DNA of 64,000 nt from an uncultured Chloroflexia bacterium (GCA_963701135.1 OY969567.1:1537847-1601846); one strand, 5' to 3'; counted from the first letter of the stretch, positions 1 to 64,000 are shown. Made by a program: numbers and translations. Notes: generated by a model from the letters alone, not told the origin.

Positions 1-1
1 C

Positions 2-187
2 CGCGGCGCGGCAGGGGTCTGGATCGAGAACGGCGCGCTGGCGTACCCGGTCGTCGAGATCAACGTGTCAGGCAACCTCAAGCAGATGCTGCGCGACATC
101 GACGCCGTCGGCAACGACCTGCAGTGGTTCGCGGGAAGCGCCGCGCCCACGATCCGCATGTCGCGCCTCATGGTGAGCGGCCTCTAA
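2..187 (+). CDS. TldD/PmbA-family metalloprotease, C-terminal end (5' part outside window)
   Basis: Frame open from window edge to TAA 185-187. Translation ...GVWIENGALAYPVVEINVSGNLKQMLRDIDAVGNDLQWF...TIRMSRLMVSGL resembles the conserved PmbA/TldD C-terminus (from memory). Confidence 0.65.
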   Translation, partial: RGAAGVWIENGALAYPVVEINVSGNLKQMLRDIDAVGNDLQWFAGSAAPTIRMSRLMVSGL

Positions 188-781
<594 letters not shown>

Positions 782-809
782 GTAAGACAGTTGCTCCCGC
801 CTTTCGCCT

Positions 810-851
810 CCTCCAACCTCCAACCTCTAACCTCCACCTTCCAACCTCCAG
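810..851. repeat. heptamer tandem array (CCTCCAA)x6, degenerate
   Basis: Read directly: cctccaa cctccaa cctctaa cctccac cttccaa cctccag. A 14-nt identical piece recurs at 61442-61455. Confidence 0.9.
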
Positions 852-969
852 TAGGGTGCCTGCCCTCTCCGCGGCCAGGGTGTCGCCGACGACACCAACA
901 CGGAGACGCCGCCTTCGGTCCCATCCCCCGCCGGCACCGAGGGGCCCCGCCCGGCGTCTTCGCTTGGAT

Positions 970-1521
970 ATGGCGACTCGCTTTCACTTTGCAGACGCAT
1001 ACTGGTTTCGCGTGCCGTTGAAGACGGTCGTGATCGCGCTCTCCGTGTTCGCGATCCTCTCGCTCTATCCCGCCCTTGGCAACGGCAGCTCGCAGGACCA
1101 GCAGCGCGCCATCTTCGGCTTCACCGTGCTCGCGGCGTTCATCGTTATGGCCAGCATCTTCGCCGTCGCGATCAACGACAGCCACGTCGCCATCGAAGGC
1201 GCCGACATGCACATCCACTTCGAGGCGTTCTTCAACACGCGCTTCCCGCTCTCCGACATCGTCCGCGTGGCCGAAATCGACGCGCGCCCGCGCTGGCGCT
1301 ACCGCTTCGGCTTGTCGACGAACTTCGAGGACCGCGTCGCCTGCAGCCACGGAGGACGCCTCATCGAGATCGAGCTCGCACGCCCGTGCGTCACGCGGCT
1401 GTGGCCGCGCCGCATCGCGGTGCGCCAGTACTGGCTCGCCGTCGTCGAGCACGACGAGTTCCTGGCAACGCTGCGCCAACGCGTGCCCCAGGCCTTCGAG
1501 CGCGAGTCCGCCGCCGCTTAG
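970..1521 (+). CDS. hypothetical membrane protein (two predicted TM helices plus a soluble C-terminal domain)
   Basis: Internal ATG at 970 of ORF 778-1521. The upstream part of the ORF runs through the heptamer array and is Pro/Arg-rich junk. Hydrophobic stretches VVIALSVFAILSLYPAL and IFGFTVLAAFIVMASIFAVAI. High GC3. Confidence 0.55.
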   Translation: MATRFHFADAYWFRVPLKTVVIALSVFAILSLYPALGNGSSQDQQRAIFGFTVLAAFIVMASIFAVAINDSHVAIEGADMHIHFEAFFNTRFPLSDIVRVAEIDARPRWRYRFGLSTNFEDRVACSHGGRLIEIELARPCVTRLWPRRIAVRQYWLAVVEHDEFLATLRQRVPQAFERESAAA

Positions 1522-1563
1522 CCGCGTGCCCAGCCTGTATCATGGCATTGGAAGGGTTGACCG

Positions 1564-3756
1564 ATGATCAACCGCGGCAAGCCACACGCGATCTCCGTCA
1601 CGACCACCGTCGCCTTCGGCGTCGCGCTGGCCGCCGTGCTGCTCATCGCGCTCTTCCCGGTCTTCCCGCGACAGTTCAACATCCGCGTCGGCGACACCGC
1701 CTCGCGCACCGTCAAGTCACCGCGATCGGTCTCGTTCGAGAGCCCCTCGCTGACCAAGGAGAAACGCGGCGAGGCGGCGAGCGCGGTACCCCCATCGCTC
1801 GTGTTCGACCCCTCCGTACGTTCGAGGCAGCTCGCCGAGTACGACAAGGTCACCCTGCAGGTGACGCAGATCCGCTCACAGGGCACCGATGCCGCACGCA
1901 AGCGCGACGCGCTCGCCGCGCTTCAGTCGGTGCAGCTTTCGGCCCGCAGCATCGATACGGCACTCACGCTGCCCGATGACCGCTGGCAGGCCGTGGTGGC
2001 CGAGGGCCGGCGCGTCCTCAACCAGCAACTGAGCGTGTCGTTGGACGAATCGAGCGTGAACAGCGCCAAGGACTCCGTCGACTCGCTCGTCACCGTGGAC
2101 TTCGTGGCGGACCACGCGCTGCTGACGGCCGAACTCGTGCGGCCGCTGATCAAGCCGACGCAGACGGTGGACCAGTCGCGCACCGACCAGGCGCGAGAGG
2201 CCGCGCGCGCGGCCGTGGCGCCGCAGCGGATCAGCGTCGAGAAGGGCGACATCGTGCTCGCTGCGGAGACGCGGGTCGATGAAGTCGCCATCGAGAAGCT
2301 GAAGGCGGCCGGGCTCGTATCGAACCGCGTCGAGTGGCGCAACGTCGTGGCCGCGGCCATCGTGTCGCTCGTCGCCGCCGGCGCCATCGCTGCGTACCTG
2401 TTCGCGATGCAGCCGCGCGGCATTACGTCCGAGCGGCACCTCATCGCGCTGGCGATCGTCATCGGCGGCCCGCTGCTTGCCGCGAAGTTCTACCTGCCGC
2501 TCGTGCTGCCCGACGAGCACCGCTACTTCCTGGCGTTCATCCTGCCCATCGCCGCCGCTCCGATCCTCATCGCGGCACTGCTCGAGACGGACGTCGCGGT
2601 TGTGGTGGCCGGCGTCATCGGCGCCCTCACCGCGTTCGTCAGCGCGTTCCTTCCCGACGTCTCGCTCGTCGCCTCCGTCGGATCGCTCGACACCCTGCGC
2701 CTGATGCTCGTGTACGGCGCGGCACCGCTCACCGGCATCTTCCTGGTGCATCGCGCCGACCGGCTGAACAGATATCTGACCTCCGGCTTTGCCGTGGCCG
2801 CCACGTCGTACGCCGTGCTGCTCGCGACGTGGTTCATCGACAGCGACCGGCAGGCCGGCGACCTGGGCTGGATGGCGTTCGCCAGCGGCATCGGCGGCGT
2901 CAGCGCCGGCGTCATCGCGGCGGGCGCGTTCGTCACCGTTGGCGTGCTGTTCGGCGTCACGACGCGCGTGCAGCTCATGGAGCTGTCGCAGCTCAACGCG
3001 CCGCTCATGCGCCGCCTCCAGGACGAGGCGCCGGGCACGTTCCACCACAGCATCATCGTCGGCAACCTGGCCGAGCGCGCGGCCGACCTCGTCGGCGCCG
3101 ACCCGCTGCTCACGCGCGTGGGGTGCTACTACCACGACATCGGCAAGGTGCTCCAGCCGGGCATGTACATCGAGAACATCCAGAACGCCGAGACGCCGCA
3201 CGACCACATGACGCCGGAGCAGAGCGCGGAGGTGATCCAGGAGCACGTACGCGGCGGCGTTGAGCTGGCGCGGCGCGCGCGACTGCCTGCGCGCGTCACG
3301 GCGTTCATCCCGGAGCATCACGGGACGCGGCTCGTCGCGTACTTCTACCGCAAGGCGGCCGAGACCGACCCGAACATCGATCCCGCGCTGTTCCAGTACC
3401 CCGGCCCGAGGCCGCAGTCCCGCGAGACGGCGATCGTCATGCTCGCCGACTCGACGGAGGCCGTCGTGCGGGCCAGCGACGACCGCTCGCCCGAGCGCAT
3501 CAACCAGCTCGTCGAAGAAGTGATCGCGGAGCGCGTGGCCGAGGGCCAACTCGACGAGAGCGACCTGACGCTGCGGGACCTGCGCACCATCGCCGACTCG
3601 TTCAAGTCGACGATGCGCGCCGTGTACCATCCGCGCGTCCAGTACCCGGAGCCGACGCCCATGGAGGCGCGGCGCCGCGTGCGGCTGCTGCCGCTGCGTC
3701 CGACGGGCGAGCGCAACGGCGATCCGCCGCGCCGCCGGCGCAAGTACGAGCCGTAG
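1564..3756 (+). CDS. 7TM-receptor HD/HDIG-domain phosphohydrolase (PgpH/YqfF-like)
   Basis: 730-aa ORF. It has an extracellular N-terminal domain, about 7 TM helices in the middle, and a C-terminal HD domain with HHSIIVGNLAE...GCYYHDIGK and PEHHGT motifs. Confidence 0.85.
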   Translation: MINRGKPHAISVTTTVAFGVALAAVLLIALFPVFPRQFNIRVGDTASRTVKSPRSVSFESPSLTKEKRGEAASAVPPSLVFDPSVRSRQLAEYDKVTLQVTQIRSQGTDAARKRDALAALQSVQLSARSIDTALTLPDDRWQAVVAEGRRVLNQQLSVSLDESSVNSAKDSVDSLVTVDFVADHALLTAELVRPLIKPTQTVDQSRTDQAREAARAAVAPQRISVEKGDIVLAAETRVDEVAIEKLKAAGLVSNRVEWRNVVAAAIVSLVAAGAIAAYLFAMQPRGITSERHLIALAIVIGGPLLAAKFYLPLVLPDEHRYFLAFILPIAAAPILIAALLETDVAVVVAGVIGALTAFVSAFLPDVSLVASVGSLDTLRLMLVYGAAPLTGIFLVHRADRLNRYLTSGFAVAATSYAVLLATWFIDSDRQAGDLGWMAFASGIGGVSAGVIAAGAFVTVGVLFGVTTRVQLMELSQLNAPLMRRLQDEAPGTFHHSIIVGNLAERAADLVGADPLLTRVGCYYHDIGKVLQPGMYIENIQNAETPHDHMTPEQSAEVIQEHVRGGVELARRARLPARVTAFIPEHHGTRLVAYFYRKAAETDPNIDPALFQYPGPRPQSRETAIVMLADSTEAVVRASDDRSPERINQLVEEVIAERVAEGQLDESDLTLRDLRTIADSFKSTMRAVYHPRVQYPEPTPMEARRRVRLLPLRPTGERNGDPPRRRRKYEP

Positions 3757-3990
3757 TCAGCCCTCGAAGCCGCCAAGCAGCGGCCCGCCCTTGTCCACGA
3801 CTTCGCCGGTCACCGAGATTACGCTCGGGCGCTCTTCGCAGTAGCCGCCGATCTCGCACTTTTCGAACAGGAACGCGTCGTGGTCGCGGCTGTAGAGGAT
3901 CTGCCACGTGCCCGTGATCAGGCTGTCGCGCCCCAGCGCGAGTTGCTGCTGCAGCACGGCGATGAGCGCCTCGATCTCTTTGCGGCCCAC
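3757..3990 (-). CDS. small hypothetical protein (77 aa)
   Basis: GTG at 3990 preceded by GAGG at a 6-nt spacing. High GC3. Product VGRKEIEALIAVLQQQLALGRDSLITGTWQILYSRDHDAFLFEKCEIGGYCEERPSVISVTGEVVDKGGPLLGGFEG; family not recognised. Its stop abuts the stop of the convergent gene. Confidence 0.45.
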   Translation of the reverse strand: MGRKEIEALIAVLQQQLALGRDSLITGTWQILYSRDHDAFLFEKCEIGGYCEERPSVISVTGEVVDKGGPLLGGFEG

Positions 3991-4156
3991 GTGACACCTC
4001 GATTTGGTCCCGGAGTCCCTTCGGATTGGCACGCTTGCGCCCGGGCACTCTGCCATCCAGTATGGCAAACGCCGCTTCGGAGCGCCGGATTGGCGTGCGG
4101 CAGCACGCGGCATCGGTATAATCTGGCGATTCCGAAGCCAGAGATCGTCCTGCCAT

Positions 4157-5086
4157 ATGAACCTCGCTGTCGACATCGCCGCCGGTAAACGCAGCCTGAC
4201 GCTCGCCAACCCCGTGATGGTCGCGTCCGGCACCTTCAGCTATGGCGTTGACTACGCCAACGTCTTCGACATCCAGCGCCTCGGCGCGATCGTCAGCAAG
4301 ACGACGACGCTGCGGCCGCGCGCCGGCAGCCCGACGCAGCGCATCGACGAGACGCCGGCGGGCATGCTCAACTCCATCGGCCTCCAGAACATCGGCGTCG
4401 AGAAGCTGATCCGCGACATGGCGCCGGTGTGGGAGCGGTGGCGCGTGTCGGTCATCGTCAGCATCCTCGGCAGCACGGTTGACGAGTACGGAGAGTGCGC
4501 CGCCGCGCTCGATGGCGTGGCGGGCATCGCCGGGCTCGAGCTCAACATCAGCAGCCCGAACGCCCAGCAGGGCGGCATGGAGTTCGGGCAGGACGCCGCC
4601 GTCGCGGCCGCCGTCACCGCCGCCTGCGTGCGCGCGACGACGCTGCCGGTCATCGTGAAGCTGACACCGAACGTAACGGACATCGTCGCCATCGCGCGGC
4701 GGGTCGTCGATGCCGGCGCCGGCGCCCTGTGCGTCATCAACACGCTCCAGGCGATGTCGATCGATGCGCGCGCGCGCAAGCCCCGCATCGCGCGCACGTT
4801 CGCGGGCCTCTCCGGCCCGGCGATAAAGCCCGTCGCGCTGCGCATGGTCTGGCAGGTGGCCGGTGCGGTCGGCGTGCCCGTGATCGGCTGCGGCGGCATC
4901 GCGACAGGCACGGACGCGGTCGAGTTCCTGATGGCCGGCGCGAGCGCGGTGCAGGTCGGGACGGCCACGTTCCGGAATCCGCTGGCGCCGATCGAGGTGC
5001 TCGACGGCATCGAGCGATTCATGCGCGAAGAGGGCGTCGAGGACGTGCGCGAACTCGTCGGCGCCGCGCGTCCGAACCCCGTCTGA
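4157..5086 (+). CDS. pyrD: dihydroorotate dehydrogenase, class-1-like catalytic subunit
   Basis: ATG 4157. NPVMVASGTFSYG, NSIGLQNIG, LELNISSPNAQQGG, GLSGPAIKP, GCGGIATGTDAVEF motifs. 309 aa with no N-terminal membrane anchor. Confidence 0.85.
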   Translation: MNLAVDIAAGKRSLTLANPVMVASGTFSYGVDYANVFDIQRLGAIVSKTTTLRPRAGSPTQRIDETPAGMLNSIGLQNIGVEKLIRDMAPVWERWRVSVIVSILGSTVDEYGECAAALDGVAGIAGLELNISSPNAQQGGMEFGQDAAVAAAVTAACVRATTLPVIVKLTPNVTDIVAIARRVVDAGAGALCVINTLQAMSIDARARKPRIARTFAGLSGPAIKPVALRMVWQVAGAVGVPVIGCGGIATGTDAVEFLMAGASAVQVGTATFRNPLAPIEVLDGIERFMREEGVEDVRELVGAARPNPV

Positions 5087-5236
5087 ATCTGGAATCACGC
5101 TTCCTGCTTCGACCGCAAAGGGCGCCACTAAGGGGCCAAGCAGTGCCGCCCGGCCGTGATATGAGCGTGCCCGGGCCGCCTGCCCGAGGGGAAACCCTCA
5201 TGCCATTCAAGGCCTCCGGCGGCGAATCCTACCCGC

Positions 5237-5461
5237 ATGTTGATCCTCGACAAGGACAGAGCACTCGATCGGATGATCTGGCTCAGCGGCCGCCACGCGC
5301 TCGTGGTGCCCGAGGAGTTCTCGCACGACCACGCGGTCGCAGCCGAGGCGGTCGCGCCATCGGCCAGCGACGCCGCCTGGCACTGGAGCGACGCCCTCGC
5401 CCTCTCCGCCCCGGCGCAGCCACGCTCAACTCGCGCCGGGCCGCTTCCCGCGGCGGCGTGA
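5237..5461 (+). CDS. hypothetical small protein (74 aa)
   Basis: Only the ORF and a strong G/C bias at third codon positions. No recognisable motif or clear RBS. Confidence 0.3.
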   Translation: MLILDKDRALDRMIWLSGRHALVVPEEFSHDHAVAAEAVAPSASDAAWHWSDALALSAPAQPRSTRAGPLPAAA

Positions 5462-5564
5462 TCGCGCACGTCGGCGGATCATGCCTGGTGCCAGATTCCC
5501 GCAAGAGGCCGTGGTAACATGCGCACCGCGGCCATCCGGGCCGGCCAGACGATTCGGTGTGACG

Positions 5565-6062
5565 ATGCGCTCCCGGCTTATTCTCATCCTCGCCTTCGCG
5601 CTCCTCGCCGTCACGCTCACCGCGCGCGCCGCGGCCACGCACCCGGACTGCACCGTCGAACGCGTGATCGATGGCGACACGTTCGTCTGCACCGACGGAA
5701 CGCACGTCCGGATGCTCCAGATCAACGCGCAGGAGCTGGGCGCGTGCGGCGGCGAGTGGGCGGGCGCGGCCCTGCGCAACATCTTCCTCCCGCCCGGCAC
5801 GCAGGTCCGGCTGAAGTACGACGCCGTCACCGTCGACAAGTACGGCCGCGAGCTCGCCGCGCCGATCGTCCGCGGCAGCGACGGCGCCGACTACAACATC
5901 AGCATCGTGATGGTGTACGTGGGGCTCGCGAAGGCCGCCTACTACGGCGACAACGCGAAGTACCTGGAGTGGGCGCGCGCGGCGCAGGAGTGGGCGCGCA
6001 CCGCGCAGTGGAACATGTGGGCCCCCGGCGGCCCGTACAACGGCGCCACCGACTGCGGCTGA
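5565..6062 (+). CDS. secreted thermonuclease (staphylococcal-nuclease/SNase-like) family protein
   Basis: ATG 5565. Signal-like MRSRLILILAFALLAVTLTARAAA, then VIDGDTFVC..G..VRMLQINAQE...YGRELA, typical of the SNase fold. Confidence 0.65.
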   Translation: MRSRLILILAFALLAVTLTARAAATHPDCTVERVIDGDTFVCTDGTHVRMLQINAQELGACGGEWAGAALRNIFLPPGTQVRLKYDAVTVDKYGRELAAPIVRGSDGADYNISIVMVYVGLAKAAYYGDNAKYLEWARAAQEWARTAQWNMWAPGGPYNGATDCG

Positions 6063-6137
6063 CCCGCGGCCGCGGCCTCGCCTGAACGACGCGCCAGCGC
6101 AGCGGTGTGCGTCGCCAGCGGAGAACTCCAAAATCCT

Positions 6138-6200
6138 CGTTTGATATAGTGCCGCGTCGGCCGGGGAGTGGCGCAGTCCGGTAGCGCGCCTGGTTTGGGA
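6138..6200 (+). repeat. left copy of 63-bp direct repeat: tRNA-Pro promoter region plus tRNA-Pro 5' half (nt 1 to end of anticodon loop, 6162-6200); truncated tRNA fragment
   Basis: 61/63 identical to 7484-7546. The match ends exactly after CCTGGTTTGGGA (anticodon stem 5' arm plus loop). Confidence 0.9.
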
Positions 6201-6308
6201 TTCCACCGGGCTCTACAAGCTAGTCTGACAGCCCCTTCCATCTGATTTCCGATGCGCAGCTAGTCTAGTTAGGCGCACTCGTGCGCTAGGTCGCTCTGGG
6301 GAGATGAA

Positions 6309-6752
6309 ATGGCAGCACAAACACGAAAGGCATCCAAGCCGAAGCCCACGGCGGAGGCGCGAAAAACCCCCATCCTCCAGTATTCGATTCCGTGTGTGGC
6401 GGTGCAGCGTCAAGAAGGCAATGTCTTAATCGTGAACCCCTTCGACACGTTGACATTCGTCGGGGCGGCCGGCCTGCCTGCGCAGTTCGTAATATTAGAT
6501 TGCTGGACCAACGGCGTCGGCGTCTGGCGTACCCATCTCACTGTGAACGACTTGGCAGGCGAGGAGCTTTTTCGGACGAATGAAGTTCGTTTCTGGCTCG
6601 AGGCTCCGATACGGCGTCACCAGGTCGAGAATTACGTTGCGCTCGTTCTTCCCGAGCCGGGAATCTACCTCGTACGCGAATACTTGGAGAACGTGTTGGC
6701 CCTCGAATACCGGCTCAAGATGGACATCCTGTCCGCGCCGCCGGCAGCGTGA
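6309..6752 (+). CDS. hypothetical protein (147 aa) in islet
   Basis: ATG preceded by GGGGAG. Product has a Lys-rich N-terminus (MAAQTRKASKPKPTAEARK) followed by a probably beta-rich domain. Family not recognised. Confidence 0.55.
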   Translation: MAAQTRKASKPKPTAEARKTPILQYSIPCVAVQRQEGNVLIVNPFDTLTFVGAAGLPAQFVILDCWTNGVGVWRTHLTVNDLAGEELFRTNEVRFWLEAPIRRHQVENYVALVLPEPGIYLVREYLENVLALEYRLKMDILSAPPAA

Positions 6753-6791
6753 GGGCTATGATAGACTTCGATTCCCGCCGATACACTGAAT

Positions 6792-7061
6792 ATGGAGCGC
6801 ACGATGATCTCAGGCCAGTTTTCGATCTCGACCGGACGCCAACCGGCAGTGCTGCGCCGCAACACGGAGACGGATCTCAGTCGCAACACTGGCGCCGAGG
6901 ATGCGAACGACTTGACGCTGATGGACGAGGCAGATCGTGACTATGCCCGCGGACTCGGCGGGCCAGTCGAAGCTGCCTTCGAGGCCTTACGTCGTGCAAG
7001 CGGCAAACACGAAAAAACTCGTGCATCAACTCCGCGCCGTGCAAAGGTCGAAGCCCGCTGA
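6792..7061 (+). CDS. candidate antitoxin partner of the RelE-like toxin (uncertain extent)
   Basis: ORF immediately upstream of, and overlapping, the toxin ORF by about 120 nt. No recognisable RHH/HTH motif. The overlap is unusually long, so either boundary may be wrong. Confidence 0.3.
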   Translation: MERTMISGQFSISTGRQPAVLRRNTETDLSRNTGAEDANDLTLMDEADRDYARGLGGPVEAAFEALRRASGKHEKTRASTPRRAKVEAR

Positions 7062-7275
7062 TCTCGCAAGAGTCGAAGATGCGATCAAACAGCTCGCGAC
7101 CAACCCTCGCCCCTTCGGTAGTGAGAAACTAGACAAGGACACCTATCGCCTGCGATGCGGCGATTGGCGCATTATCTATCGCGTTAGCGACGACCAGAAC
7201 GAAGTGCGCGTCGGTGCTGTCCTCCGTAGAAACGAGCGGACGTACAAAGACAGAGCAACCGGCCTGTTCGACTGA
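6943..7275 (+). CDS. RelE/ParE-family type II toxin
   Basis: ...DLARVEDAIKQLATNPRPFGSEKLDKDTYRLRCGDWRIIYRVSDDQNEVRVGAVLRRNERTY matches the RelE/ParE pattern (NPxP.G.K.L....yRlR.GdyRiiY.v.d....v.v..v.hR...Y). Start codon uncertain (GTG 6937, ATG 6943, or later). Confidence 0.75.
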   Translation: MPADSAGQSKLPSRPYVVQAANTKKLVHQLRAVQRSKPADLARVEDAIKQLATNPRPFGSEKLDKDTYRLRCGDWRIIYRVSDDQNEVRVGAVLRRNERTYKDRATGLFD

Positions 7276-7507
7276 CGAGCAGCTTCCCGCCCCATTGAAC
7301 GGCAGAACCCCATGCGCCCGAGCAGCCGCGCCTTGAGCTTGTTCCGCACCCGGCGCTGTAGCCCGCGCCGATGCGTCGGACCACGCCGTAGCTGCGCGTT
7401 AGGCTACCCGCGCCATTGCGATACCGCCCTTACTGGATCGCCTCCCGAGCGTCGCGCACACTCCCGACACGCCGCCGGATGCGCGTTTGATAGAATGCCG
7501 CGTCGGC

Positions 7508-7585
<78 letters not shown>

Positions 7586-7736
7586 ACGGCCGCAGAGCAC
7601 GGCGAATCGTGAGCCGCCTGCTTACGCGCGCCTCTTCTTCACGCCCTTGTCGTCCGCCGTCTTGCCCTGTTAACCCGGCTGTGAAGCGGCCCGGGGTAGT
7701 CTCGTGCTACATGCATCCTTCCAGCAGGAGGCTCCT

Positions 7737-8225
7737 ATGCGGCGAACGCTCTTACTCCTGACCACCTTGGCGGCACTCGCGACAGCAGCGCTCACTCTCG
7801 CGTGCGGCGAAGACGAGACAGATGCGGACAAGACCAGCACCGCGCTGGCCGGCGGAGCGGGCACTCCCGCCGCCGGCGGAGCGGAGGCCGCGACCGTGGA
7901 CGTGACACTCAACGACTTCGGGATTGCGCTTGGAGAGTCCTCCGCGGCTTCCGGCAAGGTCACGTTCGACATCACGAACGAAGGTCCGAGTGAGCATGAG
8001 TTCATTGTGCTCAAGACCGACCTGCCCGCCGATGCCCTGCCCATGACGGACGACACGGTTGACGAGGAAGCGGACGGCATCGAGGTGATCGACGAGGTCG
8101 AGGAGATCGCCGACGGCGAGACCGGCACCCTGGACGTCGACCTCGACCCGGGCAAGTACGTCGTCATCTGCAACGTCGAGGAGCACTACGGCAGGGGTAT
8201 GCACGCGGCATTCACCGCTCGTTAG
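7737..8225 (+). CDS. cupredoxin-like (type-1 copper) lipoprotein
   Basis: AGGAGG RBS and ATG 7737. Lipobox LTLAC. Candidate ligands H (PSEHEF) and C-x4-H-x4-M ([12 protein letters not shown]). Confidence 0.7.
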
Positions 8226-8442
8226 CCTCGCCGCCACCTCCACGCCCGGCAGCGGTCCGCCCGATGCCCTATACTGGAGCGGGCCGCCTTACCCGGGCGG
8301 CCCGCCGCGTGGATGCGGAACTCCCCGTATTGTTGAGTCTCCCACGCAATTGGTACGAATGGAGCCATCGATGACGCCCCCGGGCGCATCGGTGCATGAT
8401 GAGCGCGCGGCCGACAACAGCAGGCCGCGCACGAGGAGCGGT

Positions 8443-10293
<1,851 letters not shown>

Positions 10294-10303
10294 CGCTGCG
10301 CGA

Positions 10304-10338
10304 CAGCAAACAGCAAACAGCAGACAGCAAACAGCAAA
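10304..10338. repeat. heptamer tandem array (CAGCAAA)x5
   Basis: cagcaaa cagcaaa cagcaga cagcaaa cagcaaa, starting 11 nt after the typA stop. Confidence 0.9.
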
Positions 10339-10379
10339 AAGGCTTCCCGCACACTGGGCGTTGGCGCTTTAATAGCGTC

Positions 10380-11057
10380 ATGACCATCGACGAGATCATC
10401 GCCGAGCTGCGGTCGCACGCGAACCCCTCCAACGTCGAGGGCATGGCGCGCTACGGCATCAGCGCCGTCAACACGCTCGGCGTCAACATCCCGACGCTGC
10501 GGGCGCTCGCGAAGCGCGCCGGCCGCGACCACGCGCTCGCACAGCAGCTCTGGGACACCGGCATCCACGAGGCGCGCATCCCGGCGGCGATGGTTGACGA
10601 GCCCGCGAAGGTCACGAAGCGCCAGATGGACCGCGGGGCCGCGGACTTCGACTCGTGGGACGTTGTCGACGGCTGCTGTGGCACGCTGTTCGACCAAACG
10701 CCGTACGCATACGAGAAGGCGCTGCAGTGGAGCGCGAGCCGCCGCGAATACGTGAAGCGCGCCGGCTTCGTGCTGATGACGCAACTCGCCGTGCACGACA
10801 AGAAGGCGCTCGACGAGACGATGCTGCAATTCCTGCCGGTCATCGTCCGCGAGTCGGGCGACGAGCGGAACTTCGTCAAGAAGGCGGTGAACTGGGCGCT
10901 GCGCCAGATCGGCAAGCGCAACCGCCGCCTCAACGCCGCCGCCATCGCCACCGCACACGAGATCCTGGCGCTGAACACGCGCGCCGGCCGCTGGATCGCC
11001 CGCGACGCCCTCCGCGAGCTGCGGTCGGACGCCGCCCAGCGCCGGCTCAAGCGCTGA
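10380..11057 (+). CDS. DNA alkylation repair protein (AlkD-like HEAT-repeat family)
   Basis: ATG 10380. EIIAELRSHANPSNVEGMARYGI....LGV..P.LRALAK...DHALAQQLW.TG.HEARI...FVKKAVNWALRQIGKRN pattern typical of this family. Confidence 0.7.
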   Translation: MTIDEIIAELRSHANPSNVEGMARYGISAVNTLGVNIPTLRALAKRAGRDHALAQQLWDTGIHEARIPAAMVDEPAKVTKRQMDRGAADFDSWDVVDGCCGTLFDQTPYAYEKALQWSASRREYVKRAGFVLMTQLAVHDKKALDETMLQFLPVIVRESGDERNFVKKAVNWALRQIGKRNRRLNAAAIATAHEILALNTRAGRWIARDALRELRSDAAQRRLKR

Positions 11058-11084
11058 ACCACCCGCAACCGACGATTCTGATGT

Positions 11085-12364
11085 ATGCTCTCTGCCGTGC
11101 GAAGCAAGGCTTTCCTGCTTGTACTCGTCTGCGTATCCGTCGCGGCAGTGATCGCAGCGTGCGGCAACGGCTCTCCCACCGAGAAGCCGCGCCAGATCGA
11201 TGTGTCGGCGCTCACGTTCGAAGACGTGCAGCAACGCGCGCTGACGGCGATTGGGGCCGAGGACAAGGTGCTCCACCTCACGACCGTCTTCGCATCCGCG
11301 CGTGAGCATGTCGATACGGAGGCATGGATCGATGCCGAACGCGATCTCGCGAGGAAGCAATCCGGCGGGCAGATCTCGGTCTACTACGAGCGCCGCATCG
11401 CAATGACCGGGCCCGGCGAACGCCTGACCGACGCACGCATCGACTCACCGCTGGAGAAGACGTTGATCTACGCGCTGGGCTACCTCATGTGGATCCTCGA
11501 GCCAGCGTATACGGACCGCAGCCTCCGCGAAGGAGCGGTTGACGGCAACCCCGCGATCATCGTGCAGGTTTCACGCAAGAAGTACGACTACGACGCCATC
11601 GAGACCGCAAAGGTGTACCTCGACGAGTCGTTCCTGCCGCTGCGGCTGGACTACGATTCAGGCACCTCACGCTTTGGGAAAGACTCGTCCGTCTACCGCC
11701 GCGAGTTCGTGGACCGCGAAAGCATAGCGCCCGGATTCTTCTCTCCGGATGCCGTGAGCGCCGTCGCCCGCACGCCACTCGATGACCTTGCCGCGGCTCG
11801 AACAGCGGGCCTCGACGTTACTGGCTCGGTGAGCGGTTCGAGGACATGGCGTTGGACGACGTCTCCTTCGCGGACGCGGTGCAGGACGCGGGCGCGGGGC
11901 CGGCCTTCAGTCTCAGCTACAAGCATCCCGACTTCTTCATGCCGGCGCCGTGCGCGCGCGTGTCGTTGTACAGCCAGAAGGCATGGGAGACGCTCGTCGA
12001 AGCGCGAGACCGTAACAGTCCCGGCTGGGCCGACGCCGGTGAGGTCGTCGTAGTCGTCCCACTGAGCGGCGGAACAGCGATGGTCTACCGTGACACCTCG
12101 GCCCCGCCGCCGCTCCCTGGCGTGACTTTCATCGCCCCCGTCGCCATTACGCCAAACCCGTTCACCACGCCACCGCCAGGGCCGTCCGCCTTGCCGGTCG
12201 TACCCGGAGACACGGGCGCGCGACGCTGGGCACGGGTGACGCTCGACTCGGGCGGCGTGATCGAGGTCGATACGAACTGCGGCCCACCGGGTAGCAACGT
12301 GTATCGCACAGACGAGGCCTTCATCCGTCTCGTCCAAGCGTTGCGCCTGTACGACGGACCGTAA
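11085..12364 (+). pseudogene. lipoprotein of unknown function, interrupted by one frameshift (about 11819)
   Basis: Lipobox VIAAC at the N-terminus. Frame 1 becomes Arg/Ser/Thr junk after ...TAGLDV, while the next frame continues YWLGERFEDMALDDVSF... to TAA 12362-12364. A -1 shift at gttac joins them. Confidence 0.55.
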
Positions 12365-12435
12365 AGCGGACCCGAGACATCTTCACCACTAGCGCCCAAT
12401 CCCGTACGATGGCGCCCGAGTCCGTCCCGTAAACG

Positions 12436-13240
12436 ATGGAGGGCGCCGTGGCCGATGTCCGCAAGTTCGAGATCTCGCTGGCCGCGTGGTCGATGCACAA
12501 GATGTTCTTCGCGCGCGAGATCGACCAGCTCGGCATGGTCGACCTCTGCCACGACCTCGGCATCGGCGGGCTGGAGCTCGTCAACACGTTCTTCCCGTCG
12601 CCCCAGTACGGCTACCTGAAGCAGCTGCGGAAGCGCGCCGACGACGCCGGCATCAAGATCCTGCTGATCATGTGCGACGCCGAGGGCAGCATGGCCGGAC
12701 CCGAGCGCGCCAGCCGCCTGCTCGCCGCGAAGAACCACCACAAGTGGGTCGACATCGCCGCCGTGCTCGGCTGCCACTCGATCCGCTGCAACACCGGCGC
12801 GCAGGAGGGCGACCCGGACGCGCTCGACCGCTGCGCCGAGAGCTTCGCCGCGCTCGCCGAGTACGCGGACGCCGCCGGCATCAACGTGCTCATCGAGAAT
12901 CACTGGGGGCTCGTCGTCCGACCCGGACTGGCTGCTGCCGCTCATCGAGAAGGTGCATCACCCCCGCTTCGGCACGCTGCCCGACTTCGGCAACTTCCCG
13001 GACAGCATCGACCGCTACGACGCCGTGCGCCGCATGATGCCGTACGCGAAGGCGGTCAGCGCGAAGTGCTACGACTTCGACGCCGACGGCAACGAGACGA
13101 AGATCGACTTCCCCCGCATGATGACGATCGTCGGCGACGCCGGCTACCGCGGCTACGTCGGCATCGAGTACGAAGGCGAGCGCCTGGCCGAGCGCGAGGG
13201 CATCCTCGCGTGCAAGGCGCTGCTCGAACGCCTTCAGTGA
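12436..13240 (+). pseudogene. sugar-phosphate isomerase/epimerase (xylose-isomerase-like TIM barrel), one frameshift near the G5 run at about 12905
   Basis: N-terminal part ...GINVLIENHWGL in frame 1. Continuation SSDPDWLLPLIEKVHHPRFGTLPDFGNF...GYVGIEYEGE in the next frame (ORF 12953-13240). Confidence 0.7.
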
Positions 13241-13256
13241 CGGAGACGGACGGCGC

Positions 13257-14316
13257 ATGAACGGTAATAACCCACGGATCGCGATCATCGGCGCGGGCTT
13301 CATCACGCGCGTCGGCCACCTGCCGGGCTACAGCGCGGCAGGCGCGGACGTCGCCGCGATCTGCGACCTCAACGAGGAGCCGGCGCACAAGCTCGCGGCG
13401 CAGTACCGCATCCCGAAGGTCTACACCGACTGGCGCGAGATGATCGCGAAGGAGCAGCCGGACATCGTCAGCGTCTGCCTGCCGAACGTGCTGCACCGCG
13501 AGCCAACGCTGTTCGCGCTCGATGCCGGCGCCCACGTGCTCTGCGAGAAGCCGCTCGCGACGAGCGTCGCTGAAGCGCACGAGATGTTCGACGGCCGCGC
13601 AGAAGGCCGGCCGCCACCTGATGGCCGCGCAGAACTGGCGCTGGGACGCCGGATCGCGCGCCATCCGCCGCATCGTCGAGACCGGCGACCTCGGCGACAT
13701 CTACTACGCGGAGGCGACGGCGATGCGCCGCATGGGCATCCCGACCTGGGGCGTGTTCCACCAGTCGAAGCTCTCGTCCGGCGGCGCGCTGCTCGACGTC
13801 GGCGTGCACATGCTCGACCTGGCGGTCTGGCTGATGGGCAACCCGGAGCCGGTGCGCGTCTCGGCGAAGACGGACCGCAAGTTCGGCACGCGGCCCGAGG
13901 TCGCAAAGATGATGCGCAACGCCTGGGACCCCGAGAAGTTCGACGTCGAAGACTTCGCCGTCGCCCTCGTGCACTTCGCCAACGGCGCGACGCTGCTGCT
14001 CCGCACGTCGTGGGCGACGCACATCGATGCCGAGACGTTCTCCGTGCGCCTCGTCGGCACCGAGGCCGGCGCGACGACCACGCCGCCGGTGGTGTATCGC
14101 AACCATGCCGGCATCCCCGTCGACGAGCACCTGCAGTTGCAGAAAGTCAACTCATACGAGCGCGAGATCGCGCACTGGCTGCGCGTCGTCGCGGGCGAAG
14201 AAGAGCCGCTCGTCACCGCCGAAGAGACGATGAACGTGCAGCGCATCATCAACGCGTCCTACCGCTCGGCCGCCGAGGGCCGCGAGGTCGAGGTGGAGCC
14301 GGGCTTCGGGATTTAA
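13257..14316 (+). pseudogene. Gfo/Idh/MocA-family oxidoreductase, one frameshift (about 13592)
   Basis: RIAIIGAGFITRVGHLPGY...VLCEKPLATSVAEAHEMFD in frame 1, then AAQKAGRHLMAAQNWRWD...GALLDVGVHMLDL... in ORF 13522-14316. Confidence 0.75.
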
Positions 14317-14362
14317 TCGTAGGGGCACGGTGCGCCGGGCCCCTGCTCGGGTTGGCGCACAT

Positions 14363-15605
14363 CTACGCTCGCCACGCGCCCCGCGCGACCGCCGGCACGA
14401 ACGCGCCCAGATCGACCGGGAACTTGACCGTGCGCCCTTCCTCCGCCGACTTGTAGCAGGCCATCAGCACCTCCGTGACGGCGAGGCCGTCGTGCCACGT
14501 CTCGTCCGGCATGCGGCCCGCGAGGAACGCCTGCACCATGTGGCGGTTCTCGGCGGTGTAGCCGTAGCACGCCGTGCTCGTCCGCGACCACCGGCATCAG
14601 CCCCTGCTCGGCGTTCTGCTTCTCGACGAGGTCCTCGCCCGCCGCGCCGCGGATCTTGCCGGCCCAGGAACACGCTGAGGTCCGTGGACAGGCTGTCGAC
14701 CTGCATGGAGTACTCCGGCCCCAGCAGCTCCGCCCGCAGCCGCAGCGCCGGCCCGACGAAGCTCCACGACGTCGTCGCCTCGACAAGCAGCCGTTCGCCG
14801 CCCGGCGCGCGCAGGCTCACCGCCGCGCGCGCGAAGTCTTCGGCGGGCGCCCGCGCGTAGTCGACCTTGCCGCCCGACATCTCCTTCAGCAGCTCGACGT
14901 ACTCCGGCCGCGTCCACTTCAGCGACGCGATCTGCGCGTTCACCTCTTCGACCTGGAGCGCGTACGCGTCGGCTCGCCCGGCGCCGTCAGCAGGAAGCGG
15001 CCGGCCTCGTAGCTGTGGCAGAGCATGTCGTTCAGCACGCCGCCGCCCTGCCGCTCGCCGCTCCAGAACCACGGCATGTGCGGCCCGCTGTGCTCCTCCG
15101 CCGCGCGCGCCAGGTACGGCCGGCCGGCGATCGGCACGGCGCGCCGCCAGATGATCTCCTTGCCGCGCGTGATCGCCGGCTCGAACACCTGGTTTTCGAG
15201 GTAGCCGTGCAGCAGCGGCGTCGACTCGATCAGTTCGACCATCCGCCGCGCCTCGGCCAGGTTGCGCGCCAGCGGCTTCTCGCACGCCACGCCGATGAGT
15301 TCGCCCTTGCCGCTTTTCACCGCGTCGACGATCTCCTCGACGACCGCGACGCGCGTGTCGTTGGTGGTGGCGATCCACAGCGCGTCCACGTTGGGATCGC
15401 CGACGAGATCCGCGATCGATCCGTGCACGCCAGGCTCGCCGACGCCCAGGTCGCGCGCGAGCGCCGCGAGGGATTCGGCGTGCGCGCGCGTCGGGCTGAA
15501 CACGCCCGTTACGTCGCAGTCGCGCACGCCGGCGAGGCTGCCGGCGTGGAACCGGTTCATGAACCCCGCGCCGATGAACCCGATGCCGAGAGACCGCCGC
15601 GTCAT
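14363..15605 (-). pseudogene. Gfo/Idh/MocA-family oxidoreductase, three frameshifts (about 14972, 14665, 14568)
   Basis: MTRRSLGIGFIGAGFMNRFH...ACEKPLARNLAEARRM...NDMLCHSYEAGRFLL in ORF 14940-15671. It then continues ADAYALQVEEVNAQI...STDLSVF (ORF 14464-15378 frame), then AGKIRGAAGEDLVEKQNAEQGLMPVVADEHGV (ORF 14313-14786 frame). The last segment is YGYTAENRHMVQAFLAGRMPDETWHDGLAVTEVLMACYKSAEEGRTVKF..., ending at TAG (complement 14363-14365). Confidence 0.7.
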
Positions 15606-15752
15606 GGCACGCTCCTCCGTTCCTTCGCGATGGCCCATTGTGTGTGTGCGGAGCCGTAGAGGCCAGCGCAACGTTAATGGATGGTTAAAGCTCGCCGGCT
15701 GTGACGTACATCACCTCGACGTTGCGGCCTGATCCGATAGGATCGTGACGCT

Positions 15753-15992
15753 ATGACATCTACTGTCCCGCAAGCCGATGGCATGACCGTGATCGAAGTG
15801 GAAGAGCGGCCGGACGTCTGTCTCGTGCCGGGGTGCGGCGGATTCGTCGTCAGGCACTCGCTGGGCGGCGGCGTGGCCTCCGACCGCTGCACGCGCTGCT
15901 TCCGCCGCTACCAGCTACGAGAAGGAGCCGCGGCTCCACGCGGCCGCCTGCGCCGCGTGTTCGGCGAGTCCGTCTCGTGGAAAGACGCGTAG
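15753..15992 (+). CDS. small putative zinc-ribbon protein (79 aa)
   Basis: CLVPGC...CTRC two CxxC-type pairs. Weak RBS. Family not recognised. Confidence 0.4.
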   Translation: MTSTVPQADGMTVIEVEERPDVCLVPGCGGFVVRHSLGGGVASDRCTRCFRRYQLREGAAAPRGRLRRVFGESVSWKDA

Positions 15993-16052
15993 CGGCCGCC
16001 GCGTGACGAAGCAGCCCGCCACTCTCGCGAATGACACCCGCGTAGCCTGGCT

Positions 16053-17156
16053 CTATGGCGTCGGCGTAGCCGTTGGCTCCAGCGTCGGCGTGGGCGTTCG
16101 CGTGGATGTCCCCGTAGGCGATGGCGTGCGCGTCGGCCGCACCGTCTTGGTTGGCGTCGGCGTGCGCGTGCCGGTCGGCGCCGGCGTCGGCGTGGCGGTT
16201 GGCGCCTTCGGCTCCGCGCCCGGCGGATTCTCGCCCAGGTACATCAGCGTGTCGTAGACCGTCACCCCGTACCGCCAGATCGATACCTGCGGCATCTTCG
16301 CCGCCCACGCGGCGTGGGCGAAGCGCGGCCACGTCTTCGGGTCGCTGGCGGCGCCCTGCCCGACGGGGATCACCTCGCGGTTGTACGGCGCGAGCAGCTT
16401 CGCCGTCGTATCGATCAGGAACTCCGGGGTCATGCCGTCCGGGCCCACCGGGTAGCCGCTCCCGCTGTAGCCGTCGAAGTTGCCCGGCGTGTCGAATGTG
16501 TCCCAGTACAACTGCGGCGCGATGCCGTCGCTGAAGGCGACGAACTCCGGCATCGGCACCAGGTTGATGCGCCACGGCCGCGGGTCGATCGAAATGTCGA
16601 CGCGGCCGAACGGCGTACGCTTGCGAAGTTCATCGCCGAAACGCAGCGCGTCGTCGCGGCTCCCCAGCCAGAATCCCGACGACCCTTCCAGGTCGAGCGT
16701 CAGGCTGCGCGCACCCGCCGACAGCACGTCGGCCGCCATCTGCGCCTCGCGCGCCGGGTCGATGCCCTTAATCACGGACCAGGCATGAAACGCCACTCCG
16801 GCCTGTTCGAACATCCTGGCGAGCGTCTGCACCTGCCCCGGACCGCTGACGGCGCTGGGCGAGTGGTCGTACGTCGACATCCACTCGAGCCCGTCGTGCG
16901 TCTTGAGCATTACTGCGAGGTCATTGGCTCCGAGGTTCGCGGCGATCTGCTCCGGCCGTCCATCAGAGGCGAATTGCCAGACCCAGGCGCGGTGCTTCGG
17001 CGGGCCAGCCGTCTTCCCTTGCTGGATACGGCGTACCAGCGCCGGATCGCACTGCGTGTTCGCCAACGTCAGCGCCGCCGCGCCAACGGTCACGCCGGCA
17101 ACGCTGAGGAAGTGCCGGCGGCTGATGCTGCGATCGAAGATGCCTCCGCTGCCCAT
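16053..17156 (-). CDS. Tat-secreted glycoside-hydrolase-like TIM-barrel protein with C-terminal Pro/Thr-rich tail
   Basis: GGAGG RBS and ATG 17156. Twin-arginine motif SRRHFLSVAG. C-terminal about 55 aa is (TPTP/PTxT)n low complexity. The hydrolase-like assignment is tentative. Confidence 0.6.
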   Translation of the reverse strand: MGSGGIFDRSISRRHFLSVAGVTVGAAALTLANTQCDPALVRRIQQGKTAGPPKHRAWVWQFASDGRPEQIAANLGANDLAVMLKTHDGLEWMSTYDHSPSAVSGPGQVQTLARMFEQAGVAFHAWSVIKGIDPAREAQMAADVLSAGARSLTLDLEGSSGFWLGSRDDALRFGDELRKRTPFGRVDISIDPRPWRINLVPMPEFVAFSDGIAPQLYWDTFDTPGNFDGYSGSGYPVGPDGMTPEFLIDTTAKLLAPYNREVIPVGQGAASDPKTWPRFAHAAWAAKMPQVSIWRYGVTVYDTLMYLGENPPGAEPKAPTATPTPAPTGTRTPTPTKTVRPTRTPSPTGTSTRTPTPTLEPTATPTP

Positions 17157-17502
17157 CAAGACCTCCTTGCCCTCACCACCCTCGCATCTCGACCGCTAAG
17201 GCTAACAGAACCCTTGCGATTTTCCTACGTCGCCCGGCACACAAACGCGCCAGCGTTTGCGCGTGCCGCGCAGCAGGAGGAAGAACATGCCTCGCCGAAG
17301 CCCGGATCCAGGCCAGAATCGGCGGCAATCGCAACACTGAGGCGTCGAGATTCAGCGGCATCAGCATCGAAGTGTAATCCCAACCGAGATTGACGCGTTA
17401 TGAATACAGGAGTACGATCCGCCGGTCAGTGCGCGTTGCGGCGGCTGCGGGCGGAGGGGGCGTCCAATTCGCTCCCGCGCGACCGGAATGGAAGGCCACC
17501 GC

Positions 17503-18354
17503 ATGTTCACTTCGCTCCGTAGCTACGCGCGCTCGGTTTTCTTGCCCCAGGACGCCGGTCAGGCGGCGCTGCCCCGCCTCGATCTCCTCGTCATGGCGTT
17601 CGCAGCCACGGCGGCGCTCGTGCTCGTGGCCGCGGACGTGTTCCAGCGCGCCATCTACTATCGCAACATCCCGACACTGGACATCGATGGTCAGTACAAC
17701 GTCGAGACGTGGTTCCATACGGTTGTCCTGGGCGGCGTAGCCCTGTGTGCGCTCGGCATCGCCTTCACGCACTTCACGAACGCACGGCGGCTGCAGTGGC
17801 TGGGCGCCGCTGCCGGCATCGCCTTCTTCTCGCTCGATAAGAGCATCTCCCTCCACGAGCGCGCGGGGATCGCGATCGTTAACCGGCTTGACCTGCCGCG
17901 AGAAGCCGGGCGCGTGGCGTGGCAGGTGGCATGGTCTCCGTTGATCCTGACGACCGCCGTCCTCTTGATCATCTGCGTCTGGAGATCCCCGCTGAACACG
18001 AAGATGTGGGTCCTCATCGGGCTGGCGCTTGCGGGCGTCAAGCTGGCCATGGAGGCGACAGTCTTCCCGCTGACGCAGCTCGGCTGGGCCGCGGCCGACC
18101 GCGGCATCGTCTACGGGATCGAAACGAATATCGAGGAGACGGCGCAGCTCATGGGATTCGCGGCGTTCCTCGCCGCATTCTCACAACTGTTCGTTCAACC
18201 GGCTCTCCGCCCTCGCCCGCGGCGAAGCGCTCGACGCCGTGCCCGCGGCGGCGATGACGCCCGACACCGTGGCGGCGCCGCAGCGGCGCTCGACGGTCCA
18301 GCCCGGCCTCTCGCACCGCCCCTGACACGGCATCACACCCGTCTCGCGGTGTAA
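17503..18354 (+). CDS. hypothetical integral membrane protein
   Basis: ATG 17503. At least 6 hydrophobic segments. The last about 50 aa are Arg-rich, and an alternative frame reads more protein-like (NRLSALARGEALDAVPAAAMTPDTVAAP...), so the 3' end may contain a frameshift. Confidence 0.5.
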   Translation: MFTSLRSYARSVFLPQDAGQAALPRLDLLVMAFAATAALVLVAADVFQRAIYYRNIPTLDIDGQYNVETWFHTVVLGGVALCALGIAFTHFTNARRLQWLGAAAGIAFFSLDKSISLHERAGIAIVNRLDLPREAGRVAWQVAWSPLILTTAVLLIICVWRSPLNTKMWVLIGLALAGVKLAMEATVFPLTQLGWAAADRGIVYGIETNIEETAQLMGFAAFLAAFSQLFVQPALRPRPRRSARRRARGGDDARHRGGAAAALDGPARPLAPPLTRHHTRLAV

Positions 18355-18920
18355 CGGCCGCCACGCAGGGCTTCGAGGAACGCCGCTTCCGTGCGCACGT
18401 CGTCGATGAACTCGGTGGCGCACACGCCCACTTCCCGCACGGCGTGCGAATCGCTGCCGCCGATCCCCGGCAGCGACAGTCCGCTCGCGAGCCGGGCCGC
18501 ATTGTCGTTCTGGAGCATGCCTTCGGTGCCGTTGTGCACCTCGACCGAGTCGAAGACCGAGGCGAGGTCGTCGGGCGGCAGCGAGCCGTAGCGCCGGCTC
18601 GGGTGCGCCAGGTACATCAATCCGCCTTCGTCCCGCACGATGCGGTGCAGCCCCGCCAGCGTCGCCATCGACGCGTGATAGTGCGTCACGCCGAATACGA
18701 GCACGTGGCCGACCTCGGTCGTCACCTCCATGCCGCGCAGCACCGTGAACTCCATATCCGCCGCCACGCGCTCGACCTCCGGCAGCGGCCACAACGCGTC
18801 GTGCTCGGTGATGCACACGCCGTCGAGCCCGCGCGCACGGGCGGCGCGCACGAGCGCCTCGGGCGTCAGCGCGCTGCACGCCGAATGCACCTTCGTGTGA
18901 CAGTGGAGGTCGATCAGCAT
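18333..18920 (-). CDS. PHP-domain metal-dependent phosphoesterase
   Basis: MLIDLHCHTKVHS...GVCITEHD...GMEV...AHP...GGSDSH, the typical PHP His/Asp motif series. 195 aa. Confidence 0.75.
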   Translation of the reverse strand: MLIDLHCHTKVHSACSALTPEALVRAARARGLDGVCITEHDALWPLPEVERVAADMEFTVLRGMEVTTEVGHVLVFGVTHYHASMATLAGLHRIVRDEGGLMYLAHPSRRYGSLPPDDLASVFDSVEVHNGTEGMLQNDNAARLASGLSLPGIGGSDSHAVREVGVCATEFIDDVRTEAAFLEALRGGRYTARRV

Positions 18921-18933
18921 CGGACGACGGCAA

Positions 18934-19788
18934 TCAGCAAACGGCAGACAGCAAACGTTGAACGGAGCACTCTCTCCAAGTCGCGACCTTTGCTGTTTGC
19001 TGTCTGTTGTTTGCTGTGGCAGCGGCTCCGCCGCTGGCTACTGCCAGCCCTTGCGCGCGCCCGGTCACCATCTCCAGCGGGCCGGCCGGCCAGTTGTAGC
19101 CCAGCCGCATCACTTCGTTGATGTCCTCCGCGCTGGCGATGCCTTCTTCCAGCACCTTGCGCGCTTCGGCGACCATCGCGAAGTAGACGCGGTTGCCGAC
19201 GAAGCCGTACTTGCCGGGCGCGTCCTTCACGCGGATCGGCACCTTGCCGAGCCGGCCGGTGAGCTCCACCATCACGCCGATCGTCTCCTGCGACGTCTCC
19301 GGCGCGTAGATGATCTCGATCGGCTTCATGATGAAGGCCGGGCTGAACCAGTGGAAGCCGACGAAGCGGTCGCGCCGCGAGACCGCCTTGTTCAGGTCGG
19401 AGATCGCGAACCCCGACGTGTTCGACGCGAAGATCGCCTCGCCCTTGACGATGCGGTCGAGCTCCGAGAAGACGCTCTTCTTCAGCTCGAGGTTCTCGGG
19501 CACCGCCTCCACCACCAGGTCGCAGTTGCGCAGGTCGTCCACGTCCTCCGTGAACGAGAAGCGAGCCACGGTGGCGTCGTACTCCTCCTGCGTCATCTTG
19601 CCGCGCTCGACGGAGCCCTTGAGCCCGAACCGGCCGTCGACCATCGACTGGCGCGTCTTCTCGATCAGGTCGTCGTTCAGGTCGCGGATGATGGTGCGGA
19701 ACCCGTGAGCCGCGAACGTCTGGGCGATGCCGCCGCCCATGACGCCGCCGCCCATCACTCCAACCAGCTTGATATCGTCGATGTTCAT
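18934..19788 (-). CDS. 3-hydroxyacyl-CoA (3-hydroxybutyryl-CoA) dehydrogenase family protein; 3' end uncertain
   Basis: ATG 19788. VGVMGGGVMGGGIAQ Rossmann motif, ...SNTSGF..., GFHWFSP, PGKYGFVGNR, GPLEM. The last about 45 codons run through the CAGCAAA inverted arrays and are not family-like. Confidence 0.75.
   Translation of the reverse strand: MNIDDIKLVGVMGGGVMGGGIAQTFAAHGFRTIIRDLNDDLIEKTRQSMVDGRFGLKGSVERGKMTQEEYDATVARFSFTEDVDDLRNCDLVVEAVPENLELKKSVFSELDRIVKGEAIFASNTSGFAISDLNKAVSRRDRFVGFHWFSPAFIMKPIEIIYAPETSQETIGVMVELTGRLGKVPIRVKDAPGKYGFVGNRVYFAMVAEARKVLEEGIASAEDINEVMRLGYNWPAGPLEMVTGRAQGLAVASGGAAATANNRQQTAKVATWRECSVQRLLSAVC
18935..19016. repeat. inverted pair of heptamer arrays: (CAGCAAA)x3 18935-18955, 33-nt spacer, (TTTGCTG)x4 18989-19016
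   Basis: Read directly. The two arms are reverse complements and could form a long imperfect hairpin. Confidence 0.9.
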
Positions 19789-19807
19789 CGCTACCCCCGC
19801 ATCTTGC

Positions 19808-20360
19808 TCAGTAATCACGCACCTTGCGGTTCGCCTGATCGAGCCGAAACGTGGCCGTCAGGTCAACGACCGCCGACGTCACGTTGCGGCACGGTGGATC
19901 CGCCCCGTCTCGCGGGAGGAGCGCCACCGGGCAATTGCTCAACGACAAACACGAGAGCGTGCCGGACATCGCGACGTTGCTCGCGTCGTCGATGTTGACG
20001 GTACAGCCTCGGCAGCCCTCGTAACAGCGGAACGGGCCGTCCTCCAGGGCCAGGTAGACATCTCTGAGGTCACCATACGCACCCGCCCCGGAGTATGGCC
20101 CGACGTTCGAGCCACAGTCGTCCCCATGCGCCCAGTGCGAAGTCCAACCGCAGCCTCGGCGGCTTCTCGGCCGAGAGCGTCGCCGCGCCGTAGGCGGCGG
20201 AGCCCTCGCTCACGCGCGCGTCGGCCGTGCGGCCATTCGACAGGTGCACCTCGCCATCACCACGGTGGAAGTAGACTCGGCCAGGCTCCGCCCGGCACGC
20301 GAACCCCGCGCTCGCGATCAAGAGCGCCGCGCCGAGCCCCGAGAGCCCGGACGAGTGCAT
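19808..20360 (-). pseudogene. secreted Cys-rich hypothetical protein, apparently one frameshift (about 20150)
   Basis: Signal peptide MHSSGLSGLGAALLIASAGFA in ORF 20070-20360. The adjacent frame continues CGWTSHWAHGDDCGSNVGPYSGAGAYGDLRDVYLALEDGPFRCYEGCRGCTVNIDD...CPVALLPRDGADPPCRNV... to TGA (complement 19808-19810). Confidence 0.45.
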
Positions 20361-20373
20361 TACGGCACCTCCG

Positions 20374-21708
20374 TCAAGCGCAGATCCGCCGCACCGTCTC
20401 GAACAGGATCTGCGTCCCCAGCCGCAGATTCTCGACGGTGATGCGTTCGTTGTGGCCGTGCACAGTCATCGCGTCATCCATCTCCAGCAGGTACGGGATG
20501 AAGCCGTATGACGTGATGCCGTGCTTCCGGAACACGCGAGAGTCGGTGAAGCCGGCAGAGACGCTCGGCAGCACCAGCGCCTCCTCGACATGGTCGTGCA
20601 CCGTCGACTCGATGATCCCGAACAGCTCCGTCTCGATCGGCGAGGCCGGCGTGCTCGACACGAACACGGGCTCGACGCGCACCTTCGGATCGCCGATGAC
20701 GTCGCGCACCTCCTGCGTGAACGCCTCGGGGTCCGTTCCCGGAAGCAGCCGGCAGTCGAGCGTCGCCTCGGCGATGCCCGGGATGACGTTGTGCTTCATC
20801 CCCGCTCGCGCGGTCGTCGCGCTCACGGTGTTCGTGAGGATCGCCCGCGCGAGCAGGTTGCTGCCGGCGAGCTTCTCCATCGACGCCTGGGACGGCTCGT
20901 CCTCGATCACGCGGTTCCGGTACAGCCGGTCGAAGTAGTTGCGCAGCTCGGGCACCACCTTGACGGGCCGCGACCACTCCTGCACCTTGTGCAGCGCGCG
21001 CACCAGCCGGTCGAGCGCGTTGTCCGGATGCGGGACCGAGCCGTGGCCCGGGCGACCCTCGGCGGTGAGCTTGAGCCAGAGCGGCCCTTTCTCGCTGACC
21101 GAGACGTTAAACGCCGGCCGGCGCACGCCGAAGACCTCCGCGCTGCCCCAGCCGCCTTCGTTGATCACGTACTCCGCATCGAGCAGTTCGGGGTGGTGCT
21201 GCTCCATCCAATCGATGCCCCAGGCGCCGCCGGCCTCCTCGTCGGCCAGCGCCATGTAGACGATGTCGCGCGTGTGCGGCAGCTTATGGCGCTTGATGAT
21301 GAACATCGCCATCAGCTCCATGATGCCCATCGACTTCATGTCGAGCGCCCCGCGGCCGTAGATGACGCCGTCCTTGATAGCGCCCGAGAATGGCTCGAAG
21401 TCCCAGTACTGGCGCTCGACCGGCACCACGTCGGTGTGGCTGAGGAGGATCAGCGGCGCCTTCGTGCCGTCTCCGGCCATCGTCGCCGTCATGTTCATGC
21501 GGTCGATGCCGTGCTCGCCGCCGTCCGAAGCGTCGTAGAACGCGATGTCGTCGATGCCTTCCTTGCGGAGCAAGCCGGCCAGCCAGTCGCAGGCCGCCTT
21601 CTCGCGCCCGGGCGGGTTCGACGTGTCGATGCGTATGAAGTCGGAAAGGAGCTGCGTCGCTTCCTCGGTGATGGCATCCCAGTCGATGCGGGGCGGGTCG
21701 GCCGGCAT
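20374..21708 (-). CDS. M20-family metallopeptidase (ArgE/DapE/CPG2-like)
   Basis: AAGGAG RBS and ATG 21708. LLSHTDVVP, GRGALDMKS, ADEEAGG motifs. 444 aa. Confidence 0.8.
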   Translation of the reverse strand: MPADPPRIDWDAITEEATQLLSDFIRIDTSNPPGREKAACDWLAGLLRKEGIDDIAFYDASDGGEHGIDRMNMTATMAGDGTKAPLILLSHTDVVPVERQYWDFEPFSGAIKDGVIYGRGALDMKSMGIMELMAMFIIKRHKLPHTRDIVYMALADEEAGGAWGIDWMEQHHPELLDAEYVINEGGWGSAEVFGVRRPAFNVSVSEKGPLWLKLTAEGRPGHGSVPHPDNALDRLVRALHKVQEWSRPVKVVPELRNYFDRLYRNRVIEDEPSQASMEKLAGSNLLARAILTNTVSATTARAGMKHNVIPGIAEATLDCRLLPGTDPEAFTQEVRDVIGDPKVRVEPVFVSSTPASPIETELFGIIESTVHDHVEEALVLPSVSAGFTDSRVFRKHGITSYGFIPYLLEMDDAMTVHGHNERITVENLRLGTQILFETVRRICA

Positions 21709-21757
21709 GTGCTGCTCCTTCGATGCGCGTGGCGTGCGGCCATTGTAGGGAAACGAC

Positions 21758-21792
21758 GAACCAAGAACCACGGACGAAGAACCGAGAACCGT
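21758..21792. repeat. heptamer tandem array (GAACCRA)x5, degenerate
   Basis: gaaccaa gaaccac ggacgaa gaaccga gaaccgt. The inverted relative lies at 47656-47683. Confidence 0.85.
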
Positions 21793-21910
21793 GGGCGGTC
21801 ACCTGGGAGCGCCACGCCGGGACCGTCGCCATCGCGTCGGGATCCCGATGCCCGCCCGTCGGGCGCGGCCGGCACGCTGCAGCCGATGATGGCGGCGTTG
21901 GAGGTGCGCG

Positions 21911-22966
21911 ATGCGGACGCTGCTGATGGTGATTCTGATGATGCTGGTGGCCGTCGCCGCCGGCCTGTCGTTTGTGCTGCAGGCGGCCGCGCAGGAGCAG
22001 GCTTCGGCGGAGCTGGAGTTCGGGTGCAGATCAGACCAGCTTAGGGCGGCGGTGGTGTCCGGCGTACCCACGCTGATGACCTGCACGGCAACGGCACGCA
22101 ACACAGGTTCCGTGTCCCTCGCGGGAGGTCAGCTGTCATTTGTCCCGGCGTCCAACTTGCCGACTCCCGACGCCTATTACTTCTGGAGCGCGGTTCACGA
22201 CGGCGTCCCTCAGACGATCAGCGAGACCCAGCTCACGTACGACTTTGGAGATATCGCGCCTGGCGCGTCGAGCGTCATCGTGCTCGAAATCATCGTTCGC
22301 AGCACTCACGACTACGGCGCCGACGTCGTGCTGCTGGCACAACCCGACCAGCGCGAATACGCCCGCGTGGCGTTCCACGGCAGCGTTACCGCAGCCGGAC
22401 CCGGGAATCCGCCAGCCACACTTCAGCTAGAGGCGGCGCCGGTGTCACTCGCGCCGGGCCTGTACCAGGCGAGCCTTACCGTCACTAGCGAGTCGGAGAA
22501 GCTGGTGTTCATCACGGCCGATGTCGGGCTTGAACCGGACTTCGTGATCCCTGACCGGTTTCGCCGCGTCGTCGACGGGCCTCGGAACGCGCCGTCACCG
22601 CTGCCGGGCCGGTTCCCGCTGACGACGGTCGAGATTGAGCCCTACGCCCCGCCCGGAGAACCAGAGGTCTTCATCTTCGACATCGACGCGACCGGCGCCT
22701 GTTACGGAGGACCGATCGCCATCGTCGCGACCGCACGCACACTCGACGGGCGCTTGCTGCGCCCGGCCCTGCTCGACTATGTCTCGTGGGATGGCGCCAA
22801 CTGCGTCTCGGGCCTGCCGAACGGCGGCGCCGGGCCATTACCGGCGCGTCACGACGCCCTGCTGCTGGCCCTCGCGCTGCTGCTCGGCGGCGCGAGGCTG
22901 CTCGCGCTCGGCCTCTCGCTACGGCGTCCGAATCGCGCCGGACACACTGACAGACTGACAGACTGA
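21911..22966 (+). CDS. secreted/cell-surface protein with C-terminal hydrophobic anchor and basic tail
   Basis: N-terminal signal MRTLLMVILMMLVAVAAGLSFVLQAAA. C-terminus ...GLPNGGAGPLPARHDALLLALALLLGGARLLALGLSLRRPNR. The last codons read into the octamer array. Confidence 0.6.
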   Translation: MRTLLMVILMMLVAVAAGLSFVLQAAAQEQASAELEFGCRSDQLRAAVVSGVPTLMTCTATARNTGSVSLAGGQLSFVPASNLPTPDAYYFWSAVHDGVPQTISETQLTYDFGDIAPGASSVIVLEIIVRSTHDYGADVVLLAQPDQREYARVAFHGSVTAAGPGNPPATLQLEAAPVSLAPGLYQASLTVTSESEKLVFITADVGLEPDFVIPDRFRRVVDGPRNAPSPLPGRFPLTTVEIEPYAPPGEPEVFIFDIDATGACYGGPIAIVATARTLDGRLLRPALLDYVSWDGANCVSGLPNGGAGPLPARHDALLLALALLLGGARLLALGLSLRRPNRAGHTDRLTD

Positions 22967-22998
22967 CAGACTGACGGACTGACCGACTGACGGACTAC
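22943..22998. repeat. octamer tandem array (CNGACTGA)x7
   Basis: cacactga cagactga cagactga cagactga cggactga ccgactga cggactac. Confidence 0.9.
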
Positions 22999-23053
22999 CC
23001 GCTGGTGCCAACCCTCACTGGCGGCGCCGCCGCGCGCCACGTTAGCCTGAAGC

Positions 23054-23278
23054 GTGAAGGTCAGCGACGAACGCCGCGAAGCGTACCTGCGGGCATACGA
23101 GGACTGGCAGAAGCAGCTCGCCGCGCTCCACGAGGTCTTCCTCGACGGCACGAAGACGCCCGGAGGCGACCAGATGAAGGGGCTGCTGAACCGCGAGGCG
23201 CGCGCCAAGCAACGCTACGACGAGGCGCGCCGCCAGTTGCTCGGCATCCGGGACGCCGCCGACTCACCGTTCGACTGA
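23054..23278 (+). CDS. small helical hypothetical protein (74 aa)
   Basis: GTG start with no clear RBS. High GC3. Charged helical sequence (EAYLRAYEDWQKQLAALHEVF...). Confidence 0.4.
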   Translation: MKVSDERREAYLRAYEDWQKQLAALHEVFLDGTKTPGGDQMKGLLNREARAKQRYDEARRQLLGIRDAADSPFD

Positions 23279-23288
23279 CAGGAGCCGC

Positions 23289-24134
23289 ATGACCGAGGGC
23301 TGGGTCGATTATCTGACGGGACCGTACGGCTTCATCTTCGCCTTCGCGGCGGGAGTGCTGTCGTTCCTCTCGCCGTGCGTGCTGCCGCTCGTCCCCGCGT
23401 ACCTGGCGCACCTCACCGGCACCACCGCGACGCTCGAACCGGGCCGCGCCAGCCGGCGCGATACGGTGACGCACGCCGCATCGTTCGTGCTTGGCTTCAC
23501 CGTCATCTTCACGTTCGTCGGTGCCTCTGCCGGCCTCATCGGCGCGCTCATCAGCCAGGATTCCAGCTACGCCGTCCGCGACAACCTGCCGTTGCTCGCG
23601 AAGATCGGCGGCGTCTTCCTCGTCATCATGGGCCTGAACCTGATTGGCGTCATCCGCATCCCCTGGCTGTACCGCACCTACACGCTCGAAACCGTTACCG
23701 CGGGCGGCGGCACCGTGGCCATGACCGCCGGCGGCGCCGTGGCGATGGGTGGGGGCGGGCCGTCGTGGCACGGCCTGACGTACGCCAAGTCGTTCGGCGT
23801 CGGCTCGGCCTTCGCCGTCGGCTGGACGCCATGCATCGGCCCGGTGCTGGGGGCGATCCTCACGCTGTCGGCATCGAGTTCGTCCGTCGGGAAGGGCGCG
23901 TACCTGCTGCTCGTCTACTCGCTGGGGCTCGGCGTGCCGTTTCTGATCACGGCGCTGGCCGTCGTGCCGGTCACACGCTTCTTGCGCGGCATCCGCGGCC
24001 TGATGCCGCTCGTCGAGATCCTGACCGGCGTGCTGGTGATCTTCGTCGGTGTGCTGCTGTTCTTCAACGAGCTGGCGATCTTCAACTCGTTCTTCAGCGA
24101 CATCCCGTTCCTGGACAAGTTCAATACGATCTAA
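23289..24134 (+). CDS. ccdA: cytochrome c-type biogenesis thiol-disulfide transporter CcdA (DsbD-core family)
   Basis: AGGAG RBS. LSFLSPCVLPLVPAYL and WTPCIGPVLGAIL, the two conserved Cys motifs. About 6 TM helices. Confidence 0.85.
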   Translation: MTEGWVDYLTGPYGFIFAFAAGVLSFLSPCVLPLVPAYLAHLTGTTATLEPGRASRRDTVTHAASFVLGFTVIFTFVGASAGLIGALISQDSSYAVRDNLPLLAKIGGVFLVIMGLNLIGVIRIPWLYRTYTLETVTAGGGTVAMTAGGAVAMGGGGPSWHGLTYAKSFGVGSAFAVGWTPCIGPVLGAILTLSASSSSVGKGAYLLLVYSLGLGVPFLITALAVVPVTRFLRGIRGLMPLVEILTGVLVIFVGVLLFFNELAIFNSFFSDIPFLDKFNTI

Positions 24135-24293
24135 GTCGCTCGGTCTTTCAGTCGGTCAGTCGGTCAGACGCTCACTCGATCGGTCAGACGCGCGCATACG
24201 GCCGCGGGCCACCGGGATGCGGTGAGCTGCCTCGCTGACCTACTGACCCGCTGACCGACTGACCGACTCCCCGCTGACCGACTACACTACCCC
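24135..24293. repeat. inverted pair of octamer arrays: (GTCGGTCA)-type 24135-24190, 40-nt spacer, (CCGACTGA)-type 24231-24293
   Basis: Read directly. Fills the whole ccdA-rarA intergenic space. The right arm belongs to the same family and orientation as 22943-22998. Confidence 0.9.
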
Positions 24294-24294
24294 C

Positions 24295-25641
24295 ATGCCG
24301 CGCAAGCCCACCGCACCGCAGCCAACGCCAGCGCCGGAGAACGAGACGGCGCTCCCGGGCGCGCCGCTCGCCGCCCGCATCCGGCCGCGCAGCTTCGATG
24401 AATACGCCGGGCAGGAGCATCTTGTCGGCGAAGGACGCATCCTGCGGCGGCTCGTCGAGAGCGACAACCTGCCGTCGATGATCCTCTGGGGGCCGCCCGG
24501 CACCGGCAAGACCACGCTCGCGCGCATCATCGCCCGCCAGACGCGGGCCACGTTCGTACCCGTGTCGGCCGTCTCTGCCGGCGTCGCCGACCTGCGCAAG
24601 GCCGTCGCCGAGTCGCGCGAGCGCCTGGGCGCCGGCCAGGGCTACACCGTGCTGTTCATCGACGAGATCCACCGCTTCAACAAGGCGCAGCAGGACGCGA
24701 TCCTGCCGTTCGTCGAGGACGGCACCGTCACGCTGATCGGCGCGACGACGGAGAACCCGTCGTTTGAGGTGATCGGCCCGTTGCTGTCGCGCTCTCGCGT
24801 CTTCGCGCTCAAGCAGTTGGAGCCGGAGAGCATCGAGCGCATCCTCCGCCACGCCCTGGCGGACGGCGAGCGCGGCCTCGGCCGCAGCGGCGTCGCGGTC
24901 GACGACGACGCTATCGCCGCGCTTGCCGCCTCGGTCGGCGGCGACGCGCGCATCGCGCTGAACGCGCTCGAGGCGGCGGTCGCGGGCGCGAAGGCGCGCG
25001 GCGGCGAGGCGCGCGTGTCCGTCGAGGACATGGAGGAGGCGCTTCAGCACCGGACATACCTCTACGACCGCCAGGGCGATGCGCACTACGACACCATCTC
25101 GGCGTTCATCAAGTCGTTGCGCGGCTCCGACCCCGACGCCGCGCTCTACTGGCTCGCCCGCATGATCGAGGCAGGGGAAGACCCGCTGTTCATCGTCCGC
25201 CGCATGGTGATCCTGGCGTCGGAGGACGTCGGGCTCGCGGACCCGATGGCGCTCATGGTCGCGGTGTCCTGCCAGCAAGCGGTGCACTTCATCGGCCTGC
25301 CGGAGGCGTTCTACGCCATGGCGGAGACGGCGCTCTACCTGGCGCTCGCGCCCAAGAGCAACAGCGCCGGCGCCGCCTACTCGGCGGCGTTGCGCGACGT
25401 CGAGGCCACGCGCAACGACCCGGTGCCGCTACATCTGCGCAACGCCGTCACCGGCCTCATGCGGCAGATGGGCTACGGCAAGGGCTACAAGTACGCGCAC
25501 GACTACGAGGGCGGCGTCGTCGAGCAGCAGCACCTGCCCGACCGCGTCGCCGGCCACCGCTACTACCGCGCGACGGACCGCGGCTGGGAAGGCCGCCGCA
25601 AGCGCGAACGCGAAAGCGACGGCCGCGGCAACGCCACGTAG
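24295..25641 (+). CDS. rarA: replication-associated recombination protein A (AAA+ ATPase)
   Basis: [11 protein letters not shown] Walker A, FIDEIHRFNKAQQD, and MgsA C-terminal region ...DALYWLARM...GEDP. Confidence 0.9.
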   Translation: MPRKPTAPQPTPAPENETALPGAPLAARIRPRSFDEYAGQEHLVGEGRILRRLVESDNLPSMILWGPPGTGKTTLARIIARQTRATFVPVSAVSAGVADLRKAVAESRERLGAGQGYTVLFIDEIHRFNKAQQDAILPFVEDGTVTLIGATTENPSFEVIGPLLSRSRVFALKQLEPESIERILRHALADGERGLGRSGVAVDDDAIAALAASVGGDARIALNALEAAVAGAKARGGEARVSVEDMEEALQHRTYLYDRQGDAHYDTISAFIKSLRGSDPDAALYWLARMIEAGEDPLFIVRRMVILASEDVGLADPMALMVAVSCQQAVHFIGLPEAFYAMAETALYLALAPKSNSAGAAYSAALRDVEATRNDPVPLHLRNAVTGLMRQMGYGKGYKYAHDYEGGVVEQQHLPDRVAGHRYYRATDRGWEGRRKRERESDGRGNAT

Positions 25642-25788
25642 GGGCGCAGCCTGCTGCGCCCGCGCACCGTTTTCCCGCCGCTGTCGTCGCGATCGGTGCA
25701 CGGATTACCACGACGGAAACCAGTTGGCATCCGTGCACGCTGCTGGTTCCGGCCGGGGCCACGTAGGGGCGCAGCCTGCTGCGCCCGT
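25633..25788. repeat. two perfect 30-bp direct repeats (25633-25662, 25759-25788), each with palindromic core GGGCGCAG-CCTG-CTGCGCCC, flanking a 96-bp structured spacer
   Basis: gccacgtaggggcgcagcctgctgcgcccg occurs twice. The first copy contains the rarA stop codon. The spacer has a 10-bp inverted repeat gtgcacggat...atccgtgcac. Confidence 0.9.
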
Positions 25789-25865
25789 TCCACGGATACG
25801 CCAAGACGCGGAACAGCCCCTCGAAATCGAGGGGCCGTCAAGAATTCCAGCTTCCAGCCTCCGGA

Positions 25866-26720
25866 TCAGTACCCCGACCGCGCCATGTCGCGGAGCCGCT
25901 TGATGCGCTCCTCGATCGGCGGGTGCGTGCTGAACAGGCCCGAGAAATTCGCGCCCTTGAGGCCCGCCAGCGGGTTGACGATGTACATGTGCGCCGCCGC
26001 CGGGTTCACCTGCATCGGCCGCATGCGCGCGCCGGAATCCAGCTTCGCCAACGCGTCGGCCAGCGCGTCCGGGTCGTGCGTCGTCTTCGCGCCGGTACGG
26101 TCGGCCTCGTACTCGCGCGTGCGCGAGATCGAAAGCTGCACGATGCTCGCGGCGATCGGCATCAGCACGATCGCCAGCAGCGCCAGCAAGCCGTTCTCGT
26201 TGCTCCGGCGCCCGCCGAAGATCATCCCGAACATCATGCTCTGCGTGATCCAGGCGATTGCGCCGGCGAGCACCGCGGCGATGGCGCCGATGAGGATGTC
26301 GCGGTTGCCGACGTGCCCCAGCTCGTGGGCGATGACGCCCTTCAGCTCGCGGTCATCCAGGATCGCCATGATGCCCGTCGTGGCGGCGACCACTGCATGC
26401 TGTGGGTTGCGGCCCGTCGCAAACGCGTTCGGCGACGGATTGTCGACGACGTACACGCGCGGCTTCGGCAGCAACGTCAGCAACGTCACCTCTTCGACGA
26501 TCCGGTGCAGGCGCGGCTCTTCGGCCGGCGTCACCTCTCGCGCGCCCGCCATCCGAAGCGCCAGCGAGTCTGACTTCCAGTACGCGAACAGATTGAAGAC
26601 GCCCGCCAGCACGACGAAGAAGATGAGCCCCGGCAGGCCACCCAGGAACAGGTACCCCAGTGCCCCGAGGAGCCCCGTGAGCACCCCCATCAGCAGCAGA
26701 GTCTTCGCGGTAGCGGCCAT
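25866..26720 (-). CDS. htpX: zinc metalloprotease HtpX (M48)
   Basis: HELGHVGNRD zinc motif, four TM segments, 284 aa. Confidence 0.9.
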   Translation of the reverse strand: MAATAKTLLLMGVLTGLLGALGYLFLGGLPGLIFFVVLAGVFNLFAYWKSDSLALRMAGAREVTPAEEPRLHRIVEEVTLLTLLPKPRVYVVDNPSPNAFATGRNPQHAVVAATTGIMAILDDRELKGVIAHELGHVGNRDILIGAIAAVLAGAIAWITQSMMFGMIFGGRRSNENGLLALLAIVLMPIAASIVQLSISRTREYEADRTGAKTTHDPDALADALAKLDSGARMRPMQVNPAAAHMYIVNPLAGLKGANFSGLFSTHPPIEERIKRLRDMARSGY

Positions 26721-26942
26721 CGATGTATTCCCTCTTTCCTTTCACGCCGGGCTAACATCCGGCGCTCATCACAAGTGTATCAGGTTCGGCCGGGGCCAAA
26801 TGTGAACGGCCTGTAACTTCGGCGTCGCACCGTCCGCGATCGGTGTACGTCCGCCCGGCCCGCGCGGTTTCGGCCGAAGGCTTCGTGATCGTCGGACCGT
26901 GGTACGATGGCCGCGGTAGTTCCTGCCCGGAAAGGAGGCGAC

Positions 26943-27845
26943 ATGCAGGGCGCAGGAACGGGAGAAGTAGGCCTGTTCATCGACCTTGAAAACATCCGGT
27001 ACAGCTTTTTGAACGTCTATCAGATCGAACCAAACGTCTCAGCTTTTATCGAAAAGGCAAGGAAGCACGGCCGCGTTTCGGTAGCGATGGCGTACGCCGA
27101 TTTCAACGAACACCCGCAGTGGGTACGCCGCGGGCTCAACGTCGCCGGCATCGCCGCGCGCGACATCCCCGTCCGCCGCTTCGTCCGCGACGGACAGGAC
27201 CGGCTCAAGAGTTCGGCCGACCTCCACATGCTCATGGACATCATGGAGACCGCGCTCGACCGGCCGCAGGTCAGCACCTACGTCCTGATGACCGGCGACT
27301 CCGACTACATTCGCGTCATCACCTGGATCAAAAACCGCTTCGACAAGCGTGTCATCATCTGCGGCGTGCCGGGGACGATCAGCCAGGACCTCGTCGCGGC
27401 GGCCGGCGAAGCCGACCACCTCGAAGCCGGGCAGGGCGCCGCCACCGAGTCGCTCCTCGGCTCCGTCGAAGCCATCGCGATCATGATGAAGCGGGCGACG
27501 CCGCCAACCGGCTTCTGGACCATCAAGCTCATCAACCAGTGGTCGCGCGACAATCGCAACGGCGTCCCCGGCAGCGACCCCGACAAGTCCAACGCGATCT
27601 CGTACATGCTGAGAAACGGCCTCATGCGCCGATACAAGACCGTCACAGATGTCCGCGAAGTCACGATCAGCGAGCTCGATGAGACGCATCCGATGGTGCG
27701 GCAGTTCCTGCTGAGCGCCGGGCTCGAGCTCGACCCCTTCCCCGCGCGTTGCGCCGCCTGCCAGACGCGCAACGCCGCCGAACTGACGCACTGCGTCGAG
27801 TGCGGCGCAGCGATCGATGCCCCGCCCGAAGATATGCCTGACTAA
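26943..27845 (+). CDS. NYN-domain (LabA-like) protein with C-terminal zinc ribbon
   Basis: AAGGAGG RBS and ATG 26943. VGLFIDLENI...AYADF...SADLHMLMD...LMTGDSDY. C-terminal CAAC...CVEC. Confidence 0.7.
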   Translation: MQGAGTGEVGLFIDLENIRYSFLNVYQIEPNVSAFIEKARKHGRVSVAMAYADFNEHPQWVRRGLNVAGIAARDIPVRRFVRDGQDRLKSSADLHMLMDIMETALDRPQVSTYVLMTGDSDYIRVITWIKNRFDKRVIICGVPGTISQDLVAAAGEADHLEAGQGAATESLLGSVEAIAIMMKRATPPTGFWTIKLINQWSRDNRNGVPGSDPDKSNAISYMLRNGLMRRYKTVTDVREVTISELDETHPMVRQFLLSAGLELDPFPARCAACQTRNAAELTHCVECGAAIDAPPEDMPD

Positions 27846-27871
27846 GAAGAGATACTCGAAGGAACTACCAG

Positions 27872-27893
27872 GGGGCCGCCGGCCGGCGGCCCC
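27872..27893 (+). terminator. GC-rich hairpin between convergent genes (GGGGCCGCC-ggcc-GGCGGCCCC)
   Basis: 9-bp perfect stem with a 4-nt loop, followed only by tcttc (weak U tract). Confidence 0.4.
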
Positions 27894-27901
27894 TCTTCGC
27901 G

Positions 27902-28593
27902 TCAGCCGCGGATGATTCGCAGCACGCGCTCGAACGTCGGACAGGTCGGGCAGCGCCACATCGGCGCCGCACGCCGCAAGCTCGTCGAACGCCGTTGCGG
28001 CCGGTGGCGACGGCCAACGCGAACGCGCCATTCGCGTGCGCCGCAGTGACGTCGTGCGGCGTGTCGCCGATGACGACGACGCGGTCCGGCTTGCTGCCGT
28101 TGATCATGCGGGCGATGCCGGCGGCGATCACCTCGTCGCGCGACTCGGAATCCTCGCCGAAGCCGCCGGGCGTGCCGGGGAAGAACTCGTCGATCTCGTA
28201 ATGGCGCAACTTGAGCTCGCCTCCGCGGCGAAAGTTGCCGGTGCCGAGCCCCATGCGCACGCCGTCGCGCGCGGCCAGCGCGTCGAGCACGTCGCGCACG
28301 CCCGGCATGAGCCGCCCGCCGGTCACTTCCGCGAGCGCCGCGCCGAGGTGCGGGAGGTACGCGTCGCGGAAGCGCTCCAGTTCCAACGGAAGGTCGCCCT
28401 CGTCCAGCCCGTGCTCGCGCGCCGCATCGAAGAAGATCGCGGTATCCGTGCGTCCGGAGAACTCGACGCGGCGAAACGCATCGGCCACGCCGTACAGGTC
28501 TTCGAACGCGCGCGCCATGCCGAGGCTGCCGGCGCCGCCGGTGTACAGTAATGTGTTATCGATGTCCCAGAGCACGACGACGGTCACTCTCAT
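27902..28593 (-). pseudogene. HAD-superfamily hydrolase (phosphoglycolate-phosphatase-like), two frameshifts near the 3' end (about 27990, 27932)
   Basis: GAGGTG RBS and ATG 28593. WDIDNTLL (DxDxT), GLGTGNF, VIGDTPHDV. The tail reads AVATGRN in frame, then FDELAACGADVALPDLSDV, then ERVLRIIRG-stop in two successive +1 frames. Confidence 0.65.
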
Positions 28594-28661
28594 CACCTCA
28601 CATGATGAACGGCCCTGGCGCTCCGCCAGAGCCGTCCAATAGCCACTCCGTTGGCCGGCAG

Positions 28662-29000
28662 CTACACCTCGGTCGGCTCGCCGGCCTTTACCCACGCGTC
28701 GGTGCCACCCTCAAGGTTGTAGAGCTGCTCCGGCGGCAAGCCGGCCGCGGCGGCCATCTCCGCCGCCAGGGCGCTGCGCTGCCCCATCTTGCAGACAAAG
28801 AGGATCTTCTTCTCCTTGGGCAACTCGTCGCGGCGGGCGAAGACGCTGTTCACGGGGATCAGCGCCGCGCTGGGGATATGGCCGGCCTGGTACTCGTGCG
28901 GGTCGCGCACGTCGATCACGACAAATCCGTCGTCCTTCACCATCTCCTTCGCCTCGGCAACGTCAACGCGGAAGAACGGCTCGCGTTCGTCCTTCTTCAT
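28662..29000 (-). CDS. rhodanese-domain sulfurtransferase
   Basis: GAGGAG RBS before ATG 29000. ...VIDVRDPHEYQAGHIP.A..IP...ILFVCKMGQRSALAA, the active-site loop C-x5-R pattern. Confidence 0.75.
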   Translation of the reverse strand: MKKDEREPFFRVDVAEAKEMVKDDGFVVIDVRDPHEYQAGHIPSAALIPVNSVFARRDELPKEKKILFVCKMGQRSALAAEMAAAAGLPPEQLYNLEGGTDAWVKAGEPTEV

Positions 29001-29187
29001 GGCTGCCGGCTCCTCATCTGGACTAACTCGCTCGATTAAGTCTGACAATCTCCGGCGCCGTCGGCAAACGCGAGTTCACTGGGCCGCGGATTGCATGCGC
29101 TCCGCCTGTTTGCGCGCCGTCGCCACGATGAGCGCCACGTCGTCCGGGTCGGGTTCTCCCACATGACCGGGTGGCCGGGGTTCGGGG

Positions 29188-30930
29188 TCACTCTTCCAGC
29201 GTGCTTGTGTCGCCCTCGGGCAGGCCGAGTTCGCGCGCCTTGAGCAGACGGCGCATGATCTTGCCCGATCGGGTCTTCGGCAGCGTTGTCAAGAAGTCGA
29301 TCTCGCGCGGCGCGATGCCCGGCCCGAGCTTCTTGCGGCTGAACTGCAGCAGCTCGCGGCGCAGCTTGTCAGACGGCTCATATCCGTCCTTGAGCGTGAC
29401 GAACGCCTTGACGATCTCCATCGCCACCGGATCGGGCTTGCCGATGACGCCGGCCTCGGCCACGGCCGGGTGCTCGATGAGTGCGCTCTCGACCTCGAAC
29501 GGGCCGACGAGATGGCCCGCGGTGTTGATGACGTCGTCCGAGCGGCCGACAAACCAGAAGTAGCCGTCTTCGTCCATGCGGGCACGGTCGCCGGTGATGT
29601 ACCAGCCGTTCCTGAACTTGGAGCGGTACATCGATTCGTTGTTCCAGTAGGTGCGGAACATCGATGGCCAGCCGGGGCGAAGGGCGAGGTCGCCTTCTTC
29701 TCCGGGCGTCTTCAAGTTCCCTTCTTCGTCGATCACGCCGGGCTCGATGCCGGGCATCGGGCGGCCCATGCTCCCGGGCTTGATCGGGAGCACCGGGTAG
29801 TTCGCGATCATGATCGAGCCGGTCTCCGTCTGCCACCAGTTGTCGTGGAACGGCAGGCCGATCGCCTTCTCGGACCAGACGACGGCCTCGGGGTTGAGCG
29901 GCTCGCCGACCAACATCGTGTAGCGCAGGCTCGACAGGTCGAAGCGCTTCGGCAGTTCGTCGCCGGCCTTCATCAGCAGGCGGATCGCCGTCGGCGCCGT
30001 GTACCACACGTTGACTTTGTGGCGCTGGATGACCTCGTACCATCTGCTCGCCGCGAAGCCGTCTTCGTAGATCACCGACGTGACGCCGTTGGTGTGCGGC
30101 GCGAACATGCCGTACGAGGTGCCGGTCACCCACCCGGGGTCGGCGGTGCACCAGTAGATGTCGCCCGGGCGCAGGTCGAGCACGTACTTGCCCGTGGCGT
30201 AATGGCCGAGCACGGCCTGGTGCACGTGCACGGCGCCTTTCGATTTTCCGGTGGTGCCCGACGTGTAATGCATGACCGCCGGGTCTTCGGGCCCGGTATG
30301 GACGATCTCGTACTCGGTCGAGGCGTCCTTGATCAGCTCATTCCACGACAGCTCGCCCGGTTGCACCGCGGGCTCCTTGCCGTGCTCGACGATGATGATG
30401 TGCTTGAGCTCCGGCAAATGCGGCTTCATCTGCGCGACCTTCGCGCGCTGGTCGGGCGAGGTGACCAGCACCTTCGCGCCCGCATCGGCGATGCGGTCGC
30501 CGGCGGCGTCGGGGCCGAACGCGGAGAACAGCGGCCCGGTGACGCACCCGGCCTTGAGCGTGCCGAAGACGGCGGCGTACAGCTCCGGCACGCGGTCCAT
30601 GAAGCAGAACACGCGGTCGCCCTTGACGATGCCCAGGCGGCCGAGCACGTTGGCGAACTGGTTGGACATGCGCATCGCGTCGGCGTACGTGTACTGCTCG
30701 ACGCGGCCGTCCTTGCCTTCCCACAGCCAGCAGATCTGCTCGCCGCGTCCGTGCCGCACGTGACGGTCGATGGCCTCGTGCGCGATGTTCAGCGAGCCGC
30801 CGGGAAGGCCATCGAGCTCCTTGATCACGTCCGGGTACACGAAGCCTGCGCGGATGCGCTCGTAATCGTCGAGATTGGGGCGCACGCGGAACTGATCGAG
30901 CGGTGGCTTCGCGATGATCGGATAATCCAT
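29188..30930 (-). CDS. AMP-forming acetyl/acyl-CoA synthetase (AcsA-like, about 580 aa)
   Basis: NIAHEAIDRH, YTSGTTGKSKG (AMP-binding P-loop), WWQTETG, YITGD, and C-terminal SGKIMRR. Confidence 0.8.
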   Translation of the reverse strand: MDYPIIAKPPLDQFRVRPNLDDYERIRAGFVYPDVIKELDGLPGGSLNIAHEAIDRHVRHGRGEQICWLWEGKDGRVEQYTYADAMRMSNQFANVLGRLGIVKGDRVFCFMDRVPELYAAVFGTLKAGCVTGPLFSAFGPDAAGDRIADAGAKVLVTSPDQRAKVAQMKPHLPELKHIIIVEHGKEPAVQPGELSWNELIKDASTEYEIVHTGPEDPAVMHYTSGTTGKSKGAVHVHQAVLGHYATGKYVLDLRPGDIYWCTADPGWVTGTSYGMFAPHTNGVTSVIYEDGFAASRWYEVIQRHKVNVWYTAPTAIRLLMKAGDELPKRFDLSSLRYTMLVGEPLNPEAVVWSEKAIGLPFHDNWWQTETGSIMIANYPVLPIKPGSMGRPMPGIEPGVIDEEGNLKTPGEEGDLALRPGWPSMFRTYWNNESMYRSKFRNGWYITGDRARMDEDGYFWFVGRSDDVINTAGHLVGPFEVESALIEHPAVAEAGVIGKPDPVAMEIVKAFVTLKDGYEPSDKLRRELLQFSRKKLGPGIAPREIDFLTTLPKTRSGKIMRRLLKARELGLPEGDTSTLEE

Positions 30931-31117
30931 CGGTGGCGCCTCGCGTGCTCTCGATGAGGGGGTCGTTTGGCGTGGCTTAATCTAGCGGACGACCTTTGGC
31001 GGGTCAACATTTCGATTGCCCGGAGCTGGCGAGGCCCGCGGCGGTCGCGCCGCCGGGACTTCGAGCGCTGACGCCGGCTTGTGACCGCGCGGGTTCCGAT
31101 GCTAACCTGCGGCAACG

Positions 31118-31392
31118 GCGACGATCGGGACGAGTAGCGACCTACTCGCCGGCCAAGAGAGGGCGCGGATGGTGCGAGCGCCCGCCGGCAATCCGCGAAG
31201 ACCACCCGTGAGCCGCATCCCGAAGGCCGGCCACGCGGGCTGAAAAGCCCGCGCTACGGAAGTGGCGGTGCGTAGGCGATGCCGACTGGCCCCGTTACCG
31301 GCCGAATGGAGCTCGCCTCGCGGCGAGGAACCAGGGTGGAACCACGGAGCGCGTCTCCCGTCCCTGCAAGGGCGGTGGCGCGCTTTTTTTCG
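31118..31392 (+). promoter_or_regulatory. T-box leader (tRNA-Thr-responsive, specifier ACC) with intrinsic terminator
   Basis: Stem I elements AGTA, AGAGAG and GGTGCGA. Specifier region GAAG-ACC-A (ACC at 31201-31203). T-box sequence AACCAGGGTGGAACCACGG (about 31329-31347). GC-rich terminator helix followed by T7 at 31384-31390, 25 nt before the thrS ATG. Confidence 0.8.
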
Positions 31393-31414
31393 TGTTGATG
31401 CAGGAGTACTCGCC

Positions 31415-33196
31415 ATGAGCCTCGAACAGATGACCCGCGAGGACCGTCTCTACCGCATGCGCCACTCCGCGGCGCACATCATGGCGGAAGCCGTGCTGGA
31501 GATGTTCCCCGAAGCGAAGTTCGCCATCGGCCCGCCCATTGACACCGGCTTCTACTACGACTTCGAGCTGCCGCGCGCGCTCACGCCCGAAGACCTGCCC
31601 GAGATCGAACGCCGGATGCGCGACCGCATGTCGTCCGACGTGCCGTTCGAGCACAGCGAACTGCCGAAGGCCGAGGCGCTCAAACTCTTTGCGGGCCAGC
31701 CGTTTAAGGTCGAGTTGATCGAGGGGATTAGCGACGCGGCGGTCTCGCTCTACAAGCAGGGCATGTTTCTGGACCTGTGCGAGGGCCCGCACGTCGGCCG
31801 CACGGGCCAGGTGCCGCCATTCAAACTGACGTCGGTCGCTGGAGCGTACTGGCGCGGCGACGAGAAGCGCCCGATGCTCCAGCGCATCTACGGCGCCATG
31901 TTCGAGACGCAGGAAGAGCTCGACGACTACCTGCATCGGCTCGAAGAGGCCGCTCGCCGCGACCACCGCAAGCTCGGCCGTGAGCTGGAGCTGTTCACGT
32001 CGAGCGAGCTCGTCGGCTCCGGGCTTCCGACGCTGCTGCCCAAGGGCGCGACGATCCGGCGGCTGCTGGAGGAATACATCCTCAAGCAGGAGCGCGAGTC
32101 GGGGTACGAGCACGTCTACTCGCCCGTCCTCGCCAAGGTCGACCTCTACAAGATCTCCGGCCACTGGGCCCACTACCGCGACAGCATGTTCCCGCCGATG
32201 CAGCTCGAGCACGAGGAGATGGTGCTGCGGCCGATGAACTGTCCGCACCACATCCTGGTGTATCAGAACAAGCTGCACAGCTACCGCGAGCTGCCCGTGC
32301 GCATCGCCGAGCTCGGGACGATGTATCGCTACGAGAAGTCGGGCGTCGTCGGCGGCCTCAGCCGCGTGCGCGCCATGACGCTCAACGACGCCCACATCTT
32401 CTGCCGGCCCGACCAGATCAAGGCGGAGATCATGGGCGTAATACGCCTCGTCGAGCGAGCGTTCGCGACGCTGGGGATCACGGACTACACGTACCGCCTT
32501 TCGCTCCGCGACCCCGCGAACACGGAGAAGTACGTCCAGGACGGCGAGCTGTGGCGCGTTGCCGAGGCGGAGCTGCGCGACGTGCTGGATTCGCTCAAGC
32601 TCGACTACTACGACGGCGTCGGCGAGGCCGCGTTCTACGGGCCGAAGATCGACATCCAGATCCGCGACACGCTCGGCCGCGAGGAGACCCTCGCCACGAT
32701 CCAGGTCGACCGCCACCTGCCCGCGCAGTTCGACCTCAAGTACGTCGGCGAGGACGGGCAGCATCACCGGCCCGTGATGATCCACCGCGGCATCATCGGC
32801 ACCATGGAGCGCATCATGGCGTACTTGATCGAGCTGTACGCCGGCGCGTTCCCCGCGTGGCTCGCGCCCGTGCAGGCGATGGTGATCCCGATCGCCGACC
32901 GCCACGCGGACTACGCGCACGAGGTCCTGGAGAGCCTCCGCGCCGCCGGACTACGCGCCGGCGTCGACGCGCGGAGCGAGCGCATGAATGCGAAGATCCG
33001 CGACGCGCAGCTCCAGAAGATCCCGTACATGCTCATCGTGGGAGACCGCGAGGCGGAGCAGCAGGCGGTGTCCGTGCGCACCCGCTCCGGCGAAGATCTG
33101 AAGTCGATGCCGGTGTTCCAGTTCATCGACCGCCTGCAGGACGAAGTGGCGACCGCCATGGAGCCGGAAGAGGCCGGCCCCGACATCGGCCGTTAG
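31415..33196 (+). CDS. thrS: threonine--tRNA ligase (lacks N-terminal TGS domain)
   Basis: CAGGAG RBS and ATG 31415. Editing-domain HSAAHIM near residue 20, class II motifs, anticodon-binding C-terminus. 593 aa. Confidence 0.9.
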   Translation: MSLEQMTREDRLYRMRHSAAHIMAEAVLEMFPEAKFAIGPPIDTGFYYDFELPRALTPEDLPEIERRMRDRMSSDVPFEHSELPKAEALKLFAGQPFKVELIEGISDAAVSLYKQGMFLDLCEGPHVGRTGQVPPFKLTSVAGAYWRGDEKRPMLQRIYGAMFETQEELDDYLHRLEEAARRDHRKLGRELELFTSSELVGSGLPTLLPKGATIRRLLEEYILKQERESGYEHVYSPVLAKVDLYKISGHWAHYRDSMFPPMQLEHEEMVLRPMNCPHHILVYQNKLHSYRELPVRIAELGTMYRYEKSGVVGGLSRVRAMTLNDAHIFCRPDQIKAEIMGVIRLVERAFATLGITDYTYRLSLRDPANTEKYVQDGELWRVAEAELRDVLDSLKLDYYDGVGEAAFYGPKIDIQIRDTLGREETLATIQVDRHLPAQFDLKYVGEDGQHHRPVMIHRGIIGTMERIMAYLIELYAGAFPAWLAPVQAMVIPIADRHADYAHEVLESLRAAGLRAGVDARSERMNAKIRDAQLQKIPYMLIVGDREAEQQAVSVRTRSGEDLKSMPVFQFIDRLQDEVATAMEPEEAGPDIGR

Positions 33197-33216
33197 CCAG
33201 GCGCTTGCCGGCGCGG

Positions 33217-33861
33217 CTAACCGCCGAGCTTGCCCCCGAAGTCGTCGAGCCGCTGCTCGAGCCGCCGTTGCTGTACCGACAGCGTGAGGTCGCCGCGCGT
33301 CTTTTCCAAAATCCCGCGCACGCTGTCCGTCGTGCGCCGCAGTCCGCCGGTCATAGCGTCCGGGTAGTCGACGGTCACGAGCACGGAGTACATCTCGTCC
33401 ATCGCGCGCAGCCACTCCTCGCACTGCTCGACGTTGCCGGAGCGCAGCGTGTCGAGCAGGTGCCGCCGCAGCTCGCCCACCGCCTCGCCCATGCCGTTGA
33501 GGTACGCCGGCAGCCCAACGTCGAGGCTCTCCGGCGTCGGCAGCTCGCCGCCGGCGATCAGCGCCAACGTGATCGAGGCCTCGGCGAATTCCTTCTGCGA
33601 GTCGTGCACGAACCCGGCGTGGAAGATGTCCTCGTGACCGGCGAGGCTCTGTTTCGCGATCGCGAGCTGCGCGCCGGCCCTGCCCGCCAGCTCGCGCGCC
33701 GTATCGAACTCATGGCGGTGCACCGCGCGGATCGCGTTCGCCGAAAAGCGGATCGCTTCCCGGCAGAGCGGCAGCGCCTTCTCCCGCGCCTGGTTCTTCG
33801 ATGCGAAGTCCTCGCGCACCCGCTCCATGATCGTGTCAAGTGTCTTGGAAATGTCGGTCAT
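33217..33861 (-). CDS. translin-family protein
   Basis: ATG 33861. All-helical 214 aa. ...FVHDSQKEFAEASITLALI...YLNGMGEAVGELRRHLLDTLR...GLRRTTDSVRGILEKTRGDL matches the translin/TRAX pattern (QEy.EA...yl.Gl.D..GEL.R...LR.k.D.....kvE) from memory. Confidence 0.6.
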   Translation of the reverse strand: MTDISKTLDTIMERVREDFASKNQAREKALPLCREAIRFSANAIRAVHRHEFDTARELAGRAGAQLAIAKQSLAGHEDIFHAGFVHDSQKEFAEASITLALIAGGELPTPESLDVGLPAYLNGMGEAVGELRRHLLDTLRSGNVEQCEEWLRAMDEMYSVLVTVDYPDAMTGGLRRTTDSVRGILEKTRGDLTLSVQQRRLEQRLDDFGGKLGG

Positions 33862-33951
33862 GTCAGTCAGTTCACAGTCTACAGTTCTCAGTTCACAGTG
33901 AGGGCTCACAGGCGCACTGTGAACTGTCTACTGCAAACTGTGAACTCGTCA
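33862..33951. repeat. inverted pair of heptamer arrays: (GTTCACA)-type 33862-33897, 19-nt spacer, (CTGTGAA)-type 33917-33951
   Basis: Read directly. The left arm starts 1 nt from the translin ATG, and the right arm overlaps the stop codon of the upstream FmdB gene. Confidence 0.9.
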
Positions 33952-34284
33952 CAGATCCTTCACCACGTCCGGCAGTTCGCCCTCGCGCGCGGCGTCAATC
34001 ATCGTGCGCGCCTCGTCGGGCAGATCCATGCCGTAGTCGTCGAACTTCTTCTCGACCCACCGGCCGATCTGGCGCGGGTCCTTGTAATCTTCGGCCCGCT
34101 GCGGCATCGAACCGTACTCTTCGAGCACGCGCTGTTCGCCCTTGTGGTACGCGAAGCGCGAGAGCGCGCGGGCGGTCTTGGCGCCGCAGTGCTGGCACGC
34201 CGGCGGGACCTCGTTGTCCGGGTTCCGTACGAAGGCGCTCGTCAGGCGTTCGCACTTCTTGCACTTGTACTCGTAGATCGGCAT
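33949..34284 (-). CDS. FmdB-family zinc-ribbon protein
   Basis: MPIYEYKCKKCE...CQHCG, the CxxC-x(n)-CxxC signature with the typical MPIYEY start. Confidence 0.8.
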   Translation of the reverse strand: MPIYEYKCKKCERLTSAFVRNPDNEVPPACQHCGAKTARALSRFAYHKGEQRVLEEYGSMPQRAEDYKDPRQIGRWVEKKFDDYGMDLPDEARTMIDAAREGELPDVVKDL

Positions 34285-34312
34285 GACGGGTACAGCCTAC
34301 CGCAAAGCGCCG

Positions 34313-34675
34313 CTAGAAATCGTCGTCCCCGCCTTCGTCGCCGAACTCGCCACCGCCCATCACCTCTTCGGGGTCTTCGCCGGCCTCGACGCGGTCGATC
34401 ATCTCGTCGAACTCCGGCCCCAGGTCCTCGCCCATCTCGTCCTTCATGCGGCGGGCCCAGCGCGCGACCGACTGCGGGTCGTTTTCATCGACGTCCGGCA
34501 TCGGCCCGTCGTCGACGTCGCCCGCGCCGCGGTGCACGGCGAAGCGCGACAGCAGCCGCGTCAGCTTGCTGCTGCCGCAGTGCTCGCACGTCGCACGCAC
34601 GGGCGACGTCGCCGAGCGCACGAACACCGACGTCCGGCGCTTGCAGGCGGCGCAGCGATACTCGTAGATGGGCAT
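34313..34675 (-). CDS. FmdB-family zinc-ribbon protein (paralog, acidic tail)
   Basis: MPIYEYRCAACK...CEHCGS. C-terminus is strongly acidic (GEFGDEGGDDDF). Confidence 0.8.
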   Translation of the reverse strand: MPIYEYRCAACKRRTSVFVRSATSPVRATCEHCGSSKLTRLLSRFAVHRGAGDVDDGPMPDVDENDPQSVARWARRMKDEMGEDLGPEFDEMIDRVEAGEDPEEVMGGGEFGDEGGDDDF

Positions 34676-34719
34676 TCCGGTAGCTGCTTATCACAGCGCG
34701 GCGCGACCGGCAACCGCGA

Positions 34720-35100
34720 TCACCGCCGGTCCGGCCGCACCGCATCCTCGATGTGCGTCACCCCGAGCATCGTGCCGTCGCGCGCGACCTCGATCGCAAC
34801 CACATCGATCCGCAAGGGCATGTCGGCGACCTCCGGCCGGTGCTCGATGTAGTGCTCCACGGCCGTCAGCATCTTGCGCGCCTTGCCGCGCGTGATCGAC
34901 AGCGCCGCCATCCCGGCATAGGCGCCGCGTCGCGTCCGCACCTCCACGAACACGAGCGCGTCGTCATCGATCGCGATGAGGTCGATCTCCGCCTCGCGCA
35001 CGCGGAAGTTCCGGTCGATGATGCGGTAGCCCTTCGCCTGCAAATGGGCGGCCGCCGTCCGCTCGCCGAACCCGCCGAGGTGCTGGCGCTCGTCAGGCAA
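34720..35100 (-). CDS. yraN: YraN-family (UPF0102) endonuclease-like protein
   Basis: TTG 35100 overlapping the rnhB stop by 8 nt. GERTAAAHLQAKGYRIIDRNFRVREAEIDLIA.....LVFVEVRTRR pattern. Confidence 0.75.
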   Translation of the reverse strand: MPDERQHLGGFGERTAAAHLQAKGYRIIDRNFRVREAEIDLIAIDDDALVFVEVRTRRGAYAGMAALSITRGKARKMLTAVEHYIEHRPEVADMPLRIDVVAIEVARDGTMLGVTHIEDAVRPDRR

Positions 35101-35777
35101 GCGCGGGTTCCCGCTCGATGATCGCCTCCACCGGCGGCGCCAACGCGACGCCGCGCGCCTCCAGCGCCGCACGCACCGGCGCGAACAGCCGGCGGTGGAT
35201 CTCGCACGGGCCGTGCTCGTCGAGCGCGCGCTTGTGGTCCGGCGTCGCGTAGCCGCGGTTGTGGTCGAAGCCGTAGGCCGGGTATTGCGGGTGGTACGCC
35301 TCCATGATCGCATCGCGCGTCACCTTGGCGATGATCGACCCGGCGGCGATCGACGCGCTGAGCGCGTCGCCGTGGATGATCGAGCGGTGCCGGTACTCCG
35401 GCAGCGACACGGCGTCAATGAGCAGCATGTCGGGGCGGCACGGGAGCGCCGCGATCGCCTGCCGCATCGCCAGCTTCGTCGCCGCGATCAGGCCGAGTGC
35501 GTCGATCATGTCGTGCGAGACGACGCCGGCGCCCCACGCGCACTCGTCGCGGATCGCGTGCGCCAGCCGCTCGCGCCGGCCGCCGGCAGCAGCTTGCTGT
35601 CGCGGAGTTCGCACCACCATGTGCACGCGAACTGGGGTCGAGGATCACGGCGCCGGCCACGACAGGCCCGGCGAGCGGCCCGCGGCCCGCTTCATCGACG
35701 CCGGCGACGTGCCGGAAGCCCCGCCGCCAGGCGGCGATCTCGGCGTTCAACGTGGGCACTGCCTGGTAAAGGCCCAT
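35093..35777 (-). pseudogene. rnhB: ribonuclease HII, two frameshifts (about 35635 and 35580)
   Basis: N-terminus ...[25 protein letters not shown] (ORF 35415-35900 frame). Then [19 protein letters not shown] in a second frame (DSK motif). Then [13 protein letters not shown]...LIDAVSL...HGDALSASIAAGSIIAKVTRD...GYATPDH in ORF 35093-35626. Confidence 0.8.
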
Positions 35778-35899
35778 CGCCGCGATGCTAGCACCGCCCT
35801 TCCTGCCAGTAAAGCCGTGCCCGAGACAGGCGGCGCGGCTACCATTGCGCAGAGATCGAGGGAACCCCCGTACGGACCGCAGCGCACAGGAGGCCGCCA

Positions 35900-36088
35900 A
35901 TGCCCATCGTCAGGGTCGAGATGTTCCCCGGACGCACGCACGCCCAGAAGCAGGAGCTCGCGCGGGCGATCACCGAGGCCGTCGCGAACATCGCCCACAC
36001 CACACCCGACGCGACGATCGTCATCTTCCAGGAGATCGAGCGCGAGGACTGGGCGCAGGGCGGCAAGCTCGCCTCGGACGAAGACTAA
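35900..36088 (+). CDS. 4-oxalocrotonate tautomerase-family enzyme
   Basis: [22 protein letters not shown]. 62 aa with catalytic Pro1. Confidence 0.8.
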
Positions 36089-36243
36089 GGGTTCTGCCGA
36101 TGGGTCAACGCGGCCCACGGGCGGATACTCAAACGGCGGTTCGAGCGCTGATCGCTGGACGCGCCCATTGCACGAACTGCAGGGCTGGCGCAGTCGTGGC
36201 AGTCCGGACGTCAAGGCTCACGAGTCTGTAACGTTCGGCCTGA

Positions 36244-36272
36244 GTTACATGCCGAGAGGGCTCTGTTATACT
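36244..36272 (+). promoter_or_regulatory. putative sigma-70-type promoter of ftsH
   Basis: GTTACA - 17 nt - TATACT, 55 nt upstream of the ATG. Sequence inspection only. Confidence 0.35.
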
Positions 36273-36326
36273 GGCCGCAAGCATCCCCGCACCCCGTACG
36301 CCGGGGGAAAAGGTTAGGTTAAGCCT

Positions 36327-38318
<1,992 letters not shown>

Positions 38319-38341
38319 CCGCCTGCCGGTAACGGACGAGA

Positions 38342-38369
38342 GGGGCTCCCAGCCGGGAGCCCCTTTTTT
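38342..38369 (+). terminator. intrinsic terminator after ftsH
   Basis: GGGGCTCCC-agcc-GGGAGCCCC followed by TTTTTT. Confidence 0.8.
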
Positions 38370-38411
38370 CATGGTGTTGATTCGCGGCCGCCGCCGCTGG
38401 AGCGCAAGCAC

Positions 38412-40304
38412 ATGGAACTCGTCCGATTTCAGAACGTCAGCAAGGGATACGGCTTCGGCCCGGTGCTGGCCGATGTCACGCTGCGAATCCTCGCCGGGCA
38501 GAAGGCGGGCCTGATCGGCGCGAACGGCGCCGGCAAGACGACGCTGATCCGCATCATCACCGGCGAGGAGCCGGCCGACGCGGGCGGCGTCACCCGCGCC
38601 CACGGTATCCGCATCGGCTACGTGCCGCAGCAGGCGTCGTTCGGCGACGGCGAGACCGTGGCCGAGTGCGTGCTCGCCGCCAACACCGCGGCTGAGCACG
38701 CGCTTCGCCGCGCTGAAGAACACCTGGCCCGGGCGGACGCTGCCGGCATCGCCGCGGCCGAGGCCGCGTACGAGGCGGCGGCCGCCGCGTACGAGCACGC
38801 GGGCGGCGACCAACACCACCGGCGCGCCGAGAGCATGCTGCAAGCGCTCGGCCTCGGCGGGCGCAGCGGCGATCTCGTCGGCACGCTCTCGGGCGGTGAG
38901 AAGAACGTCCTGTCTCTCACGAGGGCGCTGCTGGAAGAGCCCGACCTGCTCGTGCTCGACGAGCCAGGCAACCACCTCGATTTCGAGGGCCTCGCGTGGA
39001 TCGAGGAGTTCCTCCGTGGCTTCCGCGGCGCCGTGCTCCTTGTCTCCCACAACCGCTATCTGCTCGACCGCGTCGCCGAGACCATCCTGCACCTGGATGC
39101 TGGACGTGTGCGGTCGTACGCGGGCAACTACTCGACCTACCGCATGACGTCGCTGCGCGAAAAGGTCGCGCAACAGGCCGATTACGTCGCCGGCCAGAAG
39201 CGGCTGGCCCAGCTCGAAGATCTCGTGCGGCGTTTCCAGGAGATCGCAAAGCGCACCGGCGACGCGGCGTGGGGCAAGCGGCTGCGCGCCCGCGGATCGC
39301 AGCTCGAGCGCGCCCGCGGCGATGCGACGGAACGCCCTCCCGCGGAGGCACCGTCGCTCCGTCTGCAACTGACCGGCGATGTGAGCCGGGCCGACGTGGC
39401 GCTCCAGGTCCGCGGCTACGACAAGTCGTTCGGCGAGCGGCGCCTGTTCGAGGGCGCGAGCATGGAGATCGCGTGTGGCGAGCGCGTGGCGCTCATCGGC
39501 CCGAACGGCTGCGGCAAGACAACGCTGCTCCGCGACGTCATCGCGCACGCCGCCTGGGACCATCCGGTGTTGCGCATCGGCCCGAGCCTGCGCGTCGGCT
39601 ACTGCGCACAAGAGCAGGAGGTGCTGGACGACGAGCGCACCGTGCTGTCGCAGATGCTCGCCGGCGGCAATATCAGCCGAGACCGGGCGTTCAATGTGCT
39701 CACGCAGTTCCTGTTCGGGTACAACGACCTCGACAAGCGCGTCGGCGACCTCTCCGGCGGTGAGCGCAACCGGTTGCAGCTCGCCGTGCTGATGACCTGG
39801 CAGCCCGACTTCCTGATCCTCGACGAGCCGACGAACCACCTCGACATCCCCGCGCGAGAGGCGATCGAGGGTGCGCTGTCGGACTTCAACGGCACGATCC
39901 TCGCCGTATCACACGACCGCTACTTCCTCGACAAGATCGCCGGGCGCGTCGTGGAGGTCCGCGATGCCGCCCTCGTGTCGCACGCCGGCAACTTCTCCGA
40001 GTTCTGGCTCGAACGCGCGCCGGCGCGGCTCGGGGCGGCGCGCGTGGCCACGCGGGCGCGCCAGCGCGAACGGCCTGCGACGCCGCCCGCCCGGCCGAAG
40101 AGCGCGCGGGCAGCCGAGCTGCAGGCGAAGATCGAGCGCGCCGAGCACGAGCGGCTCGACATCGAGCGGCGCGTCGCCGATGCGTTCACGCGCGGCGACC
40201 ATCGCGCCGGGACGCGCGCCGCAGGCGAACTGAAACGACTGAGGCCGCGCATCGACCGCATGTACCAGGCGTGGCTCGAGGCGGAAGGTGACAACGAAGA
40301 TTGA
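38412..40304 (+). CDS. ABC-F family ATPase (two ABC domains, no TM domain)
   Basis: Two Walker A sites (GANGAGKTT, GPNGCGKTT), two LSGGE signatures, and a charged C-terminal coiled region. 630 aa. Confidence 0.85.
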   Translation: MELVRFQNVSKGYGFGPVLADVTLRILAGQKAGLIGANGAGKTTLIRIITGEEPADAGGVTRAHGIRIGYVPQQASFGDGETVAECVLAANTAAEHALRRAEEHLARADAAGIAAAEAAYEAAAAAYEHAGGDQHHRRAESMLQALGLGGRSGDLVGTLSGGEKNVLSLTRALLEEPDLLVLDEPGNHLDFEGLAWIEEFLRGFRGAVLLVSHNRYLLDRVAETILHLDAGRVRSYAGNYSTYRMTSLREKVAQQADYVAGQKRLAQLEDLVRRFQEIAKRTGDAAWGKRLRARGSQLERARGDATERPPAEAPSLRLQLTGDVSRADVALQVRGYDKSFGERRLFEGASMEIACGERVALIGPNGCGKTTLLRDVIAHAAWDHPVLRIGPSLRVGYCAQEQEVLDDERTVLSQMLAGGNISRDRAFNVLTQFLFGYNDLDKRVGDLSGGERNRLQLAVLMTWQPDFLILDEPTNHLDIPAREAIEGALSDFNGTILAVSHDRYFLDKIAGRVVEVRDAALVSHAGNFSEFWLERAPARLGAARVATRARQRERPATPPARPKSARAAELQAKIERAEHERLDIERRVADAFTRGDHRAGTRAAGELKRLRPRIDRMYQAWLEAEGDNED

Positions 40305-40325
40305 CGCTCGCCGGACACGCGGAAG

Positions 40326-40349
40326 GGGCGGCCGAGCTACGGGCCGCCC
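40326..40349. terminator. GC-rich hairpin between convergent genes (GGGCGGCC-gagctacg-GGCCGCCC)
   Basis: 8-bp perfect stem followed by ttt on the plus strand. Weak U tract. Confidence 0.35.
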
Positions 40350-40392
40350 TTTCGTGCAACTCAAGACCCCGTTCCGAAGGGTCGAAGCGGCG

Positions 40393-41031
40393 TTAGTACA
40401 GGTCGATGATGGACTGGTTCAGCGACGACGGCGTCGAGCGCTGCATGACCAGGTACGAACCGGTCGGAGGCTTGATCTCCAGGATGAACGTCTGGTTCGT
40501 GCCGACGTTGAACACCGGGCCGCCGGTCTGGGTGCCGAAGTTGACCGTCACCGTCATCAACTCGCCCTGCTGCAACAGCAGGTTGGCATTACCGGTGATC
40601 GCCTGCACCGTGTATTCGAGGTCCGGGTCGATGACGTCCTTGTCGATGTAGCTGATGACGGTCCGGTTCGTCACGTCGGAGTTGTTCATGTTGACGCTGT
40701 CGCCGCCGGCCGCGAGCGTCACGCTGAAGGTGACCTTCGTGATCTTGACCGTATCCGAGTTCGCGATCACACCGCCGGTGAGCGTCATCGTGCCGCGGGT
40801 CTTGGCGAGACCGGCGTAGACCGCCTCCTTGCCGCGCTCCGAGCTGAACAGACCCGTGCTGAGGACGACGAATGCGAACACCGCGGCCACAACGACGAAC
40901 GCAATGAGGATGATCGCGGTCTCGAGACCGGTGATGCCTCGTTCGCCATCGCGCTGCGGCTCAGGGCCGCCATCCCCGCCCGCCGCGGCCCTGGTGCGCC
41001 ATCGGCTCAGGAGCCCGATTAACCTGCCCAT
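40393..41031 (-). CDS. archaellin-like protein (archaeal flagellin / class III signal-peptide family)
   Basis: AGGAGG RBS 6 nt before ATG 41031. Leader ends ...RDGERG followed by ITGLETAIILIAFVVVAAVFAFVVLSTGLFSSERGKEAVYAGLAKTRGTMTLTGGV. This parallels crenarchaeal archaellins (..GLAGLDTAIILIAFIITASVLAYVAINMGLFVTQKAKSTINKGEETASTALTLSGSV, recalled from memory). Confidence 0.7.
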   Translation of the reverse strand: MGRLIGLLSRWRTRAAAGGDGGPEPQRDGERGITGLETAIILIAFVVVAAVFAFVVLSTGLFSSERGKEAVYAGLAKTRGTMTLTGGVIANSDTVKITKVTFSVTLAAGGDSVNMNNSDVTNRTVISYIDKDVIDPDLEYTVQAITGNANLLLQQGELMTVTVNFGTQTGGPVFNVGTNQTFILEIKPPTGSYLVMQRSTPSSLNQSIIDLY

Positions 41032-41302
41032 TAGCCACCTCCTGCGGGACCCCCCGGTCCGCCACTCCTGGGCGAATCCGTCATGCAGGGACCCGAGTCC
41101 AACCATCAGGGACATCACGTAAGGCGCGCCTTAAGGGATTCCCGCAGGATGTTCGTCCGTAGGGGAGCCGCACTTTAGGCCCGCGAGACGGAAATTTCGC
41201 GGGCGCAGCCCAGGCAGGCGGGTCGGGCAACGCAGCCACGTCCCTGTACGGCCAGCTTCGGCCGCCGCGGCAAAACCTGTTGCCTCCGCCCGTCTGACGG
41301 GT

Positions 41303-41332
41303 TTGACAGATTCGAACGGCGGCCGATAGAAT
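41303..41332 (+). promoter_or_regulatory. putative promoter of rplU-rpmA
   Basis: TTGACA - 18 nt - TAGAAT, 50 nt upstream of the rplU start. Confidence 0.45.
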
Positions 41333-41382
41333 GTCCCCCGATGCCTGCCGCACGGCAGGTCTTCTCTTGTCTGGAGGGTTCC

Positions 41383-41979
41383 TTGTACGCCGTCGTCCGC
41401 ACCGGGGGCAAGCAATACCGCGTCGAAGAGGGCCGCCCGATTACGATCGAGCGCCTGCCCGGCGAGCCCGGCCAGACCATCGAGCTGAACGACGTGCTCT
41501 TGCTGGCCGATGGCGACAGCATCACCGTCGGCGGGCCCGTGATCCAGGGCGCGCGCGTCGTTGGCACGATCGCCGAGCAGGGCCGGACGAAGAAGGTCAT
41601 CGTCTTCCGCTACAAGGCAAAGACGCGCGCCCGCAAGAAGACCGGCCACCGGCAACAGTTCACCCGCCTGATGGTCGAGGACATCCTGGCGCCGGGACAG
41701 GAGCCGAAGCCGAAGCAGGCCGCCGCGGCCGCCCCGGCTGAAGCTGCCGAGGAAGCGCCGAAGCCGCGCAGGCGTGCCCGCGCCGCCGCGCCCGCCGCCG
41801 CGCCACAGGCCGAGGCACCCGCCGCCGAGCCGCAGGCCGAGGCACCTGCCGCCGAGCCCGCCGCCGCGCCGCAGGCCGAGGCACCTGCCGCCGAGCCCGC
41901 CGCCGCGCCGCAGGCCGAGGCACCTGCCGCCGAGCCCGCCGCCGCGCCGAAGCGACGGACGCGCAAGAAGGAAGACTAG
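41383..41979 (+). CDS. rplU: 50S ribosomal protein L21 with about 95-aa Ala/Pro/Glu/Gln-rich repeat extension
   Basis: GGAGGG RBS and TTG 41383. [17 protein letters not shown]... canonical L21 core (about 103 aa), then [16 protein letters not shown]...([12 protein letters not shown])n...KRRTRKKED. Confidence 0.85.
41791..41948 (+). repeat. in-frame 39-bp tandem repeat (about 4 copies) inside the rplU 3' extension
   Basis: gccgccgcgccgcaggccgaggcacctgccgccgagccc repeated nearly perfectly. Confidence 0.85.
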
Positions 41980-41984
41980 ACGAG

Positions 41985-42257
41985 ATGGCACACAAAAAGG
42001 GCGTCGGCAGCTCCCGAAACGGCCGTGACAGCAACTCCCAGCGCCTGGGCGTGAAGCGCTCCGACGGCCAGGCTGTGCTCGCCGGCACGATCATCATGCG
42101 CCAGCGCGGCACCCGCGTGCACGCCGGCCGCAACGTCGGCGTCGGCCGCGACCACACGCTCTACGCCCTGCTCGCTGGCTCGGTGAAGTTCGAGCCGTAC
42201 GCCAAGGGCCGCCGCAAGCAGGTCAGCGTCTACCCGCTCGAAGCAGCATCGAACTAA
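41985..42257 (+). CDS. rpmA: 50S ribosomal protein L27
   Basis: [24 protein letters not shown]... Confidence 0.95.
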
Positions 42258-42276
42258 CGCCGCCAGGGAACCCGAA

Positions 42277-42504
42277 ATGAAAGCCAAGATCCACCCGAAC
42301 TACGTCGAAGCGACCGTCCACTGCGCCTGCGGCAATAGCTGGCAGACGCACTCCACCAAGTCCGACGTCCACGTCGAGATATGCAGCAACTGCCACCCGT
42401 TCTTCACCGGCCAGCAGCGCATCGTCGACACCGCGGGCCGCGTCGAGCGCTTCACCAAGCGCATGGAGAAGTCGCAGGCCGCGAAGGCCAAGCGAGAGAA
42501 GTAG
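42277..42504 (+). CDS. rpmE: 50S ribosomal protein L31 (Cys-containing form)
   Basis: MKAKIHPNY...CACG...[10 protein letters not shown]. Confidence 0.95.
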
Positions 42505-42605
42505 CCGCCGCCGTCCGTCAACACACCGGATGCCCGCCGCATAGCGGGCATCGCCGTTTCCGGCGCGGGGTGTGCCGACGCGCGCCGCCGTGTTATGACG
42601 GGCGC

Positions 42606-44186
42606 GTGACCACGCTCCTCCTCCGCAACGCCCGCATCTGGACCGGCGCGCCATCGGCGCCCTGGGCAGAAGCCGCGCTCGTGCGCGATGGACGCTTCGC
42701 CGCCGTCGGCCGTGCCGCTGACTTCGAAGCGCCACCCGGGGCCGAGGTCGTCGATGCCAATAGACGGCTGGCGGTGCCCGGCTTCACCGACGCCCACGCG
42801 CACCTGCTCGGCACCGGCGCCGCCATGCGCTCCGTACACCTCAAGGATGCGGCGAGCGTCGCCGAATGCGTCCGGCGCGTCGCCGAGCGCTCTGCGGCGA
42901 CGCCGCCCGGCGGCTGGGTGCGCGGCGCCGGCTGGGATCAGAACGCATGGCCCGGCGCTGACTTCCCGCACCGCCGCGACCTCGATGCCGTGGCGCCGGA
43001 CCACCCGGTCGTCCTCATCCACACCTCCGGCCACTGTTCGTGGGTCAACAGCGCCGCCCTGCGCGCCGCGAACATCACGTCCGCAACGGCCGCCCCGCCC
43101 GGCGGCGCGATCGACGTCGACGGCGAAGGCGAGCCGACCGGCATCCTCCGCGACACGGCCGCACGTCTCGTGGCGCACGTCGCTCCCGGGCCGGCGCCCG
43201 CCGAACGGCTCGCCGCCCTGAACGACGCGATCGCCCACGCGCACAGCCTCGGCGTCACCGGTGTGCACGCGATGGACGTCGGCCGAGGCGAACTGCAGGC
43301 GCTCTACGCGCTCCGCGACTCCGGCGCGCTGCGGCTGCGCGTCCGCGCCTACATGTCAGCCACCAGGCTCGACGAGTGGTTCGACCGCAACCTGGCGACC
43401 GGCGACGGCGACGACTTGCTGCGCATCAGCGGCGTCAAGTTCTTCACCGATGGCGCGCTCGGCTCGCTGACGGCGTGGATATTCGATCCGTACGAGGGAT
43501 CGGCCGGCACCGGCCTCGCGCTCCAGCCGCCCGAGGATCTGGAGCGCGACATCCGCGCGTGCCTGGAACGCGGCCTCGCCCCGGCCGTCCACGCCATCGG
43601 CGACCGCGCCAACCGCACCGCGCTCGACATCTTCGAGCGTGCGCGATCGCTCGCGCCCGCGCTCCCGCGCCGGATTGAGCACGCGCAGTTGCTCACGCGG
43701 GAAGACCTGCCCCGGTTCGCGGAACTCGGCGTCGCCGCATCGGTCCAGCCAATCCATGCGACGCAGGACATGGCGAAGGTCGACCGCTGGTGGGGCGCGC
43801 GCGGCCGTTACGCTTACGCGTTCGCGTCACTGCTGGCGACCGGCGCGACGCTCGCCTTCGGCTCCGACACCCCCGTCGAGACGATGGACCCGATCGCCGG
43901 CATCCACGCCGCCGTCATGCGACGCAACGCCGCGGGAGCGCCTGCCGGCGGCTGGTACCCGGCCGAGCGCGTCACGCTGGAAGACGCGCTGCGGGCCTAT
44001 ACTGCCGGATGCGCCGCCGCGGCCGGCGACGGCGCCCCGTCCGGCCGCATCGCGCCCGGCTGCCCGGGCGACTTGGTCGTCCTATCCCACGACCTGTTCG
44101 CGCTCACCGACCCGATGCGCATCCTGGACGCGCGCGTGGACATGACCGTCGTCGGCGGCGAGGTGGTGTACCGGCGCGAGGCCTGA
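42606..44186 (+). CDS. amidohydrolase-family metal-dependent hydrolase (Amidohydro_3/YtcJ-like)
   Basis: GTG 42606. GFTDAHAHLLG, ...HAIGDRA..., ...RIEHAQ...GSD.PVE motifs. Confidence 0.75.
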   Translation: MTTLLLRNARIWTGAPSAPWAEAALVRDGRFAAVGRAADFEAPPGAEVVDANRRLAVPGFTDAHAHLLGTGAAMRSVHLKDAASVAECVRRVAERSAATPPGGWVRGAGWDQNAWPGADFPHRRDLDAVAPDHPVVLIHTSGHCSWVNSAALRAANITSATAAPPGGAIDVDGEGEPTGILRDTAARLVAHVAPGPAPAERLAALNDAIAHAHSLGVTGVHAMDVGRGELQALYALRDSGALRLRVRAYMSATRLDEWFDRNLATGDGDDLLRISGVKFFTDGALGSLTAWIFDPYEGSAGTGLALQPPEDLERDIRACLERGLAPAVHAIGDRANRTALDIFERARSLAPALPRRIEHAQLLTREDLPRFAELGVAASVQPIHATQDMAKVDRWWGARGRYAYAFASLLATGATLAFGSDTPVETMDPIAGIHAAVMRRNAAGAPAGGWYPAERVTLEDALRAYTAGCAAAAGDGAPSGRIAPGCPGDLVVLSHDLFALTDPMRILDARVDMTVVGGEVVYRREA

Positions 44187-44208
44187 TTCGCCAGCCTTCC
44201 GCCGCAGC

Positions 44209-45484
44209 GTGTACGCTTGCCGCGTGCGCCGATATCTAACGCTGCTCCTCGCCGTTGCCGTTCTCGCCGCATGCAACGGTGGCGGCGCGTCATCCACACC
44301 GACGCCCGCCGCGACCGGCACGCCGGCTGCCCCCTCGCCCACGGCGACACCCGCACGCGCGCCCGTACCCGAGCGCCCGGCGGCGCTCAAGGACTACGCG
44401 CTCGCCGCAGCGCCGTACCTCTCGACCGAACCCGCTGCATCGAAGCCGCCGTGCCTCGCGGCGCTGTACGCCGCGTGGAAGATGCCCGCCCTCGACTCCG
44501 GCAGGCCCTGCATGACCGGCAACACCGACGACGACGCGGCCGAGGAGGTCGCGGCCGTCTTCTCGCAGGCGCAGGCCGGCGACAGCTCGACCGCGCCGGT
44601 CAGTTTCAGCGTCGCGATCTTCGACCGCACGTTCGAGCGGGTTCCGCGTCGCCTATGAGTCGCCGGTCGCCGTCATCAGCGCCAATGCCCGCACGACGCT
44701 GAGCAACCCCACTGTGATCAACTCGCTCGGTGACGTGCTGATCCACGCCGGCGACGTGAACGCGGACGGCAACGGCGAGCTCGTGTACCAGGTGCCGAGC
44801 TGCGGCGCGCACACGTGCTTCAAGCGTGTGCACGCCGTCCGCGGCACCGCGGCCGGATACGTCGACCTGACGCCGCCGTCGGGCATCTCGATGGAGTACC
44901 CCGACCTCAAGTTCGAGGACGTCGACGGCGACGGCAAGAAGGAGATCGTGCTCTACGGCGGCGAGATCGGCAGCGCCGGCGCGGGGCCGCAGCGCAAGCG
45001 CACGGAGGTGTGGGCGTGGGACGGCGCGGCGTACGCGCTCCGGAGCAAGACCTTCGACAAGCCCGCTTACCTGTATCACGCGATCATCGACGCCGATGCG
45101 CTCTTCGCGGCATCGAAGTACGCCGAGGCGGCAGCCGCCTACGTGGCAGCGGTCGACGACAGGCAGTGGCAGATCTGGAGGCCAGACAAGCGCAACGAGC
45201 TCGAGGCGTACGCGCTCTTCCGCGCGGGCCTCGCCGAGCTTGCGGGCGACGGCGATCGCGACAAGGCGAACGCGCTGTTGGCGCGCGCGAACGCCTATGC
45301 CGGTACGCTGAATCATCAGCTTGCCGGCTCGTTCGAGGCGGCGTTCGCCGCGAAGGGAAGCATCAGCCTCGGCTGCGCGGCCGTGCGCGATGACATCGCG
45401 GCGAACCTCGCGGAGTACACGGCGTTCTGGGATTTCGGCTACGGCAATCCGCCGTTCAACGCCGGCGCGGTCTGTCCATTCTGA
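44209..45484 (+). pseudogene. lipoprotein with FG-GAP/VCBS-like Asp-rich repeats, one frameshift (44641)
   Basis: Lipobox LAAC. ORF 44209-44658 ends ...AIFDRTFER, and the next frame continues FRVAYESPVAVISANA...DVNADGNGELV...DVDGDGKKEIV... (ORF 44714-45484). Skipping g44641 in a ggg run joins them. Confidence 0.6.
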
Positions 45485-45569
45485 CCCGCAGGCGTTCCTT
45501 GACGCCGTCCTCGCCGGTTCCGATCCTGATCGTGACCGCGCATCGCTGAGCACACCTGCCAGGAGGCAC

Positions 45570-46481
45570 ATGGCGGACGGACAGGCGACCAATCTCTACT
45601 ACGGCGGGCAGGCCGTCATCGAAGGCGTCATGATCCGCGGCCCGCGGCACCTGGCCATCGCCGTGCGCGCACCCGATGGCCGCATCGTCCAGCGCGGCGA
45701 GGCGCTGACCGGCGTCTACACCGGCCGCGTCCGCCGCATCCCCGTCGTCCGCGGCGCCGTCGTGCTGTACGAGACGCTGGTGCTCGGCGTCCGCTCGCTC
45801 ATGTGGTCTTCGAACGTGGCCATGGGGAAGGACGGCGACGAGATCAGCAAGCTGCAGATCATCGTCTCGCTCGCGGTGACGCTGGCGTTCGTCGCGGCCA
45901 TCTTCTTCGCCGGGCCGGTGCTCCTCACGAGTTGGATCGACCGCGTCGTCGCCAACGACTACGTCGAGGTCCTGGCCGAGGGCATCCTGCGCCTCGCGAT
46001 GCTGATCGGCTACATCTGGCTCATCGGCCGCATGCCGGACGTCCAGCGCGTGTTCGCGTACCACGGCGCGGAGCATCGCGCGATCCACGCCTACGAGCAC
46101 GGCCGCGACCTGACGCCCGCAAACGTGCGCGAGTACCCGAACGCTCACCCCCGCTGCGGCACCGCGTTCCTGCTGACGGTGATGGTGATCTCGCTCGTCG
46201 TCTTCGTCGCGCTCGGCACGCCGCCGATCTGGCTGCGCCTGGTCGAGCGCGTCGTGCTGATCCCGGTCATCGCGGCTGCTTCGTACGAGGTGCTGCGGCT
46301 CGGCCAACGCTTCGGCGACCGCGGCATCTTCGGGCTGATCTACCGGCCCAACCTCTGGCTGCAGTCGCTGACGACGCGCGACCCCGACGACGCGCAGATC
46401 GAAGTCGCCATCGCCGCCCTCAACAACGTGCTGGCGATGGAGTCCGCCGCGCGTCCTACGTCGCAGGCTCCAACTCGTTGA
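45570..46481 (+). CDS. DUF1385-family membrane protein (YqhQ-like)
   Basis: AGGAGG RBS and ATG 45570. YGGQAVIEGVMIRG...YHGAEH..I...E....L....V......HPRCGT.F. Confidence 0.75.
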   Translation: MADGQATNLYYGGQAVIEGVMIRGPRHLAIAVRAPDGRIVQRGEALTGVYTGRVRRIPVVRGAVVLYETLVLGVRSLMWSSNVAMGKDGDEISKLQIIVSLAVTLAFVAAIFFAGPVLLTSWIDRVVANDYVEVLAEGILRLAMLIGYIWLIGRMPDVQRVFAYHGAEHRAIHAYEHGRDLTPANVREYPNAHPRCGTAFLLTVMVISLVVFVALGTPPIWLRLVERVVLIPVIAAASYEVLRLGQRFGDRGIFGLIYRPNLWLQSLTTRDPDDAQIEVAIAALNNVLAMESAARPTSQAPTR

Positions 46482-46773
46482 AGAAGCACGCCTTCGCGCC
46501 GGTGTGGCAGACGGCCTTGCCGAGCATCTTCACCCGCACGAGCAGCGAGTTGTTCTCGCAATCGGCCTTGATCGACCGCACCTCCAGGTAGTCGCCGCTC
46601 GTCGCGCCCTTGTGCCAGATCTCCTGCCGGCTGCGGCTCCAGAACACGACCTGGCCGAGATCGCGCGTCATCTTCAGCGTCTCGACGGTCATGTAGCCGA
46701 GCATCAGCACGGCATCCGTCTCGTCGTCCTGGATGACGGCGGGGATCAGTCCCTGCGCGTTGTAGTTGAGCAT
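46456..46773 (-). CDS. hisI: phosphoribosyl-AMP cyclohydrolase
   Basis: GLIPAVIQD....VLMLGYM...........FWSRSR...W.KG.TSG....V..I..DCD-like pattern (here DCENNSLLV). 105 aa. Confidence 0.9.
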   Translation of the reverse strand: MLNYNAQGLIPAVIQDDETDAVLMLGYMTVETLKMTRDLGQVVFWSRSRQEIWHKGATSGDYLEVRSIKADCENNSLLVRVKMLGKAVCHTGAKACFFNELEPAT

Positions 46774-46854
46774 CGATCTCGTCTCCGTGCTGGCGCGGCG
46801 TGTCGCGGCCGCGATGCTGTCGTCGTTGGTGGCTGAGCGGCCCGGCCGCGGGCC

Positions 46855-47613
46855 CTAGAGCCGCACCGGCAGGCCGTGCGCATGCATGTAGCGCTTCGTC
46901 TCGCCGATGGAGTACTCGCCGAAATGGAAGATGCTCGCCGCCAGCACGGCGTCGGCCTTCCCCAGCACGACCGCATCGACCATGTGCTGCGGGTTGCCGC
47001 AACCGCCGCTCGCGATGACCGGCACCTCGACCGCCTCGCTGATCGCGCGCGTCAGCGGGATGTCGTAGCCGTGCTTGTGGCCATCGGTATTCATGCTCGT
47101 CACCAGCAGCTCGCCCGCGCCCAGCTCCACGACCCGGCGCGCCCACTCGATCGCATCGAGCCCGGCCGGCCGGCGGCCGCCGTGCGTGTAGACCTCCCAC
47201 TTGCCCTCGCCGACCGCTTTGGCGTCGATCGCGACGACGATGCACTGCGCGCCGAAGCGCTCCGAGCACACCCCGACCAGCTTCGGGTCGGCGACGGCCG
47301 CGCTGTTGAGCGACACCTTGTCCGCCCCCAGCTCCAGCAGCACCCGCACGTCGAGGTCGCTCCGGACGCCGCCGCCTACGGTGAACGGGATGAAGACCTC
47401 GTCGGCGGTGCGCGCGACCATGTCGTAGGTCGTCGCCCGGTCGTCGCTCGACGCCGTTATGTCGAGAAATACCAGCTCGTCCGCACCCTGCTCGTCGTAC
47501 AGCTTCGCCAGCTCCACCGGGTCGCCGGCATCCCGCAGCTCGACGAACGAGATGCCCTTCACGACGCGCCCCTGGTCGACGTCGAAACACGGAATCACGC
47601 GCTTGGTCAGCAT
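46855..47613 (-). CDS. hisF: imidazole glycerol phosphate synthase cyclase subunit
   Basis: [20 protein letters not shown]...LVFLDITAS...GGGVRS...[11 protein letters not shown]...VVAIDAK...GAGE.L.TSM..DG...GYD. 252 aa. Confidence 0.95.
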
Positions 47614-47655
47614 GGTGCTGCATGGTACCAGACGTGCTGACGCCTGCCGCCCATT

Positions 47656-47683
47656 CAGGTTCTTGGTTCTCGGTTCTCGGTTC
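47656..47683. repeat. heptamer tandem array (TYGGTTC)x4, inverted relative of 21758-21792
   Basis: aggttc ttggttc tcggttc tcggttc. Confidence 0.85.
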
Positions 47684-47751
47684 TGGCGGCTCCGCCGCCA
47701 TGCAAGCCGCCCTCTATAATGCGGCGACAGACGCGAAGAGGAGGACCCGGC

Positions 47752-48915
47752 TTGGCCACGAACATCGTCCCACGCAGCATCGAGGACATCACGCCGGAGT
47801 ACCTGACCCATGCCGCGCGGCGGCTGCTGCGCGACGAGACCGCGCGCGTCACCGCCCTCCGCATCGGCCAGTCCGAGCCGTTCGAGTACCCCAAGTTCGG
47901 CAACAAGCGGTTCGACGTCATCGAGTTCGACTACAGCGGCCGCAACGGCGCCGGCAGCTCGCGCATGATCCTGCGCCGCCGCGCACCGCGCGATGCCGTC
48001 TCGACGCTCATCGGCGACCTCCAGCATCGCGAACTCCTTGCGTTCACGACCGGGCTGCTCGACCAGTTGCCCGCGACGTTCCACCATCCGTACCTCGATG
48101 TCATCTACGATGAGGAGCGCGGCCAGTTCTGGGCGTTCCTCGAAGACGTGACCGCCGACATGGAGCGCGTCGGCATCGTCGATGCGCTGCCCGACGACAA
48201 GCTCCGCACGATCCTGTCGCACCTGGCGGCGTTCCACGCGCGCTTCTGGGAGCGCCGCGACGTCCTCGACCAGCCCTGGCTCATGAGCCTGCGCACGCCC
48301 GTCGACTCCTGGTACAAGCTCGTGGTCGAGGTCATCGACGATGTGAAAGAGCCGTCGGAGCCCACCCGCTTCATCACCGCCGAGTGGCCGTGGGTGGCCG
48401 GCGGCATCCGCAACCTGCTCGGCTCGCTCGAGCCGGAGACGCGCGCGCTGATCGACCGCCTGTTTCGCCATCCCGACCGGCTGATCGACGAGATCGCCGG
48501 CATGCCGATCACGCTCTGCCACTACGACTTCGATAACCGCAATCTCGGCATGCGCGACGGCCCGGACGGGCCGCAGACAACGGTCATCGATTGGGAGATC
48601 GTCGGCCGCGGGTTGTCGTCGGCCGACGTCGGCCGCTTCCTGCAGTACCAGCAGCCGCCGAACATGGAGGAGCTGATTGGCTTCTACCTGGACGAGCTGG
48701 AACGCCACCTGGGCAAGCCGGTCGACCGCGACGAGTGGAAGAAGGGCTACGAGATTGTGGCCGTCGCGCTGTGGCAGATCGTCGGCTTCCTCTTCGGCGC
48801 CATGGTCGCCGCGCCCGACGCGCCCGTGCCCGAGGACCAGCGCGAGGGCATGCGTCAGCGCGTTTACGCCGACGTGGCGGCCATCGAGCAACTCGCGCGC
48901 AAGTGGCTGACGTAG
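47752..48915 (+). CDS. phosphotransferase of the APH/choline-kinase (protein-kinase-like) family
   Basis: TATAAT at 47715-47720. GAGGAGG RBS 7 nt before TTG 47752 (the ORF track starts at 47719). Catalytic [10 protein letters not shown] and VIDWE motifs. Confidence 0.7.
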
Positions 48916-48931
48916 GGTGGTCGTTGAGCTC

Positions 48932-49260
48932 GTGTAGTGCTTTCGAATTGGCGTTAGTTAACGCGACGCGAAGCGTGGAGCATAGCCGCCCTCGGCTGTG
49001 AGTTCGGCGAAGCCGGACCGACGCGGTACAGCGCCTCGTCTGACGGACTTCCGCCGCGTGCGAGGCCTCCCGGCGAACCGCCACGCTGAAGAAGCGTTGG
49101 AGTTAGTTAACGCGACGCGAAGCGTGGAGCATAGCCGCCCTCGGCTGTGAGTCCGGCGAAGCCGGACCGACGCGGTACAGCGCCTCGTCTGATGGACTTC
49201 CGCCGCGTGCGAGGCCTCCCGGCGAACCGCCACGCTGAAGAAGCGTTGGAAGCACTACAC
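48932..49260. repeat. composite repeat element: 2 x 149-bp tandem copies (48954-49102, 49103-49251; 2-3 mismatches) flanked by 11-bp inverted repeats gtgtagtgctt / aagcactacac
   Basis: Read directly. Fills the space between two convergent stop codons (48915 and 49260). Confidence 0.9.
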
Positions 49261-49989
49261 TAGCCGCGCTTGCGCCCAACGGCGAGCAGGTTCACACGCA
49301 GGTGCTTGAGCGCTCCGAAACGGTTCACGAGCCGCTCGAACCCGACGCCGAGCGCATACGTCGGCGTGCTGAAGGCCAGGTACTCCGGCTCCGTCTCGAA
49401 CTGGTAGAGCTGCTCGACATCCAACCCCGCGCGTTCGTACAGCGAGCGCAGCCGCGACGCCGTGTTCGCGCGATACACCGTCGGGAAGATGTCGTGCGCA
49501 TCGACGCCGCGCCACTGGTTGTACTTCAAGTGGAAGCCGTGCGGCAGCAGCGCCGAGCTCACCGTCACGTAGTGCCAGCGATTCGGCGTCAGGATCAACA
49601 GCCGCCCGCCCGGCTTGAGCACCCGCGCCAGCTCGCCGAACACCCGCTCCGGCTGCGTCAGGTGCTCCGCCACGTGGCTCGAGATCGCGATGTCGAACGC
49701 GGCGTCCCGGAACGGCAGCGCCCCCAGGTCCGCCCGCGCCGCGGCATCGATGTTGCGGTTGCCCCGCGGCTCGTCCGTCATGTCGACGCCGGCGATCAGC
49801 CGCGGCCGCTGCCCCTCGTCGAAGTGGTACTGGAAGACGCGGCCGCTGCCGCACCCCGCGTCGAGCATGGTGTCGCCACGGCGCACGTACTCGTGGATGA
49901 CGTTCCGAGAAGCGGCCGTACATGCCGCGAAACTCGGGCGGATAGAAGCGTTCCCGCAGCTCTTGCTTGCGCCAGCGCAGCAACGGCAT
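49260..49989 (-). pseudogene. class I SAM-dependent methyltransferase, one frameshift (about 49905)
   Basis: MPLLRWRKQELRERFYPPEFRGMYGRFS in the ORF 49255-49989 frame, then NVIHEYVRRGDTMLDAGCGSGRV...LKPGGRLLILTPN in the ORF 49260-50132 frame. Confidence 0.7.
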
Positions 49990-50149
49990 CGGCTAGCCGG
50001 GCCAGCGGGGTGCCGGCACGTCAAGGACGACCGGGGCCGGATGCGGCAAATGGTCCATGCGGCCTCAGTATGGGTACGCGCCCCCCGGCGTACAAGCTTC
50101 GGCTCTCTCGATGGCCTACGGCGGCCAGGCACCGGCGGCTCGCGCCCGA

Positions 50150-50179
50150 TTGTCGGGCCCGAGCCGCCGGTGCTATACT
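50150..50179 (+). promoter_or_regulatory. putative promoter of rpsB-tsf
   Basis: TTGTCG - 18 nt - TGcTATACT (extended -10), about 75 nt upstream of the rpsB ATG. Confidence 0.4.
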
Positions 50180-50254
50180 GCGGCGGTTACAGAACTGGAA
50201 GACCGGACCTGGGGCTCTTATGGCCTCAAATTTATGTCCGGAAGGATCGAAGTC

Positions 50255-51091
50255 ATGACCACCGGCACCGCACCCACACCTTCGGTATCGATGAAGGCCC
50301 TCCTCGAAGCCGGCGTCCACTTCGGGCATCAGACCCGGCGCTGGGACCCGAGGATGAAGCCGTTCATCTTCACCGAACGCAACGGCATCCACATCATCGA
50401 CCTCCAGCAGACGGTACCGCTCCTGCAGGGCGCGATGAGCTTCGCGCGCTCCGTCGCCTCGCGCGGCGAGACGGTCCTGTTCGTCGGCACGAAGAAGCAG
50501 GCGCAGGATTCTGTCGAGGCCGAGGCCACGCGCTGCGGCATGCCCTACGTCACCAACCGCTGGCTCGGCGGCACGCTCACCAACTTCCAGACCATCGAGA
50601 GCCGGATCGACCGCCTCGTACGGCTGGAAGACCGCCGCGACCGCGGCGAGTTGAGCGTGTTGATCAAGAAGGAAGCCGGCAAGATCCTCGAAGAGATCGA
50701 GCGCATGAACCGCTACTTCGGCGGCATCAAGACCATGAAGCGCCTGCCCGCCGCGCTCTTCATCGTCGACCCGCCCATGGAGCGCATCGCCGTCACCGAG
50801 GCGATGCGCATGCGCATCCCGATCATCGCGATGTGCGACACCAACTGCAATCCGGACGAGATCGACTTCCCGATCCCCTCCAACGACGACGCGATCCGCG
50901 CCGTCAAGCTGATCGCCAGCCGCATCGCTGACGCCGCGCTCGAGGGCCGAAACCTGCAGGGCTACGCATCCGAAGCGGACGATACCGAGGGGCTCGATAT
51001 GACGTCGCTGGCGTCCGGCACCTTCTCGGCATCGCCCGACGACCCGGAGCCGCGGGCCGGCGACGCAGCCGCGCCGGCCCCCGAAGCCTGA
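50255..51091 (+). CDS. rpsB: 30S ribosomal protein S2
   Basis: [34 protein letters not shown]. Confidence 0.95.
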
Positions 51092-51111
51092 TTCAGAGAG
51101 GACGAGAAAAC

Positions 51112-52375
<1,264 letters not shown>

Positions 52376-52455
52376 CGACGGCCCGCCTCACGCGCCGGCC
52401 GGCCGGGTGCGTGCGGTACCATAAGGCCGCCCGGCCGGACAGAAGAGAGCAGAGG

Positions 52456-53013
52456 ATGATCGACGACACACTGCGGGACGCCGAACACCGGATGCAGAGC
52501 GCTGTCGGCGCGCTCGACCGCGACCTGGACACCGTGCGCACCGGCCGCGCCCGCCCGGCGCTCGTGGAGGGCCTGAAGGTCGAATACTACGGCACGCCGA
52601 CGCCCCTCAACCAGCTCGCGACGATCAACGCTCCCGAACCGCGGCTGATCACGATCCAGCCGTGGGACAAGACGCAGCTCGGCACGATCGAGAAGGCGAT
52701 CCAGAAGTCGGACCTGGGCCTGACGCCGACCAACGACGGCAACATCATCCGCCTCGTCATCCCTCCGCTGAACGAAGACCGGCGCAAGGAACTGGTGAAG
52801 GTCGTCCACAAGAAGGTCGAGGACGCACGCGTCGCCGTGCGCAACGTCCGCCGCGACTCGCTCGACCACCTGCGCAAGCTCCAGCACGACAAGACGATCT
52901 CGGACGACGACGAGCGCCGCGCGCAAGAGCGGCTGCAGAAGATCACCGATAAGTACGTAGCGGAAGTCGACAAGCACGGCCACACCAAAGAGCAGGAGTT
53001 GCTCGAGGTCTGA
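52456..53013 (+). CDS. frr: ribosome recycling factor
   Basis: ATG 52456. ...DLDTVRTGRARPALVEGLKVEYYG..TPLNQLATI...PLNEDRRKELVK. Confidence 0.95.
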   Translation: MIDDTLRDAEHRMQSAVGALDRDLDTVRTGRARPALVEGLKVEYYGTPTPLNQLATINAPEPRLITIQPWDKTQLGTIEKAIQKSDLGLTPTNDGNIIRLVIPPLNEDRRKELVKVVHKKVEDARVAVRNVRRDSLDHLRKLQHDKTISDDDERRAQERLQKITDKYVAEVDKHGHTKEQELLEV

Positions 53014-53096
53014 CCGCCGATCTTGATTCATCGGGCGGGCCCACGCGTCCGTCCGGTGCGGTTGGCGGTAGCCAGCCGCGCGGAACGTGGAAGAAC

Positions 53097-53913
53097 GTGC
53101 GACTACGTCAACGCCGTAAGACCAGCACCGGCGCCACCGCGCCTGAAGCGCATACCCCGCACGCCGAGCCTAAGCTGCGCGCGGTACGGGCCGCCGGCGC
53201 TGTCCCGCGCCACGTCGCCATCATCATGGACGGCAACGGACGCTGGGCGCAGGAGCGCGGCCTCTCGCGGCAGGCGGGGCACCGCGCCGGCACCGAGAAC
53301 ATCCGCCGCATCATCGAGACGTTCGGCGAACGCGGCGTCGAAGTCCTCACCCTCTACGCGTTCTCCACCGAGAACTGGACGCGCCCCCGCCGCGAGGTCA
53401 GCGCGCTGATGCGGCTGATCCCGCGCGTCATCACACGCGAGATCAAGACCCTGCACGAGAACGGCGTGCGGCTCGTGCACATCGGCAGCCTGGAGCCGCT
53501 GTCGCCTGAGGTCCGCAAGAAGGTCGAGCAGGCGATCGACCTGACGAAGGACAACGACCGAATGACCGTGGCCCTCGCCTTCAACTACGGCGGCCGCGCG
53601 GAGATCCTGGAAGCCGTCCGCCGCATCGTCGCAGACCGTGTGCCGCCGGTGCGCATCGACGAGGACGCTGTTCTCGTCGTACCTCTACACGGCGGAGATC
53701 GGCGACCCGGACCTCGTGATCCGCACCGCCGGCGAGATGCGGCTCTCCAACTTCCTGCTCTGGCAGTCCGCCTACGCCGAGTTCTACGCCACCCCGACGT
53801 ACTGGCCCGACTTCGACGAGACCGAGATCGAGCGCGCACTCGATGCCTACGCGCACCGCGAGCGGCGCTTCGGCGGCGTCGAGACCGCGAACGGTAAGAC
53901 GCCGCAACGGTGA
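53097..53913 (+). pseudogene. uppS: isoprenyl transferase (undecaprenyl diphosphate synthase), one frameshift (about 53667)
   Basis: PRHVAIIMDGNGRWA...LTLYAFSTENW.RP..EV in ORF 53097-53897. [40 protein letters not shown] in ORF 53638-53913. Deleting one g in gaggacgctg restores IDEDLFSSYLY. Confidence 0.85.
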
Positions 53914-53920
53914 GTGCGCG

Positions 53921-54718
53921 TTGCTAGCGCAGCGGGTCGCGAGCGCCGCCGTGGGCGTCCCGGCGATCCTCCTTCTGATCTACGCCGGAGGGATCTGGTA
54001 CACCGCCGCCGTAGCGGCGGCGTTAGCCGTCGCGACCGTCGAGTTTCAGCACGCGCGCCGCGACTGGCTCGATCCGGTGTGCATCCTCACCGGCGCGCTC
54101 GTCGCCGGCATCGCCGCCGGCGCCCGGGCAGGCACGGGCGTCTGGGCAGCGTGGCTCATCGCCGCGGCCGTCATCGCCCCGCTCGCCGCGATGGCCCGGC
54201 CCTCCGACCCCGAGGACGACCCGCGCGTCGACGCGCTCTGGACGCTCGGCGGCGTGACCTACGTCGGCTTCCTCGGCAGCTTCATCGTGCTGCTGCGCTA
54301 CATCGACTTCGACGCCCGAAGCTGGGTGTACCTGACGGTCCTGAGTACCTTCGCGGTCGATACCGGCGCCTATTTCACGGGCCGCGCCATCGGCCGCCAC
54401 AAGCTCGCCCCGACCATCAGCCCCAAGAAGACGGTCGAGGGCCTGGTCGGCGGCTACATGGCCGGGTTCGCCGCCGTCGTCCTCCTCGGGTACCTGTTCG
54501 ACCTCGGAGTCGCACCCGCGAAGATGGCCGCGCTCGGCCTGCTCCTGCCCGGCGTCGCCGCCGTCGGCGACCTGGCGGAGTCGGCGATCAAGCGGCTCGC
54601 CGGCATCAAGGACGCGAGCGAGCTGATCCCCGGCCACGGCGGCGTCCTCGACCGCCTGGACTCCATCCTGTTCACGTTCGCGCTGGTCTACCTCTTCACG
54701 CAATGGGTTGTGTACTGA
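53921..54718 (+). CDS. cdsA: phosphatidate cytidylyltransferase
   Basis: TTG 53921 (start uncertain). ...DTGAYFTGRAIGRHKLAPTISPKKTVEG...GDL.ES..KR..G.KD.S.LIPGHGG.LDR.DS. Confidence 0.85.
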   Translation: MLAQRVASAAVGVPAILLLIYAGGIWYTAAVAAALAVATVEFQHARRDWLDPVCILTGALVAGIAAGARAGTGVWAAWLIAAAVIAPLAAMARPSDPEDDPRVDALWTLGGVTYVGFLGSFIVLLRYIDFDARSWVYLTVLSTFAVDTGAYFTGRAIGRHKLAPTISPKKTVEGLVGGYMAGFAAVVLLGYLFDLGVAPAKMAALGLLLPGVAAVGDLAESAIKRLAGIKDASELIPGHGGVLDRLDSILFTFALVYLFTQWVVY

Positions 54719-54803
54719 CGGACTCGGCTTCCAGCATCCGCCGCCCGCATACTCGTTGCGGGGCCATAACACCGTAAACGGCGGCATATGGTACGGTGAT
54801 CCC

Positions 54804-56021
54804 ATGGCTGATCCCGCCAGGGGCGTCGCGATCCTCGGCTCAACCGGCTCGATCGGCCGCCAGACGCTCGACGTCATCCGCCGGCTTCCCGGCCAGTTCC
54901 GCGTCGTCGCCCTCGCCGGCGGCAGCAACCACACTCTCCTCGAAGACCAGTCCCGCGAGTTCCATCCTGACCTCGTCTGGTGCCAGGTGGCCGGCCGTCA
55001 CATGGACATCAAGGCGGCGTCCGGCCGCCGCGCCCGCTGGGCGACGATGGAGGAGATGGCCGTCCATCCCGACGTCGACGTCGTGGTCGTGGCCACGGCG
55101 GGTAACGCCGGCCTGGCGCCGACGCTCGCCGCCCTGCGCGCTGGCAAGGCCGTCGCGCTCGCCAACAAGGAAGTCCTCGTCATGGCCGGCCACGCCGTCA
55201 CGCGCGAGGCGGAGCGCGGCCACGGCGAGCTTCGGCCGGTCGACAGCGAGCACAGCGCCATCTGGCAGTGCCTCTGGGGCGAGGACGTGGCGGCCGTCGA
55301 GAAGCTCATCCTGACCGCTTCCGGCGGCGCCTTCCGCGACCTGCCGCTGCGCGACCTCGAGCGCGTCACCCCGCGCGAGGCGCTGCGCCACCCCACGTGG
55401 GACATGGGCCGCAAGATCACGATCGACTCCGCAACGCTCATGAACAAGGGCTTCGAGGCCATCGAGGCGCGCTGGCTCTTCAACGTGCCGATGGAGCGCG
55501 TCGAAGTCGTCATGCATCGCGAGAGCATCGTCCACTCGATGGTGGAGTTCGCCGACGGCAGCGTGAAGGCGCAGCTTGGCGAGCCGGACATGCGGCTGCC
55601 GATCCAGTGCGCGCTCAGCTATCCGGAACGCCTCGCCTGCGACGCGGTCCCGCGTCTGAACCTGGCGCGCGTCAAGGCGCTCCATTTCGACGAGCCGGAC
55701 TTCGGCCGCTACCCCGCCCTGCGGCTGGCGCTCGAGGCCGGCGCCAGGGGCGGCACGTGGCCCGCCGTGCTGGCCGCGGCCGATGAGGTGGCCGTCGACT
55801 CCTTCATCCAGGGGGCGATCGGCTTCAACGAAATAGCGCGCGTGGTCGATGCCGCCCTTTCGGCGCACGCCGGCAGCGCCGATCCTTCTCTCGAAGCGGT
55901 GCTGGAGGCCGATGCGTGGGCGCGCGAGTACGCCTCCGCGCACATTCGGGCGCCCGGCCGGCAGCGGTACGTCCGCGATGAGCCGTCGCGGCGCGAGTCC
56001 GCGTATTCAAGATTGAGCTAG
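54804..56021 (+). CDS. dxr: 1-deoxy-D-xylulose 5-phosphate reductoisomerase
   Basis: VAILGSTGSIGRQTLDV...LANKE...VDSEHSAIWQCL...LTASGGAFRD...HP.W.MG.KITIDSAT.MNKG.E.IEA. Confidence 0.95.
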   Translation: MADPARGVAILGSTGSIGRQTLDVIRRLPGQFRVVALAGGSNHTLLEDQSREFHPDLVWCQVAGRHMDIKAASGRRARWATMEEMAVHPDVDVVVVATAGNAGLAPTLAALRAGKAVALANKEVLVMAGHAVTREAERGHGELRPVDSEHSAIWQCLWGEDVAAVEKLILTASGGAFRDLPLRDLERVTPREALRHPTWDMGRKITIDSATLMNKGFEAIEARWLFNVPMERVEVVMHRESIVHSMVEFADGSVKAQLGEPDMRLPIQCALSYPERLACDAVPRLNLARVKALHFDEPDFGRYPALRLALEAGARGGTWPAVLAAADEVAVDSFIQGAIGFNEIARVVDAALSAHAGSADPSLEAVLEADAWAREYASAHIRAPGRQRYVRDEPSRRESAYSRLS

Positions 56022-56031
56022 ACGAGGCAAC

Positions 56032-57404
56032 GTGGACGTCCTGACGCACTCCATCCTGCCCTTCGTGGGCATCCTGCTCGGCCTCATCGTCGTGCACGAG
56101 GCCGGACATTATGTCACGGCCAAGATCTTCGGCGTGAAGGTGCTCGAAGCCGGCATCGGTTTCCCGCCGCGCGTCTGGGGCTTCCGCTGGCGCGACACCG
56201 ATTACACGATCAACGCCCTCCCGCTCGGCGCCTTCGTCCGCCTCCTCGGCGAAGAGGACCCGAGCGACCCCGAGAGCCTGGCCGCGCAGCCAAAGTGGAA
56301 GCGCACGGTGATCATCGGCGCCGGCGCGTTCATGAACCTGGTGCTCGCCGTCGCGCTCTTCACCGCCAGCCTGATGCTCCCGCGCAACGTGTCGGCGGGC
56401 GGCGCACAGATATCGAGCGTTGCGCCCAGCAGCCCGGCCGAGCAGGCCGGCCTGAAGCCCGGCGACCAGATCTACGAGATCAACGGCCGGCGCGCCGAGA
56501 GCACCACCGACGCCGCCTACCTCATCCGCCTGTACCAGGGCAGCACGATCGACATGACGGTAAAGCGCGCTGACCCGCGCACCGGCTCGGAGATACTTAC
56601 AAAGAGCGTGTACGCGCGCTGGAACCCGCAGCCGTACACCGACGAGTGCGGCGTCAAGCAGCCGACCGGCCCAACCGGGATCACCATCGGCACGCCGTTC
56701 GGACAGAGCGCGCCACGCACCGCCGCGGAGACCGCCGAGATCGAGAAGCAGAGCCGGGCTGACCTGGCGAAGTACCGCAAGGACATAGCGCCCGGCTCGC
56801 CGGCAAGCTGCTACGGCGGCGCGAAATTCGGCTTCGTGTCGCTGAGCACGGGGGCATGCGCGGGGCTCGAACCCGAAGCGCGAGCCGCCGCCGAGAGCCT
56901 GAAGTCCGAGCTCTTCCCGGAGTCGAGCGCTCCGTGCTACCAGTTCTCGCCCGGCTTGAAGTTCGAGCCGTTCGTGAAGTCGCGCAGCGAGCCGGTGTGG
57001 GAAGCTGTGCCACACTCCGTCCGCATGAGCTTCGAGTCGCTGATCCTGGCCCGAAACCAGCTGTGGAGCATGGTCCGCGGCTTCGGCTCATCGCCGGTCA
57101 CGGGCCCGGTGGGCATCGCCCAGGCGACGGGCGAGGTCGTGGACAACGCCGGCTGGAAGTCGCTGATCGACTTCGCGGCGCTCCTGAGCATGAACCTGGC
57201 GGTGCTGAACGTGCTGCCGATCCCCATGTTCGACGGCGGCAGGCTCGTATTCATCCTGATCGAGTTCCTCCGCCGCGGCCGCCGCATCGCGCCCGAAAAG
57301 GAGGCGCTGGTCCACCTGACGGGACTCGCCCTGATCCTCACCCTGTCCGTCGTGATAACCTACTTTGACATCCTTCGCATTTTCCATGGAGACAGCCTGC
57401 TGCG

Positions 57405-57408
<4 letters not shown>
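56032..57408 (+). CDS. rseP: RIP zinc metalloprotease RseP (M50) with PDZ domain
   Basis: GTG 56032. VVHEAGHYVTAK (HExxH), PDZ-like GLKPGDQIYEINGR, C-terminal NLAVLNVLPIPMFDGG. Confidence 0.85.
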
Positions 57409-58553
<1,145 letters not shown>

Positions 58554-58564
58554 GCAGCAGCGGC

Positions 58565-59014
58565 GTGCCGAGCACCTGCGAGATCTGCGACGGCCTCGCG
58601 CAACTCACGCCCGAAAATCCGTACTTCATCGCGGAGCTCGAGACAGGCTACGTCGTGCTCGCTGCCAACCAGCACATCCCCGGCTACACGCTCTTCCTCT
58701 GCAAGCATTGCGTGCCCGAACTCCACGACCTGCCGCGCGACACGCGATCACGCTTCCTCGATGAGATGTCGCAGGTGGCCGAGGCCGTGTTCCGCGCGTT
58801 CCAGCCGCGCAAGCTGAACTACGAGATGCTCGGCAACTCCGTGGCGCACCTGCACTGGCATCTGTTCCCCCGCTACGCCGACGACCCGAACCCGGCCTGG
58901 CCGGTGTGGAACAACGAGGAGTTCCTGAAGGTGCCGCGCCGGACCCCCATCGATCCCGCGGAACTGGCCGCCCGGCGCTCGAAGCTACAAAGCGCGCTGG
59001 CACAGAGCCGTTGA
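58565..59014 (+). CDS. HIT-family (histidine triad) protein
   Basis: N-terminal CEIC. Histidine triad HLHWHLFPR. Confidence 0.75.
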   Translation: MPSTCEICDGLAQLTPENPYFIAELETGYVVLAANQHIPGYTLFLCKHCVPELHDLPRDTRSRFLDEMSQVAEAVFRAFQPRKLNYEMLGNSVAHLHWHLFPRYADDPNPAWPVWNNEEFLKVPRRTPIDPAELAARRSKLQSALAQSR

Positions 59015-59104
59015 GGGCGAGGGACAGGCGCCGTTGTGTATCATTCGACTGCTATGGTCGCATCACGCAGGCCGAAACCCTCTCCCGAGCGCCGTCGTGA
59101 ATCG

Positions 59105-59305
59105 ATGGAAGAGAAGTTCCAACGCCTCATACGGGAACCGGTTGACGCTCCGGTCAAGATGACGCAACGCGAGGCACGTTACTTCGCCCGGAGGCTCTGG
59201 GAGACCGGCGATCCGAAGAATCCGTCCGGCGAACAAGTCCTGCGTGACTTCTACGGCGCGTGCGCGTGTGACGAGTGCGCGGCAGCGGAGCCAGGCGCGC
59301 GTTGA
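59105..59305 (+). CDS. putative antitoxin partner of the PIN toxin (non-canonical, 66 aa)
   Basis: ATG 59105. Stop TGA 59303-59305 overlaps the TTG start of the PIN gene (TTGA). No RHH/AbrB/Phd motif recognised. C-terminal CACDEC. Confidence 0.4.
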   Translation: MEEKFQRLIREPVDAPVKMTQREARYFARRLWETGDPKNPSGEQVLRDFYGACACDECAAAEPGAR

Positions 59306-59688
59306 GGTACCACCTCGACACGACGTTCCTTATCGACTGGCACCGCCGGGACGCGCGGATCATCCCGCTCCTCGACGAAGTCCTCGCGGGACTGCACGAG
59401 GTCTCCGTTGATCCCATCATCGAAACCGAATACTTTGCGGCGGCGCGTATAAACCGTGCCAAACGGTTGATCTTCGAGACGGCGCTGTCGCTCGGTTCCT
59501 CCATCCCCATCACGTCGGAGGCTTCCCGCATTGCCGGAGCTTGGCTTGCACCGATGGACCAGCCAAAGAGACTCGCGCATTTCGCCGACGCCCTCATCGC
59601 CGCAACGGCTTCGGCCGCGGGCGCCATACTGGTCACCGGAGATCGGCGCATAGCGCGCGTGTTTCCGGTCGCGGTGTTCGAGTACTAA
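59302..59688 (+). CDS. vapC: PIN-domain ribonuclease toxin (VapC-like)
   Basis: YHLDTTFLID (first acidic residue), ...IIETEY..., ...FADALIAATA..., ...ILVTGD, giving the four conserved acidic positions. 128 aa. Confidence 0.75.
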   Translation: MRYHLDTTFLIDWHRRDARIIPLLDEVLAGLHEVSVDPIIETEYFAAARINRAKRLIFETALSLGSSIPITSEASRIAGAWLAPMDQPKRLAHFADALIAATASAAGAILVTGDRRIARVFPVAVFEY

Positions 59689-59695
59689 CGACGCC

Positions 59696-60625
59696 ATGAC
59701 GGCCAGAAAGCGCGCCTCCACCACCGAACTCTCGCGCCTCACCGTGCTCGCCGCGGGCGACGAGCGCGCGTTTGCCGCGTACGCCGCCGAATTGCTGCGC
59801 TCCGGCGACCGGCTCGGCCGCGAGGCCGCGCTCGCGGCGCTGCTCGAACGGCCGCTGCCATCGATGCGCGAGCCGCTCCGCGAGCTCTACTTCGAGCTCG
59901 CGGCCGATGGCCTCAAGCGCGACCAGGGCGCGACGCTGCGCATCGGCATCGTCCGCATCCTCGCCGAGCTCGGCGACGTGCGCGATCGCGATATCGCGAT
60001 CGACGCCGCGAGCGCCTTTGAGAGCGTGTTCGACGACGACCTCACGTGGACGCTCCGCGTCCACGGCCTGCGACTGGTCGCCGATCTCGACGCCAATCTC
60101 TTCCCGTACTACGCCGTCGAGCATCTCGACGACAACACCGGCATCGGCGGCGAACCCGCGAACACGGCCTTCCAGCTCCTCGCCGGCACGGGCAACTACG
60201 TGCCGGTCTACCAGTGGCTGCTCGAAGGCGACCGCCACCCGCCGCTGGTGGCCGGAGCGTTTGAGCTGCTCACCGGCGGCCCGCGCGACATCGTGCAGCG
60301 TTACGCGGCGCAGGCGATGGAGCTGGCCGTCCGGCGCGCCGACGAGGCGCTCGCGACGGTGCTCGCCGAGGCCATCGTCAACCTGGAGCTGGAGGCCAGC
60401 TACAACGCACTCTCCGGTCTGATGGCGGCGAAGCTCTCCGACGAGCTGTACAACTACCTCGCGGTGCTGCTCGCCGGAACGAACCGGCCGCCGCTGCTCG
60501 CGATCCTGGAGCACGAGTTGCACCGCGGCCGTCGCCCCCGCATCATTGCCGAGGCGCTGCGCATCCGCACGACGCCGGAGCAGGCCGCGATCCTGCGCCG
60601 CTGGGAAGAGGGCGACGACGAGTGA
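59696..60625 (+). CDS. hypothetical all-helical (HEAT/ARM-like repeat) protein
   Basis: 309-aa ORF with high GC3 and a Leu/Ala-rich repeated helical pattern. Family not recognised. Confidence 0.5.
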   Translation: MTARKRASTTELSRLTVLAAGDERAFAAYAAELLRSGDRLGREAALAALLERPLPSMREPLRELYFELAADGLKRDQGATLRIGIVRILAELGDVRDRDIAIDAASAFESVFDDDLTWTLRVHGLRLVADLDANLFPYYAVEHLDDNTGIGGEPANTAFQLLAGTGNYVPVYQWLLEGDRHPPLVAGAFELLTGGPRDIVQRYAAQAMELAVRRADEALATVLAEAIVNLELEASYNALSGLMAAKLSDELYNYLAVLLAGTNRPPLLAILEHELHRGRRPRIIAEALRIRTTPEQAAILRRWEEGDDE

Positions 60626-61437
60626 CGAACGAGTACATCGATGCCAACCGCAAGCACTGGGACGAGGTCGTGCCGATCCACGTGGCATCGGAGTTCTACG
60701 ACGTCGCGAGCTTCAAAGCCGGCGAATCGAAACTCAAGCCTGTGGAGCTGGCCGAGATGAGCGACGTGCGCGGCAAGACCCTCCTGCACCTCCAATGCCA
60801 TTTCGGCCTCGATACCCTCTCGTGGGCGCGACAAGGTGCGGTCGTCACGGGCGCCGACTTCTCGCCGACGGCCATCGAGACGGCGCGCGCCCTCGCCGCC
60901 GAGGTCGCGCTCGATGCCCGCTTCGTCTGCTCGAACATCTATGACCTGCCGCAAAACCTCGAGGGCCGCTTCGACATCGTCTTCACGTCGTACGGCGTGC
61001 TCTGCTGGCTGCCGGATCTGCCGCGCTGGGCGCGCGTCGCGGCGCACTTCGTAAAGCCCGGCGGCACGTTCTACATCGCGGAGTTTCATCCCTTCGCTTC
61101 GGTGTTTGACGATGCACCGGGCGTCACCGACCTGCATGTCCGCTACCCGTACTTCCCTAGCGACGAGCCGCTTGTCTTTGACGGCGTCGGTACCTACACG
61201 GATGGCTCGGTACCGCTCGTCAACGGGCGGACGTACGAGTTCCAGCGCCCCGTGAGCGACGTGGTGACGGCGCTGATCGATGCCGGCCTGCGCATCGATC
61301 ACCTGCACGAGTTCCCGTTCAGCACCTCCCAGTTCCTGCCCTTCACCGAACCGCAGCCCGACGGCACGGTGCGCCTGACCAAACACGACGGCTGCGTGCC
61401 GCTGCTGTACTCCATCAAGGCGACGAAGCCCGCGTAG
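60622..61437 (+). CDS. class I SAM-dependent methyltransferase
   Basis: GTGA overlap with the upstream stop. ...[32 protein letters not shown]...[14 protein letters not shown]....A.....LKPGG.F. Confidence 0.7.
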
Positions 61438-61438
61438 C

Positions 61439-61455
61439 CCTCCTCTAACCTCCAC
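61439..61455. repeat. short copy (2-3 units) of the CCTCYAA heptamer family
   Basis: cctctaacctccac (61442-61455) is identical to 824-837. Confidence 0.7.
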
Positions 61456-61480
61456 GCAACCAGCCCAGTACACTGGCGGC

Positions 61481-62979
61481 ATGGCGACGTACGTCCTCGC
61501 GCTCGACCAGGGCACCTCCAGCTCGCGCGCGATCCTCTTCGACCACGCGGGCGCGCCCGTCGCCCAGGCATCGCGCGAGTTCCCGCAGATCTACCCGCAA
61601 CCCGGCTGGGTGTCGCACGACCCGGAGGCGATCTGGTCGTCGCAGCTCGAGGCCGCCGGCGACGTGCTCGCACGGACGGCGACCGCCGCCGGCGACATCG
61701 CCGCGATCGGCATCACGAACCAGCGCGAGACGACGATCGTCTGGGAGCGCGCCAGCGGCCGCGCCATCAACGACGCCGTCGTCTGGCAGTGCCGGCGCAC
61801 CGCCGGCATCTGCGAGGAGCTGCGCGCCCGCGGCCTCGAACCCGAGGTGCGCGCGCGCACGGGCCTGCTCATCGACGCCTACTTCTCCGGCACGAAGGTG
61901 CGCTGGCTGCTCGACAACTCCGGTGCCGGCATGCAGCAGCGCGCCGAGGCCGGCGAGCTCGCCTTCGGCACGGTCGACTCGTGGCTGATCCACAAGCTCA
62001 CCGGCGGCCGCGCGCACGTCATCGACGCCACGAACGCCTCGCGCACCATGCTCTACAACCTGCGCGACGGCGCCTGGGACGAGCGCATGCTCGCCGAACT
62101 GCGCATCCCGGCCGCGATGCTGCCGCAGCGTGGTCGACAGCAGCGGCGTCATCGCCGAGACCGACCCGGCGATCTTCGGCCGCGCCGATCCCGATCGCGG
62201 GCATCGCGGGCGACCAGCAGGCCGCGCTCTTCGGCCAGGGCTGCTTCGCGCCGGGCGATGCCAAGAACACCTACGGCACCGGCTGTTTCATCCTGCAGCA
62301 CACCGGCGACCGGCCCGTGTTCTCGGAGCACGGGCTGCTGACGACCGTCGCGTCGCGCATCGCCGGACGCCAGCAGTTCGCCGTCGAAGGCAGCATCTTC
62401 ATCGCCGGCGCGGCGGTGCAGTGGCTGCGCGACGGCCTCGGCATCATCAAGACGCGTCGACGAGAGCGAGGCGCTCGCCGCGCTCCGTCGACATCGAGCG
62501 ACGGCGTCTACGTCGTGCCGGCGTTCGCCGGGCTGGGCGCGCCGCACTGGGACATGTACGCGCGCGGCACGATCGTCGGCATCACGCGCGGCACGACCGC
62601 CGCGCACATCACGCGCGCGACGCTCGAATCGATCGCGCTCCAGACGCTCGACGTCGTCGAGCTGATGGAGCGCGAGAGCGGGGCGGCGATGCCGGAGTTG
62701 CGCGTCGACGGCGGCGCCGTCGCCAACGACCTGCTCATGCAGATCCAGGCCGACGTGCTGCAGCGCCCCGTCGTGCGCTGCGCCACGGCCGAGACGACGG
62801 CGCTCGGCGCGGCGTACCTGGCCGGGCTGGCGGTCGGCTTCTGGAAGGACCAGGACGAGATCGGCCGCATCTGGCGCTCCGGCGGCGTCTTCGAGCCGAA
62901 GATGCCCGCCGGCGAGCGCGACGCGCTCGTCGCCGGCTGGCGGCGCGCCGTCGAGCGCGCGAAGGGCTGGGCTACGTGA
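61481..62979 (+). pseudogene. glpK: glycerol kinase, about four frameshifts (about 62129, 62181, 62453, 62490)
   Basis: [18 protein letters not shown]...[12 protein letters not shown]...[14 protein letters not shown] in ORF 61481-62341. [17 protein letters not shown] in the ORF 62130 frame. [18 protein letters not shown]...GTGCF...[13 protein letters not shown]...RVDGGAV.N..LMQ.QAD in ORF 61789-62979, with a short out-of-frame patch ([15 protein letters not shown], which reads [10 protein letters not shown] in another frame). Confidence 0.85.
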
Positions 62980-64000
62980 GGCCGAGCCTGTCTGACCTGG
63001 CGAAGCAGAAATTCGACGTCATCGGTCATCGGCGGCGGCATCAACGGCGCCGGCATCGCCCGCGAGGCAACGCTGGCCGGCTACCGGACGCTGCTCGTGG
63101 AGCGCAACGACTTCGGCGCCGGCACGACGTCCCGCGCCACGCGGCTGATCCACGGCGGCCTGCGATACCTGGAGCACGGCGAGTTCGGCCTCGTCTACGA
63201 GTCCCTCGGCGAGCGCGAAACGCTGGTGCGCGAAGCCCCGCACCTCGTGCGGCCGCTGCGGCTGCTCGTGCCGGTCTACCGCGACGATCACGCGTCCGCC
63301 CTGGAAGGTGCGCGCCGGCCTCGTCATGTACGACCTGTTCTCGTTCCGCAAGTCGATGCCGCGGCACCGCGCGATGCCCGACGGCGCGCTCGACGGCTAC
63401 GAGCCGGGCCTTAGCCGCGACGGCCTGCGCGCCGCCTTCACATTCTACGACGCGCAGGTCGAGTTCCCGGAGCGCCTCGTCGCGGAGTCCGTGCGCGACA
63501 TGACGGACGCGGGCGGCGTCGCGATGAACCACACCGTGTGCGAGCATCTCATGTCGCCCGGCGGCGTGCTGCGCGCGCTCGCCCTCCGCGACGAGCTCAC
63601 CGGCGAGAAAGCGGAGGTCGAGACGGCCGTCGCCATCAACGCCGCGGGCCCGTGGGTCGATGCCGTCCTCGCCGGCACCGACGCCGAGCGGCACGACCGC
63701 CTCATCGGCGGCACGAAGGGGAGCCATCTCGTCGCCGAGTGGCCGGACGGCCCGCGTCATGCCGTCTTCGCGACGGCGAAGGAGGACGGCCGGCCGTTCT
63801 TCATCCTGCCGTGGTACCGCTACACGCTCGTCGGCACCACGGACCTGCGCTACAACGGCGACCCGTCGGCCGCGCAGTGCACGCCCGACGAGCTGCGCTA
63901 CCTGCTCGACGAGGCGAGCCGCCTCTTCCCGTCGTCGCCGCTGCGCGCGGAGCACGTGCTGTACACGTACAGCGGCATCCGCCCGCTGCCGTACACCGAC
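62976..64000 (+). pseudogene. glpD: FAD-dependent glycerol-3-phosphate dehydrogenase (3' end outside window), at least two frameshifts (about 63024, 63297)
   Basis: GTGA overlap with the glpK stop. FDVI then VIGGGINGAGIAREATLAGYRTLLVERNDFGAGTTSRATRLIHGGLRYLE in the next frame. After ...VPVYRDDH, a third frame gives PWKVRAGLVMYDLF...INAAGPWVD...GTKGSHLV...LPWYRYTLVGTTD... to the window end. Confidence 0.8.

Follow-up and report, generated by a model that had tools for sequence, protein, structure and literature searches.

What are the short tandem arrays that occupy gene boundaries along this stretch of DNA, and does anything keep them there? A sequence-only reading of the window (the whole 64-kb stretch analyzed here) had described twelve such arrays, and 12 of 12 were recovered where it had placed them, by Tandem Repeats Finder and by direct reading. 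These two approaches set the limits at 810-850 and 61442-61455 for CCTCCAA, at 10303-10338, 18927-18957 and (inverted) 18989-19017 for ACAGCAA, at 21758-21790 and (inverted) 47656-47684 for GAACCAA, at 22941-22996, 24235-24283 and (inverted) 24134-24178 for CTGACNGA, and at 33867-33899 and (inverted) 33916-33946 for CAGTTCA. The arrays fall into five families, of which four have units of 7 nt and one has units of 8 nt, and comprise 3-7 slightly degenerate units in direct and inverted copies, as originally described; no family has more than three arrays within the 64 kb. The further claim that each family occurs at two or more unlinked loci is correct for all families except the fifth (CAGTTCA/GTTCACA), which is confined to one gap as an inverted pair. 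The window is of non-proteobacterial origin. Closest to it are Chloroflexota MAGs, carrying the label Dehalococcoidia or Chloroflexia, to which its flanking proteins are 53-90% identical, with conserved gene order. The nearest of these relatives, L010, shares 90% protein identity. The analysis covers this one window and one syntenic neighborhood in relatives, a small sample of the genome.

The arrays exceed what base composition would produce. Two-unit probes, allowing up to 2 mismatches, gave 10, 6, 4, 15 and 4 matches for the five families in 64 kb, against 0.11, 0.14, 0.07, 0.60 and 0.10 in shuffled sequence, and no match in the 64 kb fell outside the array sites. A census of the window plus 26 related loci counted 18 period-7 and 10 period-8/16 arrays in about 71 kb of non-coding DNA, a total of 28 against a mean of 2.07 (maximum 6 in 100) in dinucleotide shuffles. 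Their placement at gene boundaries was confirmed as well: GC3 codon periodicity collapses at every array, and ORF boundaries leave each array between genes or on a stop codon (22941-22996). Across the window and related loci the low-GC arrays (0.39-0.67) are all intergenic, while the intragenic period-7/8 rows returned by Tandem Repeats Finder are low-complexity sequence with a GC content of 0.78-0.96. The arrays at 18927-19017 only appear to lie inside a 3-hydroxyacyl-CoA dehydrogenase ORF; the impression comes from a 1-nt frameshift that lies 8 codons ahead of the ancestral stop, ...GWQ* (19038-19040). Nor are the arrays an assembly artefact: L009, an independent Logan assembly and the sole same-strain sequence found, is identical across the hairpin at 33862-33950, and more than 20 independently assembled relatives carry arrays of the same kind. 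Units run head to tail, arrays are longer than chance, and units of a length not divisible by three stay within non-coding DNA, as expected of long simple sequence repeats (5-11-nt units, sensu Mrazek 2007).

Single arrays occupy four gaps between co-directional genes. About six units of (CCTCCAA) at 810-851 (plus strand) lie upstream of a plus-strand gene; this array is C/A-rich and G-free on its sense strand. A two-unit copy of the same family (CCTCTAACCTCCAC, 61442-61455, plus strand) sits between a methyltransferase stop (61437) and the glpK ATG (61481); a -10-like TACACT box (61469-61474) follows 13 nt downstream of the copy. Five units of (ACAGCAA) at 10303-10338 (plus strand) begin 9 nt after the typA stop codon, which is contained in a 6-bp GC hairpin preceding the array, and 41 nt separate them from the ATG (10380) of a DNA-alkylation-repair gene. 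The fourth belongs to the 8-nt family, whose unit is CTGACNGA, and comprises seven units of (GACTGACN) at 22941-22998 (plus strand). It supplies the upstream ORF's stop codon (TGA at 22964-22966; the unit has TGA in all three frames), and 57 nt separate its end from the GTG (23054) of a small gene that has TAGCCT as a conserved -10-like box.

The orientation of these single arrays raises the idea that they are RNA elements, the A/C-rich, G-poor arrays after stop codons serving as Rho-loading (rut-like) tracts and the ACTGA-type arrays before starts without a Shine-Dalgarno sequence acting in translation. The A/C-rich strand is the sense strand in 4/4 of the co-directional single-array gaps, and ACTGA/CTGAC-type arms with TGA in 3/3 frames face the downstream start and end at distances of 5, 11 and 57 nt from it, and these starts have no Shine-Dalgarno sequence; this parallels the TAACTGA repeats of Beggiatoaceae, for which a role in translation was proposed (PMC4679880). 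Four of four is nevertheless a small number of cases, two of the units read on the sense strand are not poor in G, and arrays also occur in divergent gaps in either orientation. At rarA, moreover, the conserved TACACT box lies 6 nt ahead of the ATG; this implies a transcription start downstream of the array, which would thus not be part of the rarA mRNA. We give this explanation a very slim chance.

The sequence-only reading had also proposed slippage-prone contingency sequences; in such loci, changes in array length would switch the adjacent gene on or off. Copy number does differ between relatives, with 7 units in the window and about 2.5 in L010 at the 22941-22998 site; the same-strain assembly is identical to the window at 33862-33950. 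Against switching, the neighbors are housekeeping genes (typA, rarA, hisF, glpK, an M20 peptidase, the dehydrogenase) rather than surface or restriction-modification genes, and no array lies in a reading frame or between -35 and -10 elements. Where an array does cover the -35 region, at rarA, each unit offers the same sequence, so that a change in copy number would not alter the spacing. A study of Xanthomonas repeats reached the same negative conclusion (PMC4692102), and the chance that these are phase-variation loci appears close to negligible.

Two further arrays lie in divergent gaps. About 4.7 units of (GAACCRA) at 21758-21792 separate an M20 peptidase gene (minus strand, ATG 21708, with a TACAAT -10 box) from a plus-strand gene (ATG 21911), and an inverted copy of this family at 47656-47684 separates hisF (minus strand, ATG 47613) from a phosphotransferase-family gene (TTG 47752). 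Protein landing pads on DNA had been suggested from the outset; the arrays could, for example, resemble operators to which ribbon-helix-helix or nucleoid-associated proteins bind cooperatively, with an effect exerted just upstream of core promoters. The 7-bp heptads of the omega repressor and the 8-bp metboxes of MetJ have a geometry matched by the 7-8-bp period and by the direct and inverted arrangements seen here, and in all but one case the start-proximal array edge is 5-67 nt from a start codon, beside -10-like boxes. However, at least five unrelated units in 64 kb beside unrelated housekeeping genes would call for many regulators, the spacing to the -10 box ranges between 0 and about 40 nt, and the units at the same promoter differ between relatives. 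Binding sites of this sort have a slim chance of being the explanation.

The remaining arrays are arranged as inverted pairs, which occupy three gaps in the window, a third of those that hold arrays. In the dehydrogenase-PHP gap, on the minus strand, the 5' arm (18989-19017) reads ACAGCAA... in the sense direction and the 3' arm (18927-18957) reads GTTTGCTG..., ending 6 nt upstream of the ATG (18920) of a PHP-domain gene. A GC hairpin, GCGGCGGAGCCGC (19022-19034), immediately follows the ancestral dehydrogenase stop and, read in the sense direction, lies just before the 5' arm. Between a DsbD-like gene and rarA, on the plus strand, the 5' arm of the 8-nt family (TCAGTCGG units, 24134-24190) starts on the last base of the DsbD-like stop codon, and the last unit of the 3' arm (CTGACCGA units, 24231-24293) runs into a conserved TACACT box (24283-24288), 6 nt before the rarA ATG (24295). 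The third pair, of the CAGTTCA family, fills an entire 87-nt gap on the minus strand: its 5' arm (33916-33951, sense reading AGTTCAC...) starts at the stop codon of an FmdB zinc-ribbon gene (33949-33951), and its 3' arm (33862-33899, sense reading ACTGTGA/ACTGAGA with TGA in 3/3 frames) ends 5 nt upstream of the ATG (33861) of a HAD-family gene.

Each of these pairs folds into a hairpin, with z-scores of -2.8, -5.0 and -7.7, and every window hairpin differs in sequence and unit. Seven pairs from the window and relatives were folded: the hairpins are long and imperfect, with loops of about 16-150 nt and minimum free energies of -27 to -77 kcal/mol, and z-scores lie between -2.8 and -7.7 in six of the seven, the pair of relative L008 scoring -1.5. 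The proposal that the arrays form transcript-end structures is plausible for the three inverted pairs only, and these are not canonical terminators; no T-tract follows, the GC content of the stems is below that of the genome, and a terminator scan of 18000-25000 placed no site at any array. The sense strand folded better in 5 hairpins and the antisense strand in 4, with 2 equal. Sense and antisense folds are thus equally good on average, and no G-U signature of selection at the RNA level is apparent. Among gaps of at least 40 nt, arrays were found in 1/25 convergent, 12/135 co-directional and 6/44 divergent gaps, a difference that is not significant and is based on crude gene calls. A 3'-end element would be expected in convergent gaps, and the counts there run against such a role.

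Relatives carry arrays at the same gaps, composed of different units. In L010 the 8-nt family is present at both orthologous gaps, and its inverted pair has unit variants that differ from those of the window and a completely different spacer. At the DsbD-rarA gap, the 8-nt pair of the window and L010 is replaced by a CAGCNNT 7-mer, as an inverted pair in L002 and as a first arm alone in L012, whose contig ends there, by a degenerate pair in L008 and by CACAGATT in L007, and no array was found in L004, L006, L013 and L017, where the gap is roughly 25-50 nt. The TACACT box, 6 nt and ATG preceding rarA are conserved in most of the roughly 20 relatives with a readable gap, and the same arrangement recurs at glpK. 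At the dehydrogenase-PHP gap, an A/C-rich 5' arm and a G/T-rich 3' arm are kept in 7 genomes even though identity between the flanking proteins is only 65-88%, with units including ACAGCAA, ACAGAGA, CAACAGA, AAGAACC and others. Across these seven genomes, a genome's own 5' and 3' arms pair better than arms taken from different genomes (-35.3 vs -23.9 kcal/mol), and just 3 of 5040 permutations of the arms did as well. These data show that the arms co-evolve: unit sequence turns over and arm complementarity stays.

Template switching or gene conversion could maintain arm complementarity without selection.

A neutral by-product of replication is a real possibility, though we lean against it: slippage would occur wherever bases are unconstrained, fold-back template switching would give rise to inverted partners, and gene conversion would keep the arms alike, so that carrying the arrays would bring neither benefit nor cost. 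The arrays are dispensable, since several relatives have none at the same gaps and no visible replacement, and their units turn over quickly. The absence of a strand-specific RNA signal in the folds, of a match to canonical terminators or promoters, and of any functional relationship among the flanking genes is likewise consistent with neutrality. What neutrality explains less readily is the paired hairpin at the dehydrogenase-PHP gap, which persists in 7 genomes with conserved arm order and co-evolving arms; such persistence is hard to reconcile with the deletion bias usual in bacterial genomes. That a small number of unit types keep reappearing, both at unlinked loci and from one genome to another, also argues against it. 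On the neutral side, the Xanthomonas study likewise saw no regulatory effect (PMC4692102).

An inverted pair enclosing a spacer also resembles a REPIN, and the arrays could accordingly be parts of mobile DNA or its targets: non-autonomous elements akin to REPINs or MITEs and mobilized by some enzyme, or preferred insertion sites for IS110-family elements and small nuclease cassettes. IS110-family elements target repeated palindromes, and a transposase fragment of this family (242-781) has its stop 28 nt before the array at 810-851. In L007 a GxxExxY (TIGR04256) gene occupies the loop of an inverted (CACAGAGG)3 pair, which L026 has without the gene. The 13-mer GC hairpin GCGGCGGAGCCGC has only two exact copies in the window, 28 kb apart and in the same orientation, and both adjoin arrays (19022-19034 by the dehydrogenase-PHP pair, 47686-47698 by the hisF array), which hints at copying between loci. 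The L007 and IS110 cases are, however, single anecdotes; apart from this 13-mer no flanking sequence is common to the arrays of one family, the elements vary in length, and no target-site duplication was seen. Each window hairpin differs, unlike REP families with their hundreds of near-identical copies, and no Y1 (RAYT-type) transposase was found among the about 20 genes scanned of roughly 66 called in the window, which makes this a weak negative. MITEs were rejected specifically, on the grounds that arm spacers differ completely, even between the window and L010, and that family flanks share only the one 13-mer. A mobile origin is quite unlikely overall.

The pairs share several features with REP-type sequences. 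REP, BIME and REPIN elements are intergenic imperfect palindromes, often inverted pairs with a spacer, located after genes within or between operons; from species to species their sequence changes but position and hairpin stay, and they act as stabilizers of mRNA 3' ends or as terminators, and as IS targets. The window's three pairs, and comparable ones in relatives, are likewise intergenic inverted pairs with a spacer that fold into stable hairpins, and position and hairpin are kept as sequence changes. In contrast to these pairs, REPs are not built of tandem 7-8-nt units, and they comprise hundreds of near-identical copies tied to a RAYT transposase; within the 64 kb that can be judged here, no family has many near-identical copies.

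The analogy with the STRR heptamers of heterocystous cyanobacteria, drawn from the outset, is a fair one. Mazel et al. reportedly described these in 1990 as several families per genome, at many non-coding sites, with a function that was never established; their units are CCCCAGT, TTGGTCA and CAACAGT. As in cyanobacteria, the window has tandem heptanucleotide units of several families dispersed in the non-coding DNA of one genome, and we conclude that its arrays are the same kind of sequence as STRR and as the heptameric long simple sequence repeats of other bacteria. They differ in their Chloroflexota host, much higher GC content, 8-nt family and retained inverted-pair hairpins; their units differ from the three listed above, and the host is not a heterocystous cyanobacterium.

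The sequence-only reading knew of no equivalent in a GC-rich, non-cyanobacterial genome, but several are published. Mrazek (2007), as relayed in PMC4679880, found that heptanucleotides make up the commonest class of long simple sequence repeat in most prokaryotic genomes; Burkholderia, Actinobacteria and Xanthomonas are among the richest. In Xanthomonas (65% GC), GGGAATC arrays number about 185 in intergenic DNA, and 70-75 of these occur as convergent inverted pairs; Calothrix PCC 7601 carries three tandem heptanucleotides (PMC4692102). The arrays of X. campestris and X. axonopodis thus share with ours a GC-rich, non-cyanobacterial genome and inverted pairs able to form stem-loops. About 90% are intergenic, close to the upstream ORF and typically of about 4 units; they lie between the same genes in related species with variable length and sequence, beside housekeeping genes, and no regulatory role was found (PMC4692102). 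Xanthomonas has essentially one G-rich family able to form G-quadruplexes (PMC4692102), whereas the window has at least five families with no G-tracts, a GC content below that of the genome and periods of both 7 and 8. TAACTGA repeats, known from marine Beggiatoaceae, some Cyanobacteria and Bacteroidetes, are intergenic with 2-6 copies; in forward orientation they carry stops in 3/3 frames, end a few nucleotides upstream of starts lacking an RBS and may overlap the upstream stop (PMC4679880). The GACTGACN and GAACTGA/ACTGTGA units of the window share an ACTGA core with them, and the forward arms lie 5-57 nt upstream of starts without a Shine-Dalgarno sequence. Beggiatoaceae, however, have a single unit and almost no inverted pairs, with one 'indirect repeat' (PMC4679880); in the window pairs are common, most families lack stop codons, and the rarA array is upstream of the inferred transcription start. 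Satellite families of species-specific short units scattered genome-wide include 22 dispersed (GATAGRA)n arrays in Chloroflexus aurantiacus, of the same phylum, 6-8-nt families in Burkholderia and a Mesorhizobium octamer family, (AGGGGAGT)2; for such families in general, transposition or local replication errors were suspected (PMC6749651). C. aurantiacus differs in having one dominant family, and that survey worked at a different detection scale, with repeat lengths from about 10 nt up; it describes neither inverted-pair hairpins nor conservation at orthologous gaps (PMC6749651). In all three accounts the architecture is like the window's and function was left unresolved (PMC4692102, PMC6749651, PMC4679880).

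We favor the view, at a probability of roughly 0.45, that these are dispersed intergenic microsatellites born of slippage, in which the inverted pairs are REP-like hairpins and the single arrays are mostly neutral or are precursors or remnants of pairs. Replication slippage would create the arrays, and change their length, in the few intergenic bases that coding does not constrain. Only certain unit types, which we sort into an A/C-rich ACAG/AGAAC class and an ACTGA/CTGAC class, would recur at unlinked gaps, and some arrays would have been copied, inverted, next to themselves. The pairs may then act like REP/BIME-type palindromes, giving the upstream transcript a structured 3' end and insulating it from the downstream transcription unit; this is our best guess. 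The frequent -10 box directly before the downstream unit's start codon suggests that its mRNA could be leaderless. The single arrays are most likely neutral expansions, or else what pairs grow from or leave behind. A stronger interpretation of the same comparisons is rather unlikely: the inverted arrays would be selected, lineage-wide structural elements, hairpins made of slippage-prone units that compensatory change has preserved at particular gene gaps over long evolutionary spans, which punctuate transcription between units with leaderless-type promoters or copy themselves as modules of GC hairpin plus array, and which also dock IS110-type elements and GxxExxY nuclease genes.

Earlier accounts describe intergenic heptamer repeats in cyanobacteria, Xanthomonas, Burkholderia, Beggiatoa and Chloroflexus, and an uncultured soil/sediment lineage of Chloroflexota now joins these hosts. 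To our knowledge such repeats have been recorded since about 1990 without a role being demonstrated. What is new is that paired inverted arrays forming hairpins are kept by relatives at the same gene gaps; the persistence of pairs at two orthologous gaps, with complementary arms and changing units, was not found described in the heptamer-repeat literature cited here. For annotation, the arrays call for caution, as they can supply stop codons (22964-22966) or artificially extend ORFs (18934-19037). Were the pairs a selected structural class, they would provide the first comparative evidence of function for intergenic heptamer repeats. If selection, and not gene conversion, causes the arm pattern, a structural role for the hairpin is indicated; if it does not, these loci are a clear example of slippage and inverted duplication filling scarce space in a compact, GC-rich genome.

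The sequence-only reading had described STRR-like families of 7-8-nt tandem arrays at gene boundaries, and all of its arrays (A1-A12) were recovered where it had placed them, both by Tandem Repeats Finder (TRF) and by direct reading of the sequence. Five unit types occur, namely CCTCCAA, ACAGCAA, GAACCRA, the 8-mer CTGACNGA and CAGTTCA/GTTCACA, in 3-7 slightly degenerate copies per array. Two-unit probes matched the window 10, 6, 4, 15 and 4 times at up to two mismatches, against 0.11, 0.14, 0.07, 0.60 and 0.10 times for the same five probes on dinucleotide shuffles; every match fell within the arrays and none elsewhere in the window. The arrays have a G+C content of 41-65%, against 66-71% for the window. 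To this sample we added 26 related loci from other genomes and metagenomes, with genes called crudely from codon-position GC, and a TRF census of the resulting ~71 kb of non-coding DNA returned 18 period-7 and 10 period-8/16 arrays. These 28 arrays compare with a mean of 2.07 (maximum 6 in 100) in dinucleotide shuffles. Every low-GC array of this sample is intergenic; the period-7/8 rows reported by TRF within genes are of a different nature, being GC-rich (0.78-0.96) and of low complexity. Because an independent Logan assembly matches the A9/A10 hairpin exactly, and because the same phenomenon is seen in many independent MAGs and metagenome contigs, the arrays are genuine rather than artefacts of assembly. 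The earlier observation is therefore confirmed, and its interpretation is partly supported.

The context of each array was established from the collapse of third-codon-position GC, ORF boundaries and family assignments. Third-position GC of ~0.9 is the signal of this genome, and its periodicity collapses at every array. A2 (10303-10338) lies 9 nt past the typA stop and 41 nt ahead of the next ATG; A5 (21758-21792) and A11 (47656-47684) each lie in a divergent promoter gap; and the ORF upstream of A6 (22941-22998) takes its TGA stop from that array. Three inverted pairs, each with a 5' and a 3' arm, occupy the gap between the minus-strand genes for a 3-hydroxyacyl-CoA dehydrogenase and a PHP-domain protein (A3/A4, 18927-19017), the gap that separates the gene for a DsbD-like membrane protein from rarA (A7/A8, 24134-24293), and the 87 nt from an FmdB zinc-ribbon gene to a HAD-family gene, a gap that A9/A10 (33862-33951) fills. 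The dehydrogenase ORF seems to cross A3/A4 because of a 1-nt frameshift in the window (19038-19070, minus strand), eight codons ahead of the ...GWQ* stop at which the gene ends in all relatives; once shifted, the frame continues for ~35 codons across both arms, to 18934. Either a true mutation or a miscalled consensus within a run of Gs could account for this frameshift, and measured from the ancestral gene ends A3/A4 is intergenic. Across the window and the 26 loci, arrays occupy 12 of the 135 co-directional gaps of at least 40 nt, 6 of the 44 divergent ones and 1 of the 25 convergent ones, differences that are not significant.

Several other features of the window were catalogued alongside the arrays. 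One convergent gap holds two tandem copies of a 149-bp unit (98% identical, 48948-49250), bracketed by a 12-nt inverted repeat (GTGTAGTGCTTTC ... GAAGCACTACAC, 48933-49261); the unit has no Rfam match and folds no better than shuffles (z -0.76). At 41781-41949, a 39-nt (13-codon) repeat of 3.4 copies, 98% identical, lies within a plus-strand ORF, where it codes for a segment rich in Pro, Ala, Glu and Gln; this is a coding repeat of the usual kind and has no relation to the 7-8-nt arrays. Two stretches (6062-7896 and 11057-12612) show weak or absent GC3 periodicity, yielded no genes from the crude caller and may be atypical or acquired DNA; one of them carries a tRNA-Pro (7508-7584) and a DUF6941-like ORF. 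That tRNA was the sole Rfam match in the window, no family matching the arrays.

With one exception, the start codon nearest to an array is 5-67 nt away from the array edge. At rarA, a -10-like TACACT is followed after 6 nt by the ATG (24283-24297), an arrangement kept in most of the ~20 relatives with a readable gap, and glpK is preceded by the same arrangement (61469-61483); the spacing is that expected for leaderless mRNAs, which the arrangement suggests for these two genes. For the small gene at 23054, close relatives show TAGCCT, 5 nt and GTG, and more distant ones a ~30-nt leader with GGAGG. Given the TACACT-ATG arrangement, transcription of rarA probably starts downstream of the promoter-proximal arm of its pair, so that only the transcript of the upstream gene would contain this arm, in its 3' part. 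The ACTGA/CTGAC-type units of A6, A8 and A9 place TGA in all three frames of the sense strand and face start codons that have no Shine-Dalgarno sequence, a geometry shared with the TAACTGA repeats of Beggiatoaceae (PMC4679880). Since the A/C-rich families contain no stop codons, three-frame TGA is not a general rule, and we rejected it as a general property, found as it is in ~3 of 9 start-proximal arrays. A role for the arrays as RNA-level Rho or translation elements is one of the rival readings. Sense and antisense folds and G-U pair counts of 11 hairpins gave a mixed picture: the two strands fold about as well as each other, the sense fold being better in five, the antisense fold in four and neither in two, and the G-U pairs give no sign that a single transcript is under selection.

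A search with the DsbD-like protein returned eight reference-genome loci and 19 metagenomic ones, and the named records among them are all Chloroflexota MAGs, labelled Dehalococcoidia, Chloroflexia or Chloroflexota. An assignment to Burkholderia, to which GC content and repeats had pointed, was rejected on this ground. Gene order is conserved in these relatives at protein identities of 53-90%, and their orthologous gaps contain arrays built from other units. In the DsbD-rarA gap, an inverted pair of one and the same 8-mer is present both in the window and in L010, the nearest relative (90% protein identity), with different unit variants, copy numbers and spacer. Among the other relatives, L002 carries a CAGCNNT 7-mer as an inverted pair, and L012 the first arm of that 7-mer, at which its contig stops; the pair of L008 is degenerate, L007 has a direct (CACAGATT)3 array, and L004, L006, L013 and L017 have a gap of only ~25-50 nt with no array. 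The A6 site varies likewise, with 7 units in the window and ~2.5 in L010. In seven genomes the dehydrogenase-PHP gap retains a 5' arm rich in A/C and a 3' arm rich in G/T (gene sense), with loops of ~15-150 nt and units that include ACAGCAA, ACAGAGA, CAACAGA, AAGAACC, AGAACAG and CAACAGC; three genomes lack arrays here.

Six of seven pairs fold into stems of ~20-35 bp (z -2.8 to -7.7), the weak fold being that of L008 (z -1.5). Because arms of repeated units defy the unambiguous alignment needed for column-wise covariation, we compared duplex energies of own and cross-genome arms by an alignment-free test. At the dehydrogenase-PHP gap, own arms pair at a mean of -35.3 kcal/mol against -23.9 kcal/mol for cross-genome arms, and 3 of 5040 arm-swap permutations equalled the own-arm pairing; the arms therefore co-evolve while their sequence drifts. 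The main rival to a functional hairpin is pure neutrality, with the arms kept alike by gene conversion. The persistence of the pairs, the retained order of their arms and this co-evolution speak for a hairpin that either matters or is self-perpetuating, and the position of the pairs after stops and before autonomous promoters points the same way.

A terminator scan of 18000-25000 gave no canonical intrinsic terminator at the arrays, and consensus sigma-70 promoters were not found there either. Reading CTGAC in the 8-mer unit as a -35 mimic fits the rarA spacing in the window and L010 and fails in L002 and at other arrays, so we judged it not general. A further rival holds that the arrays are operators for a binding protein. 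Inspected by eye, LexA-type (GAAC-N4-GTTC) and CRP-type (TGTGA-N6-TCACA) boxes within arrays had the wrong spacing or orientation. Least likely is phase variation: lying outside ORFs and promoter spacers and flanking housekeeping genes, the arrays are not ordinary contingency loci. A look-up of four exact proteins for strain-level copy number found one, on a 1.1-kb contig identical to the window.

That the arrays are ends or targets of mobile elements is a rival with anecdotal support. A1 (810-851) starts 28 nt past the stop of an IS110-family transposase fragment, and may have served as a target for insertion or may belong to the right end of that element. A12 (61442-61455), the two-unit copy of the A1 family, lies upstream of glpK. 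The fragment (1-781) is the C-terminal half of the transposase (Pfam Transposase_20), cut by the window start. In L007 (6640-7254), a GxxExxY gene (TIGR04256, E 2.5e-45) occupies the loop between inverted (CACAGAGG)3 arrays, an insertion that separates two genes adjacent in most genomes; in L026 (2018-2102) the arrays of the same pair are separated by just a short spacer, the gene being absent, and L003 (9894-9917) has the left array only. Within array families, shared flanks of the kind expected of MITEs were absent except for one 13-mer GC hairpin, GCGGCGGAGCCGC, with exactly two copies in the window (19022-19034 and 47686-47698). Both directly adjoin A/C-rich heptamer arrays of different unit families in the same relative orientation, which hints at occasional module copying between gaps. 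Flanks fold at a mean of -7.1 (5') and -5.7 (3') kcal/mol over all arrays, and at about -10 and -6 kcal/mol around A/C-rich arrays by our own tally. A general module of GC hairpin plus A/C-rich array was rejected: L002 has the hairpin in its array-free dehydrogenase-PHP gap, so there the hairpin belongs partly to the gap rather than to the arrays, and of these hairpins the shared exact 13-mer alone stands out.

Heptanucleotides are summarized as the most abundant class of long simple repeats in most prokaryotic genomes, richest in Burkholderia, cyanobacteria, Actinobacteria and Xanthomonas, with polymerase slippage as their proposed cause (Mrazek 2007, as cited in PMC4679880 and PMC4692102). 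The closest described case is GC-rich Xanthomonas, in which ~185 heptamer arrays lie between genes and 70-75 inverted pairs are convergent; its relatives carry arrays in the same gene gaps with varying length and sequence, and no function was found (PMC4692102). Within the same phylum, Chloroflexus aurantiacus has 22 dispersed (GATAGRA)n arrays (PMC6749651). The belief that cyanobacterial repeats had no equivalent elsewhere was thus mistaken, since heptamer arrays have been described in Burkholderia, Xanthomonas and Chloroflexus aurantiacus.

Overall, the arrays are consistent with dispersed families of microsatellites born by slippage, of which some were duplicated in inverted orientation. 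We favor neutrality for most single arrays, and for the inverted pairs, given their persistence, arm order, co-evolving arms and position, a role as REP/BIME-like structures that would mark transcript ends or insulate neighboring genes. The missing U-tract, the lack of a strand-specific RNA signal and the relatives without arrays weaken this role. Three points are new: this uncultured Chloroflexota lineage itself; the presence side by side, in 64 kb, of at least five families, one of them an 8-mer; and cross-genome evidence that orthologous gaps retain paired arrays whose arms co-evolve. Should the hairpins turn out to be under selection, the finding would be of moderate rather than modest interest.
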